Of a stretch of DNA of 64,000 nucleotides, positions 1-64,000 are shown piece after piece. How positions within the stretch are numbered: the first letter of the stretch is position 1; each line of letters starts with the position of its first letter. The position numbers were made by a program, and so were the translations under genes. The DNA comes from an uncultured Candidatus Saccharibacteria bacterium (lineage in GTDB: Bacteria > Patescibacteriota > Saccharimonadia > Saccharimonadales > JAGQNJ01): the NCBI GenBank assembly GCA_965231045.1, contig OZ246406.1, positions 706,208-770,207 of the forward strand, written 5' to 3'. A model generated the notes under the pieces. That model was given only the letters and a program-made list of their open reading frames with translations, ran no database searches and had not been told where the DNA came from.

Positions 1-1016
1 ATGTGATCTTCGGTTTTTAGTAAGAAACCTTGCTTTTCTAGATCTTCGACTACCTTTTTACGTGCATCTTGAACAGATAAACCACGATAAGCCTCAGGTA
101 CATCATGGGTCATTTTGCCTTCGTGGTTAATTACAGTGATCATCGGTAGATCGTGTCGTTTGGCTACTTCGTAGTCGTTTGGATCATGAGCAGGGGTAAT
201 CTTCACCGCCCCACTACCAAATTCTTTATCAACCATATCGTCAGCCAAGATCGGAATTTCACGGTTTGTCAGAGGTAGTTTGATTGTTTTGCCGTGCATA
301 TTCTTATATCGATCGTCTTTTGGATGAACGGCTACGGCCGTATCGCCAAGCATGGTTTCTGGGCGGGTAGTTGCGACAATAATCTCCCCACTACCATCTG
401 TTAGAGGGTATTTAATATGCCACAAGTTCCCTTTTACTTCCTTGTGCTCAACCTCAATATCGGCAAAGGCTGTTCCGTGAAAAGTACAGAAATTAACTAG
501 GCGCTCACCTCTGTAAATTAGCCCATCATCCCACATCTTTTTGAAGGTCGCAAAGGCTCGATTGACGATCTTGTCGTCGAGAGTAAAAGTAAATCGAGTC
601 CAGTCGCAACTTGCACCCATTCGCCGTAGTTGTTTCTCGAAGTTATCACGGTTTAGAGCTACAAAGTCCCAGACCTGTTGGTAGAGTTCTTCTCTGGTGA
701 AATCAAAACGACTCTTCCCTTCTTTGGCTAGATGTTTTTCGTAGACCACCTGAGTTTCAAATCCGGCATGATCAGCGCCAGGTAACAGTAGCGTTGCCTC
801 ACCTTTCATACGGTGATATCTAACCGGGATATCTTCAAGCGCTGCCGTAAGTTCGTAACCAATATGCAGATTGGCATTAGCGTTTGGAGGCGGCATGACG
901 ATACTATAAGTGTCACTACTACCTCTGTTCTTTGGCTCAAATGCCCCACTTTTCTCCCAGAGAGCGTAGATATCTTCTTCGTATTGTCCAGGCTCATAAA
1001 CCTTCGGTAATCGCAT
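1..1016 (-). CDS. valS: valyl-tRNA synthetase, N-terminal ~338 aa (gene continues beyond window position 1)
   Basis: My own translation of the minus strand from ATG at 1016 gives MRLPKVYEPGQYEEDIYALWEK...PPPNANANLHIGY (HIGH region)...TTRPETMLGDTAVAVHPKDDRY (ValRS-type signature). There is no stop before position 1. It is absent from the ORF track because it is edge-truncated. Confidence 0.93.
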   Translation of the reverse strand, partial: MRLPKVYEPGQYEEDIYALWEKSGAFEPKNRGSSDTYSIVMPPPNANANLHIGYELTAALEDIPVRYHRMKGEATLLLPGADHAGFETQVVYEKHLAKEGKSRFDFTREELYQQVWDFVALNRDNFEKQLRRMGASCDWTRFTFTLDDKIVNRAFATFKKMWDDGLIYRGERLVNFCTFHGTAFADIEVEHKEVKGNLWHIKYPLTDGSGEIIVATTRPETMLGDTAVAVHPKDDRYKNMHGKTIKLPLTNREIPILADDMVDKEFGSGAVKITPAHDPNDYEVAKRHDLPMITVINHEGKMTHDVPEAYRGLSVQDARKKVVEDLEKQGFLLKTEDH

Positions 1017-1041
1017 AGTGAATAGCTTAGCACTTAGGCAT

Positions 1042-1071
1042 AAAAAAATCACCCCTATTAATTCAGGGGTG
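1042..1071 (-). terminator. intrinsic terminator on the minus strand, 26 nt upstream of the valS start
   Basis: Stem CACCCCT (1050-1056) pairs with AGGGGTG (1065-1071) around an 8-nt loop. The A7 run at 1042-1048 on + gives a U-tract directly after the hairpin on the minus strand. Confidence 0.7.
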
Positions 1072-1235
1072 GTTTCACGTGAAAAAGGACAAAACTATAT
1101 CAATAACTCCTCACACAGAGTCCCTCAACAGATCTAAAACTGAAATTTTGTCTCCAAGGTTCGAGCGCTTCTAACGCCATGACACAATGTTTGTTTTCGG
1201 AGTAAGCATAACAGAGACGATAGGCATAAGCAATA

Positions 1236-1264
1236 TTGACAAACAGGGATAAAAATGCTAATAT
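1236..1264 (+). promoter_or_regulatory. near-consensus sigma-70 promoter for ORF 1288
   Basis: TTGACA (1236-1241), 17 nt, TAATAT (1259-1264), preceded by TGc (1256-1258), an extended -10. The -10 lies inside the palindrome CTAATATTAG (1258-1267). Confidence 0.65.
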
Positions 1265-1287
1265 TAGAACGTTAAATAAAAACAAAC

Positions 1288-1815
1288 ATGGTAGATAGCG
1301 ATAACCCAACCCCAGCCCCAGAAGGACATCCTGTTATGGATATTCAGGCTCTTTCACAGCTTGATGCAAAAGAAGTGGCTAACAGACTTGATTTTCAAGC
1401 CTGGGCAGGGGATAACTGGCGTGAAACAGGGGAAATTGTCACAGAAGATGATGATCCGGTTTTGTTTTATCACGGAGGAATATCTGGGATTAGCGAATTT
1501 TCAACTGAGCAAACACCTAATACCGCTCCAGACCAACAGGGTATATACTTTACGAATCGATTACAAGATGCGAACTTCTACGCCGGCAAATTAAAGATTG
1601 ATCAAATTGATAGGGGACTTCCGAAGAGCGCAAGTGTCTACGCAGTAATGCTCAAGATGAAGAACCCATATGTAACTACTAATGGGGATGGTGTTTCCTC
1701 TGAGACAATTAAGGCTGCACCAGAGGGCTATGACGGGATAATAAACACAAAATCTCAAGAAGTTGTAGTTTTTGACCCCAGCCAAGTATTTATTGCCGGC
1801 GAGGCCAAAAGGTAG
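1288..1815 (+). CDS. hypothetical protein, possible ADP-ribosyltransferase-like (H-Y-E type, ART-PolyVal-like) domain
   Basis: ORF track, 175 aa. The motif series VLFYHGG..., GIYFTN..ANFY, SVYAVMLKMKNPY and GYDGIIN..QEVVVFDPSQV resembles, from memory, ART-like domains of phage/ICE polyvalent proteins. No signal peptide or TM segment. The functional call is tentative. Confidence 0.4.
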   Translation: MVDSDNPTPAPEGHPVMDIQALSQLDAKEVANRLDFQAWAGDNWRETGEIVTEDDDPVLFYHGGISGISEFSTEQTPNTAPDQQGIYFTNRLQDANFYAGKLKIDQIDRGLPKSASVYAVMLKMKNPYVTTNGDGVSSETIKAAPEGYDGIINTKSQEVVVFDPSQVFIAGEAKR

Positions 1816-2877
1816 TTACATCGATAGGTTTGGTTCGATGTCCAGAGAGTAGGGATCGGCGGTCGGCTGGTCTTTTTTCATCTTAAAACAGGCTAGTGTG
1901 GCAATCATAGCGCCATTATCGGTGCAAAGTTTAGGGTCGGTGTAGGCAATTTCCAGAGGTAAACGCTCGGATAATTGCTTGCGGAGTTCAGGGCTAGCAG
2001 CTACACCACCAGCGATGACAACGCTTTTGGGCTTAAACTCATCAAATGCTTGAGCCGCTTTATCTACCACGGTTTCTATAGCGATTTTCTGAAAACTTGC
2101 GGCTATATCGGCTTTTTGAGGCTCTGAGAGGCGCTCTGCTATGCCATGAGAAGGGAAGCTGTGATCTTGACCAATTTGCTTCTGCGCCGCGCGCAAGACG
2201 GCTGTTTTGGGCCCAGAAAAGCTAAAATCATACTTACCGGGCACTTTGGCCTTAGGGAAGTCAAAAGCATTGGGGTTGCCATCCATAGCTTTCTTACCAA
2301 CACTTGGTCCGCCAGGGTAGGGTAGGCCAAGTATTTTGGCGACTTTATCAAAGGCTTCACCGATGGCGTCATCTTGGGTTCGACCAAGTAAGGTGTAATC
2401 AAAATGATTTCGGAACAGCACTAGTTGGGAGTGTCCACCAGATACAATCAGTGCCAACATAGGAAATTCTGGCTGGTGAGAGGGGAGGGAATAGTCAGGT
2501 AAATCAGTATCAGTTAAGAAGTTAGCATACACATGCCCCTCGACGTGGTTACACGCATACAGGGGTTTCTTGTGTAAAATTGCCAGAGTTCGGGCGGCTA
2601 AAACACCGATGAGTAAGCAGCCACCGAGGCCGGCGCCGTAAGTAACACCGATGGCGTCAATATCATCCCAAGTGCACTTCGTATCTGTTAGAGCTTGCTT
2701 AATAACAGGCTCGATAGACTCAATGTGGCTACGAGCTGCTATCTCTGGTACAACACCGCCGTATTTGGCATGAATATCCATACTGCTAGCTACCACATTA
2801 CTCAGTAATTTATGGCCATCTTCAACAACTGCAACGGCGGTCTCATCACAACTAGTCTCAATTCCTAAAATTCTCAC
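1816..2877 (-). CDS. tsaD: tRNA N6-adenosine threonylcarbamoyltransferase TsaD (Kae1/Gcp family)
   Basis: ILGIETSCDETAVAVV, NHVEGH and a GVAAS-type C-terminus. The track ORF extends to 2973, but that extension overlaps murE and is not conserved-looking. GTG at 2877 (VRILGIETS) is the likely start. Confidence 0.92.
   Translation of the reverse strand: MRILGIETSCDETAVAVVEDGHKLLSNVVASSMDIHAKYGGVVPEIAARSHIESIEPVIKQALTDTKCTWDDIDAIGVTYGAGLGGCLLIGVLAARTLAILHKKPLYACNHVEGHVYANFLTDTDLPDYSLPSHQPEFPMLALIVSGGHSQLVLFRNHFDYTLLGRTQDDAIGEAFDKVAKILGLPYPGGPSVGKKAMDGNPNAFDFPKAKVPGKYDFSFSGPKTAVLRAAQKQIGQDHSFPSHGIAERLSEPQKADIAASFQKIAIETVVDKAAQAFDEFKPKSVVIAGGVAASPELRKQLSERLPLEIAYTDPKLCTDNGAMIATLACFKMKKDQPTADPYSLDIEPNLSM
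1854..1878 (+). terminator. possible intrinsic terminator for ORF 1288, embedded in the tsaD 3' coding region
   Basis: GATCGGC (1854-1860) pairs with GCTGGTC (1866-1872), including G-U pairs, around a 5-nt loop, followed by T6 (1873-1878). Confidence 0.4.
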
Positions 2878-2886
2878 TCGAATTAC

Positions 2887-2894
2887 AGTATACT
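2887..2894. promoter_or_regulatory. palindromic -10 element AGTATACT shared by divergent tsaD and murE
   Basis: TATACT reads on + (2889-2894), then 7 nt, then the murE ATG at 2902. TATACT reads on - (2892-2887), then 9 nt, then the tsaD GTG at 2877. Confidence 0.45.
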
Positions 2895-2901
2895 TTAATT
2901 C

Positions 2902-4254
2902 ATGGGATTTAGAGGTGTCGTTAAGAAATTTGTTCCAACAAAAACTTTCAAGAAAATTGAACCAACCGGGCATTTAGTCGAGGCGGTTATTACTAATGCC
3001 ATCAGTGGCTTCCCTGTGAAGGGTCTAAAAGTTATTGGTGTAACAGGTACAAATGGTAAGACGACGACTAGTTACATCATCCATCGCATGTTACACGAAG
3101 CCGGTTATAAAGTGGCGCTGATGACGACTGTTTCATACGGGATCGGAAATGATATAAAACCGCAGTTTGAGCATGCTACAACCCCTGGCGGAATGAAGCT
3201 GGTAAACAAGTTCAAGGAGTTTAAGAAGGCTGGTGTAGAGTGGGTAGTGCTGGAAACGACTAGCCACGCGCTGGCACAACACCGGGTTTGGGGTGTGCCG
3301 TACTCGGTTGCTGTATTTACGAATCTAACACACGAACATCTTGATTATCACGGCACTTTTGAACATTATCGAGACGCTAAAAGAATGATGTTTCAGATGT
3401 GTAATGCTAACAAAAAAGGCCTGCAAACAGGGCTGGTTAACGCCGATGATCCAAACGCCAAGTATTTTGTGGCCGATGTCAAAAACCCAATTACTTATGG
3501 CATGAAGGACGGTGATCTTAAAGCGCGAAGTGTGCGTTTAACACCTACGGGCAGCCGTTATATCGTCAAAGCCGGTGATGAAGAATATCACATTCACTGT
3601 CGCTTGCCGGGCAGTTTTAATGTCTACAATTCACTTGCTGCAGTAGGAGTTGGGCGAGCCATAGGATTATCTGTTGAACAGATTCAAAACGGTATTGAAG
3701 CCCTAGAGGGTGTTGAGGGTCGTATGACTCAGATAGATGAAGGGCAAGACTTTGCTGTGATTGTTGATTATGCTCACACACCAGATAGTTTCGAGAAGTT
3801 ATTTAAGGATCTAAAACCAGTGGTTGAGGGCAAATTGATTGTGATGTTTGGTTCAGCCGGACGACGAGATGAAGAAAAGCGTGCCACTCAAGGTGAACTT
3901 GCTGGTAAATACGCTGATGAAGTAATTGTTACAGAGGAAGATGATCGTGATATGGATGGCGAAGCCATCATGGATCAGATAGCGGCTGGCGCCGAAAAAG
4001 CTGGCAAGGTTAGAAATAAAGATCTGTTCTTAGTACATGATAGAAGCGAGGCCATCATGACCGCCGTTAACCGAGCCAAAAAAGGCGACACAGTATTGTT
4101 ACTTGGCAAGGGCCACGAGAAGGATATCTTACGAAATGGGCCAAGGGCAGCTGAACTCCGACATTTACAGCAGGACGATCATAACCCAGATAGGGTGCGT
4201 GAATTCCCATGGGACGAAGTTAGTACGGCTCATCAGGCGCTCAAAAATCGCTAG
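2902..4254 (+). CDS. murE: Mur ligase, MurE-like (UDP-MurNAc-L-Ala-D-Glu:diamino acid ligase)
   Basis: GVTGTNGKTTT P-loop, DYAHTPDS and FGSAGRRDEEKR. The position of the mDAP-specific DNPR motif reads EDDRD, so the amino-acid specificity is unclear. Confidence 0.85.
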   Translation: MGFRGVVKKFVPTKTFKKIEPTGHLVEAVITNAISGFPVKGLKVIGVTGTNGKTTTSYIIHRMLHEAGYKVALMTTVSYGIGNDIKPQFEHATTPGGMKLVNKFKEFKKAGVEWVVLETTSHALAQHRVWGVPYSVAVFTNLTHEHLDYHGTFEHYRDAKRMMFQMCNANKKGLQTGLVNADDPNAKYFVADVKNPITYGMKDGDLKARSVRLTPTGSRYIVKAGDEEYHIHCRLPGSFNVYNSLAAVGVGRAIGLSVEQIQNGIEALEGVEGRMTQIDEGQDFAVIVDYAHTPDSFEKLFKDLKPVVEGKLIVMFGSAGRRDEEKRATQGELAGKYADEVIVTEEDDRDMDGEAIMDQIAAGAEKAGKVRNKDLFLVHDRSEAIMTAVNRAKKGDTVLLLGKGHEKDILRNGPRAAELRHLQQDDHNPDRVREFPWDEVSTAHQALKNR

Positions 4255-4289
4255 GCAAAAAGTAATGACTAATAAACTATAATCAAATC

Positions 4290-5648
4290 ATGGATCCTAT
4301 AGCTGAGCATCATAACCAAGGTCCTGGCGTATCAGAAATACTACGTATTACCATTGGCCAAGAAGCGGATTATTATTTACAGCTTATGCGAGAACTTGAA
4401 CCTGACCGTTTTGCGGTTATTAAGGTTGGGGGTGAAGCAATTGAACAAGAACTAGACTCGTTAACGAGTGATATCGCAGTGCTTGCCAACCTAGGACTGT
4501 ATCCAGTTATCATTCATGGTGGCAACCCACAGATCAATGCCGACTTGCAGGCTAGAGGCATTGAAACCAAAAAGCACAACGGAATACGTATTACAGATGA
4601 AGATACGCTTAGGAGCGTAGAAACTGGGTTAGGCCAAGCAAACCAGGCCTTGGTTGAAGCTTTGGCCGAAAAAGGAGTTCAAGCTACCAGTGTGGTCGGG
4701 GGGGTTTTTTCCGCTGGCTACAAGGATAAAGAAGCATTGGGATTTGTCGGCGAAGTCGAACAGGTCAATACCGAGGCCATTCGACAAGCCATTCGCGAGA
4801 AGAAGATCCCAATTGTAAGTTGTATTGGTCAAGATGAAACTGGTCAACCGCTTAATATTAACGGTGATACTGCCGCCCAAGCCTTAGGTGCAACAATGCA
4901 GCCATCCAAATTTATTATGCTAACCAGCACACCAGGAGTTTTGGGGCGCGATGGGCAATTACTTAACGTTATAAATGATACTCAAGAAGTAAAAAAACTT
5001 ATCGATGATGGCACAATCAGCGAAGGTATGATTCCCAAAGTCGAAGCCGGCATGAAAGTTTTGCATAAATTACCGGCCGAATCATCAGTTGTTATCACTG
5101 ATCCTGCCCAATTAATGAAGGAGTTGTTTACTCATCAAGGTGGCGGGACTTTGCTGCGGCACGGCGATGCCATCACTCACTTGCCTTCAATTAGCGCAGT
5201 TGACCAAGATGCTGTCAGATCGCTGATAGAAACTGCCTTTAACAAACGTTTAGTCGATGACTATTTTGATACATTACCGGAAGATACAGAAGTTTTCATA
5301 ACTGATCGAGGCTATCGTGGCATAGCAATTGTTATCCCGGGCAAGGAAGGGGAGCCGGCCTATCTTGATAAGTTGGTTGTACGCCCAGAAGAAGCGGGAC
5401 ATGGTATAGGTGACGAAATAGTTGATAAAGTTTTGCAAGAACACCCTGAAGGTGTCTTTTGGCGGGTCCGCAAAAACAACAAGAGTTTGCCATGGTATCG
5501 TAGCCGTGGCCGTGGCCAAGAATATGACTGGAGCGATGACGAGTGGATTATTTTCTTCACTAGAGAAGTTAAGCCAGATGATAGAGCACAGTTTGCCGCC
5601 CAAGCTGTATTACGGGCTGAGACAGTTTTGCCTTTTGGGACAAAGTAA
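4290..5648 (+). CDS. amino-acid kinase (acetylglutamate kinase-like) fused to a C-terminal GNAT domain: NAGS/K-like (ArgA/B-type)
   Basis: AVIKVGGEAIE, VIIHGGNPQIN, NINGDTAAQAL and MIPKVEAG place it in the AAK family. The C-terminal ~150 aa carry LVVRPEEAGHGIGDEI, a GNAT motif-A-like sequence. Confidence 0.75.
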   Translation: MDPIAEHHNQGPGVSEILRITIGQEADYYLQLMRELEPDRFAVIKVGGEAIEQELDSLTSDIAVLANLGLYPVIIHGGNPQINADLQARGIETKKHNGIRITDEDTLRSVETGLGQANQALVEALAEKGVQATSVVGGVFSAGYKDKEALGFVGEVEQVNTEAIRQAIREKKIPIVSCIGQDETGQPLNINGDTAAQALGATMQPSKFIMLTSTPGVLGRDGQLLNVINDTQEVKKLIDDGTISEGMIPKVEAGMKVLHKLPAESSVVITDPAQLMKELFTHQGGGTLLRHGDAITHLPSISAVDQDAVRSLIETAFNKRLVDDYFDTLPEDTEVFITDRGYRGIAIVIPGKEGEPAYLDKLVVRPEEAGHGIGDEIVDKVLQEHPEGVFWRVRKNNKSLPWYRSRGRGQEYDWSDDEWIIFFTREVKPDDRAQFAAQAVLRAETVLPFGTK

Positions 5649-5817
5649 TGTGGTTACCTACAAACAAAAACGTTTATGCTTAGAATTTTTGTAGCTTGGC
5701 ATTAGAGTGGAAGCATAAAGAAGTAAAGCTTTCACTGAAAAGATGTGGCCTTGTTGGTATTCCTACAAATAACACTTTTGTTTACCTGGCATAAACCCAT
5801 TTCAGCACTCAAATCAG

Positions 5818-5846
5818 TTGATTATTGTTATGCTTTATTGTATAAT
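5818..5846 (+). promoter_or_regulatory. promoter of leaderless ORF 5854
   Basis: TTGATT (5818-5823), 17 nt, TATAAT (5841-5846). The ATG at 5854 is 7 nt downstream and there is no SD. Confidence 0.6.
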
Positions 5847-5853
5847 ATACACC

Positions 5854-6363
5854 ATGTCGTTAGGAAGTTTTGAGACACGAGTATTAGAGATAGTAAGCCC
5901 TATTGCCGATAAGATGCCGCTATATCATCCTGATGCGGCTGATATCAACGAAGCCTTAGATTATGGGGTTGCTAGTTGTGCGGTGCGGGCTTATGCGGCT
6001 GGTTTACTACTTCGTGATGCCTATCCTAATGAGGGCTTATATACAATTAACTTTGGCTTTTCACCCGAGCATGGTGGTGTTTATAAAGGCAAAAATGGAA
6101 ATTACGTTAGAATGGGTCACGCTGTGACCAGATTTTGGGTTCCTGAACAAAGACCGTTAATTGTTGAGTCCTACAACGACTCAAGAATGGAAGTTACAAC
6201 CGAGGAAGATGCCCATGAAGATTTTCTTTGGCGGGAGCTTGATGAAGGCTATAAGGAATATCTAGAACGAGCTGATCTTGATGATATTCTTGTTGATCCT
6301 CAAGAAGTCCTTTGCTTTCTAAAAGGCGAAGTGTTTCAACCAGAAACTACTGCGACCAACTAA
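5854..6363 (+). CDS. hypothetical protein, possible transglutaminase-like Cys-His-Asp peptidase fold
   Basis: Track ORF 5818-6363. I chose ATG 5854 (MSLGSF) because of the promoter position. The GVASCAVRAYAAGLLLR ... GHAVTRFWVP ... ESYND spacing resembles a transglutaminase-core C/H/D triad. Weak call. Confidence 0.35.
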   Translation: MSLGSFETRVLEIVSPIADKMPLYHPDAADINEALDYGVASCAVRAYAAGLLLRDAYPNEGLYTINFGFSPEHGGVYKGKNGNYVRMGHAVTRFWVPEQRPLIVESYNDSRMEVTTEEDAHEDFLWRELDEGYKEYLERADLDDILVDPQEVLCFLKGEVFQPETTATN

Positions 6364-6399
6364 TCCCTTATGCTTGCACTTTGACGCCATAGCGTTAAA

Positions 6400-7323
6400 G
6401 TGGTGATAATGTTATACGATCCAGGGCTTATTCCCGAGAGACAGCTGTTTGATATGGTTGAATATCATTTTGCCAATGCAGCGTCGTTATTTAGTAGTAT
6501 TGCTCCTAGATCCGAAGAGAACCTCGAGCAAATAATTCTTAAAGATCCAGAAGTCCCAATTGACTATCGAATTAGCCGAGGTGGAAATATGTCTTGGGTG
6601 CTGGAATGTCACCCTGCTTTTGAGGGTTGTGTTGTCCGCATTCCGATTGATGAAGGCGTTACAGTTGGTAGCAAAAAAACCCAGTTCGAAGTAAACCCAA
6701 ATATTACTAAGTTTATCTTTCCTGAAGATACTGTTGAGGCAGGAACGGTTACTGTTAATGAGCTCATAAAAGGTCTTTGGCGGGTGTTCAACGCCAATAG
6801 TGACAATGTCAGCGTTGATTTGGAGGTTTTGACTCCTAAAACTCTGCAGGAACAAGCCTTTGATATCTTTTGGCGGGCTGATGCTTATGACGGGGCGCTA
6901 AAGCATGTCGTTGATTTAGTTGATCAAGACCGGGGAAAATTTGTGAACTATGAAAGTCTTGATGAAGATGACTCCCGGCGCAGTATGTTCACGTCAGGCA
7001 GGATCGCAACCGTTAGATCAAAAGACAAATACTTTGGAAATGGCTTTTACATGGTTTTCGAGGTTGATGATCTAGGTATACCACTAATAGACACAGATAT
7101 TTTGTGCGGTATTATTGGTGGAGATCCAGAGGAATGGACGACAATTGATGGCACGTCGTGGCGTTTGCACGATATAAGTACGATAATTCAAGGTACCGAT
7201 GCCATAGGATTGTTCCCTGACGGCAATGTAGAAAACTTTGATCCTGACTCACTTCAAAAGTTGACCACTATGCTGGCTTATGCCGAACCATACCCAGTTA
7301 GCCTCGAAGATTTTGAGGAATAA
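6400..7323 (+). CDS. hypothetical protein (acidic, cytoplasmic)
   Basis: Long ORF of 307 aa with no recognisable motifs. The start is ambiguous: GTG 6400, ATG 6409 or ATG 6454. Confidence 0.6.
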   Translation: MVIMLYDPGLIPERQLFDMVEYHFANAASLFSSIAPRSEENLEQIILKDPEVPIDYRISRGGNMSWVLECHPAFEGCVVRIPIDEGVTVGSKKTQFEVNPNITKFIFPEDTVEAGTVTVNELIKGLWRVFNANSDNVSVDLEVLTPKTLQEQAFDIFWRADAYDGALKHVVDLVDQDRGKFVNYESLDEDDSRRSMFTSGRIATVRSKDKYFGNGFYMVFEVDDLGIPLIDTDILCGIIGGDPEEWTTIDGTSWRLHDISTIIQGTDAIGLFPDGNVENFDPDSLQKLTTMLAYAEPYPVSLEDFEE

Positions 7324-7325
7324 AT

Positions 7326-7352
7326 TTGGCACTCGGGGCTTGCAAGTGCTAA
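7326..7352. promoter_or_regulatory. CIRCE-like operator (HrcA binding site) upstream of groES
   Basis: TTGGCACTC-N9-AAGTGCTAA against the consensus TTAGCACTC-N9-GAGTGCTAA, one mismatch per arm. It overlaps the -35 of the groES promoter. Confidence 0.75.
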
Positions 7353-7368
7353 TTAACTCTTGTAATAT
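7340..7368 (+). promoter_or_regulatory. groESL promoter
   Basis: TTGCAA (7340-7345), 17 nt, TAATAT (7363-7368). A strong SD, AGAGGAGG, sits 5 nt before the ATG at 7393. Confidence 0.6.
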
Positions 7369-7392
7369 TAAGTCACTAAAGAGGAGGAAATA

Positions 7393-7659
7393 ATGCCCAC
7401 ACCGTTAAATCCATTAGCAGACAATGTCGTTGCCATGGCTGAAGAAGTTTCAAACAAGACAGCCAGCGGTATTTATTTGCCTGATAATGCAACAGAAAAA
7501 CCTAAAACTGCCAAAGTTGTGGCGGTTGGCCCAAGCGTCAGCCAAGTTAAAGTTGGCGATAAGATTATCTACAAAAGCTTCAGTACAACTGAGGTAAAAG
7601 TGAACAAAGAAGAATACATAATTGTTAAGGAAGAAGACGTCCTCGCGACAGTCAAATAG
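7393..7659 (+). CDS. groES: co-chaperonin GroES
   Basis: 88 aa with the typical Cpn10 sequence (GIYLPDNATEKPKTAKVVAVG), directly upstream of groEL. Confidence 0.97.
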   Translation: MPTPLNPLADNVVAMAEEVSNKTASGIYLPDNATEKPKTAKVVAVGPSVSQVKVGDKIIYKSFSTTEVKVNKEEYIIVKEEDVLATVK

Positions 7660-7667
7660 GAGTTAAT

Positions 7668-9323
7668 ATGGCCAAAAATGTTTTTTATGATGAAGATGCT
7701 CGCCGGCGCGTACTCGCTGGTGCGGAAATTTTATACAACGCCGTTAAGACAACTATGGGGCCAAAAGGCCGGAATGTTGTAATCAGCAAAAGCTATGGTG
7801 CACCGACGGTTACCCACGATGGCGTGACTGTTGCAAAAGGTGTTGAGCTGGCTGATCAAGACGGCGATGATGAGACTACCCTAGGCTACAAAGTTGGTGC
7901 AGAGCTTATTAAGCAAGCTGCAAACAAGATGAATGATGTTGCGGGTGACGGGACAACAACTGTAACAGTGTTGACCTATCACATCTTAAACGAAGCCAAT
8001 AAGCTGATTGCTGCCGGGCACAACCCAATGCAACTTCGTAAAGGTCTTGAGGCAGCCGCAACAGATGTACTTAAAAAACTTGGTGGAATGAGTGAAGACA
8101 TTAAGGCTAAGAAAAACCGTGTTGCCGAAGTTGCGACCATCAGTGCTGGTGATAAAGAAATTGGCGACTTGATCGCTGATGTTATCGAAAAAGTTGGTAA
8201 AGATGGAGTTGTAACTGTTGAGGAAGGCCAAAGTCTTGAGCTTGAGAGTGAAGTTGTTGAAGGATTTACCTTTGATCGTGGTTTTGTTAGCCCTTACATG
8301 GTGAGTGATGCTGCCCGAATGGAAGCTGTTTTAGATAAGCCATCAATCATTATTACTGACAAGAAAATCAGCTCAATGCAGGATTTCTTGCCGATACTGG
8401 AACAAATGGCTAACGCTGGCAAGAAAGATCTGCTAGTTATTGCCGAGGATATCGAAGGCGAAGTGCTGGGTACATTGATTCTCAACAAACTGAAAGGCGT
8501 ACTTAATGTCGTTGCTGTTAAAGCTCCAGCTTTTGGTGATCGTCGTAAAGAAATCCTTGAGGACATTGCTATCCTAACTGGCGGTAGTGTCATCAGTGAA
8601 GATACAGGTGATACATTCGAAAGTGCCGATATGAGCGTCATAGGAACTGCTCGAAAGGTAATCGTTACCAAGGATGAGACTACGATCATCGAAGGCGAGG
8701 GTTCACCTAGAGAAGTTAAAGCTCGAATCGCCCAAATTGCTGCTCAGGCCGATGCTGCTGCTAGTGAGTATGACAAAGAAAACTACGACAAACGTCGTGC
8801 AGCATTGCAGGGCAAGGTTGCGGTTATCAAAGTTGGAGGCGCCACCGAGACAGAAATTGAAGAAAAGAAGTTCCGTGTTGATGACGCTGTAGCTGCCGTA
8901 AAAGCCGCCTTAGATGAGGGTATTGTACCTGGTGGTGGTGCAACATTGGTTGTACTAGCCAGTGGTATCAAAGACGATACGACTAATGCTCTAGGTGCGG
9001 GCGCTGTTCTTCTGAAACAAGCATTATTGCAGCCGTTCTTGCAACTTATGGCCAATGCCGGTCTTAATGGTGATGCTCTGCTTGATAAAGTTCAGGCTGC
9101 CAAAGCAGGCCAGGGTGTTGACGTGAACACCGGCAAGTTGGTTGATCTTAAGTCCAGCGGTATTATCGACCCAACTCGTGTCACTAAAGAAGCTATTCAG
9201 AACGCTGTTAGCATTGCTGGTACAGCCATGACAATGGGTGCACTTGTTGTTGATGAGCCAGAGCCAGAATCAGCCGGAGCCATGGGCGGTGGTATGCCTG
9301 GTGGCGGCATGATGGGCATGTAA
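7668..9323 (+). CDS. groEL: chaperonin GroEL
   Basis: GPKGRNVV, AGDGTTTVTVL and a C-terminal GGMPGGGMMGM tail. Confidence 0.98.
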   Translation: MAKNVFYDEDARRRVLAGAEILYNAVKTTMGPKGRNVVISKSYGAPTVTHDGVTVAKGVELADQDGDDETTLGYKVGAELIKQAANKMNDVAGDGTTTVTVLTYHILNEANKLIAAGHNPMQLRKGLEAAATDVLKKLGGMSEDIKAKKNRVAEVATISAGDKEIGDLIADVIEKVGKDGVVTVEEGQSLELESEVVEGFTFDRGFVSPYMVSDAARMEAVLDKPSIIITDKKISSMQDFLPILEQMANAGKKDLLVIAEDIEGEVLGTLILNKLKGVLNVVAVKAPAFGDRRKEILEDIAILTGGSVISEDTGDTFESADMSVIGTARKVIVTKDETTIIEGEGSPREVKARIAQIAAQADAAASEYDKENYDKRRAALQGKVAVIKVGGATETEIEEKKFRVDDAVAAVKAALDEGIVPGGGATLVVLASGIKDDTTNALGAGAVLLKQALLQPFLQLMANAGLNGDALLDKVQAAKAGQGVDVNTGKLVDLKSSGIIDPTRVTKEAIQNAVSIAGTAMTMGALVVDEPEPESAGAMGGGMPGGGMMGM

Positions 9324-9429
9324 GGTCAGCTAAGCCTCACTGCTCTTTTTCCAAGATAGTGTTGTTTTTCACAGATGATTGCGAAAAGCGCTAATTTGTA
9401 CTATGATTAGTATAAATTAGGAGTGTGTT

Positions 9430-9999
9430 ATGGGAATTTGGCCTTTCAATCGTAAAAAAGCAGACGATGCTTTTGATGAATCACAAGATTTAGACTCACA
9501 AAAACCTTCTAGCAATTTGCCAGATGAGGTAAAAGAGTACTACGAAACCGGCAACAAGGAACGTGTTGGCATGGCTTGGCTGCTTGGTATCGGCACACTA
9601 TTATTAACACTGGTTTTAGCGGCTGGGATTTTCTTTGGGGGCCGTTGGGTATACCGTAAGGTTACCCATAAAGATAATACTGCTACTACTGCTCAGATAA
9701 GCGACAACTCTGATAAGAATAAAGCCTCAACTAATACCAAAAGCAATACAAATAATGGTTCAAATCAGAATAGTAGCTCAAATTCAGGAACAACTACCCA
9801 GAGTAATCCTGCTCCTACAAGCCCAGCACCACAAACACCTACTCCAGCTCCAAGCCCTTCTTCAACTCCAGCTCAACAAACTCCGTCTGCATCAAAAACC
9901 CCTAACACCGGCCCCGGGAACATCTTTGCAATTGCTGCCATTGCTGCAATTGCTGGCAGTATCGGTTACTATGCCGTACAACTTGTACGCGAGAATTAG
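9430..9999 (+). CDS. membrane protein with an S/T/N/P-rich low-complexity stalk and a C-terminal TM segment
   Basis: SD AGGAG. N-terminal TM (WLLGIGTLLLTLVLAAGIFFGG), a long STNP-rich region, and a C-terminal ...TPNTGPGNIFAIAAIAAIAGSIGYYAV-QLVREN. Confidence 0.6.
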   Translation: MGIWPFNRKKADDAFDESQDLDSQKPSSNLPDEVKEYYETGNKERVGMAWLLGIGTLLLTLVLAAGIFFGGRWVYRKVTHKDNTATTAQISDNSDKNKASTNTKSNTNNGSNQNSSSNSGTTTQSNPAPTSPAPQTPTPAPSPSSTPAQQTPSASKTPNTGPGNIFAIAAIAAIAGSIGYYAVQLVREN

Positions 10000-10502
10000 T
10001 CTTTCTTAGGCTGGGTGAAGTAGTTGATTTCGTTGATTATATCGAGCAAGGCTTGAGCACGAGCTTTATCATCGGATATTTCTTTGGCTGCAGCAAAAGC
10101 CTCACCTATAAGTGTTTTATCGTCGGTTGCTTGAATCATCATCATGGTTGTTTTGAACTTTTCTTCAGGGGTTTGTTCGAGGTGGCTTACAAGTGGAGAG
10201 AGTTGTTGTAATGCCTCACGCTTTATATCTAGCAATTCATTACTACTAGTATCATTATCGGTTTCCGGGAAGTCACTGGCTGCTGGCGCTGTCTCGGCTT
10301 CGTCGGAGTCGTCACCATCTTGATTCACTTCAGTGCCACTTTCTACTCCAATATCGGTTGGGTCATCTGCTGATTTGTCATCAGAATCATCATTACTGGT
10401 TGAGTCGTCGTTTACACCTAGCAAACCTTCATTAACAGGCTGAGTACTTGGTTGTACTACATCTTCATCTTTATCATCATCGTGTTTATCGTGTCCAAAC
10501 AT
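9996..10502 (-). CDS. hypothetical highly acidic protein
   Basis: 168-aa ORF with SD AGGGGGAG upstream. The N-terminal half is D/E/S-rich and looks disordered. The C-terminal half is predicted helical. Confidence 0.55.
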   Translation of the reverse strand: MFGHDKHDDDKDEDVVQPSTQPVNEGLLGVNDDSTSNDDSDDKSADDPTDIGVESGTEVNQDGDDSDEAETAPAASDFPETDNDTSSNELLDIKREALQQLSPLVSHLEQTPEEKFKTTMMMIQATDDKTLIGEAFAAAKEISDDKARAQALLDIINEINYFTQPKKD

Positions 10503-10589
10503 CCGCTCCCCCTAAGCATTAGCACAATATATTCGATTGAAACTATAGCACAAATGCTCACGCTCGATAAGGGTCAATGATATTATTGG

Positions 10590-11105
10590 ATGATGGAGAG
10601 AACATATTGCCACAATTGCGGGAGTAAATTAGACAAACAAGAAGATTATATTTGGCGTTGCGATAGTTGCGAACAAACTTATTATGCCAATCCAAAACCA
10701 TGCGTAGAGCTGGCAATTTTTAACGATAAGGGTGAAGTATTATTAGCCGAAAGAGCTCACGAACCTTGGAAAGGTAAGTACGACATGCCGGGTGGTTTTA
10801 TTGATATTGGTGAAAGAGCTGAAGCGGCCGTGTTACGCGAACTCAAAGAAGAGCTTGATCTAGATGCAGACGCGGTTACAAAGCCCAAGTTCTTAAGAAC
10901 TTATCTAGGTGATTATGTGTGGGGTAAGGAAACTTACAAAAACATCATTTTACTTTTTGTCTCACGCTTAAAATCCGATCGAGAAATATTGGCTCAAGAT
11001 GATGTCGCCAGTACTAAGTGGATCTCACCCGATGATATCAATCGTGAAGACTTATCATTACAGGAGCTTTATGACTACATTCAAGAAGCGCGTGCTGCTC
11101 TCTAA
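10590..11105 (+). CDS. Nudix hydrolase with N-terminal zinc ribbon (NudC-like architecture)
   Basis: CHNCGSKL...CDSCEQ zinc ribbon. Nudix box GGFIDIGERAEAAVLRELKEELDL. The canonical NudC SQPWPFP motif is not seen. The second ATG (10593) sits 6 nt after TGaTATTAT. Confidence 0.85.
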   Translation: MMERTYCHNCGSKLDKQEDYIWRCDSCEQTYYANPKPCVELAIFNDKGEVLLAERAHEPWKGKYDMPGGFIDIGERAEAAVLRELKEELDLDADAVTKPKFLRTYLGDYVWGKETYKNIILLFVSRLKSDREILAQDDVASTKWISPDDINREDLSLQELYDYIQEARAAL

Positions 11106-11147
11106 CTTGCTATACTAAACGTATAACAAATAGCAGGGGAGAACCGT

Positions 11148-12173
11148 GTGTTAGATGATCTGAAGTATATCCACCAAAAAGATCCCGAGGACGCCTTGGG
11201 AGTAGTTGGCAAGCAATGGCAACAGTTGCAGTACAAATACAATGTTGATGTAAGTCGTTTTAAAGATATCAAAAACATAGTTCTTGCTGGGATGGGCGGT
11301 TCAGCACTGCCTGCTGTCTTTTTGAAATCATGGCCAGGCACAACTGTGCCCTTTGAAATCGTTCGTGATTATGAACTTCCAGAATATGCCGACGGGAACA
11401 CTTTATTTATCTCGTCCAGTCATTCTGGAAACACCGAGGAAACATTATCTGCGCTTGAAGCTGCCGAAAAATGTGGTGCCCAAATCGCTGTAATTTGTGC
11501 TGGTGGCAAACTAGCCGAAAAAGCAGCCGCTAAAAGTTATCCAACTTTTACCATACCCGGGGGCATTCAGCCCAGAATGTCATCATTTTACTTTTTAGCA
11601 GCTTTTGTTCAGCTGCTTGAACCGCTTGGACTGATTCCTAGAGGTGCGGCCGATGAGATGGCTGATGTAGCCGACTGGCTAAAAGATCAAAATGAGTGGC
11701 AAGTTGATGTGCCAGTTAGCAGTAATAGCGCCAAACAACTAGCTTTGGACTTGGTTGGTAAGTCAGTTGTGGTTTATAGCGGGCCAAAATTATTCCCAGC
11801 GGCCAACAAGTTCAAGATCTGCATTAATGAAAACGCAAAAAACGTAGCTTGGGTCAATCAATATCCTGAATTTAACCATAATGAGTTTATCGGTTGGAGC
11901 AGTCATCCGGTTGATAAACCATACGCAGTTGTAGAAATCCGATCAGAGCTTGAGCATCCAAGGGTACAAAAACGCTTTGAGGTTACTGAACGCCTACTAT
12001 CTGGTAAGCGTCCAGCTCCAAAAGTTATTAAGCCCAAGGGAGAGAGCTTACTGCAACAACTGCTTTGGTCAGCAAATTTCTGTGACTACACCAGTTTGTA
12101 TTTGTCATTGTTAAACGGGCTTGACCCAACGCCGGTGGATTTAGTGGAGAAGCTAAAAAAAGACCTAGGATAG
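11148..12173 (+). CDS. bifunctional phosphoglucose/phosphomannose isomerase-like SIS protein
   Basis: GMGGSALPA and SSSHSGNTEETL (SIS domain). Its size of 341 aa is typical of PGI/PMI. GTG start with SD AGGGGAGA. Confidence 0.78.
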   Translation: MLDDLKYIHQKDPEDALGVVGKQWQQLQYKYNVDVSRFKDIKNIVLAGMGGSALPAVFLKSWPGTTVPFEIVRDYELPEYADGNTLFISSSHSGNTEETLSALEAAEKCGAQIAVICAGGKLAEKAAAKSYPTFTIPGGIQPRMSSFYFLAAFVQLLEPLGLIPRGAADEMADVADWLKDQNEWQVDVPVSSNSAKQLALDLVGKSVVVYSGPKLFPAANKFKICINENAKNVAWVNQYPEFNHNEFIGWSSHPVDKPYAVVEIRSELEHPRVQKRFEVTERLLSGKRPAPKVIKPKGESLLQQLLWSANFCDYTSLYLSLLNGLDPTPVDLVEKLKKDLG

Positions 12174-12176
12174 CAT

Positions 12177-12890
12177 GTGGTTTGTAATGACGATGATGTA
12201 AAGCAACTAGGTGCAATACTGGCGGTTTTTGCTCACCCTGACGATGAGACGTATACAGCAGGCGGTTTACTAGCCACTGCCGCAAAAAATGGACAACGAG
12301 TATTGTGCGTAACCGCCACCAAGGGTGAGGCAGGGGTGCAAGATCCTAATAAGTGGCCAACACAACGGCTTGGAGAAATTCGTGAGAAGGAATTGAAAGA
12401 TTCTTTGGATATTCTTGGCTTAAAGCAGCACCAATGGCTTGGTTATAAAGATGGTGATTGCGAGAATGTTAATGAAACAGAAGCGGTTGAGAAAATTAGC
12501 CAAATTATTACTGATTTTAAACCAGACACTATTCTAACTTTTGGCCCGGATGGTATGACTGGCCACAATGACCATTGCACTGTATCAAAATGGGTTGATA
12601 AAGCGGCGACTAAGATCAATGTTTACCATGTGGTTATAACCCATGACCATTATGACCAATACTTCAAGGAAGCCGACAAGCTTATGAACATCTTTTTTAA
12701 CACCGATGCGCCACCAGTGGTTTCAGAATCAGAGTGCGAAATATGTTTTGATCTATCCAAAGAACTTTGTTTAACGAAGATGAAAGCTTTGCAAGCCATG
12801 CCATCACAAACTAGTGGATTATTTGAAAAATTTGATGAGGAGTTCATCTTAAAAATGCTCGAACGCGAAGCTTTTGTTCGATCTAAATAG
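12177..12890 (+). CDS. PIG-L/LmbE family N-acetylglucosaminyl deacetylase
   Basis: ILAVFAHPDDETYTAGGLL, CVTATKGEAG and GHNDH. It starts 4 nt after the PGI/PMI stop. Confidence 0.85.
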   Translation: MVCNDDDVKQLGAILAVFAHPDDETYTAGGLLATAAKNGQRVLCVTATKGEAGVQDPNKWPTQRLGEIREKELKDSLDILGLKQHQWLGYKDGDCENVNETEAVEKISQIITDFKPDTILTFGPDGMTGHNDHCTVSKWVDKAATKINVYHVVITHDHYDQYFKEADKLMNIFFNTDAPPVVSESECEICFDLSKELCLTKMKALQAMPSQTSGLFEKFDEEFILKMLEREAFVRSK

Positions 12891-13464
12891 GTTTGTCACG
12901 AACACCAAGTTTGTAGCCAATCGCAACACTAATTAAGTGAATGGCGAACCAAACGACTAAGACAAGTAAATAAAACTGCCAACGAAAAACGACTACGAAA
13001 AGACTGAATAAAAGTCCACCAATGATATAGTCGATCTGGTCAAAAGGGAACCAGCTTTGACCAGCTTCTCGTCCAATCTGTCTTTTGAAGAAGCTCTCTA
13101 CGGCATCACCAAATAAAGCTCCAGCACCAAGGAGTGGGCCTAGCCACAAATAGCTGTTGAGAAGTGAATCGTGGAGTGTGAAGATATTTATGCCCCAACC
13201 AATGAGATGATATGAAAAAATACCCGTATACCAAAGCAGATAAGATATTAATACGGTCAGAGATGATACCAAAACCCCAAAACAAAAACCGCGCCAGGTT
13301 TTATTATCGCCAAAAATGCGTTTACCATTGATAGTCTTACCGAAATCCATAGGTGTATCCCACTTTTTTAAGCCAGGAATTTTAGCAGCAAACACTGGGG
13401 TCGCATTTGCCAGCCCTGCTGGCAGGAAAAACCAGATTGCTATGAAAATATATTGCAAAATCAT
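12883..13464 (-). CDS. CarS family protein (CDP-archaeol synthase / DUF46-like CTP-transferase)
   Basis: PMDFGKTINGKRIFGDNKTWRGF and GALFGDAVESFFKRQIGREAGQSWFPFDQIDY closely parallel archaeal CarS motifs as I recall them (PIDFG..G.RILGDGKTWRG; GDL..SFIKRR....G......DQ.D). About 5 TM segments. Confidence 0.8.
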   Translation of the reverse strand: MILQYIFIAIWFFLPAGLANATPVFAAKIPGLKKWDTPMDFGKTINGKRIFGDNKTWRGFCFGVLVSSLTVLISYLLWYTGIFSYHLIGWGINIFTLHDSLLNSYLWLGPLLGAGALFGDAVESFFKRQIGREAGQSWFPFDQIDYIIGGLLFSLFVVVFRWQFYLLVLVVWFAIHLISVAIGYKLGVRDKPI

Positions 13465-14108
13465 TTCTTAAATTTATTTCGTAACCGGTTAATCTTTGGA
13501 TACAGTAGGGTTCTAAGCGGTGGACGCTGCATACTGTAATGACCTTCCATAACTAATGTGGCTAAGGTTTTATTATCCGGCTCGGCTTTTATTATAGTAT
13601 AAGCACTACCCAAACCCTTGGCTCCATGTGCATCACTAGCTGCAGCATAAGGTTTTTCGTTTAGTCGTGCCCAGGTAGTTGCTTGAGGGCCACGATTCTG
13701 CGCGAAAGCTCGGCCATTATAAACCTCAACAATATCTATAGAATCTTTAATTGAATCAAGGTCGTTCATTGACAGACCTTTACGAACGGTTTCAAGGGGG
13801 TGGGGTATGTAGACTACGCCACCTTGCTTTTTTATCTGTTCGACAGTGTCAATCAACGCCATTCCAGGGTCTACAACTTTTTTTAGAAAGAGGCCTATGA
13901 CCTCACCTTGGGCAGTCAGAATTTCTTCGCCAACAATGATTTTGCTGCCAAGCGCTTGTTTAAGTTCAAGTGCTCTGTCGATGGTGTTGTGATCGGTTAT
14001 AGCGATGTAATCAAGTAATCCGTGGTCAATGGCCCGCACATATTGATCGACAGTAATGCCCCCGTCTTTTGAGGCATCGGAATGGGTATGCAGATCGATC
14101 TTAAACAT
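13461..14108 (-). CDS. PHP-domain phosphoesterase (COG0613/TrpH-YciV-like)
   Basis: IDLHTHSDASKDG, IAITDHNT, IPHP and ASDAHG metal-ligand motifs, plus a basic C-terminal tail RLRNKFKK. I chose ATG 14108 (MFKIDLHTHS). The track's longer N-terminus lies within the upstream gene. Confidence 0.85.
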   Translation of the reverse strand: MFKIDLHTHSDASKDGGITVDQYVRAIDHGLLDYIAITDHNTIDRALELKQALGSKIIVGEEILTAQGEVIGLFLKKVVDPGMALIDTVEQIKKQGGVVYIPHPLETVRKGLSMNDLDSIKDSIDIVEVYNGRAFAQNRGPQATTWARLNEKPYAAASDAHGAKGLGSAYTIIKAEPDNKTLATLVMEGHYSMQRPPLRTLLYPKINRLRNKFKK

Positions 14109-14733
14109 TCTTAAGTCTCCTGGTGATGAAAATGAGGCGATAGATTGCTGTGCACCAGCTAAGAATGCCAATAACAACCATTGCAAGTGGTAGGCGATCA
14201 CTAAGAAGGGCTATAAAAATTATAAACATTCTAACTTCAAACCTCAGTAAGCCACCACGAAATGTTTTGTTAACCTTATGACTTGGGTTACTTTGACTCA
14301 TTGCTACATCACCCTGGGCGTTAAGGTAGCTTGTGAGCATTGACCCCCCCAGTGCAACAATTGCCCAAACCGTAAACCATGAAAGATTTTGCGAAATTAG
14401 ATAATAGACAATTCCACCGTAGAGAAAAACTTCTTTCATTCGATCGGTTGCCGAATCCAAAAACATTCCAATACTACTGGTGCGCTTTTGAAGCCGTGCC
14501 AGTTCGCCGTCAAGGGTATCGAATAAGCCGAAAATTACTAATAATATGGCCGCCAAAGGCAATTTACCAACGGCAATAAAGTAGGCAATAGGCAAGTGGG
14601 CAAGCAAACCTACGATTGTCACCACATTTGGCGAAAGTTTGCCGCCACTTAGGGCGTTAAGTGCACGAGCAAATACTCTCATAATTGCCCGCACCCCATC
14701 CCGGACTTTGTCCAGTACTTGGTTCATGCTCAT
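14101..14733 (-). CDS. CDP-alcohol phosphatidyltransferase, PIP-synthase/AIP-synthase-like subfamily
   Basis: FDTLDGELARLQKRTSSIGMFLDSATDRMKE matches D-x2-DG-x2-AR-x8-G-x3-D-x3-D. KLSPNVVTIVG and SYLNAQ...GGLLRFEVRMFII resemble mycobacterial PgsA1 (PIPS) more than PgsA. The start is ATG 14733 or 14727, the latter 6 nt after TATACT. Confidence 0.88.
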   Translation of the reverse strand: MSMNQVLDKVRDGVRAIMRVFARALNALSGGKLSPNVVTIVGLLAHLPIAYFIAVGKLPLAAILLVIFGLFDTLDGELARLQKRTSSIGMFLDSATDRMKEVFLYGGIVYYLISQNLSWFTVWAIVALGGSMLTSYLNAQGDVAMSQSNPSHKVNKTFRGGLLRFEVRMFIIFIALLSDRLPLAMVVIGILSWCTAIYRLIFITRRLKNV

Positions 14734-14768
14734 AGTATACAGGAGTTTATAGAGGTATAATAACCTTA

Positions 14769-15449
14769 ATGCGGAAGATACAATCCCAGCAAACACTCAA
14801 GGTATTACTTGTACTTTGTGTTTCAACAGCTGTAAGTGCTGGATTATTTTTGGCCAGAGTACTATTTACGGGTACGGTTCAGTATTGGTTCATGTTTTGG
14901 AATCTGTTTTTGGCCTGGATACCAGTCCTGCTAGCTTTTTGGCTCAGGAATAGATTAACTAAAACTCGCTGGTTGAGTTGGCAAAATATTCTAATTACAT
15001 TGTTATGGTTGAGCTTTTTGCCGAACAGTTTTTATTTGATTAGTGATCTTGTGCACTTACAAGGCAGGGCAAATGAAATCTTGCAGCTCTATGATGTGGC
15101 CATGATGGTATCAATAATCGCCAATGGCTTAATCTTGGGCTACATGAGTTTATACGTTATACATCAAGAGCTACTTAAACGTCTAAATAGTAAATTGGCG
15201 AATACAATAATTGGATTAATTCTATTGAGTTGTGGTTTTGCAATATATCTTGGGCGTTACTTGCGGTGGAATACGTGGGACGTTTTGCTAAACCCTGCGG
15301 CTTTGCTCTTTGATATCTCGGAAAGATTAATTCACCCTGTTTTACATATTGAAACCTACACCATTACGTTTACATTCTTTATTCTTATTGCCAGCATTTA
15401 TGCGGTTGGTTTTGAGCTGGCCTATCTTTTCAAGAACAATAACAACTAA
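14769..15449 (+). CDS. integral membrane protein (DUF1361-like)
   Basis: Multi-TM protein with WNLFLAWIPVLLAF, FLPNSFYLISDLVHL and RWNTWDV. TATAAT (14756-14761) ends 7 nt before the ATG. Confidence 0.6.
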   Translation: MRKIQSQQTLKVLLVLCVSTAVSAGLFLARVLFTGTVQYWFMFWNLFLAWIPVLLAFWLRNRLTKTRWLSWQNILITLLWLSFLPNSFYLISDLVHLQGRANEILQLYDVAMMVSIIANGLILGYMSLYVIHQELLKRLNSKLANTIIGLILLSCGFAIYLGRYLRWNTWDVLLNPAALLFDISERLIHPVLHIETYTITFTFFILIASIYAVGFELAYLFKNNNN

Positions 15450-15471
15450 TTCTGCTATACTTACATCTGTT

Positions 15472-17133
15472 ATGGAAGAAATTCGGGAGCTAGTCAGAAC
15501 GGCTGTAAAGCAAGCATTTGACGAGACAGTTGAAGTTGAACTAACAAGACCAGATGAGCAATTTGGTGATTTTGCTACCAATGTCGCCTTGCAGCTAGCC
15601 AAAAAACTGGGCAAAAATCCTCGTGAAGTTGCCGAAGCAATTGTGAGTTCATTGCCAAAGGATTCGGTTATAGCTCGGGCAGAAATTGCTGGCCCAGGGT
15701 TTATTAATGTTACGGTAACTGATGACGCATTGCTTAAAATGCTTTCAAGTAAGCCTGAGCAACATCTTAAGGGTAAGGTAGTTGTTGCCGAATACTCAGA
15801 TCCAAATCCATTTAAGGTTTTGCATGCCGGCCATTTGTATACCTCAGTCGTGGGTGATGCGACGGCAAATTTACTCGAAGTAGTTGGTGCAGAGGTACAC
15901 CGAGTTAACTTTGGTGGGGATGTTGGATTACATGTTGGAAGAACCATGTGGTCAATCCTGAAAAAACTCGGTGGCGAAAACCCCGATAAGTTAAATGAAG
16001 TAGATAAAGACAAGCGTTCTGAGTGGATGGCTGAATCATATGTAGAAGGCACAAATGCCTACGAAGATGACGAGAAAGCCAAAGCCGAGATAATTGAACT
16101 GAACAAGCGGGTATATCAACTTCATAAAGACAACGACAAAACTTCACCATTTGCACAGATTTATTGGATATGTCGACAGTGGAGCTATGATTATTTTGAT
16201 GAATTTTATGATCGAATTGGCACAAAATTTGAGAGATATTATCCCGAAAGCGAAGTTGCCGATCTCGGCCTGAAAACTGTCAAAGAACATATTCAAAAAG
16301 GTATTTTCGAGGAATCAGAAGGCGCCATTGTCTTTAAGGCTGAACCATATGGCCTACATACCAGAGTGTTTATTAACTCAGAAGGCTTGCCGACATACGA
16401 AGCCAAAGACGTCGGACTGATATTTACCAAGAAAAAAGACTACAACTTTGATAAATCAGTAGTCATAACTGGTAATGAACAAGAACAATACATGCAAGTT
16501 GTTCTGAAGGCAATTGAGCAATTCGCACCAGAATTGGTCAAGGCAACTAGTCATTTAACTCACGGAATAGTTAAGCTTAAGGGCGGCGTTAAGATGAGTA
16601 GCCGAAAGGGCAACATCCTGCGGGCAGTTGATGTATTAGATGCTGCCGAGCAAGCAAATGAGAAGGCAGCTGGCAAGAAGGACCAACAAGTTGTGCTCGG
16701 CGCTGTTAAATATGCCTTTTTGAAGCAGCGCACTGGTGGCGACATAATCTATGATCCTGAGGAATCAGTAAGTATTGAGGGCAATAGCGGGCCATATCTC
16801 CAGTATGCTCATGCTCGGGCCTGTTCAATATTGGCAAAATCTACAAGTTCTAAGGATTCAAAACTTGATTCGCTTGATGAAACCGAGAGAAGTTTAGTCA
16901 GAAAAATTGGTGAATATAACGAAGTTGTACAAAAAGCAGCTGATGAGTTAATGCCACACAATATCTGCACCTATCTTTACGAGCTAGCTCAAACATTCAA
17001 TCGCTTTTATGAAAAAACCAAAGTTATAGGTAGCGATCGGGAAGCCGAGCGTTTGCAACTGATCAAAATTTATGCCGACACGCTCAAGAACGGGCTTGGT
17101 ATTTTGGGTATTTCTGCACCTGAACATATGTAA
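15472..17133 (+). CDS. argS: arginyl-tRNA synthetase
   Basis: NPFKVLHAGHLYTSVVGD (HIGH), MSSRKG (KMSKS-like) and a C-terminal anticodon-binding domain ending ...APEHM. I chose ATG 15472 (MEEIRELV). The track's upstream extension overlaps DUF1361. Confidence 0.95.
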   Translation: MEEIRELVRTAVKQAFDETVEVELTRPDEQFGDFATNVALQLAKKLGKNPREVAEAIVSSLPKDSVIARAEIAGPGFINVTVTDDALLKMLSSKPEQHLKGKVVVAEYSDPNPFKVLHAGHLYTSVVGDATANLLEVVGAEVHRVNFGGDVGLHVGRTMWSILKKLGGENPDKLNEVDKDKRSEWMAESYVEGTNAYEDDEKAKAEIIELNKRVYQLHKDNDKTSPFAQIYWICRQWSYDYFDEFYDRIGTKFERYYPESEVADLGLKTVKEHIQKGIFEESEGAIVFKAEPYGLHTRVFINSEGLPTYEAKDVGLIFTKKKDYNFDKSVVITGNEQEQYMQVVLKAIEQFAPELVKATSHLTHGIVKLKGGVKMSSRKGNILRAVDVLDAAEQANEKAAGKKDQQVVLGAVKYAFLKQRTGGDIIYDPEESVSIEGNSGPYLQYAHARACSILAKSTSSKDSKLDSLDETERSLVRKIGEYNEVVQKAADELMPHNICTYLYELAQTFNRFYEKTKVIGSDREAERLQLIKIYADTLKNGLGILGISAPEHM

Positions 17134-17165
17134 AAGACCTCTGAAGATATACAATATATGACAAG

Positions 17166-18512
17166 ATGATTCACTTTGTTGATCTTGATATTGTTGCCCG
17201 CGGAGGCGGTGGAGGCTCTGGTGGAGGCGGTGGAGGCGGTGGTGGCCTGCTGGCTCTGATAAGTTATGTGCCAGCTTACTATGGCTGCAAATTTATCAAG
17301 AAATTTACCAAGGGTTCAGGCGCAATTGTTGGATGCTGTACATGGATATTATTGCTATGCATAGCCTATAGTTTGTTACTATTTAAATTCTCGCCTCTTC
17401 TCACTTTTATTTTGATAGCTTTGGCGGTATTCGGTGGCTATTCAGGATATTTTGATCTTCATCAAAGACTTTCAGGGCGTATCAAGAAATCAAAGCAGGA
17501 CGCCACCCAGGCTTCATTGTCAGATAAAAAGTGGAATTATGATGATTTAATCAAACGCGTACAGGATGTTTATGCTGTTTATCAAGATGACTGGTCAAAC
17601 TTTAATCTAAAAAGCATCGCAGATTACACGACACCACACTTTTACTATCATAATCAGTTGATGCTTGCAGCTATGCACCTAAGACATCGCCAAAACCTTG
17701 TGAATAACCCGCAACTATTACAAGCAGATATTATCGAGGTAAATGATAACCCTGACAACAATTATGATTACTTCATTGCTTATATAAACGGCAAGGCTAA
17801 CGACCAGCTTATTGATACCGAGAGCAGGGATTTACTTTACACAGATAATAATCCTTTTGATGAATACTGGAGATTTGAGCGGATTAACGATAGTTGGATG
17901 CTGGCCAAAATTGATCAAGCAACCGCTAATCCATCAATGAAACAACAGCAACTTGAAGCATTTGCTGCTGAGCAAGGCTTTTGTTACAACCTAGATTGGG
18001 GCTGGTTATTACTGCCCAAAAGAGGCCAGGTATTCTCTAGAGGTGGCTTTGGGATCTCTGACATTAACAATCACGTTATTGGGGTCTACAACAATGTTTT
18101 GATTGAACTTTATACATATCAGCCAAATCCAAAAAACAATACAACAGACCAATACGTTATTGCGCAAACTAGTGTGCCAAAGAATTACGGTAACATTGTG
18201 GTTAGAAACAAAAAATCTTCGAGTATTTGGTCAAAGGAATTGTTTAACTCTAAACCCAAAGGCCTTACAAAGTTGAGTACGGAGTGGGGTGATTTCAATA
18301 AGAAATATGATTTATTTGCTAGTGATGCAGAGCTGGCTACGAGCTTTGAGCTTTTGAACCCAAAGTATATGGAACAACTTGAAGCTGTGCCTTTTGATGT
18401 CAGTATCGAGGTTGTTGATAACGTAGTTTATTTGTATAGCAAGAATCTTTCCGCTGACTACGCTACTATGCTTGAGCTGCTAAAAGCTGCCTTCAAAGAG
18501 ATGAAAATGTAG
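17166..18512 (+). CDS. membrane protein with poly-Gly N-terminus and a possible Tim44-like domain
   Basis: Gly15-type tract (17202-17246), 2-3 TM segments, then a DDWSNF...FYYHNQL...NDSWMLAKIDQ region resembling bacterial Tim44-like domains. Tentative. Confidence 0.4.
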   Translation: MIHFVDLDIVARGGGGGSGGGGGGGGGLLALISYVPAYYGCKFIKKFTKGSGAIVGCCTWILLLCIAYSLLLFKFSPLLTFILIALAVFGGYSGYFDLHQRLSGRIKKSKQDATQASLSDKKWNYDDLIKRVQDVYAVYQDDWSNFNLKSIADYTTPHFYYHNQLMLAAMHLRHRQNLVNNPQLLQADIIEVNDNPDNNYDYFIAYINGKANDQLIDTESRDLLYTDNNPFDEYWRFERINDSWMLAKIDQATANPSMKQQQLEAFAAEQGFCYNLDWGWLLLPKRGQVFSRGGFGISDINNHVIGVYNNVLIELYTYQPNPKNNTTDQYVIAQTSVPKNYGNIVVRNKKSSSIWSKELFNSKPKGLTKLSTEWGDFNKKYDLFASDAELATSFELLNPKYMEQLEAVPFDVSIEVVDNVVYLYSKNLSADYATMLELLKAAFKEMKM

Positions 18513-18560
18513 CACTTTTAGAGGTGTATAATTTATACATAACTAAATAGGAGGGGCGCT

Positions 18561-18986
18561 ATGCAATCGCTCGTAGATACGTTACAGGCACTTAATTGGT
18601 TGGCGGTGGTAGTTGCCACTTTCGCAGGTTTTTTTGTTGGATTTTTATGGTATTCAGACTTTATGTTGGGCAAGCAATGGCGCAAAGCAGCCGGCTTGAA
18701 GCCACGAGACAAAGATAACTCGCCAATGTTAACACCAGTTGCAATTGGATTTTTAACGGTGCTAGTTACAGCAGTTGCTCTTGCAGTACTTATTTATGTA
18801 TTAACATTGACGACGCCATTCCAAGGCGCGATGTTTGGGGTGCTTATTGTTTTAGGGTTTATTACTACCAACAAACTTATGAACGTGTTGTTTGAACAGC
18901 GCTCAATGCAAGTATTTTGGATAAATTTTGGTGGCGATATTGTTTCACTGGCAGTAATGGGTGCAATTTTGGCTGTTTGGCGCTAA
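18561..18986 (+). CDS. small membrane protein (DUF1761-like)
   Basis: SD AGGAGG. Four TM segments. The FFVGFLWYSDFMLGKQWRKAAG motif is typical of DUF1761, from memory. Confidence 0.5.
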   Translation: MQSLVDTLQALNWLAVVVATFAGFFVGFLWYSDFMLGKQWRKAAGLKPRDKDNSPMLTPVAIGFLTVLVTAVALAVLIYVLTLTTPFQGAMFGVLIVLGFITTNKLMNVLFEQRSMQVFWINFGGDIVSLAVMGAILAVWR

Positions 18987-18996
18987 AGTACAATAA

Positions 18997-20184
18997 GTGC
19001 TTAAAACGACACAACAAATAATCACAAAAGCAGCGGGGGCATTAGGACTTGATCGAGAAACGACCGAGGCATTGCTTGCCGTTGATCAATCACATGAATT
19101 TGAAATTGAACTGAGTTCTGGTAAAAAATTTCCTGCCTATAGAGTTCAGCACAAGAATAAACTCGGGCCCTACAAGGGTGGAATTCGCTTTCATCCTAAA
19201 GTTAACAAGGATGAAGTCCAAGCACTAGCTACATTAATGTCATTCAAGACTGCTGCCGTTGGTTTGCCACTTGGTGGTGGCAAGGGTGGTATTGCAGTCG
19301 ATCCAAAAGACTTATCAAAACAAGAGCTAGAAGAATTATCTCGCAAATACGTACAAGGTTTGCACAAACACATTGGTCCAGACAAGGATGTCCCGGCACC
19401 CGATGTAAACACTAATGCCGAGATTATTGATTGGATGGTGGAAGAATATGAAGAGCTCACTGGCAACACTAATAAAGCTAGTTTTACCGGCAAAACTATC
19501 GGCAAGGGTGGTAGTGAAGGGCGTGAGGCAGCGACTGGACGTGGCGGTGTGATTGCACTTCAGAAATTTTTAGAGCTAGAAGGCAGGGAAGGCGATCCAA
19601 TTACTATCGCTGTCCAAGGTTTTGGTAATGTTGGATCTTTTTTTGCAACCGTTGCGGCAAAGGAAAATCCGCATTGGAAACTGGTTGCCGTTAGTGACTC
19701 TCGGGCTACTGTGATTGACCATAGTGGCTTGAATGCCAGCAAGTTGGCGGCTCACAAAAAAGACGGCAAATCATTTACCGAACTTTCAGACGAACCAGAA
19801 GAAGCGATATTCACTCAAGACGTTGATGTACTAGTCCTGGCTGCACTCGATGACGCCATAACAGAGAAGAATATGACTGATATTAAAGCTGATGTTTTGG
19901 TCGAACTTGCTAATGGCCCAATAAACGAACCAGCCGAAAACTACTTACTCCTGGCACAAAGACAAATCTTACCAGACATTGTCGCAAATGCCGGGGGCGT
20001 GATTGTTAGTTACCTAGAATGGCGGCAGAATATTAATAACGAAAAATGGTCTGAAACTGAAGTAAACAAGAAGTTGCAGAAATATATGGAGCCAGCTGTA
20101 CAAAATATGTATGAATATGCTGGCACGCACAATTGTTCATTCAAGGAGGCGGCTTTAAGTCTGGCCATTAACAGGTTAAAATAA
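18997..20184 (+). CDS. Glu/Leu/Phe/Val-family amino-acid dehydrogenase (glutamate dehydrogenase-like)
   Basis: GPYKGGIRFHP, FKTAAVGLPLGGGKGG and the Rossmann GFGNVG motif. GTG start. Confidence 0.9.
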   Translation: MLKTTQQIITKAAGALGLDRETTEALLAVDQSHEFEIELSSGKKFPAYRVQHKNKLGPYKGGIRFHPKVNKDEVQALATLMSFKTAAVGLPLGGGKGGIAVDPKDLSKQELEELSRKYVQGLHKHIGPDKDVPAPDVNTNAEIIDWMVEEYEELTGNTNKASFTGKTIGKGGSEGREAATGRGGVIALQKFLELEGREGDPITIAVQGFGNVGSFFATVAAKENPHWKLVAVSDSRATVIDHSGLNASKLAAHKKDGKSFTELSDEPEEAIFTQDVDVLVLAALDDAITEKNMTDIKADVLVELANGPINEPAENYLLLAQRQILPDIVANAGGVIVSYLEWRQNINNEKWSETEVNKKLQKYMEPAVQNMYEYAGTHNCSFKEAALSLAINRLK

Positions 20185-20205
20185 TACTGGTGGAGAAGGA
20201 GAATC

Positions 20206-20604
20206 ATGACAGATAAATCACCAGACGATGACCACGAATCATTTAAATTAACAAAAACTGTGCACAAGCGAACTAAAAATAGTTTGCATGGTTTTGCAGA
20301 ATTTGTTCGGACACAAGGTGTGGTTGGGCTAGCGATTGGCTTTGTAATTGGTACCCAAGCCAAAGCTCTTGTTGATCAAATGAGCAGCAGTTTTATTAAT
20401 CCACTTCTTGGCTTAATTGTTGGCAATGGAGAGGGCCTAACCAACCAGTCATTTTCTTTGACATTTGCGGGTAGTACAGCCGTTTTCAAATACGGCGCAT
20501 TTTTGTACGCACTTATTAACTTTGTTATTATTGCCGCAATTATTTACTTTACATTTAAGTGGCTTCGACTCGACAAGCTTGATAAGAAAAAGGATGCTAA
20601 GTGA
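20206..20604 (+). CDS. mscL: large-conductance mechanosensitive channel
   Basis: [24 protein letters not shown]....INPLLG and a C-terminal [21 protein letters not shown]. Confidence 0.9.
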
Positions 20605-20996
20605 AAGATGATGACTGGAAGAAAAAGTTAACTCCTGAGCAGTATGCTGTACTTCGTGAAAAAGGTACAGAAGCACCGTTTACAGGTAAGCTCCTACACA
20701 AAAAAGACACTGGTATGTATACTTGTGCAGCGTGTGGAGCTGAGCTTTTCGATAGTAAACACAAATTTGACTCAGGTTCGGGCTGGCCGAGCTTTTACGA
20801 TGTAGCAACCAAAGGCAATGTAAAACTTGTTGAGGATGATTCACTAGGCATGCAACGTACAGAAGTAGTTTGTGCAACCTGTGGCGGGCACCTAGGGCAT
20901 GTTTTTGATGATGCCACCGATCAACCAACTGGCCAGCGCTACTGTATTAACTCATGCGCGCTGGATTTTAAGCCAGAAACCAAGAAGCCTGTATAA
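20601..20996 (+). CDS. msrB: peptide-methionine (R)-S-oxide reductase
   Basis: [14 protein letters not shown] and [19 protein letters not shown]. It overlaps mscL by 4 nt. Confidence 0.95.
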
Positions 20997-21005
20997 TAAT
21001 CAACA

Positions 21006-21572
21006 ATGAAGAATAAGAATAAGATTCCAACTAAGCTTATATGGGTGGATTTGGAAATGACTGGTCTTGAGCCAAAAGACGATGTGCTTTTGGAAGTTGC
21101 GGCTGAGATTACCGACTTTGACCTAAAAACACTTGATAGCTACGACACGACAATCAAGCAAGATAGGGAAGTGGTGGTAGCCCGGATGCAAAAGAATATT
21201 TGGTGGAAGGAATTTCCGGCTAATCGTGATCAGTTCATAAAGAACCTCGATAAAGCCAAGCCACTGCACGAAGTTGAACAAGAGTTGATTACACTTGTTG
21301 ATAAGCACTTCAACGGTGATCCAGCGATATTGGCGGGTAACTCAATCTATAACGACCGCATGTTTATTAAGCAATGGATGCCAGCACTGGACCTTAAGCT
21401 ACACTATCGTATGCTTGATGTCAGCGCCTGGAAAGTGTTTATGATGGGTAGGTTTGGCGTGGAGTTCAAGAAGCCTGATATTCACCGTGCTTTTGATGAT
21501 ATTCAGGGTTCAATTGCTGAGCTGCAATATTATCTTGACTGGTTTTCAGAGCATGGATCACAAGACAGTTGA
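21006..21572 (+). CDS. orn: oligoribonuclease
   Basis: LIWVDLEMTGLEP (DEDDh exonuclease motif I), AGNSIYNDRMF and HRAFDDI. Confidence 0.9.
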   Translation: MKNKNKIPTKLIWVDLEMTGLEPKDDVLLEVAAEITDFDLKTLDSYDTTIKQDREVVVARMQKNIWWKEFPANRDQFIKNLDKAKPLHEVEQELITLVDKHFNGDPAILAGNSIYNDRMFIKQWMPALDLKLHYRMLDVSAWKVFMMGRFGVEFKKPDIHRAFDDIQGSIAELQYYLDWFSEHGSQDS

Positions 21573-21870
21573 AGAATACATTCTGAGCTTGCCTAATAGC
21601 CGACTGGATTATCCATTTGGCAAGGATGTGGCTGTATACAAAACAGGCGATAAAATGTTCGCTCTGATTGCTGAGGGTAAGGATCCGGTTCGGATAAGTC
21701 TGAAATGCGAGCCCAAACTATCGGAAATTTTGCGTGAAAAATACGAGACCGTTTTACCGGGTTATCATCTAAATAAAAAACACTGGAATACGATTATTTT
21801 GACGGGTCAATTGCCCTGGGAAGAAGTCCAAGGGCTTATTCGCCACTCTTACGAACTAGTTTCAAAATAG
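21553..21870 (+). CDS. MmcQ/YjbR family protein
   Basis: DYPFGKDVAVYKTGDKMFALI, ISLKCEP, PGYHLNKKHWNTIIL and IRHSYELV. I chose ATG 21553, which overlaps the orn 3' end. Confidence 0.7.
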   Translation: MDHKTVEEYILSLPNSRLDYPFGKDVAVYKTGDKMFALIAEGKDPVRISLKCEPKLSEILREKYETVLPGYHLNKKHWNTIILTGQLPWEEVQGLIRHSYELVSK

Positions 21871-21953
21871 GGAAAAGAGCAGCCCGACAAAAATGTGAAC
21901 CATTTTGCCGGCGTGATGAGAAAAACCGTAGGTTTGTCTTATAAGGCGTAGCC

Positions 21954-22637
21954 CTACGTCTGTGGTTGGCCGGTAATATCTTCCAGTAACAAGTTAGTTT
22001 CTTTGTAATCTTCGTTTAAAATAGCCTGAGTACTTTTGCTTTTGCTACCGTTGAAAGCCGTTTGCAGAGTTTTCTTATAATCTTCTAGTTCATTTCGGAT
22101 GGCCTGAATGTAAGCATCGTCATACCGGCCATTCTTTTGGGCAGTTGCAAGATCTTGATCTGTTTGAGCATTCTTAGCCGATAGCAGTTCTTTAGAAGAT
22201 ATTTTAATCTTCATAGTTTTGAGTTGCGCAGTCATGGTATTTTGCTGGCTGATCATGACAGCTTTGACTTTGGCGGCGATATTCCTGGCTTTATCACTAC
22301 CAAGATTAGTTGAGGCCGAATCAGATACGCGAGCGAGCTCAGCTTGTTGCTGTACAACTGCTTTAAGCTGGGTAGCATTAGGTTTGCCACTACTGCTCAG
22401 AAAACTGAAGAACATTATTAACAGTATAAAAAGTACCAAAAACCCCACGATTACAATCAGAACTCGTTGGCCTTTACTTAGTCCTTTGTGAGCTAGAATG
22501 GTTTTCTTAGGTGGCTTGGTTGGGTTAGTAATAAAGTCGTACTGAGCGGGGTTAAATTGACCCTGAGTTTCTGGTGTGGCGGGTGATTGCGGTGCTGAAA
22601 CCTGTTGCCCAGGCTGAGGTAATTGATTTGGATCCAT
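21954..22637 (-). CDS. bitopic membrane protein, P/Q-rich N-terminus, helical ectodomain
   Basis: 227-aa ORF with a single TM segment (VLIVIVGFLVLFILLIMFFSFL) and no recognisable domain. Confidence 0.6.
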   Translation of the reverse strand: MDPNQLPQPGQQVSAPQSPATPETQGQFNPAQYDFITNPTKPPKKTILAHKGLSKGQRVLIVIVGFLVLFILLIMFFSFLSSSGKPNATQLKAVVQQQAELARVSDSASTNLGSDKARNIAAKVKAVMISQQNTMTAQLKTMKIKISSKELLSAKNAQTDQDLATAQKNGRYDDAYIQAIRNELEDYKKTLQTAFNGSKSKSTQAILNEDYKETNLLLEDITGQPQT

Positions 22638-22708
22638 GGACTATATTTAAGCATATGCGGCATACCTCTGACCAGTCAGAAGTCAGTAAAGATCAATTCT
22701 TCTTATTC

Positions 22709-22737
22709 TTGCTTGCAGCTAATAACTACTAGATACT
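22709..22737 (+). promoter_or_regulatory. dnaG promoter (leaderless configuration)
   Basis: TTGCTT (22709-22714), 17 nt, GATACT (22732-22737). The ATG at 22745 is 7 nt downstream. Confidence 0.5.
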
Positions 22738-22738
22738 A

Positions 22739-24508
22739 GTGTCTATGGATGCAGTGGAGGATATCAAATCCCGATTGTCTATAGAGGATGTTGTCGGTGA
22801 GTATATAGAACTCAAGCGCGCAGGGCGTAACCTGCGAGCGTTATCTCCATTTGGCAATGAAAAGACCCCCAGCTTTATGGTCAGCCCAGAGAAACAAATT
22901 TGGCACGACTTTAGTAGTGGCAAGGGTGGCAACATGTTTAGTTTTGTCATGGAGATGGAAGGGGTTGATTTTCGTGGCGCGCTAGAGATCCTGGCCCGAA
23001 AGGCAGGCATCGATCTTAGCCAGTACCAAACTAGCGGAAGTGCCGAGCGAAGCAAGCAGAAACAGCGATTATATGAGCTACTTGAGTTAGCAACTAAGTT
23101 TTATCAAACCCAATTTGCACAGAATAAAACAGCTCTTGAATATATATTGAAAAAACGAGGCTTTACTAAGCAAACGGCACTCGACTTTAAGATTGGTTAT
23201 TCGCCAAATAATGGTCGGGCGTTGGTGGATTTTCTCAAAAAGAAGGGCTTCAGCGAAGCAGAAGTCCAGCAAGCCGGCCTGGCCACCAAGCGATATCAAA
23301 TGGCATCAGATATGTTCAGAGGTAGAATTATGATTCCTTTGTCTGATTCCAATGGTCGTTTGGTAGGTTTCACAGCACGTTTAATTAAAGATGAACCAAA
23401 TGCCCCGAAGTACATTAATACTCCCCAGACACTGTTATATGACAAAGGCCGTCAGGTCTATGGTTTGCACCTGGCCAAAGAATCAATTCGAAAGAATAAG
23501 TTTGTTGTGGTGGTGGAAGGGAACTTGGATGTAATAGCTTCACACCAAGCTGGGGTGAAGAACGTGGTTGCCACAGCCGGAACGGCTATGACACCGATGC
23601 ATTTTAAGGAACTCGGACGATTTACACCTGATATACGCATTGCCTTCGATCAAGATCAAGCCGGTATCAATGCCGCTGAGCGAGTTATACCTCTGGCAAA
23701 TCAAGCCGGTATCAGTTTGAGTATGATTACAATCCCAAGCGGAAAAGATCCGGACGAGCTAATTCAAAAAGATCCCAAAATTTGGGAGCAGGTGATTAAT
23801 AAGCAACAATACGCTCTGGACTGGTTTATGGAACTTATGGAAAAAACTTATGATGTGAGTAGTGCTGAAGGTAAGCGTCTATTTACAGACAAAGTCTTGC
23901 CAATTGTACGTCAAATTAGTGATAGCGTAGAAAAAGATCATTACTTAGAGATAATTTCTCAAAAAACAGGGGTCAGCAAAGTGGCTATTGAACAAAAATT
24001 GAGTACACAAAAGTCAACTTCTAGGCTCACAATTAGAAAAAAAGTGAACGTTAATAAGGTTGATACTAAGACCGCCGATGTACTCAAAACCCAAAATCAA
24101 TTTATGTCTCTAATTCTGGTTCAGCCACGGCTCAGAGAGACTAACATCCCAATGACGGAAGACATGCTCAGTGAAGAACCGGCTAAGCAATTACTCCAAT
24201 TTCTAAAATCTAATCCGTCTTTTAACCTTAAGGATGGCATGAGCAAATTGCCCAAACTAGCTGATTATGTTAAAATGTTACTATTACTTTATGAGGAACT
24301 CTATCAGGACCTCGAGTTTTTAGAGCTTCAGTACGAAGTCACTCGATTGCAGGTACGATTGATAGAACAATATGTAAAAAGCCAAAAAGCAATTATTGCC
24401 GAGCAGTTTGAAGCTGCTAGCGAGGCTGATACTCAAAAATTATTAAAAAACGCCAAAGAATTAGATAATCTCTTAAAAATAGCGAAGGAGTCAACGCGTG
24501 GGAAGTGA
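22739..24508 (+). CDS. dnaG: DNA primase
   Basis: [14 protein letters not shown] in the zinc-ribbon region with the ligands substituted. TOPRIM motifs [11 protein letters not shown] and AFDQDQAG. The start is GTG 22739 or, more likely, ATG 22745. Confidence 0.92.
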
Positions 24509-25616
24509 TGCAAAGCAAGATGCAAAGGCGCTAGCCGCCGCAAAAGAAAAACTAGTCGAACAAGCCAAAAAAGATGGCAAAATTGAACAAAGAGATATTT
24601 TTAAGGCTATTCCGGATACACCGGAAAACCTTGATATTTTAGACAGCATCCATACAGAGTTAGTTGATGCGGGTGTGGAGATCGTTGAGGCGACGGAACC
24701 AACAGCCGAAGATTTTACAGATGAGTGGGCCGAAGATGAGGAAGAAGAGGAAGTCGTACTTGCAGATCAAGTATATCTAGATGACATTGCTGATGACTCA
24801 GTGCGTCTTTACTTGCGAGAAATTGGTAAAATTCCTCTGTTAAAACCAGACGAGGAACTCGAGCTAGCTTATAAAGTTAAGGCTGGTGAAAAGCGCGCCA
24901 AAGACAAAATGGCCGAAGCAAACATGCGTTTGGTTGTTTCTATTGCTAAGCGTTACGTTGGACGTGGTTTGGACCTTTTGGATCTCATTCAAGAGGGAAA
25001 TACCGGTCTACTTCGTGCGGTGGAGAAGTTTGATCCAGATAAGGGCTTTAAGTTTAGTACATATGCAACATGGTGGATACGCCAAGCTATTACGCGTGCT
25101 ATTGCCGACCAAGCTCGAACTATTCGTATTCCAGTGCACATGGTAGAAACGATTAACAAGCTACTACGAACCCAGCGTCGTTTAACTCAAGAATTAAACC
25201 GTGAACCAACCAATGAGGAAATCGCCAAAGCTATGGAGATTGATGTCGACAAGGTTGAACACATCATGAAGATTAAGCAGGATATTAGTAGTCTTGATGC
25301 TTCTGTTCGTGATGATGAAGAAGATTCTGTACTTGGTGATTTCATCGAGGATGAGGACACTGTTAGCCCTGAAGAGTCAGCCACAACACAGCTGTTGAAG
25401 GAGCACGTCAAAGATATGCTTGGTGCGCTATCTGAGCGAGAACAAAAAATACTCAAGCTTCGTTTTGGGCTTGAAGATGGGCGTTCGCACACCCTTGAAG
25501 AAGTTGGGCAAGAATTTAACGTCACTCGTGAGCGTATTCGTCAGATTGAAGCCAAAGCCCTGGCCAAACTCCGCAAGCACAAAGATGCCAAAAAACTTCA
25601 TGACTACATCAAATAA
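24498..25616 (+). CDS. rpoD: primary RNA polymerase sigma-70 factor
   Basis: [70 protein letters not shown] and [27 protein letters not shown] start with SD AAGGAG. It overlaps the dnaG end, the conserved dnaG-rpoD arrangement. Confidence 0.95.
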
Positions 25617-25631
25617 ATTTTTGTCGTTAAA

Positions 25632-25683
25632 TTGAAGTGGGCGCTCTAGTGCCACTGGCACTGCGCTTGCCGACCCACTTCAA
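25632..25683 (+). terminator. compound hairpin after rpoD (possible terminator or RNA element, no U-tract)
   Basis: TTGAAGTGGG (25632-25641) pairs with CCCACTTCAA (25674-25683). It encloses CGC..AGTGCC-ACT-GGCACT-GCG. Confidence 0.45.
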
Positions 25684-25748
25684 TCTGTACGACGGGAAAG
25701 GTTTGTGCCTCAGCTAGCTTTGCTCGGGCCGGCAATAATAGTAAGATT

Positions 25749-26324
25749 ATGAGTATGAAAATCATTGGTATTAGCGGCATGAATGGTGCTGGTAAAGATT
25801 CAATCGGCATTATGCTACAAGAAAGACATGGGTTCTTGTTTGTTTCAGGGTCCGATATGTTACGCGAAGAATGTCGTAAGCGAGGATTACCTGTAGAGCG
25901 TGAAAATCTGCGTATGATTAGTGCCGAGTGGCGTAAAAAATATGGCTTAGGAGTTCTTGTTGATCGTGCAGTTGAACTTGCCAAAAAAGGCAACTACAAA
26001 GGTTTAGCAACAGGTCCAATGCGTAATGTTGGTGAGGCTGAGCGTATACATGAACTTGGCGGGACACTTGTTTGGGTGGATGCTGATCCGAAGATTAGAT
26101 ACGAACGAGCAGTTGAGCGTAGTCGTAGCCCTGAAGATGATAAGTCATTTGAACAATTTATGGCCGAAGAAGAACATGAAATGACCCAAAAAGGTGACGA
26201 AACAACACTTAATATGTCTGGGGTAAAAGCAATCTGTGACATATTTATGGAAAACAACGGCAACGATATAGAAAAGTTCAAAGACGAAGCCGAGAAGCTT
26301 TTAGCTTTGCAAGCTAGTCTCTAA
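25749..26324 (+). CDS. P-loop nucleoside/nucleotide kinase-like protein
   Basis: Walker A GISGMNGAGKDS near the N-terminus. About 190 aa, with the size and layout of dNMP/dephospho-CoA kinase-like proteins. Substrate unknown. Confidence 0.6.
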   Translation: MSMKIIGISGMNGAGKDSIGIMLQERHGFLFVSGSDMLREECRKRGLPVERENLRMISAEWRKKYGLGVLVDRAVELAKKGNYKGLATGPMRNVGEAERIHELGGTLVWVDADPKIRYERAVERSRSPEDDKSFEQFMAEEEHEMTQKGDETTLNMSGVKAICDIFMENNGNDIEKFKDEAEKLLALQASL

Positions 26325-29096
26325 AGCAGGCTCAGCCTTCTTCGCTAATAATCGTTGAATTTCGCGGATAGTTAAGAACACTGCTGCAGCTACAAGTGCA
26401 AAACCCCAATCATAAAGATTTAAGGGGCCAGTTCGCATGTATTTGCTGACAAACGGATTGTAGATAATGTTGAACACACAGAACATTGATAAACTCATCG
26501 CAAACCAGAATTCTTTGTTATAAAACTGGTACTTGGTAAACAATCCTTTATGGCTACGTCGTTGCATAATGTTTCCAAGCTGACACAGTACGATAGTAAG
26601 GTAGGTTAGGGTAGTGGCTTTTAGATGAAACTCAGCTCCTGAGGCGAAGCCACTTGGATCAACGCCAGCGCGGTGGAAGTAGAGTAGATAATTACCAAAG
26701 GCCAAACCCCCAATAAGCAGCCCACACCACATTAAATCCGCGATGTTTAATCTATCTAATATGTGTCGTTTTGGATTTCGTGGTTGTTCAACCATGACAT
26801 CACTGTCGGCAGGGTCCCAGCCTAGTGCGGCAATCGGGAATAACTCAGCAACCAAATCAATGGCTAAAATCTCCATAACGCCAAGCGCAAGAGGTATATG
26901 TAGCAGACTAGCAGCACCTAAGCTAAAGAGGTTGGCGACTAATTCCGCAGTGTTTGATGTAAAGCAAGATAGGGTAGCCTTCTTGATATTTTGAAAGATA
27001 ACTCGACCCTGTTGGATAGCGCCAACCAGAGTATGAAAACTGTCGTCCAGTAGTACAATATCAGCCGATTGTTTGGCAACATCAGTGCCAGTTTTGCCCA
27101 TAGCGACACCAATATCAGCTCGCTTTAATGCCGGCGCATCATTAATGCCATCACCTGTAACAGCAACCACCTTGCCACTATCTTTAACAAGCCCAACAAT
27201 ACGCAGTTTATCTTCAGGAGCAACTCGCGAAAATATAACACTACCTTCGTTTACCAGCTGCAAAACTTGAGTATCACTTAGCTTGCGTAATTCTTCACCA
27301 GTAACCAAAGGTATATCAATTTTTGTATTGCCAAGACCGGCTTTTGTCGCAATGGCTTTAGCAGTTACAGCATAATCTCCAGTAATTACTGATATTTTAA
27401 TGTGTGCACCATGAGCGGCTTGCATGGCTTCATAAACTTCCTCGCGAACTGGGTCAATCATGGAAACCATACCAAGGTAAGTTAAGTCACTTTCGACCTG
27501 GTCCATTGTTAATTTTGATAAATCAGTTTTGGCAGGCAGAACCTTGTAGGCAAATGCTAGGTTACGCATAGCACTCTCGGCTAGTTTCTGGTTGGTGTCT
27601 AATATGGTAGTCGAGTCTTGTTTGTGTAGGGGGCGAGTGTGTCCATGATCCCAAAGTGAATTGCACTTTTCCAAAATGCTTTCAGGGGCGCCTTTGACGA
27701 AAACATAAATTTGTTTGCCATCGCCCCATTTTCGAATGCTACTCATTCTTTTGCGTGCCGAGTCAAAGGAGAACTCTTTGAGCTCCGGGTAAATTTCATT
27801 TAGTTTATCAGTATCAATACCAACCTTATGAGCCAATGTGATAAGTGCTCCCTCGGTGGGGTCGCCAAGACAATACCAGGTAGGATGTTTTTCGTCTGGC
27901 GGGCTAATATGGGCATTGCTTGCTAAAGCCCCTGTCGTAAAAAAGATTTCCATTTCCTTTAATTCGGTTGCTGTTAGGTCGGTATGTTTTTCGGTTTGGA
28001 TTTTACCTTCGCTTTGATACCCACTACCTGTTACTAGATAAGCAGCCTTGCCAATGTGGAGTTGCTCGACAGTCATTTCATTTTTAGTTAGGGTACCAGT
28101 TTTATCTGTACAAATGACACTTGTTGCACCAAGTGTTTCAACTGCAGAGAGTTTTTTAACGAGTGCTCGCGCTCTAGCCAACTTATTGGCGGCTTGAGCA
28201 AGAGAAGTATTAATCTCGGCCGGTAAACCTTGCGGGATTAGTGAGCTAGCAATCCCAAGGGCAAATAGAAAAGCTTCTTTAAATGGCAATCCAACTTGAA
28301 TAGATATAGGGAGAAGCAGGGCACAGAGAATTACAGTACCTTGTGTTACGCGTGTTGCGGTGTGATTTAGCTCTTTTTGTAGCGGGCTAAGATCATTCTT
28401 TGTATCAGCGCTCAAACTAGCTATTCGGCCAAGCTCGGTGTTCATCCCAGAGGCAATCACAACTCCGTAGCCGTGACCCGTCGCAACGGTTGTTCCCATA
28501 AAAACAAGATTGTGTCGATTAGCGAGCTCAACATCCGCTGAAATTGCGTGGGTAAATTTGCGAGAGGGATTTGATTCTCCGGTGAGGGCGAAGTCATTTG
28601 TGCTTAGCTCGGACTCTTCAACAATGCGCATATCAGCTGGAACAGAGTCACCTTCTTCAATGTAAGTAATATCACCCGGAACTAGCTCAGTGGAGGCAAT
28701 CTCGTTAAGCTTGCCACTTCTTATAACCTTAGCCGTTGGAACTACAAGTTTCTCCAGACTTTCCATGAGCTTCTCGGCTTTGAACTCCTGAAAGAAGCCA
28801 AGGGCAGTGTTTAAAAGGACAATTACGAAAAGTACCGTACCTGTTCTGCCGTCACCAAGCCCAAAGGATATCACTCCACTTATAGTCAAAAGAATAATCA
28901 TTAAGTCTTTGTATTGACGCAAATATTTATGCAGTGCAGATTCTTTATGAAGTTCTTTGAGCTGATTCGGCCCAAATTGCCCAAGGCGTTTTTGTACCTC
29001 AGATGCTTCAAGCCCTTGTTTTCGATCAGTACCAAAAGCATGCATAGCCTGGTCGGTATCCAAGCGATAAGCAGGTAACTTTTGGTTTTCATCCAT
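26301..29096 (-). CDS. P2-type cation-transporting P-type ATPase
   Basis: LTGESNP, ICTDKTGTLT, TGDGINDAPAL and an N-terminal cation-ATPase-N region. The TM4 motif reads IPQGLP rather than IPEGLP. Confidence 0.92.
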   Translation of the reverse strand: MDENQKLPAYRLDTDQAMHAFGTDRKQGLEASEVQKRLGQFGPNQLKELHKESALHKYLRQYKDLMIILLTISGVISFGLGDGRTGTVLFVIVLLNTALGFFQEFKAEKLMESLEKLVVPTAKVIRSGKLNEIASTELVPGDITYIEEGDSVPADMRIVEESELSTNDFALTGESNPSRKFTHAISADVELANRHNLVFMGTTVATGHGYGVVIASGMNTELGRIASLSADTKNDLSPLQKELNHTATRVTQGTVILCALLLPISIQVGLPFKEAFLFALGIASSLIPQGLPAEINTSLAQAANKLARARALVKKLSAVETLGATSVICTDKTGTLTKNEMTVEQLHIGKAAYLVTGSGYQSEGKIQTEKHTDLTATELKEMEIFFTTGALASNAHISPPDEKHPTWYCLGDPTEGALITLAHKVGIDTDKLNEIYPELKEFSFDSARKRMSSIRKWGDGKQIYVFVKGAPESILEKCNSLWDHGHTRPLHKQDSTTILDTNQKLAESAMRNLAFAYKVLPAKTDLSKLTMDQVESDLTYLGMVSMIDPVREEVYEAMQAAHGAHIKISVITGDYAVTAKAIATKAGLGNTKIDIPLVTGEELRKLSDTQVLQLVNEGSVIFSRVAPEDKLRIVGLVKDSGKVVAVTGDGINDAPALKRADIGVAMGKTGTDVAKQSADIVLLDDSFHTLVGAIQQGRVIFQNIKKATLSCFTSNTAELVANLFSLGAASLLHIPLALGVMEILAIDLVAELFPIAALGWDPADSDVMVEQPRNPKRHILDRLNIADLMWCGLLIGGLAFGNYLLYFHRAGVDPSGFASGAEFHLKATTLTYLTIVLCQLGNIMQRRSHKGLFTKYQFYNKEFWFAMSLSMFCVFNIIYNPFVSKYMRTGPLNLYDWGFALVAAAVFLTIREIQRLLAKKAEPALETSLQS

Positions 29097-29190
29097 ACGT
29101 AAGCATTATACCCTGTTGTAATTGATGTCGCTTATGCTTGCAAGAGTAGCGTCGGTCGTTACAATAGTTCTAATAAACGGGAGACAGAAT

Positions 29191-29985
29191 ATGGCAGCCG
29201 ACGAAGCACTGCAAGCAGGTATATTGGAGCAGACACAGGAATTACTTAGTAGAGTTGATCGGGCATTCGATCTAGGAATTGCATCAATAACCGTTCAGGC
29301 TGGTCACTTAGCTATGGATGGTGCGGCTGCTAGTCCTGAATTAGCTGATGGTATTGGTGACATTCATGCACAGCTTGTTAATATTCTTGGCAAAGGAGTC
29401 GAGGCCTTACAACGTATCCACGAATTAGCTCCGGGACATACACCAACTGTTGAACTAACTGTGGGGAGAGCCGCTACTGGAATGCTTGAGCTTGGACCTG
29501 GCGATGCAGATTCTCAACCAGCAGATAGTGATGACCTAAACCCAAAAATACTGGACGGCACTTCTGTTCCTAAAGACGACAAGAAAAAGGTTGAGGTTGA
29601 CTCTAAAATTGATGGACGAACACGAAAACGTCAAGAGGGAACCCTAACTCGAATTTTTGGTGAGGACAATGCCGATGCCATCGAGGAGCTTACTCAAGAT
29701 CAGATAGTTGTACTTGCACAGTTAGTCGGAGATTTGTACAAAGCCATACCACTATCGACATTAGGAGATCGTAGCCGCAACTTAAGAAGTGAACAATTCG
29801 TTGACTATATAAGTGGTATGTCACGCAGCGACCTTAGTCAAAAATATCAAGAAATCAATTTAGCGGGAACACTTACTAACCCCATAAACAATATTCACAA
29901 AGAATTAGGCCAAGAAAAACTTAACGAACTATTTGTTGCCGCACTAACTGCATATGAAGAAGCCAAGTCTGAACAGGGCGTATAA
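29191..29985 (+). CDS. hypothetical protein upstream of the second sigma factor, possible C-terminal HTH
   Basis: I chose ATG 29191 (SD GGGAGA; promoter TTGCAA-16-TACAAT upstream). The C-terminal LRSEQFVDYISGMSRSDLSQKYQ.INLAGTLTNPINNIHKEL loosely resembles a sigma-r4/LuxR-type HTH. Tentative. Confidence 0.5.
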   Translation: MAADEALQAGILEQTQELLSRVDRAFDLGIASITVQAGHLAMDGAAASPELADGIGDIHAQLVNILGKGVEALQRIHELAPGHTPTVELTVGRAATGMLELGPGDADSQPADSDDLNPKILDGTSVPKDDKKKVEVDSKIDGRTRKRQEGTLTRIFGEDNADAIEELTQDQIVVLAQLVGDLYKAIPLSTLGDRSRNLRSEQFVDYISGMSRSDLSQKYQEINLAGTLTNPINNIHKELGQEKLNELFVAALTAYEEAKSEQGV

Positions 29986-29991
29986 TTAGTT

Positions 29992-31308
29992 ATGGAATCT
30001 GGTGAAGGCACTGCCCCATATGAAGGGAAGAGGGTTGTAGTCGATACATCCCAACTCATTAAATCTGTTTTAGGCGCATCCATTGAGACGACACCCATTA
30101 TTACCGACCCTGAGGACACGGAAAAAGTAGAAGCTGAAACAGTTAAGACTCCAGTAAAAATTGATGCCTCAGCGTTAATTGAAAGATTTGTAGACAAGGT
30201 GAATGGCAGTGAACCTGACTTGCTTGTTGAAGACCAAGTTGCTTATATTCAGAACGGTGAAATAAATGGCAGAAAGCCAGTTAATGGCCATAATAGCGTA
30301 GTAAGTGGTGGGCCAAAGACAACCCCAAAAAAGAGTCCAGGTAGTAAGGGGCGACAACCAAGGGCTCCTAAAAACGGGGTAAATCCTTTCGACGATGACT
30401 TTGTCAAAATGTATCTTAGAGAGATTGGTAAACACGAGTTGCTAACTAAAGAGGGCGAGATAGAGCTTGCTCAAAAAATCGAGCAAGGGGTGTTGGCAAA
30501 ATTAAGACTAGATGAAGCCGCAGAATTGTCTGCATATGAAAAACGACAACTCCAACGGGCTGTTAGTGAAGGCAAGAAGGCTAAGACCGATTTTATGAAC
30601 GCCAACCTTAGGCTTGTTGTGTCTATTGCCAAAAAATATAATGGCAAAGGCCTAGAGCTTTTGGATTTAATCCAAGAAGGTAATCTTGGTCTTGAACACG
30701 CTGTCGACATGTTTGAGTGGCGTAAAGGTTTTAAGTTTAGTACTTATGCTACTTGGTGGATCCGACAATCTATTACTAGAGCAATTGCAAACAAAAGCCA
30801 GGCAATTCGTTTACCAGTCCATGTGCACGAAAGTGCGAGAGTTTACTTTAAGGCAAAAGATTCTTTAGATTCGGGGGCCACTACTGAGGAAATCGCCGAA
30901 AAAATGGGGTTGAGCGTTGAGCAGGTAGCCAAAATTGAGCAGTCTATTGCTATGATGCACCTACTTTCTTTTGATGAGCCAGTTAAGGCGGGGAGCGCCA
31001 AAAGGTATGGTAGCGAAACAACAATTGGTGAGTTGACTCCAGATCATTCATACCTTGACCAGCAGGGCTCAGTAGAAAATGCAGCAATTGGGGACGACCT
31101 TATGAAAATAATCAAAGAAAAGTTAGACGAAAGAGAACAAGAAGTTATAATTGAGCGATTTGGACTTGATGGTGGAGAGCCAAAAACACTTGATGAAGTC
31201 GGTAAGCTTATTGGCCTAACACGAGAAAGTGCTCGACTGATACAAAATAGAGCTATCAAAAAACTTCGACATCCATACATAGCGGACAAACTAAGGGAGA
31301 TGCTTTAG
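29992..31308 (+). CDS. second RpoD-like (group 1/2) sigma-70 factor with ~130-aa N-terminal extension
   Basis: FVKMYLREIGKHELLTKEGEIELAQKIE and [54 protein letters not shown]. Region 4.2 is divergent: TLDEVGKLIGLTRESARLIQNRAIKKLR. Confidence 0.88.
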   Translation: MESGEGTAPYEGKRVVVDTSQLIKSVLGASIETTPIITDPEDTEKVEAETVKTPVKIDASALIERFVDKVNGSEPDLLVEDQVAYIQNGEINGRKPVNGHNSVVSGGPKTTPKKSPGSKGRQPRAPKNGVNPFDDDFVKMYLREIGKHELLTKEGEIELAQKIEQGVLAKLRLDEAAELSAYEKRQLQRAVSEGKKAKTDFMNANLRLVVSIAKKYNGKGLELLDLIQEGNLGLEHAVDMFEWRKGFKFSTYATWWIRQSITRAIANKSQAIRLPVHVHESARVYFKAKDSLDSGATTEEIAEKMGLSVEQVAKIEQSIAMMHLLSFDEPVKAGSAKRYGSETTIGELTPDHSYLDQQGSVENAAIGDDLMKIIKEKLDEREQEVIIERFGLDGGEPKTLDEVGKLIGLTRESARLIQNRAIKKLRHPYIADKLREML

Positions 31309-31347
31309 TTGCTGCTCGATACCTATCTGTAGAGTATACTTATATAT

Positions 31348-33981
31348 ATGCAGGAGGAGCAGAAAAAACCAGGGGTGAAGAGACTGGCCATTATTGATGG
31401 TAAATCGGTTTTTTATCGTGGTTATTATGCAATGCCAAACTTGAGTACCAAAGATGGCACGCCAACAGGCGGTGTTTTTGGTTTTGCCACTATGGCACTA
31501 GAAGTTATTAGACGTCTAAAGCCTGATTATGTCTGTGTGGCATGGGATAAACCTAAAACTAATATTCGAAAGCGCATTGAGCTATATCCAGAATACAAAG
31601 CTGGACGAAAGCCAGCACCACCAGATTTTTATGAACAAATTCCCGTGCTTCATGAGCTGCTCGAGGCTTTTGGATGGCCACTTTACGAACTGGACGATTA
31701 CGAAGCAGATGACATTATGGGTACGCTAGCCGTTCAAGCTAGGGAAAAGGGGATTGATACAGCACTTATTACCAGTGATCTGGATCTGCTGCAGGTCATT
31801 AATGGCAATGTACACGTCTATGCGCTCAAAAAGGGCTTAAGTAATATTGAGCTTTATCACCCAGAAAGTTTTGAAGAAAAATATGGTATAAAAGTTGATC
31901 AATTTTTGGATCTAAAAAGTATCAAAGGCGACAGCTCAGACAATATTCCGGGCATCCCAGGAATTGGTGAAAAGGGTGCGGTCGAGTTATTGCAGAAATA
32001 TAAAACGCTCGATGGAATATACGAACATTTAGACGAAATCAAAGAATCAACCCGTAAGAAACTCGAAGACGGCAAAGATCTGGCTTATCTTAGTAAAAAA
32101 CTTGCCGCTATTTGGATTGATGCACCGCTCAAGCTGAACTTAAAAGAAGTTGATGGCACAAAGTGTGACCCGATTGAACTTAGAAAATTGCTGGAAAAAC
32201 TAGAGTTTAGAAACCTGGCACGCAACCTACCGACATATATGAATGTTCCAGAAGAGGAGGATGACACTCGCCCGGCTAAACTTACACTTGGCGATGGTTT
32301 GAAAATTGAAACTGCCGATCAGCTAGCCAAACTAACGCTACCTAAAACAGATGAATTGGTCGTGCACAGTATTAGTGAAAAACCACATGGTCGTGGTTTG
32401 CAAACACTCATTATTTCTCCAGACCCCAAGACAGTAATTAACTTTGATTTAACAAAACTTGATTCGAAAGCAGTTACCGATAAGCTAAAAAGCTACATAG
32501 AGCCAACAAACTTAGTTGGCTACGATGTTAAGAATACTCTGCAAACTTTGTACGCACTTGATATTGATGCTCAAAAAGTTGGCCATGATGTGCTAGTCGG
32601 CGCGTTTTTGGTTAATAGCTTACGCCGGGAACAAACTTTGGCCGAACTGGCAGCAGCTGATCTAAACATTCATATAGAAGAGCATAGCCAAAGTGAAACC
32701 GAAATCGTGGCCGTTGTTCGCGGGCTCCAAAAACAGCAGCTCAAACAGCTCAAAGATATGCCAAAAGTTGCAAAGTTGGCTGATGAAATTGAGTGGCCAA
32801 TAATTCCAGTACTGGCTCGCATGGAATACACAGGAATTAAACTAGATACCAAGTACTTAGAGAAGTTTTCTATAGAACTTGACGACCAAATATCAGACTT
32901 TGAACAACAAATTTATGGACATGCCGATCATGAGTTTAATATTTCAAGTCCAAGCCAGTTGGCTGATATATTATTCAACAAACTAAATTTGCCAACCCAA
33001 GGTATTAAAAAGGGCAAGACTGGTTATTCGACAGCAGCTACTGAACTCGATAAATTAAGAGGCCTACACCCGATAATTGATCTAATTACCCAGTACCGTG
33101 AAGTTACTAAACTCAAGAATACTTACGTTGATACGCTACCAAAAATGGTTGATGAGAATTCCCGGCTGCACACAACCTTTAGTCTTACGGTTGCTCAAAC
33201 AGGTCGACTGAGCTCTAACGATCCAAACCTTCAAAATATCCCAGTTCGAACTGAACTTGGCAAAAATATTCGCAAAGCTTTTGAAGCCGGGGAGGGCAAT
33301 GTGTTTGTCAGTGCTGACTACTCACAGTTTGAGCTGAGAATTGCAGCCTATTTGTGCGGCGACAAAGATTTGATAAACCAATTTAACGAAGACATTGATG
33401 TCCATGTGGCAACTGCGGCCGAGGTATATGGACGTGAACCAGAAGACGTTACTAAGAACATGCGGCGCGATGCTAAGGTTGTGAATTTTGGAGTTATGTA
33501 TGGGCTCAGTGCGCATGGTTTAGTTGAAGCAACAGGTATGACATATCAGCAGGCAAAAACCTTTATCGATAAGTATTTTGAAGTTCGTCCTAAACTTAAA
33601 GGCTATATTGAATCCGTAAAAGAACAAGCCCGTGACAAGGGTTATGTAGAGAATATGTTTGGCCGCCGAAGGCCAACACCCGACATTCATTCATCTAACT
33701 TTATGGTTCGTGAGGCGGCTATGCGCGCAGCGGTGAATATGCCGTTTCAAGGCAGTGCAGCCGATATCATGAAAAAAGCCATGGTAGATTTGGCCAAAGT
33801 ATTAAAAGATAAACCATGCAAAATGTTGCTACAAATTCATGACTCGATCTTAGTTGAATGCCCGCGTGATGAAGCTGAAAAAACGGCTAAAATCCTAAAG
33901 GAAACCATGCAAAATGTCGTTAAGCTACCAGTTAACTTAACGGTAGATACCGAAACTGGCCACGACTGGGGTGACTTGTAA
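31348..33981 (+). CDS. polA: DNA polymerase I
   Basis: 5' nuclease domain, then motif A DYSQFELRIAAY, motif B RRDAKVVNFGVMYG and motif C LQIHDSILVE. The 3'-5' exonuclease motifs look degenerate. Confidence 0.96.
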   Translation: MQEEQKKPGVKRLAIIDGKSVFYRGYYAMPNLSTKDGTPTGGVFGFATMALEVIRRLKPDYVCVAWDKPKTNIRKRIELYPEYKAGRKPAPPDFYEQIPVLHELLEAFGWPLYELDDYEADDIMGTLAVQAREKGIDTALITSDLDLLQVINGNVHVYALKKGLSNIELYHPESFEEKYGIKVDQFLDLKSIKGDSSDNIPGIPGIGEKGAVELLQKYKTLDGIYEHLDEIKESTRKKLEDGKDLAYLSKKLAAIWIDAPLKLNLKEVDGTKCDPIELRKLLEKLEFRNLARNLPTYMNVPEEEDDTRPAKLTLGDGLKIETADQLAKLTLPKTDELVVHSISEKPHGRGLQTLIISPDPKTVINFDLTKLDSKAVTDKLKSYIEPTNLVGYDVKNTLQTLYALDIDAQKVGHDVLVGAFLVNSLRREQTLAELAAADLNIHIEEHSQSETEIVAVVRGLQKQQLKQLKDMPKVAKLADEIEWPIIPVLARMEYTGIKLDTKYLEKFSIELDDQISDFEQQIYGHADHEFNISSPSQLADILFNKLNLPTQGIKKGKTGYSTAATELDKLRGLHPIIDLITQYREVTKLKNTYVDTLPKMVDENSRLHTTFSLTVAQTGRLSSNDPNLQNIPVRTELGKNIRKAFEAGEGNVFVSADYSQFELRIAAYLCGDKDLINQFNEDIDVHVATAAEVYGREPEDVTKNMRRDAKVVNFGVMYGLSAHGLVEATGMTYQQAKTFIDKYFEVRPKLKGYIESVKEQARDKGYVENMFGRRRPTPDIHSSNFMVREAAMRAAVNMPFQGSAADIMKKAMVDLAKVLKDKPCKMLLQIHDSILVECPRDEAEKTAKILKETMQNVVKLPVNLTVDTETGHDWGDL

Positions 33982-34029
33982 GTACTTATGCTATACTTAC
34001 CTTAATAACCGATGAGGGGAATCACCTTT

Positions 34030-35388
34030 ATGGTGAGTGTAATAAAAAAATCAACCGCGCTGCTCTTAATTGGCGTATATAGTTTAACGCTAACTTTAGT
34101 TGGCTTTACAGGCTTAGCTTCAGCTGCAGCTCCACCAACGGTGGCCATTACCAGCCCGACAGCAAGTGCTAATGTCGGTACAAGTTTTGCCGTAAATGGT
34201 ACGGCTACAGCCAGCACGGCTATAACTGTAAAAGTAAATGGTTTAACAGTAGGCAGTACAACTTCAGATGGTGCTGGCAATTGGTCTGTCAACGTTACTG
34301 GCCAAACAGCTGGAGCAAAAACTATAACAGCAACTGCAACAGGTGATTTAGTGGCTTATTTACCAGATATTGGTAGTACAAATTTGGGAGTCGTAAATGT
34401 TACTCAGGGTAGCTTTAGTACAGTTGCCGGAACATTTGGCTCACAAGATGCCTCACCACTCAACAATGGCAAGGTCTTTACGCTTGATACTCAAATATTT
34501 GGTACGAGCAATCAAGTTTCGGTTTTTGATGGAACCCCACTAACACACACAGTTGATACCCCTCAGAATGATCCATTTAGCTCAGCACTGTCAGAATCAG
34601 CCCATAAGTTATATGTAACTGACCCAAATGATAACCAAGTAGCTGTTATTGATACTAATACAGATACGGTATTGACAACTATTCCAGTCGGGACTGCTCC
34701 GCAGGGGATTGTAATAAGTCCAGATGGTACCAAGGTGTATGTTGCGAACGGTAGCGGTAGCTCAGTATCAGTTATTGATACAAGTACTGATACAGTAACT
34801 CAGACTCCTAGCGTTTGTGCTAGTAGCTTTAATCTAACTATATCGCCTGATGGCACAATGCTATATGTACTTTGCCAGAGTACAGGTATTGAGAAATTTG
34901 ACACAGCAACCTTTACATCACATGGAACGGCAGCCATACCAGCTAGTCTTTTGAGTTTAGCTATAACACCTGACGGCAGCAAGATATACGCTAATGGCTT
35001 TGGCAGTCCGGGTATTGCAATGGTAAATACGGCAGATATGTCGGTTAATATTGGTTACGGTAGCACTTCAGCAACTTCACTACAGATCATCGGCAACAAA
35101 CTATACCTTGAAGATCTCGGCACAAATGAGTTTCAGATATATGACACGGCAACTGATACACAAGTTGGCACAGGCATTTCTACTATTGGCTTGAGCACCC
35201 CAGTTAATATTTCTACGCACTTTATGATTCAACAAACTGGTACTGCCTCAGTTTCTGTAACAGTAGTTTCGGCATCTGGTGCCAGCCTAGCTCCCACTGG
35301 CCAAAACGAAAATCTATACACGCTCATTTCGATTGCGACAATTGCTCTTGGTTTGTCGATTATTTATCGGCTCAAACAAAAAGCCTAA
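34030..35388 (+). CDS. cell-surface protein: signal peptide, Ig-like domain, YVTN-type beta-propeller repeats, LAPTG sorting signal
   Basis: I chose ATG 34030 (SD GAGGGGA). Signal peptide ...GLASA-AAPP. Repeats of the form KLYVTDPNDNQVAVIDTNTDTV and GTKVYVANGSGSSVSVIDT. The C-terminus is LAPTG (35287-35301), then a TM segment, then RLKQKA. Confidence 0.78.
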   Translation: MVSVIKKSTALLLIGVYSLTLTLVGFTGLASAAAPPTVAITSPTASANVGTSFAVNGTATASTAITVKVNGLTVGSTTSDGAGNWSVNVTGQTAGAKTITATATGDLVAYLPDIGSTNLGVVNVTQGSFSTVAGTFGSQDASPLNNGKVFTLDTQIFGTSNQVSVFDGTPLTHTVDTPQNDPFSSALSESAHKLYVTDPNDNQVAVIDTNTDTVLTTIPVGTAPQGIVISPDGTKVYVANGSGSSVSVIDTSTDTVTQTPSVCASSFNLTISPDGTMLYVLCQSTGIEKFDTATFTSHGTAAIPASLLSLAITPDGSKIYANGFGSPGIAMVNTADMSVNIGYGSTSATSLQIIGNKLYLEDLGTNEFQIYDTATDTQVGTGISTIGLSTPVNISTHFMIQQTGTASVSVTVVSASGASLAPTGQNENLYTLISIATIALGLSIIYRLKQKA

Positions 35389-35429
35389 TTGCTCGTGCTT
35401 CAATCTACCTAATAAAGTAAAATTAAGTT

Positions 35430-36248
35430 ATGAGTGTGCCTACGGTAAAACTTAATGATGGTAATGAAATACCGCAGTTAGGGCTTGGGCTTTGGCTGAA
35501 TAAAAACCGCCAAGAGTGTGTTCAAACTGTAGAGCAGGCACTAGAGCTTGGTTATAGACATTTTGATACAGCCCAAATTTATGGCAACGAAGAATTTTTA
35601 GGTAGTGCATTGGCACGCAGCAAAGTTCTCAGAAAAGACCTGTTTATTACTACTAAAATTTGGAATGACAATTTTTGGTGGGATGATTTAATACCTAGCT
35701 TTGAAGAATCGCTTGATAAGTTACGTATGAAGCATGTCGATTTGCTTTTGTTGCATTTCCCGGTAACCGAAACGCGCCGTCCGGCTTGGCGAAAAATGGA
35801 AGAACTCAAGCGTGATGGTCGAGCAAAATCAATTGGCGTCAGCAACTACACAGTTAAGCATCTCGAGGAGCTGCTAAAGGAGTGTGAAATTAAGCCGGCT
35901 GTTAATCAGGTTGAGCTGCATGTATATCTTCAACAACCTGAGCTTGTAAAATACTGCCAAAAGCAGGGGATCGTCCTCGAGGCATATTCGCCGTTGGCGC
36001 ATGGATACGGTATTAATAACCCTGTGCTTGAAGCAGTTGGCAAAAAGTATGGCAAATCAGCTGCACAAGTTATGATTCGTTGGTGCATAGATAATGGCTT
36101 TGTGGTGCTACCCAAAACAACGCACGAAAAACGTCTAAAAGAAAACTTTGATGTATTTGATTTCAAACTTGATGCAACAGACATAAAACAGCTCAAAAAA
36201 CTCGAGAAAAATTATCGTACCTGTTGGGACCCAACTCATGTCGCATAA
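35430..36248 (+). CDS. aldo/keto reductase
   Basis: GYRHFDTAQIYGNE, LLLLHFP, SIGVSNY and LEAYSPL, the 2,5-diketo-D-gluconate reductase-like pattern. Confidence 0.9.
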   Translation: MSVPTVKLNDGNEIPQLGLGLWLNKNRQECVQTVEQALELGYRHFDTAQIYGNEEFLGSALARSKVLRKDLFITTKIWNDNFWWDDLIPSFEESLDKLRMKHVDLLLLHFPVTETRRPAWRKMEELKRDGRAKSIGVSNYTVKHLEELLKECEIKPAVNQVELHVYLQQPELVKYCQKQGIVLEAYSPLAHGYGINNPVLEAVGKKYGKSAAQVMIRWCIDNGFVVLPKTTHEKRLKENFDVFDFKLDATDIKQLKKLEKNYRTCWDPTHVA

Positions 36249-36801
36249 GAAGGTTTTAGTTGTAACTGGTAATAAAAGGAAGATTTGGCAGGCTGAAACT
36301 TGCTTAAATCCATTCAGTATTTCTGTTGAGCAAATTGATATCGATTTGCCAGAAATCCAGGCACATGACCCAATAGAGATAACATTGTCAAAAGCTCGGG
36401 ATGCTTACGCAAAACTGAAAAAACCACTAGTTGTGTGTGATCATTCCTGGGCCATAACAGCACTAAATGGTTTTCCAGGCGGATACATGAAAGATGTTAA
36501 CCTTTGGTTCACAGCAGAAGATTATTTGGCGCTAATGAAAGACAAAGAAGATAGAAGTATAAAACTCACTGAAACAGTTGTTTATAAGGATGGTAATCAA
36601 GAAGAAGTATTTTCTGTAGACTTTCCAGCCAAAATTATTCGTGAAAAGAGGGGTAAGGGGGCTCAGCCAAGTGAGCAGGTAGTAGTATTTGAAGGTACAG
36701 ACAAAACTACAGCTGAGCATATTGATGCTGGTGAGCACGCTCGCGATATGAGCAAATCAGCTTGGCAAAAATTTGGTGAATGGTACAAGGACAAGAAATG
36801 A
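36238..36801 (+). CDS. Ham1/RdgB-like non-canonical purine NTP pyrophosphatase (divergent)
   Basis: VVTGNKRKIWQAE, DLPEIQ and VVCDHSWAITALNGFPGGY parallel the RdgB motifs TGN.GK, E.. and DDSGL...L.G.PG.Y. The C-terminal motifs are divergent. It overlaps the AKR gene by 11 nt. Confidence 0.68.
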   Translation: MSHKKVLVVTGNKRKIWQAETCLNPFSISVEQIDIDLPEIQAHDPIEITLSKARDAYAKLKKPLVVCDHSWAITALNGFPGGYMKDVNLWFTAEDYLALMKDKEDRSIKLTETVVYKDGNQEEVFSVDFPAKIIREKRGKGAQPSEQVVVFEGTDKTTAEHIDAGEHARDMSKSAWQKFGEWYKDKK

Positions 36802-37208
36802 ATGATCAAGATTTTTTGAAGGAAGCAATAAAAGTTGGAAATAAAGTAAAAGCTCCTTATAACTTTGGTGCAGTTGTCGTTAAGGACGGAAAAATTATTG
36901 GTGCTGATCATGCGCATGTTTGGGAAGAAAGCGACCCGGCCGCCCACTCAGAGGTATGTGCTATGCGCAAGGCCGGCAAAAAACTTAAAACATGGCAACT
37001 AGAGGGCTGTGAACTCTATGCTAGCCATGAACCATGTGCAATGTGTTTTGTTTGTGCTGCTTGGGCAGGAATTGATCGAATCGTTTTTGTAACTCCGGCC
37101 TCGGCACAAAGTGATGTAATGTATGAATTTAAAAAACCCGATATTATCAAACTAGCTACTGAGCTTAATAGACCAATGAAGGTTGAACAGGTAGATATTA
37201 ATGAGTAA
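36798..37208 (+). CDS. CDA-fold nucleoside/nucleotide deaminase (TadA/guanine deaminase-like)
   Basis: HSEVCAM (H[AS]E) and EPCAMCFVCAAWAGIDRIVF (PCxxC). ATGA overlap with the upstream gene. Confidence 0.85.
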   Translation: MNDQDFLKEAIKVGNKVKAPYNFGAVVVKDGKIIGADHAHVWEESDPAAHSEVCAMRKAGKKLKTWQLEGCELYASHEPCAMCFVCAAWAGIDRIVFVTPASAQSDVMYEFKKPDIIKLATELNRPMKVEQVDINE

Positions 37209-37734
37209 TTTTATTTTTGTTCGTCATGGTGAAAGCCAGGCAAATGCCCAAAAGCGTATAGCAAAGCCAGATTCACCGCTGACCGAAAAAGGCAAACAAC
37301 AAGCCCAAAAAACAGCCAGTGAACTGATAAATAAAAAAATCACAAAAATTTTGTGTTCACCCTTTTTGCGGGCACAACAAACAGCCGAGATCATAGCTTC
37401 TGAGCTGGGAATTCCTATAGATCACATTCAGGTAATTGATGAATTGCAGGAACGTAGATTCCTAAGTAGGGAGGGTAAGCCTAAAGATCATGAATCAGAA
37501 TGGTATTACACGACTGAAGAAGATGATGCCGAACCAAGAATTGATTTATATAACCGCATGAAGACGGCCTTGAGTAAAATCCACGAGGCTTCAGGTGATG
37601 GAACGGTTTTGGTAGTAGGGCATGCTTGCTCAGGATTCTACCTTTTAGAAATTGCTAGTGGCAAAAATCATTTTGATGACTTCAAAGAAGCTAAACAAAT
37701 GGACAATGCCGACTTTATCGAAATGACTTTGTGA
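37201..37734 (+). CDS. histidine phosphatase family protein (phosphoglycerate mutase-like)
   Basis: FIFVRHGESQAN (RHG motif), SPFLRAQQTA and VVGHA. 8-nt overlap with the deaminase gene. Confidence 0.85.
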   Translation: MSNFIFVRHGESQANAQKRIAKPDSPLTEKGKQQAQKTASELINKKITKILCSPFLRAQQTAEIIASELGIPIDHIQVIDELQERRFLSREGKPKDHESEWYYTTEEDDAEPRIDLYNRMKTALSKIHEASGDGTVLVVGHACSGFYLLEIASGKNHFDDFKEAKQMDNADFIEMTL

Positions 37735-37808
37735 TTAAAGTCATTGCATAAATTAACAGAGGTGATAAACTAGAATAAAGTTGAAGTAATCTTGACAGGA
37801 AGTAAATC

Positions 37809-38699
37809 ATGGTATATAATAATGAACACTTTGAGGCCACAGAAGCCCTAAGACAAAAAGCCATGACAAAACCTGACCAACATCTACAACCAACCACTGG
37901 TGCTGAACATCTACTTCAGCAGCCAACTATTGATCCAAACGAATACCTTAGCGAAGTGTTTAAACTTTATCGGGCGGACGAAGCGGACTACCGAGGAACT
38001 CGAAATGAAGAACAACAGTTTATTGCAGAATACGCGTCGGAAGAAGCAGATGAGCATTTTGATAAATTAGTTTTGGGCATTGATGCTCTTAGAAGTGTAG
38101 TTGGTGGTACGCCAAAAGATTTAGCTATTACTGACCAAAAGCCAGAAGACGATGTAAGACTTGGTGATTTCGATGAAGCAGTAACTTTAAGAGAAATGCG
38201 TGATTCTTGGCGACAATTGTGGGTAGGGATGAATGTACTTACGAACCGATTACATCGAGATAACGCAGAATTTAAGCATCGAAGGTATCCAGAAATATTT
38301 GAAATGTCTGCCGACAATAAAGATGTACTAATTGACCAGGTATTTAGTAACTTCCAAGATTTGAACGCACTACGTTTTGGCGCTAAAGGCTCAGGGCTTA
38401 TGCGAACAAAACGAAGGTTTGATGAAGATATGGAGCCTGTTGAGGAACGATTCGACAAGGATAAGGCACAGACTGAGCGACAACTTAATGAGAACGCAGC
38501 TAAGCGACGTTATAGCGCCACATCAAAGAAATCAGGGCATGAAGTTCGTACTGCCGTGCATCCTGCAGGTAAAATGACCCCCGAAGAATTTGTGGGCCTA
38601 AGAAAGCAATATCCAGAAGTTGATATGGATCGTTTTGCATATGATGCAGCTTTCTTAAAAGACATGGCTGCCTTCTACGCCGAACAAGAAAGCCACTAA
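37809..38699 (+). CDS. hypothetical protein
   Basis: 296-aa ORF, charged, with no TM segment and no recognisable motifs. Confidence 0.6.
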   Translation: MVYNNEHFEATEALRQKAMTKPDQHLQPTTGAEHLLQQPTIDPNEYLSEVFKLYRADEADYRGTRNEEQQFIAEYASEEADEHFDKLVLGIDALRSVVGGTPKDLAITDQKPEDDVRLGDFDEAVTLREMRDSWRQLWVGMNVLTNRLHRDNAEFKHRRYPEIFEMSADNKDVLIDQVFSNFQDLNALRFGAKGSGLMRTKRRFDEDMEPVEERFDKDKAQTERQLNENAAKRRYSATSKKSGHEVRTAVHPAGKMTPEEFVGLRKQYPEVDMDRFAYDAAFLKDMAAFYAEQESH

Positions 38700-38736
38700 G
38701 CTTACCGATACCTTGCTTGTAGGGTAGAATTATAGA

Positions 38737-39198
38737 ATGATATACAAGATCCCAGGTGCTGGAGATTTAGAGATCAAAACACTCATTTTAGATTTGAATG
38801 GGACTCTTAGCATTGGTGGTAATATCGTTAATGGAGTTCATGAGAGAATTAGAACTCTTAAAAAAAACGGATTTCATATAGTTTTATTTACAGGAAACAC
38901 TCGTGGTGATGCGGATAATATAGCAGATGAGCTTGGTATAGATTGGATGCAAGCAAAAGGCGCAGAGGATAAACGCAAGCTTGCAGAAAAAATGGATCCA
39001 AAAACTTGTGCATCGATTGGCAATGGCTTAATCGACCTTGAACTTATGCAGACTGTAAAACTACGTATTTTAACTCTTCAAGCAGAAGGTATTCATGTTA
39101 AAACTCTACAAGATTCGGATATCTTAGTTCCAACAATCAACGATGCACTAGATCTTTTTATTGATGAGAATAGAATGATTGCAACTTTAAGGAGGTAA
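38737..39198 (+). CDS. HAD-superfamily hydrolase (COG4087 soluble P-type-ATPase-like)
   Basis: LILDLNGTL (DxD-type motif I variant), LFTGNTRG and IGNGLIDLELM. Confidence 0.7.
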   Translation: MIYKIPGAGDLEIKTLILDLNGTLSIGGNIVNGVHERIRTLKKNGFHIVLFTGNTRGDADNIADELGIDWMQAKGAEDKRKLAEKMDPKTCASIGNGLIDLELMQTVKLRILTLQAEGIHVKTLQDSDILVPTINDALDLFIDENRMIATLRR

Positions 39199-39199
39199 T

Positions 39200-39613
39200 A
39201 TGTCTGAAAAAAAGTTTTTTGTTGGTGTCAAAGGTGTTCTCATTAAAGATAACAAAGTCTTACTGATAAAGGGTAATCAAAAAGTTGAAGGTCGGGATCA
39301 CTGGGAAGTTCCTGGTGGACGGATTGATGACGATGAAACGATCGATGAAGCTTTAGCTCGAGAGTTTAAAGAAGAAGTTAATGGCACAAATTTAGTAAAA
39401 CACGAAATTGTACATGCCCACCGTGTCGAACGTGACATTGCTGAGAACACAAGCTTAATGTTAATTTTCTTCAGAGTTACAGCTGATATCAGTGAAGTCA
39501 TGCTCAGTCACGAGCACGTTGAACATCAGTGGCTGAGTGAGGAAGAAGCAATAAAATTAGCTCACCCGAATGTTGCTATAGCTATAAGCAGGGCATTCGA
39601 CCTACTAGGTTGA
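39200..39613 (+). CDS. Nudix hydrolase
   Basis: Nudix box GGRIDDDETIDEALAREFKEEVNG. It starts 2 nt after the HAD stop. Confidence 0.85.
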   Translation: MSEKKFFVGVKGVLIKDNKVLLIKGNQKVEGRDHWEVPGGRIDDDETIDEALAREFKEEVNGTNLVKHEIVHAHRVERDIAENTSLMLIFFRVTADISEVMLSHEHVEHQWLSEEEAIKLAHPNVAIAISRAFDLLG

Positions 39614-39638
39614 AAAATCAAAGCGTTTATGCTAAAAT
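39610..39638 (+). promoter_or_regulatory. promoter of leaderless ORF 39645
   Basis: TTGAAA (39610-39615), 17 nt, TGcTAAAAT (-10 at 39633-39638). The ATG is 6 nt downstream. Confidence 0.6.
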
Positions 39639-39644
39639 ATACAT

Positions 39645-40208
39645 ATGACACATGATCATGCTGATGAGCTAAGCATTCGCCCAGCCATCACAGAAACACA
39701 AAGAACCGCAGAATTTAAAACCGCCCGCAGTGATTTTATAGATAAATCTCGACAATTATACGAGGCCTATCAACTAGGCATGCTAGATCATTTCGGGAGT
39801 TACAAGTTTGGAAAAACAGAATTTGGCGTACCATCAGTAACCGACAATATTAAGACCGATCCTGATAGCGCTACAAGTAAAGATAGAACTGAACGAACTA
39901 TTGGTTTTGATGAATTGGCTTTTGGCCAATATGAAGAAGGTCAAGACTACGAATTTGGCGGACAAACTGATGTTGTTGCTTCATTTGAGGAAACGACATT
40001 TAATGAAACGACTAGACAATTTGAACGTCTTGGCTGGATTGTTTGGGGCGATGGATCAGTCGATCGTCTTACTAGTGAGGTGCGTGATGGTAAGACATGG
40101 AATGTCAGCCGAAAAACTAACGATACTATGGACCTCCAAGCAGCAAACGACTACTTATCAGGGGTGATTAGAGATACTGTTTCACCGGATCCTATGCCAG
40201 AGTCTTAA
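39645..40208 (+). CDS. hypothetical protein (acidic)
   Basis: 187-aa ORF with a leaderless-type promoter and no recognisable motifs. Confidence 0.6.
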   Translation: MTHDHADELSIRPAITETQRTAEFKTARSDFIDKSRQLYEAYQLGMLDHFGSYKFGKTEFGVPSVTDNIKTDPDSATSKDRTERTIGFDELAFGQYEEGQDYEFGGQTDVVASFEETTFNETTRQFERLGWIVWGDGSVDRLTSEVRDGKTWNVSRKTNDTMDLQAANDYLSGVIRDTVSPDPMPES

Positions 40209-40983
40209 GCAGATCGGCATACATTTTTATTTCGTGCGCGCGCAAATAATCAGCACCGGATTCAATAATTGTCTTGGCAGCTTCTAGATTACGCTCTGGT
40301 GTAAAACGCAGCTGCTGATCTTTTAATGGCTGGCCAGTTTTGGGGTCGCAACTTAGAAAGCGTTTACGGGAATGACCAAGCATAATTGGCCCATCAATAT
40401 AGCGTTTAAACTCTAAAAGCTCCCAGTTGAGCCGCATTGTTTTTCCAAAACCAATGCCCGGATCAAGAATAATTTTCTCTGGTTTTACACCAGAATTTAT
40501 CATTTCCTGACGTTTTTGCTTGAGCTCACTTACAACAGTTTGCACATCATCAATTTTATAAGTGTGAACCTCTTTGACGGTTTTTGCGGATAGGGGGGCA
40601 TGGCTTACGATGCAGGTGGCGTTATAGTCAACGGCAACTTTAATCATAGCTGGGTCTCTGAATGTCATAACATCGTTGATCCAAATGTCCCCAATTTTAA
40701 GGGCGCGTTCAGCCGTTTCAGCGTGATAGGTATCGATAGAAAGTCTATTTGGGTATTCATTCAGAAGTACCGGTAGTACCATTTCTAGGCGCCTCCATTC
40801 TTCGTTAGGAGTGAGTGGATCAGCCCAAGGGTTTGTGGCTTCAGCTCCCACGTCTACGACATCAGCACCGTCGGCAAATAGTTCATGAGCCCTGGCCAAA
40901 GCCGCCTTAGGCTCCAGGAATAATCCACCATCACTAAAACTATCTGGAGTGATGTTTAAAATTGCCACAAGTTTTGTGCTCAT
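40192..40983 (-). CDS. folP: dihydropteroate synthase
   Basis: AILNITPDSFSDGG, DVGAEATNP and ILDPGIGFGK. I chose ATG 40983, 6 nt after TATACT (40995-40990). The track start at 41001 is also possible. Confidence 0.92.
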   Translation of the reverse strand: MSTKLVAILNITPDSFSDGGLFLEPKAALARAHELFADGADVVDVGAEATNPWADPLTPNEEWRRLEMVLPVLLNEYPNRLSIDTYHAETAERALKIGDIWINDVMTFRDPAMIKVAVDYNATCIVSHAPLSAKTVKEVHTYKIDDVQTVVSELKQKRQEMINSGVKPEKIILDPGIGFGKTMRLNWELLEFKRYIDGPIMLGHSRKRFLSCDPKTGQPLKDQQLRFTPERNLEAAKTIIESGADYLRAHEIKMYADLLKTLA

Positions 40984-41047
40984 CCTATGAGTATAGTTCA
41001 TCTAACTATAGTTGAGTAATATTCTATAAACCCGCTACAATATCACA

Positions 41048-41626
41048 ATGACCAAAGCTATTATATTTGACTGCTTTGGAGTTCTGACGGCAGATACATG
41101 GCATGAATTCACAATGTCATTGCCAGCTGATCAAGCAGCTCAGGCACGATCCCTCAACAGGGCATACGACTCCGGCATTATATCCTTGCAGGATTTTTTG
41201 ACTGGCGTACAAGATGTCACGGGCAAAAAACCAAAACTTGTCGAGGAAATGCTTGATAAAGAGACATCCAAAAATACAGCGCTACTTTCATACATCGCGT
41301 ATTTAAAAAATAACTACAAGATAAGTCTATTAAGCAATATTGGTACAAATTGGATTAGAGAATCATTTTTAAGCCCTGATGAACAAGCCTTATTTGATGA
41401 TATCGTTTTATCCTTCGAAGTAGGAATGACTAAGCCAGACCCAGCAATTTATGAACTTGCCTGTAAGCGTATTGGCGTGAAGCTCGACGAAACTATTATT
41501 ATTGATGATATTGAGCGAAACTGCGAAGTTGCAAAATCAATGGGCATGAAGGCTATTCAGTATCAAGATTTTATGAGCATGAAAACTCAACTAGAGAATA
41601 TATTAACGGCTGATTCTAATAATTAG
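41048..41626 (+). CDS. HAD-IA family hydrolase
   Basis: AIIFDCFGVLT (motif I), LLSNIG and IIIDDIERN. Confidence 0.85.
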   Translation: MTKAIIFDCFGVLTADTWHEFTMSLPADQAAQARSLNRAYDSGIISLQDFLTGVQDVTGKKPKLVEEMLDKETSKNTALLSYIAYLKNNYKISLLSNIGTNWIRESFLSPDEQALFDDIVLSFEVGMTKPDPAIYELACKRIGVKLDETIIIDDIERNCEVAKSMGMKAIQYQDFMSMKTQLENILTADSNN

Positions 41627-41848
41627 TTTATATTTTGGACCACAATTTTCTTGGAGCTCGTGAAGTTTAAGTCGTAGGGCACCAGCGGCTGAAGACCCAG
41701 GGATACTAATTATTAGGTTGTTGCTTCTAATCGTTAACTTGGGAGTTATGTTACATTCTTTAACCACGAAGCGTTTTATGGTGTCAAACTCCTGTGGTTC
41801 ATTTTTCTTGGCTTTGCCACCTAGAATATCTTTTAGAGAATCTGTCAT
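41603..41848 (-). CDS. small protein, possibly DUF721/DciA-like
   Basis: 81 aa. The ITPKLTIRSNNLIISIPGSSAAGALRLKLHELQ pattern resembles DUF721, from memory. Weak call. Confidence 0.35.
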   Translation of the reverse strand: MTDSLKDILGGKAKKNEPQEFDTIKRFVVKECNITPKLTIRSNNLIISIPGSSAAGALRLKLHELQENCGPKYKLIIRISR

Positions 41849-41978
41849 GGATATATTATAACGTGATAAAAATCACAGTTTTAATGGTTGTACTTATTGC
41901 AACACAGGTCTATAGTGAAATTACAGGCTTATAACAAAAACCTGTCTCCTAAAAAAGATAAATACAAAAGGAGCTGCT

Positions 41979-42302
41979 ATGACACTAGGACAAAAACAAT
42001 CACACATTGTCGCCTATGCATCGCTGTCTCCTATGGAAGTTGAGGTCACCTTACCGATAATCGAAAGTATTGTTGAAGATCGACAAGCAACTGATGATCA
42101 ATACAGTAGTAGTAGAGTTGAAGGGGAAGCCCTAGTGGGCGTTTTAGTCGCTAGTACTTTGATGCATAAGGATCTCGAATTGATTGGTCCTGATGCTGAA
42201 GAAGTTGCTCGACTTGTTTTTAATGGTTTACATAATTTGATTACCAGTTCAGCAGCACCAGATACTCAAGATTATCATCCTCATGTACTAGCAGCTGCAT
42301 AA
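41979..42302 (+). CDS. hypothetical protein
   Basis: 107-aa ORF with SD AAGGAG 5 nt upstream. Confidence 0.5.
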   Translation: MTLGQKQSHIVAYASLSPMEVEVTLPIIESIVEDRQATDDQYSSSRVEGEALVGVLVASTLMHKDLELIGPDAEEVARLVFNGLHNLITSSAAPDTQDYHPHVLAAA

Positions 42303-42320
42303 GACTGTTACAATACTTTT

Positions 42321-43208
42321 ATGCCGGAGTTGCCAGAGGTTGAGACTGTTCGTGTTGGGTTGGCAGAGCTATTGCCTGGGAAAGTTGTTAAGTCAGTACA
42401 ACATGACTGGCCAAAAAGCTTCCCAAATGCCACAGCTGACGTTGATAACTTTTTGATTGGTGCGAAAATAGCTGAGGTAAAACGTCGAGCAAAAGTGCTT
42501 ATTATTGAACTAGATAGCAACTATAGTTTGATAGTTCACTTAAAAATGACTGGTCAGTTGGTGTTCCGATCGGACGATAACAAAAAACGTTTCGGGGCTG
42601 GGCACCCTAATGATAGTTTAATCAATAAGCTCCCAGATAAATCTACTCGGGTAATTATTAACTTTGGTGACAGCAAATTGTTCTTCAATGACCAACGAAA
42701 GTTTGGATGGATGAGGCTTGTGCCAACAGCTGAAATCCCCAACATAGACTTTTTTAAAAAAATAGGCCCTGAGCCGTTAGCGTCAAACTTTAGAGCGAAA
42801 CAATTTATTGAGCGGTTGAATAAACGGCCAAAGAGCAATATTAAAGCAGTTTTGCTTGACCAAACAATTATCGCTGGCGTTGGAAACATTTATGCCGATG
42901 AATCATTATTCGCGGCCAAAATACATCCAGAAACTCGTGTGCAAGATATACCAACAATAAAACTCAATAAACTTTATAAAGAGTTGATTGCCGTTCTAAA
43001 GCTCAGTATTGCTAAGGGTGGATCTAGTGATCGAAATTATGTTGATGCCAAGGGCAATCGTGGTAGCTACCTAAATTTTGCCAAAGTCTTTCGAAGGGAT
43101 GGTCAACCATGTCCTCGGTGCGGTACTATAATAACCAAGATACGTGTAGCAGGACGGGGAACACATGTTTGCCCACAATGCCAGTCTAAGCCAAAGGGGA
43201 GTACATGA
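42321..43208 (+). CDS. mutM: formamidopyrimidine-DNA glycosylase
   Basis: MPELPEVETV N-terminus, H2TH region, and C-terminal zinc finger CPRCG...CPQCQ. Confidence 0.95.
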   Translation: MPELPEVETVRVGLAELLPGKVVKSVQHDWPKSFPNATADVDNFLIGAKIAEVKRRAKVLIIELDSNYSLIVHLKMTGQLVFRSDDNKKRFGAGHPNDSLINKLPDKSTRVIINFGDSKLFFNDQRKFGWMRLVPTAEIPNIDFFKKIGPEPLASNFRAKQFIERLNKRPKSNIKAVLLDQTIIAGVGNIYADESLFAAKIHPETRVQDIPTIKLNKLYKELIAVLKLSIAKGGSSDRNYVDAKGNRGSYLNFAKVFRRDGQPCPRCGTIITKIRVAGRGTHVCPQCQSKPKGST

Positions 43209-44335
43209 GATATTTGAGCCGGTTTGCAGTGCTTCTTAAGCGACTTGTCGTCATATTTTTCACACTTATAATCATCCTAATTATCTGGGATATTTATCGT
43301 GCTCTTATTCCAAATGTTTGGTATCGTCGTCATCTGGCCTTGAGCCTCATAACATTATGGATATTGTCAGCGTATATTGTTCTGCCAAGAATCCACCGTA
43401 TTTTGTCCCGTATTTATCTGCCAGGCTATTTTGTTGGTCGAACTCGCACAACAGACGGTTTGCTAGGCGACCCAGTTAATCTGGCGCTAAATGGCAGCAA
43501 GGCAGCGTTAGTAAAAGCTATGAAAACGGCAGGTTGGGAACAGGCCGATAAGAGGACCTTTAGAACTAGTGTAAAGATTGTAATGAAAGCAATCATGGGC
43601 AAAAGTTACCCAAATGCTCCAGTTAGTGATTTATATGTTTTTGGTAAGCGGCAAGATCTTGTTTTTCAGATCCAGCATAATGGCAACCCAAGGAAGCGAC
43701 ATCATGTTCGCTTTTGGCGGGTTCCAAGGTCTTGGTATTTACCTGGTGGCTACAAAGTTGATTGGATAGGGGCTGCAACTTTTGATGATGCCGTTGGCAT
43801 ATCGTTATTTACTTGGCAAATTACTCACAGTATTGATGCTAATGTTGATCAAGAACGTGACTTTCTGATCCAAACTCTTCAAGATGCCAATATGCTCAGA
43901 AGCAGTACCAAAATTGAACACTACTTTGTCGGTTATAAGGCTCGCAACGGCGGGGGACATCATATGGTCACTGATGGATCATTGGTAATAGCGGACATCC
44001 TGGGCGAATCCCATGCTAGAGCAGAAAGTACCATGCACCATGCCAACCTTGATAGTATTCAGCAGGAAATTTATAACCTTGCGCGTGCTAGTGCAGGTGA
44101 TATTCATAAACGCGATGCCGACGAGCTTATTAAACAAATGGAAGACGAGCTAGATGATGTTAAGCAAGTCTATCGGCAAAAAAAATCGTCAAAACAAACG
44201 GCCGATGAAACAGTTGATGTACTCATAAAATCCGTACAACTTGTGGGTGCTCTTGGTCATCGTGCCTCGGACATTTATAGAGATAAAATGGATCGAGAGT
44301 GGGACAAAAAGTGGGCCGAGGAGGAGCAAAAATGA
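43205..44335 (+). CDS. membrane protein with LssY-like C-terminal domain
   Basis: N-terminal TM segments. DPVNLALNGSKAALVKAMKTAGWEQADK and RHHVRFWRV resemble the LssY_C family, from memory. Confidence 0.5.
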   Translation: MRYLSRFAVLLKRLVVIFFTLIIILIIWDIYRALIPNVWYRRHLALSLITLWILSAYIVLPRIHRILSRIYLPGYFVGRTRTTDGLLGDPVNLALNGSKAALVKAMKTAGWEQADKRTFRTSVKIVMKAIMGKSYPNAPVSDLYVFGKRQDLVFQIQHNGNPRKRHHVRFWRVPRSWYLPGGYKVDWIGAATFDDAVGISLFTWQITHSIDANVDQERDFLIQTLQDANMLRSSTKIEHYFVGYKARNGGGHHMVTDGSLVIADILGESHARAESTMHHANLDSIQQEIYNLARASAGDIHKRDADELIKQMEDELDDVKQVYRQKKSSKQTADETVDVLIKSVQLVGALGHRASDIYRDKMDREWDKKWAEEEQK

Positions 44336-45246
44336 TTATTTCGCTCGTCGGTGAAAATAGCTTTTTGCTAAAAAACGAACTCGATAAACTGACTGCTGAG
44401 TTTGTTGCTCAGCATGGAGATTTAGCGCTTCAAAAAATTGATGGTAGCGAAATGGACTACGAGCATATTAAGGATGCCCTACTCAGTGCGCCGTTTTTAG
44501 CCACAAATAAAATGGTTGTTGTTTCGTCACCTGAATCAAATAAGCAACTGCTTGAAAATATAGAACACATTTTTAATTCGATACCAGAAACCACCGATGT
44601 TATTTTTGTTGTTCCAAAGCCTGATAAACGTTCAAAATTCTATAAGCAACTGCAAAAACAGACTGAGCTTAGGTTGTTTGATGCGGTGGATGCTAATAGT
44701 CTTGGTAAATGGCTAGTTGACTATGCCAAAAATGCTGGTGGATCACTTAGTTTGGCAGATGCGAACTATTTGGTGAACCGACTGGGAGTGAACCAGGCAG
44801 TTCTTAGTAGTGAAGTGGATAAATTACTTCTCAATAACCTGACAATTAATCGAGAAATGATTGATGAACAGACTGAGCCGAACCCACAAAGCACAGTGTT
44901 TGAATTGTTGGATGCAAGTTTTGCTGGAAATCATAAAAAGGCCATGACTTTATACGAAGAGCAGAGGCGATTAAAAGTAGAGCCGCTGGCAATTTTGGGA
45001 ATGATTGCTTGGCAACTCCATATTTTGGCAGTTGTGGCGACCGCCAAAGACAAGAACCCAGGTGAAATAGCTAAAGAGGCCAAGATCCATCCTTTTGTAG
45101 TCAACAAAAGCAAACAGACCCTAAGAAATATTTCATTTCCTCAACTCAAAGACCTAGTCAGTCGAGCACTAAAGCTGGACATTTCACTAAAAAGCCAGTC
45201 AATTAATGCCGATGATGCACTAAGACATTTCTTGCTAAGTATTTAG
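44332..45246 (+). CDS. holA: DNA polymerase III delta subunit
   Basis: The N-terminus IISLVGENSFLLKNELDKL is typical of HolA. About 300 aa, convergent with rpsT (the common holA/rpsT arrangement). ATGA overlap with the upstream gene. Confidence 0.75.
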   Translation: MIISLVGENSFLLKNELDKLTAEFVAQHGDLALQKIDGSEMDYEHIKDALLSAPFLATNKMVVVSSPESNKQLLENIEHIFNSIPETTDVIFVVPKPDKRSKFYKQLQKQTELRLFDAVDANSLGKWLVDYAKNAGGSLSLADANYLVNRLGVNQAVLSSEVDKLLLNNLTINREMIDEQTEPNPQSTVFELLDASFAGNHKKAMTLYEEQRRLKVEPLAILGMIAWQLHILAVVATAKDKNPGEIAKEAKIHPFVVNKSKQTLRNISFPQLKDLVSRALKLDISLKSQSINADDALRHFLLSI

Positions 45247-45249
45247 GAC

Positions 45250-45588
45250 TTATTTTTTCTTAGCAGCTGGCTTTTTGGCAGCAGGTTTTTTAGCAGGTGC
45301 TTTGGCGGCAGTTTTCTTGGCAATACCGGTGTTCGCAGCTTTGGCAGCTTTTGCTAATTGGCGCTTTTTACGAGCAGCTTTGTTCTTGTGAATAACATTT
45401 TTCTTAAGTGCTTTATCGATGTTACTTTGAGCTTTACTTAAGTTAGAGGTGGCTTTCTTTTTGTCGCCAGAAAGGGAAGCCTGAAAAGCTTTTACAGCAC
45501 TTTTTAGTGAGCGCTTAGTTTTACGGTTACGAGCAGTAGCTTTGTCGCTAACACGAACTCGTTTTTTAGCTGATTTGATAATTGGCAT
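45250..45588 (-). CDS. rpsT: 30S ribosomal protein S20 with Ala/Lys-rich C-terminal extension
   Basis: MPIIKSAKKRVRVSDKATARNRKTKRSLKSAVK and the tail AKKTAAKAPAKKPAAKKPAAKKK. Confidence 0.93.
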   Translation of the reverse strand: MPIIKSAKKRVRVSDKATARNRKTKRSLKSAVKAFQASLSGDKKKATSNLSKAQSNIDKALKKNVIHKNKAARKKRQLAKAAKAANTGIAKKTAAKAPAKKPAAKKPAAKKK

Positions 45589-45752
45589 TAATCGTTCCTT
45601 AATTAGTGATGTTGTAATCGAAAGTAAACTATACCGTGTTGCCCCTGTTTTGTAAAGGGATTATAAACCGAGGGGCGTTTTAGGGTAGATTTCTCTAGAC
45701 AAAAGATAAGCGTTATGGTATTTTTTAAGTTAAGTACTAAAAACACAAAAAA

Positions 45753-47663
45753 ATGGATCAAAACATAAAACAGCAAATAGTTGAAAGCATTAATGGCACA
45801 ACCAATGTCTTGGTTACTGTTAGTAGCAACCCTACAGTTGATGAATTAGCTGCCTGTATCGGTTTAACGCTGGTACTTAATAAGCTTGGTAAGCACGCTA
45901 CAGCAGTATTCAGTGGCAAAGTTCCATCAACTATCGAGTTCTTAAAACCAGATGAGACTCTTGAGACAAACACCGATAGTTTGAGAGATTTCATAATTGC
46001 TCTTGATAAAAGTAAGGCCGATAAACTTCGTTACAAGGTTGAAGATTCGGTCGTTAAGATTTTTATTACTCCGTATAAAACTTCAATCGGTCAAAAAGAT
46101 CTTGAATTTAGCCAAGGTGACTTTAATGTTGATGTTGTTTTGGCGCTTGGAGTACATACTCGTGAAGAATTAGACCGAGCAATTACAGCGCACGGCCGAA
46201 TTTTGCATGATGCTACGGTGATTTGTGTTAATCATGATCAGGTAAGTAATTTGGGGGTCTACAATTGGCAAGACGCACAAGCCAGCAGCCTGTGTGAAAT
46301 GGTTGTTGATCTATCAGAAACCTTACAACCAGATAACTTTGATGCGCAAACTGCTACGGCACTTTTGACGGGTATAGTTGCCGAAACAGCACGTTTCAGT
46401 AATGACAAAACAAGCCCACGAACTATGAGTTTAGCTGCAAAACTAATGGCCGCTGGTGCAAACCAGCAATTGGTTGCCTCAAAACTGCAGACAGACCTAG
46501 ATAAAAGCCAAGTTGCTATGAAATCCGAAGAGGAAGTAGCCGATGAGACTGACGATGACGGCACATTGCACATTGCCCACAGTGGCAAAAAAGATGAAGA
46601 AGATGAGTTAGTTGATTTAACCCCAGATGATAATAATGAAGAAGACTTTTTGCAGCCAAAAGGGGAGCCAGTAGAGGAAGAACCACTTGAAAAACCTGAA
46701 GAGCCACGTCATGAAAAACGTGTTGAGCCTGACGAGGGCGCTCTAGAACCAGAGGCAGAACAGCCAACACTACCTGAAGTTTCAGCCACCGAAGAAGCCA
46801 CTGAGCCAAGTGAACAACCTACTTCTTCTATTTCGGATGTAAAAAGCCTTGAGGAAAATGCACCAAAAGCTCCACAACTTCCAAACGAACCAGTAATGAA
46901 GCCAAGTAATTCGAAGATTTCTTATGAGCCGCCAATGATGGGCGGAACCTTAACTGCCAACTCACGACCAGAACCTCTTGAACCGCCTACAGACGGGTTG
47001 AGTTTGCCATCGCCTGTAAATGCGCCTATTTTGAATCATAATACGCCTAAAGTCGGGCAATCACAGCCAGAGCCAGAATCAACCCCAGCTCCACAACCAC
47101 AACCAAATCCACTAGATGATTTTGATCCAAACAAGCCACTTATTGATGAAGAAACAGTTTCACATATCGAAAAATCGGTAGGTAGTGATCATGTACAAGC
47201 TGATACACCTCAAGCCAATCTAGATGAATTACGTAATGCAGTCGATGACGCAACCAGAAGTGCTGATGACAATAGGCTTGAGCCACTTGCGAGTGCCGGC
47301 TCAACACCACTTGATATGAACGTTCAAGATCATGCAAGTTCAACGACACCTCCACCATTGCCTCAGCCACCAGTTGGCTCTGTGCCAAGTGCTAGTGACA
47401 TTATGGGAAGTGTTGCCCAAACAGATAATCTTAGCCCGATGACGCAACCACAAATGGCTCAGCCGGATTTACCTACTCAGTTAGTACCTCCAGAGCAGGG
47501 GCTACCTCCCGAGCAAACAGCCAGTAGCACGCCGCAACCACTAGGCCCACCACCACCGGTGCCACCACCAATGCCAATGCCTCCAGTTAATGGGTTCCCA
47601 ACTCAGCCTCCAGCTGGCCCTCAACCGCCACAACCTCCATACCCACCAGCACCAGGCCAATAA
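45753..47663 (+). CDS. degenerate DHH (NrnA-like) domain protein with a long acidic/proline-rich disordered C-terminal region
   Basis: The N-terminal ~250 aa align by eye with NrnA: SSNPTVDELAA vs H..PD.DA.GS, IIALDKS vs ..CD.., ICVNHDQ vs IDHH, LLTGIVAETARF vs .AGIVGDTGRF. There is no DHHA1/GGGH domain. Residues ~250-636 are E/P/Q-rich and end PPPPVPPPMPMPP... Confidence 0.6.
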   Translation: MDQNIKQQIVESINGTTNVLVTVSSNPTVDELAACIGLTLVLNKLGKHATAVFSGKVPSTIEFLKPDETLETNTDSLRDFIIALDKSKADKLRYKVEDSVVKIFITPYKTSIGQKDLEFSQGDFNVDVVLALGVHTREELDRAITAHGRILHDATVICVNHDQVSNLGVYNWQDAQASSLCEMVVDLSETLQPDNFDAQTATALLTGIVAETARFSNDKTSPRTMSLAAKLMAAGANQQLVASKLQTDLDKSQVAMKSEEEVADETDDDGTLHIAHSGKKDEEDELVDLTPDDNNEEDFLQPKGEPVEEEPLEKPEEPRHEKRVEPDEGALEPEAEQPTLPEVSATEEATEPSEQPTSSISDVKSLEENAPKAPQLPNEPVMKPSNSKISYEPPMMGGTLTANSRPEPLEPPTDGLSLPSPVNAPILNHNTPKVGQSQPEPESTPAPQPQPNPLDDFDPNKPLIDEETVSHIEKSVGSDHVQADTPQANLDELRNAVDDATRSADDNRLEPLASAGSTPLDMNVQDHASSTTPPPLPQPPVGSVPSASDIMGSVAQTDNLSPMTQPQMAQPDLPTQLVPPEQGLPPEQTASSTPQPLGPPPPVPPPMPMPPVNGFPTQPPAGPQPPQPPYPPAPGQ

Positions 47664-47683
47664 TCTTGATATAATGCCTTGCC

Positions 47684-48367
47684 ATGGATGGCTTGCTATT
47701 AGTAGACAAACCAAAAGATTGGACTTCATTTGATGTGGTAGCCAAAGTTCGTGGCACTCTAAAAAAATCGGGTATATCTAAGCCGAAAGTAGGACATACA
47801 GGCACTCTGGACCCTCAAGCTACTGGTTTATTGGTTCTGACCCTTGGAAGTTACTGCAAACGAGCTGGAGAGTTCAGTAAACTAGATAAAGTCTACGAAG
47901 TAGAACTAACTTTGGGTAAAACTAGTACTACTGATGATAGTGAGGGTGAGATTACTAAAATTTCTGACAACAAGCCGTCAAGCAGTGAGGTTGAGGAAGC
48001 AATAAATGCCTTTTTGGGTGAGATTCAACAGACACCCCCAGCTTTTAGTGCCATTAAAGTAGATGGCAAACGCGCTTATAAACTTGCTAGAGAAGGCAAA
48101 GAGGTAAAATTAGAACCCCGAACAGTTACGATACACAAAATAACAGATATAAATTACAGCTACCCAAAGGTAACTTTTGCCACTGAAGTTTCGAGCGGGA
48201 CCTATATCCGTTCATTGGCACGCGATATTGGTGAAAAACTCGGAATAGGTGCCTACATGAGTGACCTTAGGCGAACAAAAGTAGGTGATTTTGATCTGTC
48301 GCGCGCAATTTCAACCACAGACCTAACGATTGAAAGCATTCGAAACAACCTAATTGACAAAAAGTAA
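47684..48367 (+). CDS. truB: tRNA pseudouridine(55) synthase
   Basis: GLLLVDKPKDWTSFDVV and GHTGTLDPQATGLLVL. Confidence 0.95.
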   Translation: MDGLLLVDKPKDWTSFDVVAKVRGTLKKSGISKPKVGHTGTLDPQATGLLVLTLGSYCKRAGEFSKLDKVYEVELTLGKTSTTDDSEGEITKISDNKPSSSEVEEAINAFLGEIQQTPPAFSAIKVDGKRAYKLAREGKEVKLEPRTVTIHKITDINYSYPKVTFATEVSSGTYIRSLARDIGEKLGIGAYMSDLRRTKVGDFDLSRAISTTDLTIESIRNNLIDKK

Positions 48368-48408
48368 TAAAACAAGTATAATTGTATCAATAATTATTGA
48401 GGTTATTG

Positions 48409-48654
48409 ATGCGAAATACAGTTTCCAGGCGAGTTTCTAAGCTCAGCGTTGAAATCAGTAAAAGAAGCCGAGAATTGGCTAAGTTACAGCGTGATCGTGA
48501 ACAACTTATGATCAAAAATAAGTACGATGTAACTAAAACTCCATCTGACATTGATTTTTCATATGATGTCATCGAGGAATTAACTAACGATAAGTCAGTA
48601 GCAACTAGGCAAACTCGACCTAAAGTTCAAGATATTCGTCGAGTAATCCGTTAA
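48409..48654 (+). CDS. small basic hypothetical protein
   Basis: ATG 48409 with GAGG upstream. 81 aa, predicted coiled-coil, between truB and rpsO. Confidence 0.5.
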   Translation: MRNTVSRRVSKLSVEISKRSRELAKLQRDREQLMIKNKYDVTKTPSDIDFSYDVIEELTNDKSVATRQTRPKVQDIRRVIR

Positions 48655-48717
48655 TTAGCAAATTGCACACATTAATTAGACGAAACATACTTAAAATATT
48701 CAGACAGGGTAAAAACC

Positions 48718-48746
48718 TTGCTCAACAGGGATAAGTGTGATAGAAT
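48718..48746 (+). promoter_or_regulatory. rpsO promoter
   Basis: TTGCTC (48718-48723), 17 nt, TGaTAGAAT (-10 at 48741-48746). The ATG at 48756 is 9 nt downstream. Confidence 0.55.
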
Positions 48747-48755
48747 TGGTACCTA

Positions 48756-49022
48756 ATGATAACAGCTGAGAAAAAACAGGCCGTAATCGGCGATCTTGCT
48801 AAGCATAAAAAAGACAGTGGTAGTGCCGCTGTTCAAGTTGGTATTTTGACCAAGCGAATCGATGAAGTTACTGTTCATCTTAAGAAGAACAAGCATGACT
48901 TGATGGCTCGTCGCGGTCTTTTACAAATGGTTGGGAAGCGCAAGCGACTTCTTAAATACATTGCTAAGCAAGATTCAAACGAATATCTAACTCTGATTAA
49001 GAAATTAGGACTTCGTCGCTAA
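48756..49022 (+). CDS. rpsO: 30S ribosomal protein S15
   Basis: DSGSAAVQVGILTKRI..VT.HLKKNKHDLMARRGLLQMVGKRKRLLKY. Confidence 0.95.
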   Translation: MITAEKKQAVIGDLAKHKKDSGSAAVQVGILTKRIDEVTVHLKKNKHDLMARRGLLQMVGKRKRLLKYIAKQDSNEYLTLIKKLGLRR

Positions 49023-49037
49023 TCTGCCCAGACTCTT

Positions 49038-49055
49038 TCCGCTCATAAAAGCGGA
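49038..49055 (+). terminator. weak hairpin after rpsO, at the start of the pnp leader
   Basis: TCCGCT (49038-49043) pairs with AGCGGA (49050-49055) around a 6-nt loop, with no clear U-tract. It is followed by a ~150-nt leader before pnp. Confidence 0.3.
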
Positions 49056-49206
49056 CTAAGCTTGTGCACATTAACAACAACAGATGTCCTTTAAAGGCAT
49101 ACATCGTCATAAGAGCCTCAGATATATGGTAAGAAAACGCACAAGAACCGTATATTTGCACCCTTATGATGATCAACTACTCAAGGACAGGAAGGATAAA
49201 TAGATT

Positions 49207-51339
49207 ATGGGACAAACCATAAATCCATTTGGTAAGAAGATTATAAAAGTAGAAACCGAGTTTTGTGGTAAACCACTGAGCTTAGAGGTTGGACGTTTGG
49301 GTTTTAGAACCTCAGCATCAGTTTTGGTGCGCTACGGAGATACTGTAGTACTCGGAACAGCTATGGTAAGTAATAAAACTGCCCAAGGTTTCGATTATTT
49401 TCCACTTAGTATCGACTATGAGGAAAAAATGTATGCAGCTGGTAAAATCAGCGGCTCTCGCTTCATTAAAAGAGAAGGCCGACCTAGTGATGATGCTGTT
49501 TTGATCGGTCGTTTGATCGATCGTCCAATTCGACCATTGTGGCCAAAAGGCTATCGCTACGAAGTACAAGGTGTCGCAACCGTACTAAGTATGGACCCCG
49601 ATTTTCGACCTGATGCTATTGCTATGATTGCCATGAGCGCAGCCTTTATGCTGAGTGGTGCGCCATTTGATGGCCCAGTTGCTGGTGTCCGAATTGGTAT
49701 GGTTGATGGTAAGCCAAAAGCCTTTGCCACCCCTGAAGAATTAGAAAAAGGTCCACTAGATATCGTAGTTGCCGGTACAAAAGACGGCATTATGATGGTA
49801 GAAGCTGGTGCTAGCGAAGTATCAGAAGATGATGTAGCGGCAGCTCTGGAATACGGACACAAAGTTATTCAACCAGCTATTAAGCTTCAACAAGAACTTG
49901 TTGAAAAAGTTGGGGTTTCACCACAAGAGTACGAGCTAACTTTGCCGGATACAGATATTCAGCAACGAGTTGAAACTTGGTTAGAAGGCAAACTTGGTGT
50001 TGGTATTCGTGCCCCATATCCTGAGCGCAATGACCTTATTCAAAAATTACGCGAGGACATGCAAGCTCACTTTACTGCAGAAATTGGCGAAGAAGCTTAT
50101 AACGAGCTAAAGAACGAATACGATGATGCCTTTGTACTGGCAACCCACAAGGATGTTCGAAAGGGTATTATCGAGGATAATATTCGACCAGACGGCCGAA
50201 AGCTGGATGAAATTCGACCACTCTCTAGTGAAGTTGGTGTTTTGCCTAGGGTCCACGGATCAAGTATTTTCACTCGCGGCATGACACAAGCTCTAAACAT
50301 AGTGACATTAGCTCCCATGAGCTATGCCCAAATTGTTGATACCATGGAGCGCGAAGGCGAGCGACGATATTTGCATCATTACAATGCCCCTGGCTACACC
50401 GTAGGTGAAGTTCGTCGTCTTGGTAGCCCCGGCCGACGTGAAATTGGTCACGGTTACTTAGCCGAACGGGCTCTAACGGCTGTTTTGCCTGACGAAGCTG
50501 ATTTCCCATACACAATCCGATCAGTTACAGAGATCATGAGCCAAAACGGCTCAACTAGTATGGCGGCTACATGTTCAAGCTGTTTAGCTCTTATGGATGC
50601 CGGCGTGCCACTTAAGCGACCAGTTAGCGGTATTGCTATGGGTCTAATGATGGATGGCGACAAGCCATATGTGCTTAGTGACATTGCTGATGCTGAAGAC
50701 TTTGCCGGTGATATGGACTTTAAGGTTACAGGAACCGAAAAGGGTATTACAGCGCTTCAAATGGACATGAAAGTTCACGGCTTGCCAGTTGATGTGCTCA
50801 AAAAGGCTTTACTACAAGGTAAAGAAGGCCGAGCTCATATCCTGGATCACATGCTCAGTACAATTTCTAGCCCACGCAAAGATCTTAGTAAATATGCTCC
50901 ACAGGTTGAGGCGATTAAGATCAACCCAGATAAGATTCGCGATGTTATTGGTAAGGGTGGGGAAACGATCAATAAGATCATCGCTGATACAGGTGCCGAA
51001 ATTGACATCAAAGACGATGGAACGGTCATGATTGCCAGTCCAGACAAAGAAAGCATCGACAAAGCGATTAACTGGGTTAAGCAACTTACCGCCGAACCTG
51101 AAGTCGGTGCAATTTACGAGAATTGTCGGGTAGTTTCTGTACTAGATTTTGGTGCATTCGTTGAGATTATGCCAGGTCACGAAGGCTTAGTGCATGTTTC
51201 AGAAATGAGTGAAGAACGAGTCAACAAACCAAGTGATGTAGTTAAAGAAGGCGACAAAGTAACCGTAAAACTAGTTGCTATTGATGAGCGAGGACGGCTA
51301 AACTTAAGCATGAAGGCTGCTGCTCGCGAGCGAAAATAA
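49207..51339 (+). CDS. pnp: polyribonucleotide nucleotidyltransferase (PNPase)
   Basis: Two RNase PH domains, a KH domain (IGKGGETINKI) and an S1 domain (GAFVEIMPGHEGLVHVSE). rpsO-pnp synteny. Confidence 0.97.
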   Translation: MGQTINPFGKKIIKVETEFCGKPLSLEVGRLGFRTSASVLVRYGDTVVLGTAMVSNKTAQGFDYFPLSIDYEEKMYAAGKISGSRFIKREGRPSDDAVLIGRLIDRPIRPLWPKGYRYEVQGVATVLSMDPDFRPDAIAMIAMSAAFMLSGAPFDGPVAGVRIGMVDGKPKAFATPEELEKGPLDIVVAGTKDGIMMVEAGASEVSEDDVAAALEYGHKVIQPAIKLQQELVEKVGVSPQEYELTLPDTDIQQRVETWLEGKLGVGIRAPYPERNDLIQKLREDMQAHFTAEIGEEAYNELKNEYDDAFVLATHKDVRKGIIEDNIRPDGRKLDEIRPLSSEVGVLPRVHGSSIFTRGMTQALNIVTLAPMSYAQIVDTMEREGERRYLHHYNAPGYTVGEVRRLGSPGRREIGHGYLAERALTAVLPDEADFPYTIRSVTEIMSQNGSTSMAATCSSCLALMDAGVPLKRPVSGIAMGLMMDGDKPYVLSDIADAEDFAGDMDFKVTGTEKGITALQMDMKVHGLPVDVLKKALLQGKEGRAHILDHMLSTISSPRKDLSKYAPQVEAIKINPDKIRDVIGKGGETINKIIADTGAEIDIKDDGTVMIASPDKESIDKAINWVKQLTAEPEVGAIYENCRVVSVLDFGAFVEIMPGHEGLVHVSEMSEERVNKPSDVVKEGDKVTVKLVAIDERGRLNLSMKAAARERK

Positions 51340-51350
51340 AGGACGAAGAT

Positions 51351-51602
51351 ATGGCCACAAAAAAACCTGCCACCAGACAAGAAAAGATCCAGCATTTTTG
51401 GGATCAACCAGTTAGTTATTTCTTGTCTGCAACATTGCTTTGGATTGTGGCTTATGTAATGTTCTCGCTGGCTGTCGACAGCGGCAGTATACTGCAATGG
51501 CTTATTACTATCTTTGCACTCATTCGGGGTTTCGTACGATTTACTCAAGGATTTAAAAGATTACTTTCATTGAAATATGGCAAAAGACGACAAACAAGTT
51601 AA
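51351..51602 (+). CDS. small membrane protein
   Basis: 83 aa with two hydrophobic segments. It overlaps the UDG start. Confidence 0.5.
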   Translation: MATKKPATRQEKIQHFWDQPVSYFLSATLLWIVAYVMFSLAVDSGSILQWLITIFALIRGFVRFTQGFKRLLSLKYGKRRQTS

Positions 51603-52146
51603 GCTAGATAAACTCAAGCAGCAGATTTTGGACGAAAAAATTTGTCCTGATCTTGCTGCTTCGGCTACGCAGTTAGTATTTGGTGATGGCAATATTGATG
51701 CTGAGCTAGTATTTATCGGCGAAGCCCCAGGCAAGAACGAAGATATCCAGGGGAAACCTTTTGTTGGCGCAGCAGGTAAGTTCCTAAACGAAATGCTCGA
51801 TATGATCGGCCTTAATCGTGAAGATGTCTACATCACCAATATTGTTAAGTATCGACCACCGAACAATCGTGATCCGCTACCAGAAGAAAAAACTGCTTTT
51901 TTGCCATTTTTGATGGCCCAGTTAGCAGCAATTAAACCAAAACTTGTGATAACCCTTGGTCGTCACAGTCTTAATTGCTTCTTACCGGACCTATCAATTA
52001 GTGCTGTGCATGGCCAGCCGAAACGTTACCAAGGACAGGTATTCCTACCTTTGTTTCACCCGGCTGCAGCACTTTATAACGGTTCTATGCGCCAGACATT
52101 AATAGATGATTTTGCGAAAATTCCCGCAATTCTGGCAAAGATTTAA
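51577..52146 (+). CDS. uracil-DNA glycosylase, family 4-like
   Basis: FIGEAPGKNEDIQGKPFVGAAGKFLNEML and HPAA. Only 2 Cys are present, where family-4 enzymes usually carry 4 Fe-S ligands. Confidence 0.85.
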   Translation: MAKDDKQVKLDKLKQQILDEKICPDLAASATQLVFGDGNIDAELVFIGEAPGKNEDIQGKPFVGAAGKFLNEMLDMIGLNREDVYITNIVKYRPPNNRDPLPEEKTAFLPFLMAQLAAIKPKLVITLGRHSLNCFLPDLSISAVHGQPKRYQGQVFLPLFHPAAALYNGSMRQTLIDDFAKIPAILAKI

Positions 52147-52200
52147 CATTATAGGAACTTAATTTCTCTTAAACAAATTAGAAAGGAGAATAACAAATAT

Positions 52201-54267
52201 ATGAATAACAATAATCAACAAAAGAAAGGCCCACAAAGAGGTGCTAATCGGCCGAGAAACAATCAGCCAAAGCAGCAGTCTTCTAATAATGGTAATGGTG
52301 GCCGAACAGTTTCGCGTAGCCAAGCCATTAGGGCTCAAAAGCGCGTGCTCGAAGATGCCAACCGAGTAGCCAATCAATATTTAGACGCTTCAGCAGTTAA
52401 AGTGGAAAAAACTGAGCGACGAGCAAACTTCATCGATGACTCACCACGATTAAAGGTGATTGGTCTTGGTGGTATGGACGCTGGTGGTTCTAAGAACATG
52501 ATTGTCTTGGAGTATGCCAACGATGCAATTGTAATTGATTGTGGTAACGACCTAAGTGTCGACCTGCCGGGTATTAACTATGGTATAGCTGATCCGACTT
52601 ACCTTGATTCAATTAAGCATAAACTTCGGGCATATGTAATTACTCATGGTCACTTAGATCATATTGGTGGTTTGCCACACATTGTACCTAAATATCCAGC
52701 ACCGATTTATGGTTCTAGATTTACGATTGGTATGGTTGAAAGGTTCTTTGAGAACTTTGGTCAGAACCAGCCAGATAGCTTTGAGTTGCAAACAGTAGTG
52801 ATGAATGAAACTACGCACGAAAAACTCAAAATTGGTAACTTCTTTGTGGAACTAGTTAGAATTACTCACTCGATTCCAGGATCAACAGTAGTTGTCGTTG
52901 ACACGCCTGTTGGCCGCGTGGTTTGTACGGGGGATTATCGTCTTGATCCAAATCCGCTTGATCACGAAAAAACTGACGAAGCCCGATTGAGGGAACTTGG
53001 CCAAGAAGGTGTTCTACTACTCATGAATGAATGTATGTGTTCAGAGCGTTTAGGCCGTACGCCAAGTGAGAGTACTATCGAACCAACCTTTATCGATTTG
53101 TTCGAAAAAGCCCCAGGGCGTGTATTTGTGGCGGTGTTCTCAAGTAACATTAACCGTATCCAAATGCTTGTAAACGCTGCTACTCAACATGGTCGTAAGA
53201 TTGCCATGGATGGGCGTAGCATGATGAGCACCCTAGAAGTGGCGGTTCGTTTAGGTATGATTAAGATTCCAAAGGGAACTTTTGTGCCAATTGCCCAAGT
53301 AGGCAACATGAAAGACGAAGAAGTTGTAGTAATCTGTACCGGTTCACAGGGTGAGCCTAGTTCAGCACTTCAAAGAATGGCAACTGGTGAACACAATCAT
53401 GTGAAACTAAAAGCCCAAGATACTGTAATTCTATCAAGTACTCCGATTCCAGAAAGCGGCAACGATAAGCTAATCTCTGAAATGGTTGATAGCCTAATGA
53501 AAATGGGCGTGCATGTTTTTCGTCATGTAACCCGTGACATTGATGGTTGTGGCCCGTTGCATGTTAGTGGTCACTGTTCTTTGGACGAATATATGGACAT
53601 GATTGACTTCGTAAAACCAAAGTTTGTTTTGCCAATTTATGGTTCATTCCGGGCTCAGAAGTACCACAACGAAGAGGCCATTAACCGTGGTTTCCCCCGA
53701 AAAAACATGGCATATATCGATAACGGAGATGTTTTCGAGTTTAGTAAAGACACCATGGAAATCACTGGTAAAGTACCGACTGGTACGTTACTAGTCGATT
53801 ACACTGGCTCGCCAGTAAGCAACATCGTCGTTAAAGATCGTGTAGTGCTTGCCGAAGAAGGGTTAGTGTCAATTGTCCTAACAATCGATAAAAAGACAGG
53901 GCAGTTGCTCACAAGCCCAGACATCATTACCCGTGGCTTCATATATATACGTGATTCTGAAGAACTCATGAATAATCTTCGAACTGAACTTCGCCGAGCT
54001 GTTAGTCAACGCTTTAAGCGGATCGATCTTGATCGTTTCAAACAAGAACTCAAAGATCACATAACTCACTTTTTGTATGAGCAAACACAACGTTCGCCAA
54101 TTATTATTCCGGTAGTGAATGTAATTGGTGGTGGGAAACAGACTAGTGAAAAACCTGCAAATGGTAATAGCCAAAATCGAACTCAAGAAGAAATTGCCAA
54201 AGAGCAACAGCAGCGCTTTGAACAAATGCGTCAGCGCCTACTTAACCAAGACGTCGCCAAAGACTAA
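52201..54267 (+). CDS. rnj: ribonuclease J with basic N-terminal extension
   Basis: Metallo-beta-lactamase HGHLDHIGG, beta-CASP region, and a ~85-aa N/Q/R-rich N-terminus. Confidence 0.93.
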   Translation: MNNNNQQKKGPQRGANRPRNNQPKQQSSNNGNGGRTVSRSQAIRAQKRVLEDANRVANQYLDASAVKVEKTERRANFIDDSPRLKVIGLGGMDAGGSKNMIVLEYANDAIVIDCGNDLSVDLPGINYGIADPTYLDSIKHKLRAYVITHGHLDHIGGLPHIVPKYPAPIYGSRFTIGMVERFFENFGQNQPDSFELQTVVMNETTHEKLKIGNFFVELVRITHSIPGSTVVVVDTPVGRVVCTGDYRLDPNPLDHEKTDEARLRELGQEGVLLLMNECMCSERLGRTPSESTIEPTFIDLFEKAPGRVFVAVFSSNINRIQMLVNAATQHGRKIAMDGRSMMSTLEVAVRLGMIKIPKGTFVPIAQVGNMKDEEVVVICTGSQGEPSSALQRMATGEHNHVKLKAQDTVILSSTPIPESGNDKLISEMVDSLMKMGVHVFRHVTRDIDGCGPLHVSGHCSLDEYMDMIDFVKPKFVLPIYGSFRAQKYHNEEAINRGFPRKNMAYIDNGDVFEFSKDTMEITGKVPTGTLLVDYTGSPVSNIVVKDRVVLAEEGLVSIVLTIDKKTGQLLTSPDIITRGFIYIRDSEELMNNLRTELRRAVSQRFKRIDLDRFKQELKDHITHFLYEQTQRSPIIIPVVNVIGGGKQTSEKPANGNSQNRTQEEIAKEQQQRFEQMRQRLLNQDVAKD

Positions 54268-54280
54268 CAGAGGTAAATTA

Positions 54281-54309
54281 TTGACAAGTGATGTAAAAAT
54301 TGCTATAAT
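54281..54309 (+). promoter_or_regulatory. consensus promoter of leaderless ORF 54316
   Basis: TTGACA (54281-54286), 17 nt, TGcTATAAT (-10 at 54304-54309). The ATG is 6 nt downstream. Confidence 0.65.
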
Positions 54310-54315
54310 ATTGTT

Positions 54316-54570
54316 ATGTCTCCAAAGAAAAGTCCAACAATTGAAGAACTCCGTGAAGCCTATGAGTCTGCTCGTGAAAGATGTGATATCTTTTTTGAAC
54401 AAGCCGAAAAGCCACTTGGCCCTGAAGATTCCGCTGAGCATCAATGGCTAAAAAATCTCACATTAGATGCTTTAGCAAAATTCTATGACGCTGGTGGCAA
54501 GCTTGGCCCTGTTGAGCCCCCAGACGAGCCCATAGGAATGTCTGTTGCAACAGATGACAAGATGATATAA
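54316..54570 (+). CDS. small acidic hypothetical protein
   Basis: 84-aa ORF placed exactly at the predicted TSS of a consensus promoter. Confidence 0.55.
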   Translation: MSPKKSPTIEELREAYESARERCDIFFEQAEKPLGPEDSAEHQWLKNLTLDALAKFYDAGGKLGPVEPPDEPIGMSVATDDKMI

Positions 54571-54583
54571 TCAGAAAGCAATT

Positions 54584-56800
54584 ATGGCAAAAAAGAAAAA
54601 ACAAACTAGAAAAAAGAATCAGCCCGAAAAGGAGCCATCAGTATTTTGGCCGCTAGCCGTAGCCATTATCATGGTACTTCTCGCAGCTTTTCTGTTGCTG
54701 GGTGGATTTGGTACCGGCGGTCCTTTGCCCAAAACTATGTTTCACGCTGCCTACTGGACTCTTGGATGGGCCGGCTACGCTGTCGCATTCGTGTTAGCAT
54801 TTTGGGGTATTCTTAAATACCTAAATGAAGATCGTAAGATACCATTTAATAAATTGGCCAGTGGTACAGCATTTTTGATTTTTCTAGCTTGCTGGTTACA
54901 CGTAGGTTTTGTCAGCAAGGATTCAGCAGGCGAATACATTGGGGGTCATGGTGGGCAGGTTGGCTCAGCAATTGGTGGTGCAACTTTAAATATTCTTGAT
55001 AAAATCCCAGCGGCAATAATGTTTTTTGTACTTGCCGGTTTAGCATTCTTCTTCCTGGCAGAGATATCACCTAAGGTGCTAATGAAGATTCTAGAGATGT
55101 TTAAGCGTGATAAGGAAGACACTGATCTTATTGATCTAAAGAAACAGGCTCCAGAGCACAGTTTTCAACTTAATGAAGGTGTGCCGGTTGAACATAAACA
55201 TGGTGCAGCCCAACTTTCTACACTTAAGAACACTGCTCAAAAACTAACTCCTGCCGAAGACCACCAAGCTTTAACGGCAGCCAGCGATCCATCGTGGCAA
55301 TTGCCAAGCGTCGACTTACTTAATCAGAAGCAAGACAAAGCTGATGCCGGTGATGTTGAAGGCAACGCCGAAATTATCAAGGAAAGTCTAGCTAACTTCA
55401 ATATTGATGTTGATATGGAAGGCGCCAATATTGGACCTCGCGTTACGCAGTTTACGCTCAAGCCTCAAACAGGTGTGAAATTGACCAAAATTACGGCACT
55501 CGAGAACAACTTAGCGCTTGATTTGGCAGCACATTCGATACGAATTGAAGCACCTATTCCTGGTAAACGAGCGGTTGGTATAGAAGTACCAAACATTAAA
55601 GCGGCGATGGTTCGCTTGAGTAGTATTTTGCAGTCATCAGAGTGGAAGGATGTTAATGGACCTCTTGGATTTACTATTGGTAAAGATATATCAGGCACAC
55701 CAATTGTGGCTGATTTGGCTAAAATGCCACACTTGCTGGTAGCCGGACAAACCGGCTCTGGTAAGTCGGTTATGATCAATGATATTCTTACTAGTCTTTT
55801 GTATCGCAATAGTCCGAGTGACCTTAAGCTTATTTTGGTTGATCCAAAACAAGTTGAACTTAAGCCATATGACGACATACCACATCTTCTTACGCCAGTT
55901 ATTACTGAACCAGAGAAGTGTATTAGTGCTCTTAAATGGACAGTTGCTGAGATGGAGCGTCGTTACCGAGCTCTAGCCGAAGTACACAAGCGTAATATTA
56001 GTGAATACAATAGCCTCAAAAAAGAAGAAGGTATGCCGTATATTGTGCTGGTTATTGATGAGCTTGCGGACCTTATGATGATGGCCGCCCGTGATGTCGA
56101 AGCCCTAATTGTGCGTATTGCCCAGAAGGCTCGTGCTGTTGGTATTCACTTAATACTGGCAACTCAGCGACCAAGTGTTGATGTTATTACTGGTTTGATT
56201 AAAGCCAACATTCCAGCACGTATTGCCTTTACAACTGCCAGCCAAGTCGATTCACGAACCATTATTGATCAAATGGGTGCCGAGAAACTTCTGGGTGCCG
56301 GCGATATGTTGCTCTTAACAGCCGAAATGCCCAAGCCAAAGCGTGTTCAGGCGGCTTTCATTGGTGATGATGAAACCAACAAAGTTACTGATTTTATTCG
56401 CATGCAACGAGCTCCACAATACGATGATGAAGTTGTTTCTCAGCCAGTTCAACTTAACGGTAAGGGCGGCGTTGTCGCAGATTACGGTGGCATGGATGCC
56501 GATGACGATATGTTTAGAGATGCCGTACAGGTCGTAGTTGAAGGCCGCAAGGCCAGCACTAGCTTATTACAGCGGCGTTTACGCATTGGTTATGCCCGAG
56601 CCGCTCGACTTATAGAAGCTATGGAAGAACAGGGGATCATTGGCCCAGCTGATGGCTCTCGCCCACGCGATGTATTGATAAACTCAGCAGACGAAGTCTT
56701 TAATCGTCATGAGGAACCAGCACAAGCGGAAACAGGCGATGTCTATGATGAAATCCCTACTGATGACGAAACCAACAAAGACGAATACCTAACCCAATAA
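54584..56800 (+). CDS. ftsK: DNA translocase FtsK/SpoIIIE
   Basis: N-terminal TM segments, Walker A GQTGSGKS, Walker B VLVIDELADLMM, and gamma domain SLLQRRLRIGYARAARLIEAMEEQGIIG. Confidence 0.95.
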   Translation: MAKKKKQTRKKNQPEKEPSVFWPLAVAIIMVLLAAFLLLGGFGTGGPLPKTMFHAAYWTLGWAGYAVAFVLAFWGILKYLNEDRKIPFNKLASGTAFLIFLACWLHVGFVSKDSAGEYIGGHGGQVGSAIGGATLNILDKIPAAIMFFVLAGLAFFFLAEISPKVLMKILEMFKRDKEDTDLIDLKKQAPEHSFQLNEGVPVEHKHGAAQLSTLKNTAQKLTPAEDHQALTAASDPSWQLPSVDLLNQKQDKADAGDVEGNAEIIKESLANFNIDVDMEGANIGPRVTQFTLKPQTGVKLTKITALENNLALDLAAHSIRIEAPIPGKRAVGIEVPNIKAAMVRLSSILQSSEWKDVNGPLGFTIGKDISGTPIVADLAKMPHLLVAGQTGSGKSVMINDILTSLLYRNSPSDLKLILVDPKQVELKPYDDIPHLLTPVITEPEKCISALKWTVAEMERRYRALAEVHKRNISEYNSLKKEEGMPYIVLVIDELADLMMMAARDVEALIVRIAQKARAVGIHLILATQRPSVDVITGLIKANIPARIAFTTASQVDSRTIIDQMGAEKLLGAGDMLLLTAEMPKPKRVQAAFIGDDETNKVTDFIRMQRAPQYDDEVVSQPVQLNGKGGVVADYGGMDADDDMFRDAVQVVVEGRKASTSLLQRRLRIGYARAARLIEAMEEQGIIGPADGSRPRDVLINSADEVFNRHEEPAQAETGDVYDEIPTDDETNKDEYLTQ

Positions 56801-56847
56801 CACATTATAGTTATGCTATAATTTCTTCTATACCATTTGGGGGAATT

Positions 56848-58419
56848 ATGGTGTTTAGTCACCAATTAAATAGAAAACAGAGAAGATTTAATAAGTCGAC
56901 TTTACGATACCGCTTATTATTGATTTTCCAAGCCCTTTTCTTGGTACCGCTTTTGGTTGTGATGACTCCGATGTCGGCGAAAGCCTATACTTCTACATAT
57001 GCTCCGTCATTTGTAACAAAATGGGGCACAGCAGGTAGTGGAAATAGTCAGTTTTCATACCCGACAGATGCAGCTATTGATAGCTCAGGCAATGTTTACG
57101 TTGTAGATGTGGATAATAATCGAGTAACCAAGTTTACTAGCGCCGGTACATACATAACTAAATGGGGATCTTTTGGATCGGGTAACAGCCAATTTTATTC
57201 GCCTCAGGGCATTGCTATAGATAATAGCGACAATGTTTACGTTGTTGATACATTTAACTATCGTATACAGAAGTTTGACTCCAACGGTAACTATTTAACA
57301 CAGTGGGGTAGTTTCGGATCTGCAGATGGACAGTTCGGTGCTATTTTAGGCGTAGATGTAGATACTAGTGGTAATGTATTTGTCACTGATGATGGCAACA
57401 ATCGTGTATCAGAATTTACCAACACAGGAACTTTCATAAGGAAATGGGGTAGTACTGGTGCGGGGAACGGGCAGTTTAACTTCCCGTGGGGTGTAGTAAC
57501 TGACTCCAGTGGCAACGTTTATGTTAGCGATGCATCTAACAATAATGTCCAGAAGTTTAATTCTACAGGTATCTATGTTGCGACCATTGGCTCTAGTGGT
57601 TCTGGAAATGGCCAGCTTACTTATCCGGAGATGATTGCAATTGACAGTATTGGTAATCTTTACGTTACGGATGTTAGTAATAGTCGTATTGCAAAGTTTG
57701 ATACTAGCGGTAACTTTTTAGTTAATTGGGGTAGTGCAGGCACGGGTAATGGGCAATTCTCTGGCGATATGGGTATAGCAGCAAATAGTTCAGGTGATGT
57801 CTATGTAACGGATACTAATAATACTCGAGTACAGAAATTTAGCTATCCTGCAGTATCAAATACATTCACAAATCAGCCGATAAGTGGCGCTTCGGCAAAC
57901 ATCACTCTTGATACGCCTTGGTACACAGCTATTACTTGTGCTAATGCAGTTACCGAGGCTAGTCTTACCACCCAAGACAGCGGCAAGGCGTACCCACTTG
58001 GTCTAGTTAATTTTTGCCTAACAGTTCCAAGCGGTTCATCTATTCCTGTATCACTAACATTTGTTACCGATCTGACTACGAGTCAAGTTACAGCCCGTAA
58101 GTATAACTCTAATACTCATACATACAGTGATATTGCTGGCGCAACAATTACAGACACTACGGTCAGTGGTCAACATGCCTTAAAGCTTAGTTACACAGTT
58201 ACTGATGGTGGGTCGCTAGACATGGATGGTACGGCTAACGGTGCAATTGTTGATCCTGTTGGGTTAGCGATTGCCGACACATCCAGTGCAACATCTGCAC
58301 TGGCTTCAACAGGAGACAATACTCAGCTAATTTTTGTGGCTGCTGGGGTATTTTTGGCTACAGGCATTTCGATAGGGTTAATAAGTAGAAAAACACGACT
58401 GACAACAATATCTAGATGA
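56848..58419 (+). CDS. cell-surface NHL-repeat beta-propeller protein with LASTG sorting signal
   Basis: Signal peptide. Six repeats of the form G.GNGQF..P.G.A.DSSGNVYV.D..NNR.QKF. A DGGSLDMDGTANGAIVDPVG module. The C-terminus is LASTG (58300-58314), then a TM segment, then RKTR... Confidence 0.8.
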   Translation: MVFSHQLNRKQRRFNKSTLRYRLLLIFQALFLVPLLVVMTPMSAKAYTSTYAPSFVTKWGTAGSGNSQFSYPTDAAIDSSGNVYVVDVDNNRVTKFTSAGTYITKWGSFGSGNSQFYSPQGIAIDNSDNVYVVDTFNYRIQKFDSNGNYLTQWGSFGSADGQFGAILGVDVDTSGNVFVTDDGNNRVSEFTNTGTFIRKWGSTGAGNGQFNFPWGVVTDSSGNVYVSDASNNNVQKFNSTGIYVATIGSSGSGNGQLTYPEMIAIDSIGNLYVTDVSNSRIAKFDTSGNFLVNWGSAGTGNGQFSGDMGIAANSSGDVYVTDTNNTRVQKFSYPAVSNTFTNQPISGASANITLDTPWYTAITCANAVTEASLTTQDSGKAYPLGLVNFCLTVPSGSSIPVSLTFVTDLTTSQVTARKYNSNTHTYSDIAGATITDTTVSGQHALKLSYTVTDGGSLDMDGTANGAIVDPVGLAIADTSSATSALASTGDNTQLIFVAAGVFLATGISIGLISRKTRLTTISR

Positions 58420-58448
58420 TTGACTAACAGGGGTGTTTAAGGTATACT
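58420..58448 (+). promoter_or_regulatory. rpsF operon promoter with ~70-nt leader
   Basis: TTGACT (58420-58425), 17 nt, TATACT (58443-58448). The leader contains a GGCTGGTG/CACTGGCT pairing before SD AAAGGAG. Confidence 0.55.
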
Positions 58449-58521
58449 TGTGTAGTTATTAACTTTGGCTGGTGGCACTTTTGGCGCACTGGCTATAACC
58501 AGAGAAAGGAGTTCTCTTTAT

Positions 58522-58902
58522 ATGCAATACGAGATTGCAGTTTTATATCACCCTGACCTCGAGGTTGATTTAACCAAATCAGAGGCACGAGTGACAAAGA
58601 TCTTTACCGACAACGGCGGTAAGGTTGTAAAAACTGATAATTGGGGCAAGAAGAAATTAATGTACCCAATTGCAAAAAACGAGCACGCAGTGTATGTTTT
58701 TTATACAGTAGAAATACAACCTGAGAGCGTGGCAAAGGTTGAAAGCACATTAAATATTACAGATGAAGTCATTCGATATTTAATCGTTCGACTTGATCCA
58801 AAGGAACTTGCCAAAGCTGAGGCTGCAAAAGCCGAAAAAGCCGAGCGAGTTGCGAAAGCCAAAGAAAAAGACGAAGCTACTGAAGAAGAAAAAGAAGATT
58901 AA
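58522..58902 (+). CDS. rpsF: 30S ribosomal protein S6 with acidic C-terminal tail
   Basis: MQYEIAVLYHPDLE... and NWGKKKLMYPI. I chose ATG 58522 because of SD AAAGGAG. Confidence 0.93.
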   Translation: MQYEIAVLYHPDLEVDLTKSEARVTKIFTDNGGKVVKTDNWGKKKLMYPIAKNEHAVYVFYTVEIQPESVAKVESTLNITDEVIRYLIVRLDPKELAKAEAAKAEKAERVAKAKEKDEATEEEKED

Positions 58903-58925
58903 CAAAGCTATAGGAGGAACACGAT

Positions 58926-59411
58926 ATGGCACGAAGCATTAACCAAGTAATATTGATGGGTAATCTTACAAGAGACCCAGAACTTAGACAAACACCAAGT
59001 GGACAAAGCGTTGTGAGCTTTAGCTTGGCACTAAACCGAGCTTATAAAGACTCAAGCGGGGAATGGCAAGAAGCAACAGACTACATTGATGTTGTTGCCT
59101 GGGCAGCACTTGCGGAGCGCGTCGCTCAGTACTTAACAAAAGGCCGACGATGTTTAGTTGTTGGACGAATGCAATCCAGGTCTTGGGAGCAAGACGGCAA
59201 CAAGCGTAGCAAAGTTGAAGTATTGGCAAACGACGTAACATTCCTAGACAGCCGTGGTGGTGGTGAAGGTGGCGGCAATAGCGGAGGTGGCGAGTTTGAT
59301 CAAACACCTAGAGCCGAGAAGCCAAAGCCAAGCAAAGATGCTAAGAAAGATGATGTTGTTATCGAAGACATCAGCGATGAACCAATTAACCTGGATGACA
59401 TTCCATTTTAA
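58926..59411 (+). CDS. ssb: single-stranded DNA-binding protein
   Basis: INQVILMGNLTRDPELR OB fold, a Gly-rich linker and the C-terminal DDIPF tip. Confidence 0.95.
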   Translation: MARSINQVILMGNLTRDPELRQTPSGQSVVSFSLALNRAYKDSSGEWQEATDYIDVVAWAALAERVAQYLTKGRRCLVVGRMQSRSWEQDGNKRSKVEVLANDVTFLDSRGGGEGGGNSGGGEFDQTPRAEKPKPSKDAKKDDVVIEDISDEPINLDDIPF

Positions 59412-59421
59412 GGATAAAGAA

Positions 59422-59646
59422 ATGCCAAAATATTTTGTTGACTCAGAATCGAGCATAGAAGAATTATTTGATCGCGAAAGTGATGCACTAAACCGTGCTG
59501 GATTTCACCAGCCAAAATTTGCTGAACAACCCGAAGATTATATTTCAGCAAGGGTGGATGAAGAAGCTACGTCTGTCGAGCTGCCTTCACCAATAGATGA
59601 GGCGGCAAAATTAGGCGTGGATGTTGAAAAATATCTTGAAGGATAA
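59422..59646 (+). CDS. small acidic hypothetical protein inserted between ssb and rpsR
   Basis: ATG 59422, 74 aa (MPKYFVDSESSIEELFDRE...). The track lists a longer frame from 59254 that overlaps ssb. Confidence 0.45.
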   Translation: MPKYFVDSESSIEELFDRESDALNRAGFHQPKFAEQPEDYISARVDEEATSVELPSPIDEAAKLGVDVEKYLEG

Positions 59647-59661
59647 ATAAGGAGAATAAAA

Positions 59662-59865
59662 GTGGCAAAGATTTTTAGACGAAAAGAAGAAGTACCATAT
59701 TTTGACTACAAGGATTTCAAAACCTTGCAACGATACGTCAACGTATATGGTCAAATTGAGTCTCGCAAGAAAACAGGGCTGACTGAAAGTCAGCAACGTC
59801 AACTTGCACGAGCAATTAAACGAGCTCGTCACCTTGCTCTATTACCATTCGTAGCAAATAACTAA
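59662..59865 (+). CDS. rpsR: 30S ribosomal protein S18
   Basis: FDYKDFKTLQRYVNVYGQIESRKKTGLTESQQRQLARAIKRARHLALLPF. GTG start with SD AAGGAG. Confidence 0.93.
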   Translation: MAKIFRRKEEVPYFDYKDFKTLQRYVNVYGQIESRKKTGLTESQQRQLARAIKRARHLALLPFVANN

Positions 59866-59873
59866 GGAGTCAT

Positions 59874-60293
59874 ATGCAAAAAATACTGGTAGCCATGGCT
59901 GTGATTAAGCAAGGCGACTTGTATCACTTGCAACTCCGTAACCACAAAACATCATCGGGTGTATCCAACATGATTGGATGTTTTGGGGGACGAATCGAAG
60001 AAGACGAGACGCCTTTAAGCGCTGTTTGTCGAGAAGTTTCTGAGGAAACTTCGTTAAAACCAAAAACTGAAGATTTTACATTTCGCGGTGAAGTGAATGT
60101 TAAATCTGAATATCATGGCGACCTAGTTGTTATGAATGGATTTATATATTCTCTAGAGATCCATTCAGAAGACAAAATCGTGTCAAAAGAAGGTGAGCTG
60201 GTCAGTCTAAATATTACTGAGGCGGCTGAGTGTATAACTAACATGACACCGGGAACCCGAGCAGCATTTAAACAATATATTTTGGAGATATAG
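59874..60293 (+). CDS. Nudix hydrolase
   Basis: Nudix box GGRIEEDETPLSAVCREVSEETSL. SD AAGGAG. Confidence 0.8.
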   Translation: MQKILVAMAVIKQGDLYHLQLRNHKTSSGVSNMIGCFGGRIEEDETPLSAVCREVSEETSLKPKTEDFTFRGEVNVKSEYHGDLVVMNGFIYSLEIHSEDKIVSKEGELVSLNITEAAECITNMTPGTRAAFKQYILEI

Positions 60294-60295
60294 AC

Positions 60296-60532
60296 ATGTC
60301 AGAAATGGATGGTGAATTAGACCCTAGAACAATGAGTGATCTTCATATAGAAGAACAGCTTTCAGAGTATGAACGTAAAAGAGCTAAAAGTGCCGAAGCG
60401 GCTGTAGGCTCAGCAACACTCTCAGGCATAAGTGAGAGGCACAACCCGGTTTATATAAGGGCTAACGTTCGATGGTTTGATGATGATCCAAATAAATATT
60501 TAGGAGGTAATAATGGCATTGGGAGTAACTGA
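60296..60532 (+). CDS. small hypothetical protein
   Basis: 78-aa ORF that overlaps the efp start. Confidence 0.5.
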   Translation: MSEMDGELDPRTMSDLHIEEQLSEYERKRAKSAEAAVGSATLSGISERHNPVYIRANVRWFDDDPNKYLGGNNGIGSN

Positions 60533-61079
60533 TCTTAAAAAAGGTGCTTTGTTTGTGTTGGACGGCACTCCATACAAAGTTGTTGAATACGGCCAAAAAG
60601 TCATGGGCCGTGGTGGTTCAATCGTTAACGTTAAAATCAAGAGCCTGATTGATGGCAAGGTTTTGGATAAAACTTTCAAAGGCAATGAATCTTTAGAACC
60701 TGCCGATGTAACCAACAAAACTGTCCAGTATTTGTACAATGATGGCTCAACATTTTACTTCATGGACGAGTCTACTTATGAGCAGTTTGAAGTTCCATCT
60801 GAGATGATTGGTGATCAAGCTGGTTATATGAAGGAAGGCGACAAAGTTGTTGCCCAATTTTTTAATGGCCAAGTTATTAACATTGAACTTTCCAAAAATG
60901 TTTATTTGAAAGTTACTTATGCTGAGGATGTAGTTAAGGGTGATACGACAAGCTCTGTACTAAAAGATGCGGAGCTAGAGACCGGGATTAAAGTCAAGGT
61001 TCCATCATTCATAAAACAGGGTGACGTCATAAGCGTTGATACTGAAACAGGGGCATACCGAGAACGAAAGAAAGATTAA
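60513..61079 (+). CDS. efp: elongation factor P
   Basis: DLKKGALFVLDGTPYKVVEYGQKVMGRGGSIVNVKIKSL, 188 aa. SD AGGAGG. Confidence 0.96.
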   Translation: MALGVTDLKKGALFVLDGTPYKVVEYGQKVMGRGGSIVNVKIKSLIDGKVLDKTFKGNESLEPADVTNKTVQYLYNDGSTFYFMDESTYEQFEVPSEMIGDQAGYMKEGDKVVAQFFNGQVINIELSKNVYLKVTYAEDVVKGDTTSSVLKDAELETGIKVKVPSFIKQGDVISVDTETGAYRERKKD

Positions 61080-61080
61080 C

Positions 61081-61380
61081 ATGAGTGCACTTGCTGTAGA
61101 TTTTCAGAAGTGGGATGAAGAACCTGATATATGTCCAGTAAGTGTTATTTACACCCAAGAGGGTTGGCAAATTGATCAACTACCCATGAATTATCAAAAT
61201 ATTCTTGGTTCAAGTCGTATTGATAGGAAAGCATATCTTGATCGGTGCCCTGAGTTGGAACATCTGATCCTTGAGCTTGGTGAGAGGGCTGCCACACATT
61301 TAATTGTTGATACGGCAATGTTTAAAACGGAGTATGAATTAATGCAATCAGATGGATGGTGGGGTTCTTATGAAGACTAG
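61081..61380 (+). CDS. hypothetical protein
   Basis: ATG 61081, 1 nt after the efp stop. 99 aa, acidic and Trp-rich. Confidence 0.5.
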   Translation: MSALAVDFQKWDEEPDICPVSVIYTQEGWQIDQLPMNYQNILGSSRIDRKAYLDRCPELEHLILELGERAATHLIVDTAMFKTEYELMQSDGWWGSYED

Positions 61381-62086
61381 ACTTGATCAATCTTTAGTGG
61401 AGCGAGGGCTCGTAGTAACCAGATCTCAAGCTGAAAGCTTTATCAAGATCGGTGAAGTTAAAGTTAATGGTGAAATTATCACTAAGCCTGGCTATTTTGT
61501 GAACGAAGATGCCATGCTGGAGTTAACTGCTATAGACAAATATGTTTCACGGGCCGGTCTAAAATTGGCCTCAATTGCCGAAACGTTCAAACTTGATTTT
61601 ACAAACAAAATTGTTTTGGATGTTGGTTCATCGACCGGCGGTTTTACGGATTTTGCTCTGCAGCACGGTGCTCAAAAAGTTATCGCCGTTGATGTCGGCA
61701 CTGATCAATTACACCCAAGCCTGCACGATAATCCTAAAATTGAATTACACGAGCAAACCGATATTAGAGACATGCACGAACTTGCTGGTAAACCAGACAT
61801 TGTAGTTATGGACGTATCTTTTATATCTCTAAGAGAAATCCTCCCGCACGTCTCGAAATTGTCAGGTCCCCAGACTCAAATTATCGCTATGTTAAAGCCT
61901 CAGTTTGAGGTCGGTAGCAACAAGAAACACAAGGGTGTTATTAAGAATGATCGAATGCGTCGTGATATCCTGAGAGATTTTGAGGACTGGAGCAGAACAC
62001 TTTTTGTAATCAAAAATAAGGCTGATAGCCAAGTTGCTGGTAGCAAAGGTAATGTTGAACGATTTTACTTGCTCCAAAACCTCTGA
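61370..62086 (+). CDS. tlyA: TlyA family rRNA (cytidine-2'-O)-methyltransferase
   Basis: S4 domain RLDQSLVERGLVVTRSQAESFIKIGEVKVNG. SAM motif LDVGSSTGGFTDFALQHGA. Confidence 0.88.
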   Translation: MKTRLDQSLVERGLVVTRSQAESFIKIGEVKVNGEIITKPGYFVNEDAMLELTAIDKYVSRAGLKLASIAETFKLDFTNKIVLDVGSSTGGFTDFALQHGAQKVIAVDVGTDQLHPSLHDNPKIELHEQTDIRDMHELAGKPDIVVMDVSFISLREILPHVSKLSGPQTQIIAMLKPQFEVGSNKKHKGVIKNDRMRRDILRDFEDWSRTLFVIKNKADSQVAGSKGNVERFYLLQNL

Positions 62087-62106
62087 TTATCTGTTAGACT
62101 CTAGAT

Positions 62107-62760
62107 ATGTATTTTAAAAACCGTTCTCAGGCAGGCCAGCAGCTTGCAGCAAAACTTGCACATTATCGTTTTGAGAACACCGCGGTTGTAGCGTTGTCGG
62201 ATGGTGCTGTAGTTGTGGCGGCCGAAATTGCCACGCAACTTCACTGTGTATTGACGATGCTTTTAACCGAAGAAGTTACACTACCTGGTGAAAAGGACCC
62301 AGTGGCAGTGGTGAACCAGGATGGTGGATTTACCTACAACAATATGTTTTCGGCGGGACAGCTTGAGGAGTATACCAGCGAATATCATAGCTATATAGAG
62401 CAAGAAAAGCGCCAAAAGTTCCATGCCATTAATAAGTTGCTAGGCGAAGGAGGGTTGATACGGCCTGATCTTCTTTATGGACACAATGTTATTTTAGTGT
62501 CAGATGGTCTTAACTCTGGGTTGTCACTTGATGCGGCGGCCGACTTCCTAAAGCCGATTAGAATCGATCGGCTGATTGTAGCCACACCATTTGCCAGTGT
62601 ACCAGCAGTGGATCGTATGCACCTTTTGGCTGATGAAATCGTTTGTTTGAGTGTTATTGAAAACTACATGAATACTGATCATTATTACGAAGACAATAAA
62701 ATGCCTAGTCACGAAGATATTGTTAAAACAATCGAAAAAATTGTTTTTAATTGGAAATAG
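62107..62760 (+). CDS. predicted phosphoribosyltransferase-like protein (COG1926-type)
   Basis: N-terminal FKNRSQAGQQLAAKL and VVALSDGAVVVAAEIA. The PRPP-loop-like motif VILVSDGLNSG reads where VDDG.ATG is more typical. Confidence 0.65.
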   Translation: MYFKNRSQAGQQLAAKLAHYRFENTAVVALSDGAVVVAAEIATQLHCVLTMLLTEEVTLPGEKDPVAVVNQDGGFTYNNMFSAGQLEEYTSEYHSYIEQEKRQKFHAINKLLGEGGLIRPDLLYGHNVILVSDGLNSGLSLDAAADFLKPIRIDRLIVATPFASVPAVDRMHLLADEIVCLSVIENYMNTDHYYEDNKMPSHEDIVKTIEKIVFNWK

Positions 62761-63414
62761 TTACTTAAAGTAATCCCAAAGTTTTTCGACGTCATTAAGC
62801 TTTATACTAGATCGGCTAGTAGTTACTAACCCTTTGTGTTCGAGTCGTGAAATTTCACGCCCAGCAGTTTCTCGAGAAGCATTAATCGAACTTGCGACGT
62901 CTTGCTGTCTTAGTGGTACGTCTATGACAATACTGCCATCAGGTTGCTTTTGACCGAAACGCTTAGACATTGTTAATAAGAACGAGACTAAACGTTCACG
63001 CACGGTTCGATACTCTAGGTTTATTATTCTCTCACTATGCATTCGATACATTTCGATTGTCATATCCAGCAAGGGAGGTAATAGCTCAGGGCGCTTTGTC
63101 AGATTGTTAATGTAGGTCTCTTGATCGATGCGCCAAACATGGAGTGTAGATAGGGCTTCGTAAATAACTGTCGGACCTTCACTGATTATTGGTCGAATTA
63201 GGGGGAATATTTCGCCCGGGCGCCTAATGATAAGTAAGTTTTCTTCACCGTATTTTGTAATGTCGTAAGCCTTAACTAGCCCTGACTCTATAAAAAAAAC
63301 CGCCGTAGGTTTTTCGCCCGGGCGGATTATTAGTTCTCCTTTTTTGTATGTTAGCTTTGTTCCACGGTGGAACAAGTCCACCAGTGCATCTACTTGTTCT
63401 TTAGTAGCCAACAT
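62761..63414 (-). CDS. Crp/Fnr family transcriptional regulator
   Basis: cNMP-binding beta-barrel (FFIESGLVKAY...LIIRRPGEIFP) and C-terminal HTH (QQDVASSINASRETAGREISRLEHKGLV). I chose ATG 63414, 6 nt after TGtCATAAT. Confidence 0.88.
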   Translation of the reverse strand: MLATKEQVDALVDLFHRGTKLTYKKGELIIRPGEKPTAVFFIESGLVKAYDITKYGEENLLIIRRPGEIFPLIRPIISEGPTVIYEALSTLHVWRIDQETYINNLTKRPELLPPLLDMTIEMYRMHSERIINLEYRTVRERLVSFLLTMSKRFGQKQPDGSIVIDVPLRQQDVASSINASRETAGREISRLEHKGLVTTSRSSIKLNDVEKLWDYFK

Positions 63415-63453
63415 AGATATATTATGACACAACTTGCTTCTAAAGACCAATCC

Positions 63454-63469
63454 TGTGATATAAATCTCA
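63454..63469. promoter_or_regulatory. CRP/FNR-type palindrome in the crp / PH-domain gene intergenic region
   Basis: TGTGA-tataaa-TCTCA against the consensus TGTGA-N6-TCACA (one mismatch), about 47 bp upstream of the crp start. Confidence 0.4.
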
Positions 63470-63558
63470 TTATTGACGTGATTAGAATGACAGACACTTG
63501 ACTCAAAGAGGCATACTATAAGATTGCAACTAACAATCCTAGTGAGAGGAGGTGCGTT

Positions 63559-64000
63559 ATGGTCAGTCTAGAAGAGGTTGAGAATCAACTCAGGCGGATC
63601 GATGTATCCTTCCGCTTTTGGGGCCGAGCCGAAATGCTCGAGCTCAAGAATATCTTAATTCCTGGTGAACAAATTCAGGTATGTATAAATGGACGATATG
63701 AAGGTGGTTTTGCGATGTTGTGTGCAACCGATCAGCGGTTGTTACTTATCGATAAAAAGCCAATGTACTTAACACTTGAAGATGTCCGCTATGACATGGT
63801 CGCCGAAGTCGATTTTAGTCACCGACTAGTGGATGCAACAATTCGAGTTTGTACACCAAACAAGAACTTGATATTTACGACATGGCGACGTGTTGAGCTT
63901 AGAAAGATGACTGGCTACTTGCAACATCGAGTTATCGAAATTCGACAACACCACATGTACGAGACCGAACACATGCAACAGCAATTTACTCAAGCTGCTC
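63559..64000 (+). CDS. bacterial PH-domain (bPH_2/YdbT-like) protein, 3'-truncated by the window end
   Basis: My own translation from ATG 63559 (SD GAGAGGAGG) gives MVSLEEVENQLRRIDVSFRFWGRAEMLELKNILIPGEQIQVCINGRYEGGFAMLCATDQRLLLIDKKPMYL.... There is no stop before 64000. Confidence 0.6.
   Translation, partial: MVSLEEVENQLRRIDVSFRFWGRAEMLELKNILIPGEQIQVCINGRYEGGFAMLCATDQRLLLIDKKPMYLTLEDVRYDMVAEVDFSHRLVDATIRVCTPNKNLIFTTWRRVELRKMTGYLQHRVIEIRQHHMYETEHMQQQFTQAA

What the first reader, a model, noticed from the sequence alone, without database searches (positions are those of the whole stretch)
1017..63426. Pervasive leaderless-type promoter/start architecture (-10 box 5-10 nt before the start codon, mostly 6-8) alongside a classical SD gene set
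I inspected the sequence upstream of each first-in-unit gene. In 27 cases a TAnnnT-type -10 hexamer ends 5-10 nt (mostly 6-8) before the start codon and no purine-rich SD is present. The hexamer is frequently TGn-extended, with the recurring form TTATGCTATAAT.

Cases, listed as gene: hexamer coordinates, spacer length in nt.
- valS: 1029-1024 minus, 7
- tsaD: 2892-2887 minus, 9
- murE: 2889-2894, 7
- NAGS/K-like: 4278-4283, 6
- ORF 5854: 5841-5846, 7
- Nudix at 10593: 10581-10586, 6
- CDP-alcohol transferase at 14727: 14739-14734 minus, 6
- DUF1361: 14756-14761, 7
- argS: 15456-15461, 10
- orn: 20992-20997, 8
- ORF 22637: 22650-22645 minus, 7
- dnaG at 22745: 22732-22737, 7
- P-type ATPase: 29110-29105 minus, 8
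- second sigma factor: 29981-29986, 5
- polA: 31335-31340, 7
- AKR: 35418-35423, 6
- HAD at 38737: 38725-38730, 6
- ORF 39645: 39633-39638, 6
- folP at 40983: 40995-40990 minus, 6
- HAD at 41048: 41036-41041, 6
- ORF 41848: 41860-41855 minus, 6
- mutM: 42309-42314, 6
- truB: 47670-47675, 8
- rpsO: 48741-48746, 9
- ORF 54316: 54304-54309, 6
- PRT-like: 62095-62100, 6
- crp: 63426-63421 minus, 6

Several of these also have good -35 boxes at 17 nt: 5818, 22709, 39610, 48718 and 54281.

A second set carries GGAGG-type SDs 5-10 nt upstream: groES, groEL, 9430, 10502, pgi/pmi, 18561, mscL, rpoD, 29191, 34030, 41979, rpsT, rpsF, ssb, rpsR, 59874, efp and 63559. Internal operon genes use ATGA or 8-nt overlaps.

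This two-regime initiation pattern also resolves many ambiguous start codons in the ORF track. I do not know whether it has been described for this lineage.
Basis: seen in the sequence. Interest (0 to 1): 0.62.

Follow-up and report, generated by a model that had tools for sequence, protein, structure and literature searches.

The report
Leaderless gene starts in a Saccharibacteria genome
In this ultrasmall (Saccharibacteria/TM7) bacterium, about a third of genes have a promoter -10 box only 6-8 bases before the ATG, so their mRNAs very probably start at the start codon with no ribosome-binding leader; the mechanism is known from other bacteria but I found no description of it for this lineage.

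Summary
Three hexamers are not strictly TAnnnT.

In a test that uses no gene calls, strict -10 hexamers are followed by an ORF-opening ATG at spacer 6 thirteen times. The mean for spacers outside 5-10 is about 1.5. Dinucleotide-preserving shuffles do not reproduce the peak.

The window is Candidatus Saccharibacteria (TM7, CPR/Patescibacteria). The same peak appears in 20 Saccharibacteria genome loci and in 80 metagenomic relatives. It is absent from about 50 non-CPR loci.

Orthologues keep the box-to-ATG distance while the flanking sequence diverges. For mutM, whose start is fixed as Met-Pro-Glu-Leu-Pro-Glu, 67 of 74 relatives have the box, mostly at 6-7 nt.

Three features mark the box as a sigma-70 promoter with the A of ATG as +1, not an RNA-level signal:
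- TGn extension in 41-44% of cases against 7-8% background.
- T-12/A-11/T-7 numbering relative to the A of ATG.
- A pyrimidine at -1 in 82% of spacer-6 cases.

SD-led genes carry their -10 box 22-32 nt upstream instead.

No transcription start sites were mapped, so "leaderless" remains an inference. I rate it a new member of a known kind, of moderate interest.

The parts
1014..1032 (-). valS: TGc-TAAGCT, 7 nt, ATG (1016)
   Evidence: valS start anchored by NCBIfam valS profile position 2 at residue 4
2875..2892 (-). tsaD: TATACT, 9 nt, GTG (2877). Shares the palindrome AGTATACT (2887-2894) with murE.
   Evidence: the N-terminus reads MRILGI and the Pfam TsaD domain starts at residue 23
2889..2904 (+). 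murE: TATACT, 7 nt, ATG (2902). Divergent from tsaD; the two start codons are 24 bp apart.
4278..4292 (+). acetylglutamate kinase/NAT-domain gene: TATAAT, 6 nt, ATG (4290)
5818..5856 (+). ORF5854: TTGATT, 17 nt, TATAAT, 7 nt, ATG (5854)
10578..10595 (+). Nudix: TGa-TATTAT, 6 nt, ATG (10593)
14725..14739 (-). CDP-alcohol phosphatidyltransferase: TATACT, 6 nt, ATG (14727)
14756..14771 (+). DUF1361: TATAAT, 7 nt, ATG (14769). Divergent partner of 14727; the start codons are 41 bp apart.
15453..15474 (+). argS: TGc-TATACT, 10 nt, ATG (15472). Possibly a 2-4 nt leader.
   Evidence: 6 of 7 orthologues have a -10 box at 6-10 nt
20992..21008 (+). orn: TATAAT, 8 nt, ATG (21006). The box overlaps the upstream stop codon.
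   Evidence: 10 of 13 orthologues have the box
22635..22653 (-). ORF22637: TGc-TTAAAT, 7 nt, ATG (22637). The hexamer is not TAnnnT.
22709..22747 (+). dnaG: TTGCTT, 17 nt, GATACT, 7 nt, ATG (22745). Weak hexamer.
   Evidence: 16 of 20 orthologues have a -10 box at 6-10 nt before the only in-frame ATG
29094..29110 (-). P-type ATPase: TATAAT, 8 nt, ATG (29096)
29981..29994 (+). Second sigma-70 paralogue: TATAAT, 5 nt, ATG (29992). The box overlaps the upstream stop codon.
31335..31350 (+). polA: TATACT, 7 nt, ATG (31348)
   Evidence: orthologues 10 of 14 and 20 of 24; the box tracks the ATG although N-terminal length varies
35418..35432 (+). Aldo/keto reductase: TAAAAT, 6 nt, ATG (35430)
   Evidence: 3 of the 4 relatives found are SD-led
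38725..38739 (+). HAD hydrolase: TAGAAT, 6 nt, ATG (38737)
39610..39647 (+). ORF39645: TTGAAA, 17 nt, TGc-TAAAAT, 6 nt, ATG (39645)
40981..40995 (-). folP: TATACT, 6 nt, ATG (40983)
   Evidence: Pterin_bind profile position 2 at residue 7
41012..41050 (+). HAD hydrolase: TTGAGT, 18 nt, TACAAT, 6 nt, ATG (41048). Divergent from folP.
   Evidence: 16 of 24 orthologues, 14 of them at spacer 6
41846..41884 (-). ORF41848: TTAAAA, 18 nt, TATAAT, 6 nt, ATG (41848)
   Evidence: 15 of 21 orthologues
42306..42323 (+). mutM: TGt-TACAAT, 6 nt, ATG (42321). The protein starts MPELPE.
   Evidence: 67 of 74 distinct relatives have a -10 box at 6-10 nt, 33 of them at 6 nt
47667..47686 (+). truB: TGa-TATAAT, 8 nt, ATG (47684)
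   Evidence: 24 of 30 orthologues
48718..48758 (+). rpsO: TTGCTC, 17 nt, TGa-TAGAAT, 9 nt, ATG (48756)
   Evidence: 23 of 29 orthologues, modal spacer 9
54281..54318 (+). ORF54316: perfect TTGACA, 17 nt, TGc-TATAAT, 6 nt, ATG (54316). The cleanest test case.
62092..62109 (+). Phosphoribosyltransferase-like gene: TGt-TAGACT, 6 nt, ATG (62107)
63412..63429 (-). crp-family regulator: TGt-CATAAT, 6 nt, ATG (63414). The hexamer is not TAnnnT.
7363..7395 (+). Contrast class, groES: TAATAT at 24 nt, AGGAGG at 5 nt, ATG (7393)
18527..18563 (+). Contrast class, DUF1761 gene: TATAAT at 28 nt, AGGAGG at 6 nt, ATG (18561)
48354..48411 (+). Contrast class, rpsT: perfect TTGACA-17-TATAAT with the -10 box at 26 nt, GAGGT at 5 nt, ATG (48409)
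56812..56850 (+). Contrast class: TATGCTATAAT with the -10 box at 25 nt, GGGGA, ATG (56848)

Best explanation
The window comes from a Candidatus Saccharibacteria (TM7; CPR/Patescibacteria) genome that uses two ways of starting gene expression.

First regime. For about 27 of roughly 74 genes, the housekeeping sigma-70 holoenzyme recognises a -10 element (TAnnnT). The element is often TGn-extended and usually lacks a usable -35. It ends 6-7 nt (range 5-10) before the ATG. Transcription then begins at, or within 1-3 nt of, the A of the ATG. The mRNA has no 5' leader and no Shine-Dalgarno sequence. It must therefore be translated by direct recognition of the 5'-terminal AUG by a ribosome loaded with initiator tRNA.

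These genes include most first cistrons: valS, tsaD, murE, argS, orn, dnaG, polA, mutM, truB, folP, rpsO, crp and others.

Second regime. This set uses canonical GGAGG-type SD sites. It includes groES/EL, rpsT, rpsF-ssb-rpsR, efp, rpoD and operon-internal genes. When such a gene is first in its unit, its -10 box sits 22-32 nt upstream, which gives a leader of roughly 15-25 nt.

Shown here: the sequence architecture, its statistical excess, its lineage-wide conservation and its promoter-type marks.
Inferred: the position of the transcription start and the leaderless mode of translation.
For: 1. Position-specific excess without gene calls.
- Window: spacer 6 = 13, against a mean of 1.5 at spacers outside 5-10.
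- 20 Saccharibacteria genome loci (359 kb): spacer 6 = 66, spacer 7 = 35, against about 10.
- 80 metagenomic relatives (826 kb, GC 0.50): 111, 81, 58, 58 at spacers 6-9, against about 15.
- Pooled over 1.25 Mb: an excess of 371 ATG starts at spacers 5-10, roughly 30% of genes if there is about one gene per kb (my rough estimate).

2. Not a composition effect. Dinucleotide shuffles give 5.2 +/- 2.2 against 17 observed in the window, and 25.8 +/- 4.8 against 75 observed in the loci. Non-CPR loci of similar GC show no peak.

3. Phylogenetic footprint with independently fixed start codons.
- mutM (Met-Pro-Glu-Leu-Pro-Glu): 67 of 74, with only 4 SD-like.
- dnaG 16/20, polA 10/14, orn 10/13, argS 6/7. 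That is 42 of 54 against a 14.9% background, binomial p about 1e-24, and nearly always before the only in-frame ATG.
- truB 24/30, rpsO 23/29, polA 20/24.
- polA N-termini vary by 2-9 codons, yet TATACT stays 6 nt from the ATG.
- Controls: pnp 1/28; dnaG in non-CPR loci 6/47, with SD-like motifs in 21/47.

4. Promoter marks.
- TGn precedes the box in 64 of 146 cases (44%) against 7.7% of other hexamers, and in 11 of 27 in the window.
- An unaligned first-ATG profile of non-SD genes gives T-15, T-12, A-11, T-7 relative to the A of ATG.
- The base at -1 is a pyrimidine in 82% of spacer-6 cases, against 59% of SD-coupled starts and 45% of all ATGs. At spacer 7, A at -1 rises to 29%. This is the Y-1/R+1 start-site preference of bacterial RNA polymerase (established knowledge).

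5. The same -10 motif lies 22-32 nt upstream of SD-led first genes. It is therefore this organism's promoter motif, used at two discrete distances.

6. Divergent pairs leave no room for leaders. The tsaD and murE start codons are 24 bp apart around the palindrome AGTATACT, which reads TATACT on both strands. The starts at 14727 and 14769 are 41 bp apart.

7. Orthologues that lack the box often have an SD instead: L013 dnaG AAGGAG; L019 polA and orn; L014 orn.

8. RpoD with regions 1.1-4 is encoded in the window.
Against: - No TSS, 5'-end or N-terminal protein data exist for this organism. None of the papers I could read reports them for Saccharibacteria in a usable form.
- The spacer distribution has a tail at 8-10 nt. 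A share of these mRNAs may therefore carry 1-4 nt leaders. rpsO keeps spacer 9 across relatives.
- Three window hexamers are poor (TTAAAT, GATACT, CATAAT) and valS TAAGCT matches only 3/6.
- -35 elements are mostly absent. A generic two-hexamer promoter scan is not enriched: 39 found against 44 expected.
- Fourteen of the 27 genes follow a same-strand gene by fewer than about 50 nt, with no room for a terminator. Read-through transcripts in which these ATGs are internal must also exist.
- The ATG-only coupling does not separate the two classes, because strong-SD starts also show no visible GTG/TTG excess.
Confidence: 0.8

Rival explanations
1. The boxes are real promoters, but many transcripts start 1-4 nt upstream of the ATG. 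These would be very short, SD-less leaders rather than strictly leaderless mRNAs, especially at spacers 8-10.
For: Spacers 8, 9 and 10 also carry an excess: 58, 58 and 36 against about 15. rpsO orthologues have a modal spacer of 9. At spacer 7 the base at -1 is A in 29% of cases, which fits initiation one base before the ATG.
Against: The mode is spacer 6-7. That places the A of ATG exactly at the canonical +1/+2. Transcripts with leaders of 5 nt or fewer are conventionally counted as leaderless and are translated the same way. This is a refinement of the main explanation, not an alternative.
Confidence: 0.1
2. The TAnnnT element acts at the RNA level as an A/U-rich, non-SD ribosome-binding or unstructuring signal, like the non-SD motif of Bacteroidetes (GeneMarkS-2 group B). 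The transcripts would start further upstream.
For: The element is A/T-rich and sits where an RBS would sit. Many of the genes lie less than 50 nt downstream of a same-strand gene, so they are probably also present on read-through transcripts.
Against: - The conserved positions are T1, A2 and T6 plus TG two bases upstream. That is the sigma-70 signature, not general A/U richness.
- A pyrimidine at -1 in 82% of cases is a transcription-start feature.
- The motif is absent before operon-internal and SD-led genes, such as pnp at 1/28, whereas a group-B motif precedes all genes (PMC6028130).
- The same motif occurs 22-32 nt upstream of SD-led genes.
- Divergent pairs 24-41 bp apart contain no other promoter candidate.
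Confidence: 0.04
3. The promoters are real but minor. The tandem genes are mainly translated from polycistronic read-through transcripts by termination-reinitiation or 70S scanning across the short gaps.
For: Gaps of 6-49 nt with no terminator-like structure precede 14 of the 27 genes. Some orthologues are clearly operon-internal with an SD (L019 polA and orn).
Against: - The box is just as conserved for divergent genes that cannot receive read-through (tsaD/murE, 14727/14769, folP/HAD41048, ORF22637/dnaG).
- Conservation of the box at a fixed 6-7 nt in 67 of 74 mutM relatives with unrelated upstream contexts implies selection on the promoter itself.
- Reinitiation would not need TGnTAnnnT.
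Confidence: 0.05
4. Chance or annotation artefact: A/T-rich intergenic DNA plus start codons picked to fit the pattern.
For: TAnnnT is a loose pattern, with 2,300 copies in the window.
Against: Gene-call-free tests, shuffles, first-possible-start subsets, domain-anchored starts, orthologue conservation and negative controls all reject it.
Confidence: 0.01

Closest known systems
Bacterial leaderless genes of Actinobacteria (Mycobacterium tuberculosis, M. smegmatis); GeneMarkS-2 'group C' genomes
   Same: A Pribnow box lies 6-8 nt before the start codon of first cistrons, with no SD. An SD-led class coexists in the same genome, and 25-50% of transcripts are predicted to be leaderless (PMC6028130; PMC3898074 and PMC4633059 listed).
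   Different: The lineage is different: Saccharibacteria/CPR, with GC of 42-50% rather than high GC. The promoters are frequently TGn-extended. Starts are almost exclusively ATG here, whereas GTG is common in mycobacteria (my recollection). No TSS data exist here. I could not see the GeneMarkS-2 supplement, so I do not know whether any Saccharibacteria genome was already assigned to group C.
Deinococcus deserti leaderless transcriptome
   Same: There, 47-60% of mRNAs start at or next to the start codon (PMC4007540 abstract). The organism belongs to GeneMarkS-2 group C, in which the Pribnow box lies about 10 nt from the start.
   Different: That case was shown experimentally by dRNA-seq and proteogenomics. 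This one is inferred from sequence only.
Archaeal leaderless genes (GeneMarkS-2 group D)
   Same: First cistrons lack a 5' UTR and an SD, while internal genes use an SD.
   Different: The archaeal promoter is a TATA box about 26 nt upstream of the start. Here a bacterial -10 box is at 6-7 nt.
Non-SD ribosome-binding motif of Bacteroidetes/FCB (GeneMarkS-2 group B)
   Same: An A/T-rich motif lies close to the start codon and there is no SD.
   Different: The group-B motif precedes all genes, including operon-internal ones, and lies in leadered mRNAs. Here the motif is confined to a subset, excludes SD-led and internal genes, and has sigma-70 -10/TGn features.
Extended -10 (TGn / TRTGn) promoters of Gram-positive bacteria
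   Same: TG one base upstream of the hexamer occurs in 41-44% of cases. There are T/A preferences further upstream (T at -5, A at -4, T at -3, G at -2 relative to the hexamer). The -35 is weak or absent.
   Different: In the classical cases these promoters drive leadered mRNAs. Here they abut the start codon.
SD-scarce CPR lineages lacking the 16S anti-SD core (Absconditabacteria, Campbellbacteria, Wolfebacteria, Peregrinibacteria)
   Same: These are CPR lineages in which SD pairing is not the main initiation signal (PMC10783764).
   Different: Those lineages are reported to have lost CCUCC. This genome keeps a clear GGAGG-type SD gene set. No Saccharibacteria name occurs in that paper's table of organisms lacking the anti-SD. 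That paper does not describe promoter-adjacent starts.

Membership tests
Bacterial leaderless gene architecture (GeneMarkS-2 group C type) | A -10 (Pribnow) box localised about 6-8 nt upstream of the start codon of first cistrons, in excess over chance | tested here: met
Bacterial leaderless gene architecture (GeneMarkS-2 group C type) | No Shine-Dalgarno sequence upstream of those genes | tested here: met
   for the window; 4 of 74 mutM relatives have an SD-like 4-mer
Bacterial leaderless gene architecture (GeneMarkS-2 group C type) | A coexisting SD-led class for internal and other genes | tested here: met
Bacterial leaderless gene architecture (GeneMarkS-2 group C type) | The primary transcription start coincides with the start codon (5' UTR of 0-5 nt) | not testable with these tools
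   No 5'-end data are available. Indirect support comes from canonical -12..-7 numbering and Y-1/R+1.
Bacterial leaderless gene architecture (GeneMarkS-2 group C type) | The 5'-terminal AUG mRNA is translated (N-terminus confirmed) | not testable with these tools
   Start codons are supported only by domain alignment and N-terminal conservation.
Bacterial leaderless gene architecture (GeneMarkS-2 group C type) | The start codon of the leaderless class is AUG (or GUG) | tested here: met
   26 ATG and 1 GTG in the window. The excess is ATG-only in 1.25 Mb. This is not discriminating, because strong-SD starts are also ATG-dominated.
Non-SD RBS genomes (GeneMarkS-2 group B) | The same non-SD motif lies upstream of all genes, including operon-internal ones | tested here: not met
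   Internal and SD-led genes lack it (pnp 1/28). Overlap-coupled genes have no box.
Extended -10 sigma-70 promoters | TG at positions -15/-14, one base upstream of the -10 hexamer | tested here: met
   11 of 27 in the window. 64 of 146 against 7.7% background in the loci. It applies to a subset (about 40%), not to all.
Extended -10 sigma-70 promoters | A housekeeping sigma factor with region 3 (TG recognition) and region 2 (-10 recognition) | tested here: met
   RpoD at 24498-25616 has Pfam regions 1.1, 1.2, 2, 3 and 4. The individual contact residues were not examined.
SD-scarce organisms lacking the anti-SD | 16S rRNA 3' end without CCUCC | not testable with these tools
   There is no rRNA in the window. 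The strong GGAGG sites argue that the anti-SD is intact.

The most novel reading that the evidence does not exclude
Promoter-abutted, leaderless AUG starts are the default way of expressing first cistrons throughout Saccharibacteria, and perhaps more widely in Patescibacteria/CPR. They would outnumber strong-SD starts by about 3:1. Promoters would be embedded in the last codons of the upstream gene, and orthologues would flip between the leaderless and SD modes. That would make leaderless initiation part of the streamlined gene-expression apparatus of this ribosome-reduced radiation, rather than a peculiarity of Actinobacteria and Deinococcus.
Probability: 0.4. Interest if true: 0.65.

Novelty: new member of a known kind. 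Interest (0 to 1): 0.5.

Why it matters
1. Gene-start annotation of the thousands of Saccharibacteria/CPR metagenome-assembled genomes depends on the initiation model. A finder tuned to SD sites will misplace starts for about a third of genes.

2. Saccharibacteria have only recently become genetically tractable. Knowing that TGnTAnnnT followed by 6 nt and an ATG is a native, self-contained expression unit gives a compact design rule for constructs. ORF54316 is a perfect consensus example.

3. It extends pervasive leaderless expression to a deep, ribosome-reduced bacterial radiation. That bears on whether leaderless initiation is ancestral or repeatedly selected in streamlined genomes.

4. It predicts a mosaic of very short transcription units with promoters inside upstream coding ends. 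This matters for interpreting CPR transcriptomes.

Tried and rejected
- Composition or chance: rejected by dinucleotide shuffles and shifted-spacer controls and by non-CPR loci.
- Circular start choice: rejected. 18 of 27 starts are the first possible start, and the gene-call-free tests agree.
- Generic two-hexamer promoter scan of 35001-55000: uninformative. It found 39 sites against 44.2 +/- 6.8 expected, because most of these promoters lack a -35. It did flag the perfect sites at 54281, 48354 and 37792.
- 'TTATGCTATAAT recurring form': 4 hits against 2.6 expected in the window, so not significant.
- Start-codon usage as a discriminator: ATG-only coupling is seen for the -10 class but equally for strong-SD starts. 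I do not use it as evidence.
- Suspected valS-to-leuS misnaming, from a Pfam LeuRS editing-domain hit: rejected by NCBIfam valS equivalogs.
- Rfam at gathering thresholds and tRNA scans of the window found nothing, so no rRNA 3' end is available for an anti-SD check.
- Literature: eight full-text searches and several paper look-ups found no description of leaderless genes in Saccharibacteria/CPR.
  - The TM7x transcriptome preprint contains no TSS, promoter or UTR analysis.
  - A 2025 NAR paper uses 188 RNA-seq-inferred TM7x TSS and notes only an unusually variable -10-to-TSS distance.
  - The supplements of that paper and of the GeneMarkS-2 paper are not held.
- Whether the trait extends to other CPR classes: only 8 loci (110 kb) were available. 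They give spacer 6 = 9 against about 1.8, and dnaG there mostly lacks both an SD and a clear box. This is suggestive only.

Full report
**What the window is**

The 64-kb window has GC of about 0.42-0.45 and is densely packed with genes. It contains no tRNA gene and no Rfam family at gathering thresholds. A scan of species-representative genomes with its RpoD returned Candidatus Saccharibacteria MAGs as the best relatives, at 67-86% identity. More distant hits were other Patescibacteria and Firmicutes. The window is therefore from a Saccharibacterium (TM7; CPR/Patescibacteria).

**Checking the observation**

- Twenty-four hexamers are TAnnnT. ORF22637 (TTAAAT), dnaG (GATACT) and crp (CATAAT) deviate.
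- Spacers are 5 (1 case), 6 (12), 7 (7), 8 (3), 9 (2) and 10 (1).
- None has an SD core within 3-12 nt, apart from a marginal GAGGT overlapping the DUF1361 box.
- The gene names hold up. Pfam and NCBIfam confirm valS, tsaD, murE, an ArgB/NAT-domain protein, Nudix, CDP-alcohol transferase, DUF1361, argS, orn, dnaG, a P-type ATPase, a second sigma-70, polA, AKR, two HADs, folP, mutM, truB, rpsO, a PRT and a Crp-family protein.

The start codons are not an artefact of choice.
- Eighteen of the 27 are the first possible start of their ORF.
- In the others, domain models begin at residues 1-13.
- mutM begins MPELPE. This is the canonical Fpg N-terminus, whose Pro2 is the catalytic nucleophile (established knowledge), so that start is certain.

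**Is it more than chance?**

I used a test that needs no gene calls.
- I took every strict -10 hexamer on both strands: TATAAT with at most one mismatch and T1, A2 and T6 fixed.
- I asked how often an ATG that opens an ORF of at least 70 codons follows at each spacer.
- In the window (387 hexamers) the counts are 13, 5, 3 and 4 at spacers 6-9. The mean for spacers outside 5-10 is 1.5.

- TAnnnT occurs at spacer 6-8 in 17 of 51.
- In 300 dinucleotide-preserving shuffles the figure is 5.2 +/- 2.2, with a maximum of 12.
- In 252 such ORFs from related loci it is 75, against 25.8 +/- 4.8.

**Is it a property of the lineage?**

The same test was run on four further sets.
- 20 Saccharibacteria genome loci around rpoD (359 kb): 66 and 35 at spacers 6 and 7, against about 10.
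- 80 metagenomic loci found with MutM, an independent region and an independent collection (826 kb, GC 0.50): 111, 81, 58, 58 and 36 at spacers 6-10, against about 15.
- 52 non-CPR loci, mostly Firmicutes (790 kb): no peak.
- Pooled over 1.25 Mb: an excess of 371 ATG starts at spacers 5-10. Taking about one gene per kb (my rough estimate), that is roughly 30% of genes even with this strict box definition. Strong SD 5-mers account for an excess of 133.

**Orthologue evidence**

I located orthologues by tblastn with the N-terminal 100-130 residues. I took the in-frame ATG nearest the aligned N-terminus, which was nearly always the only one after the upstream stop.

A -10-like hexamer (A2, T6, at least 4/6) lies 5-10 nt upstream in these fractions:

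| Gene | Orthologues with the box |
|---|---|
| dnaG | 16/20 |
| polA | 10/14 |
| orn | 10/13 |
| argS | 6/7 |
| truB | 24/30 |
| rpsO | 23/29 |
| polA (second set) | 20/24 |
| HAD41048 | 16/24 |
| ORF41848 | 15/21 |

- The background is 14.9% over all ATGs. For the first four genes together (42/54) the binomial p is about 1e-24.
- For mutM, 67 of 74 distinct relatives carry the box. Thirty-three have it at 6 nt and 16 at 7 nt, 26 have TGn, and only 4 have an SD-like 4-mer. The rest of the upstream sequence is not conserved.
- polA N-termini differ by 2-9 codons, yet TATACT stays 6 nt from whichever ATG is used. The box-to-ATG distance is therefore what is conserved.
- Controls behave as expected. 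pnp, which is SD-led, scores 1/28. dnaG in non-CPR loci scores 6/47 with the box and 21/47 with an SD.
- Where an orthologue lacks the box it often has an SD, or is fused into an operon (L013 dnaG; L019 polA and orn; L014 orn). This looks like switching between two interchangeable modes.

**Promoter or RNA-level signal?**

Four results point to a sigma-70 promoter with the A of ATG as +1.
1. TG lies one base upstream of the box in 44% of start-coupled boxes, against 7.7% of other boxes, and in 11 of 27 in the window. There is a T/A/T/G trend at -5 to -2 of the hexamer, resembling the Gram-positive TRTGn extended -10. The -35 is weak: TTG at 17 nt in 8% against 3%.
2. Non-SD genes were aligned on the first ATG, with no motif search. 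The profile reads T-15, T-12, A-11 and T-7, which is the textbook numbering of the -10 element relative to +1. Non-CPR loci show nothing.
3. At spacer 6 the base at -1 is a pyrimidine in 82% of cases (156 of 190), against 59% for SD-coupled starts and 45% for all ATGs. At spacer 7 the base at -1, which is the seventh base after the box, is A in 29% against 8%. This matches the Y-1/R+1 preference for start-site selection seven to eight bases after the -10 box (established knowledge).
4. SD-led first genes carry the same motif 22-32 nt upstream:
   - groES at 24 nt
   - the 9430 gene at 22 nt
   - the 11148 gene at 31 nt, with TGn
   - the 18561 gene at 28 nt
   - mscL at 23 nt
   - the 34030 gene at 32 nt, with TGn
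   - rpsT at 26 nt, within a perfect TTGACA-17-TATAAT
   - the 56848 gene at 25 nt, as TATGCTATAAT

The organism therefore uses one promoter motif at two discrete distances.

Geometry adds a further argument. The tsaD and murE start codons are 24 bp apart. Between them lies the palindrome AGTATACT, which reads TATACT on both strands. The starts at 14727 and 14769 are 41 bp apart, with one box each.

**How it most likely works**

RNA polymerase with the housekeeping RpoD binds an extended -10 promoter and initiates at the A of the ATG. RpoD is encoded at 24498-25616 with regions 1.1-4. The 5'-pppAUG mRNA is then translated without SD pairing, as described for leaderless mRNAs of Actinobacteria, Deinococcus and phage lambda cI.

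In the window about 27 of roughly 74 genes are of this type. About 30 have an SD, a few are overlap-coupled without a signal, and about 9 are unclear (my tabulation).

Leaderless genes here are mostly housekeeping enzymes of modest expected expression:
- aminoacyl-tRNA synthetases
- DNA replication and repair genes
- cell-wall and tRNA-modification genes

SD genes include chaperonins, ribosomal proteins S20/S6/S18, SSB, EF-P and RpoD. This functional partition is my inference and was not tested.

The architecture, statistics, conservation and promoter marks are shown. The TSS position and the translation mode are inferred.

**Limits**

- There are no 5'-end data.
- The 8-10 nt tail of the spacer distribution, and the conserved spacer of 9 for rpsO, suggest that some transcripts have 1-4 nt leaders.
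- Fourteen of the 27 genes follow a same-strand gene by 6-49 nt with no terminator. Read-through transcripts must therefore coexist with the leaderless ones.
- The ATG-only coupling does not discriminate, because strong-SD starts are also ATG-dominated in these data.

**Comparison with what is known**

The pattern meets every sequence-level criterion of GeneMarkS-2 'group C': a Pribnow box 6-8 nt from the start, no SD, and a coexisting SD class. That group is reported mainly for Actinobacteria (90%) and Deinococcus-Thermus (97%), and rarely for Proteobacteria and Firmicutes (PMC6028130). It fails the group-B criterion, which requires the motif before all genes.

Some CPR lineages have been reported as SD-scarce because they lack the anti-SD core (PMC10783764). 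Saccharibacteria names do not occur in that paper's list, and this genome has clear GGAGG sites.

Full-text searches found no paper describing leaderless genes in Saccharibacteria or CPR.
- The TM7x transcriptome preprint has no TSS or promoter analysis.
- A 2025 promoter survey used 188 RNA-seq-inferred TM7x TSS. It remarked only on a variable -10-to-TSS distance.
- I could not see the GeneMarkS-2 supplementary tables. A silent prior assignment of TM7 genomes to group C therefore cannot be excluded.

**Verdict**

It is a new member of a known kind: bacterial leaderless architecture, here lineage-wide in Saccharibacteria. It has practical consequences for CPR gene-start annotation and construct design, and moderate evolutionary interest. 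Interest 0.5.

Noticed in passing
window 2878-2901: The 24 bp between the divergent tsaD (GTG 2877, minus) and murE (ATG 2902, plus) start codons form a near-perfect 22-bp palindrome, GAATTAcAGTATACTtTAATTC. Its centre serves as the -10 box in both directions. It could also be an operator for a dimeric regulator.
   Followed up: partly
window 37792-37820: A perfect TTGACA-17-TATAAT promoter overlaps the ATG at 37809 of a 296-aa ORF with no family match. Its -10 box ends 1 nt before an out-of-frame ATG (37822) and 42 nt before the next in-frame ATG (37863, no SD). The true start and the role of this promoter are unresolved.
   Followed up: partly
window 54584 (ftsK), 1288 (ART-PolyVal protein), 45753 (DHH-domain protein): A possible third class: no SD, with a -10 box at an intermediate distance. 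ftsK has TGaTATAAT 14 nt before its ATG. The 1288 gene has TGcTAATAT 23 nt upstream, followed by an A-rich leader. The 45753 gene has an A-rich leader, and only 13 of 39 of its relatives have a box at 5-10 nt.
   Followed up: partly
window 48741-48758 and rpsO orthologues in L082-L160: rpsO keeps its TGn-extended -10 box at a modal 9 nt from the ATG in 29 relatives, against a genome-wide mode of 6 nt. This suggests a conserved 2-3 nt leader or an unusually long discriminator for this gene.
   Followed up: partly
L013, L014, L019 (dnaG, orn, polA orthologues): Orthologues of leaderless-type genes in some Saccharibacteria have lost the -10 box. They carry an SD (AAGGAG, GGAGG) or overlap the upstream stop instead. 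Genes therefore switch between the two initiation modes over evolutionary time.
   Followed up: partly
L020, L022, L028, L030, L036, L039, L052, L061 (loci labelled as other CPR/Patescibacteria): These loci also show an excess of ATG starts 6 nt after strict -10 boxes: 9 against about 1.8. L028, at GC 0.64, has 3 at spacer 6 and 2 at spacer 8 from only 13 hexamers. Their dnaG genes mostly lack an SD. This hints that the trait extends beyond Saccharibacteria.
   Followed up: partly
window 29992-31308: A second group-1/2-like sigma-70 paralogue (best NCBIfam matches are SigB/RpoD-type, all below the curated cut-offs). It has an N-terminal extension of about 130 residues and only a weak region 3. 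It is itself leaderless-type, and its -10 box overlaps the stop codon of the upstream ORF.
   Followed up: no
window 1288-1815: A 175-aa protein with an ART-PolyVal ADP-ribosyltransferase domain. The Pfam family name refers to polyvalent proteins, which as I recall are typical of phages and conjugative elements. It sits next to valS and tsaD in a reduced genome.
   Followed up: no
window 4290-5648: An acetylglutamate kinase fused to a NAT (N-acetylglutamate synthase-type) domain. It is below the NCBIfam cut-offs for the full-length models but above the cut-off for the argB domain. An arginine-pathway enzyme is unexpected in a lineage known for minimal biosynthesis.
   Followed up: no
window 59422-59646: A 74-aa ORF with no family match lies between ssb and rpsR and is preceded by AAGGA. 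rpsR itself is 59662-59865, with a GTG start and AGGAG at 7 nt.
   Followed up: partly
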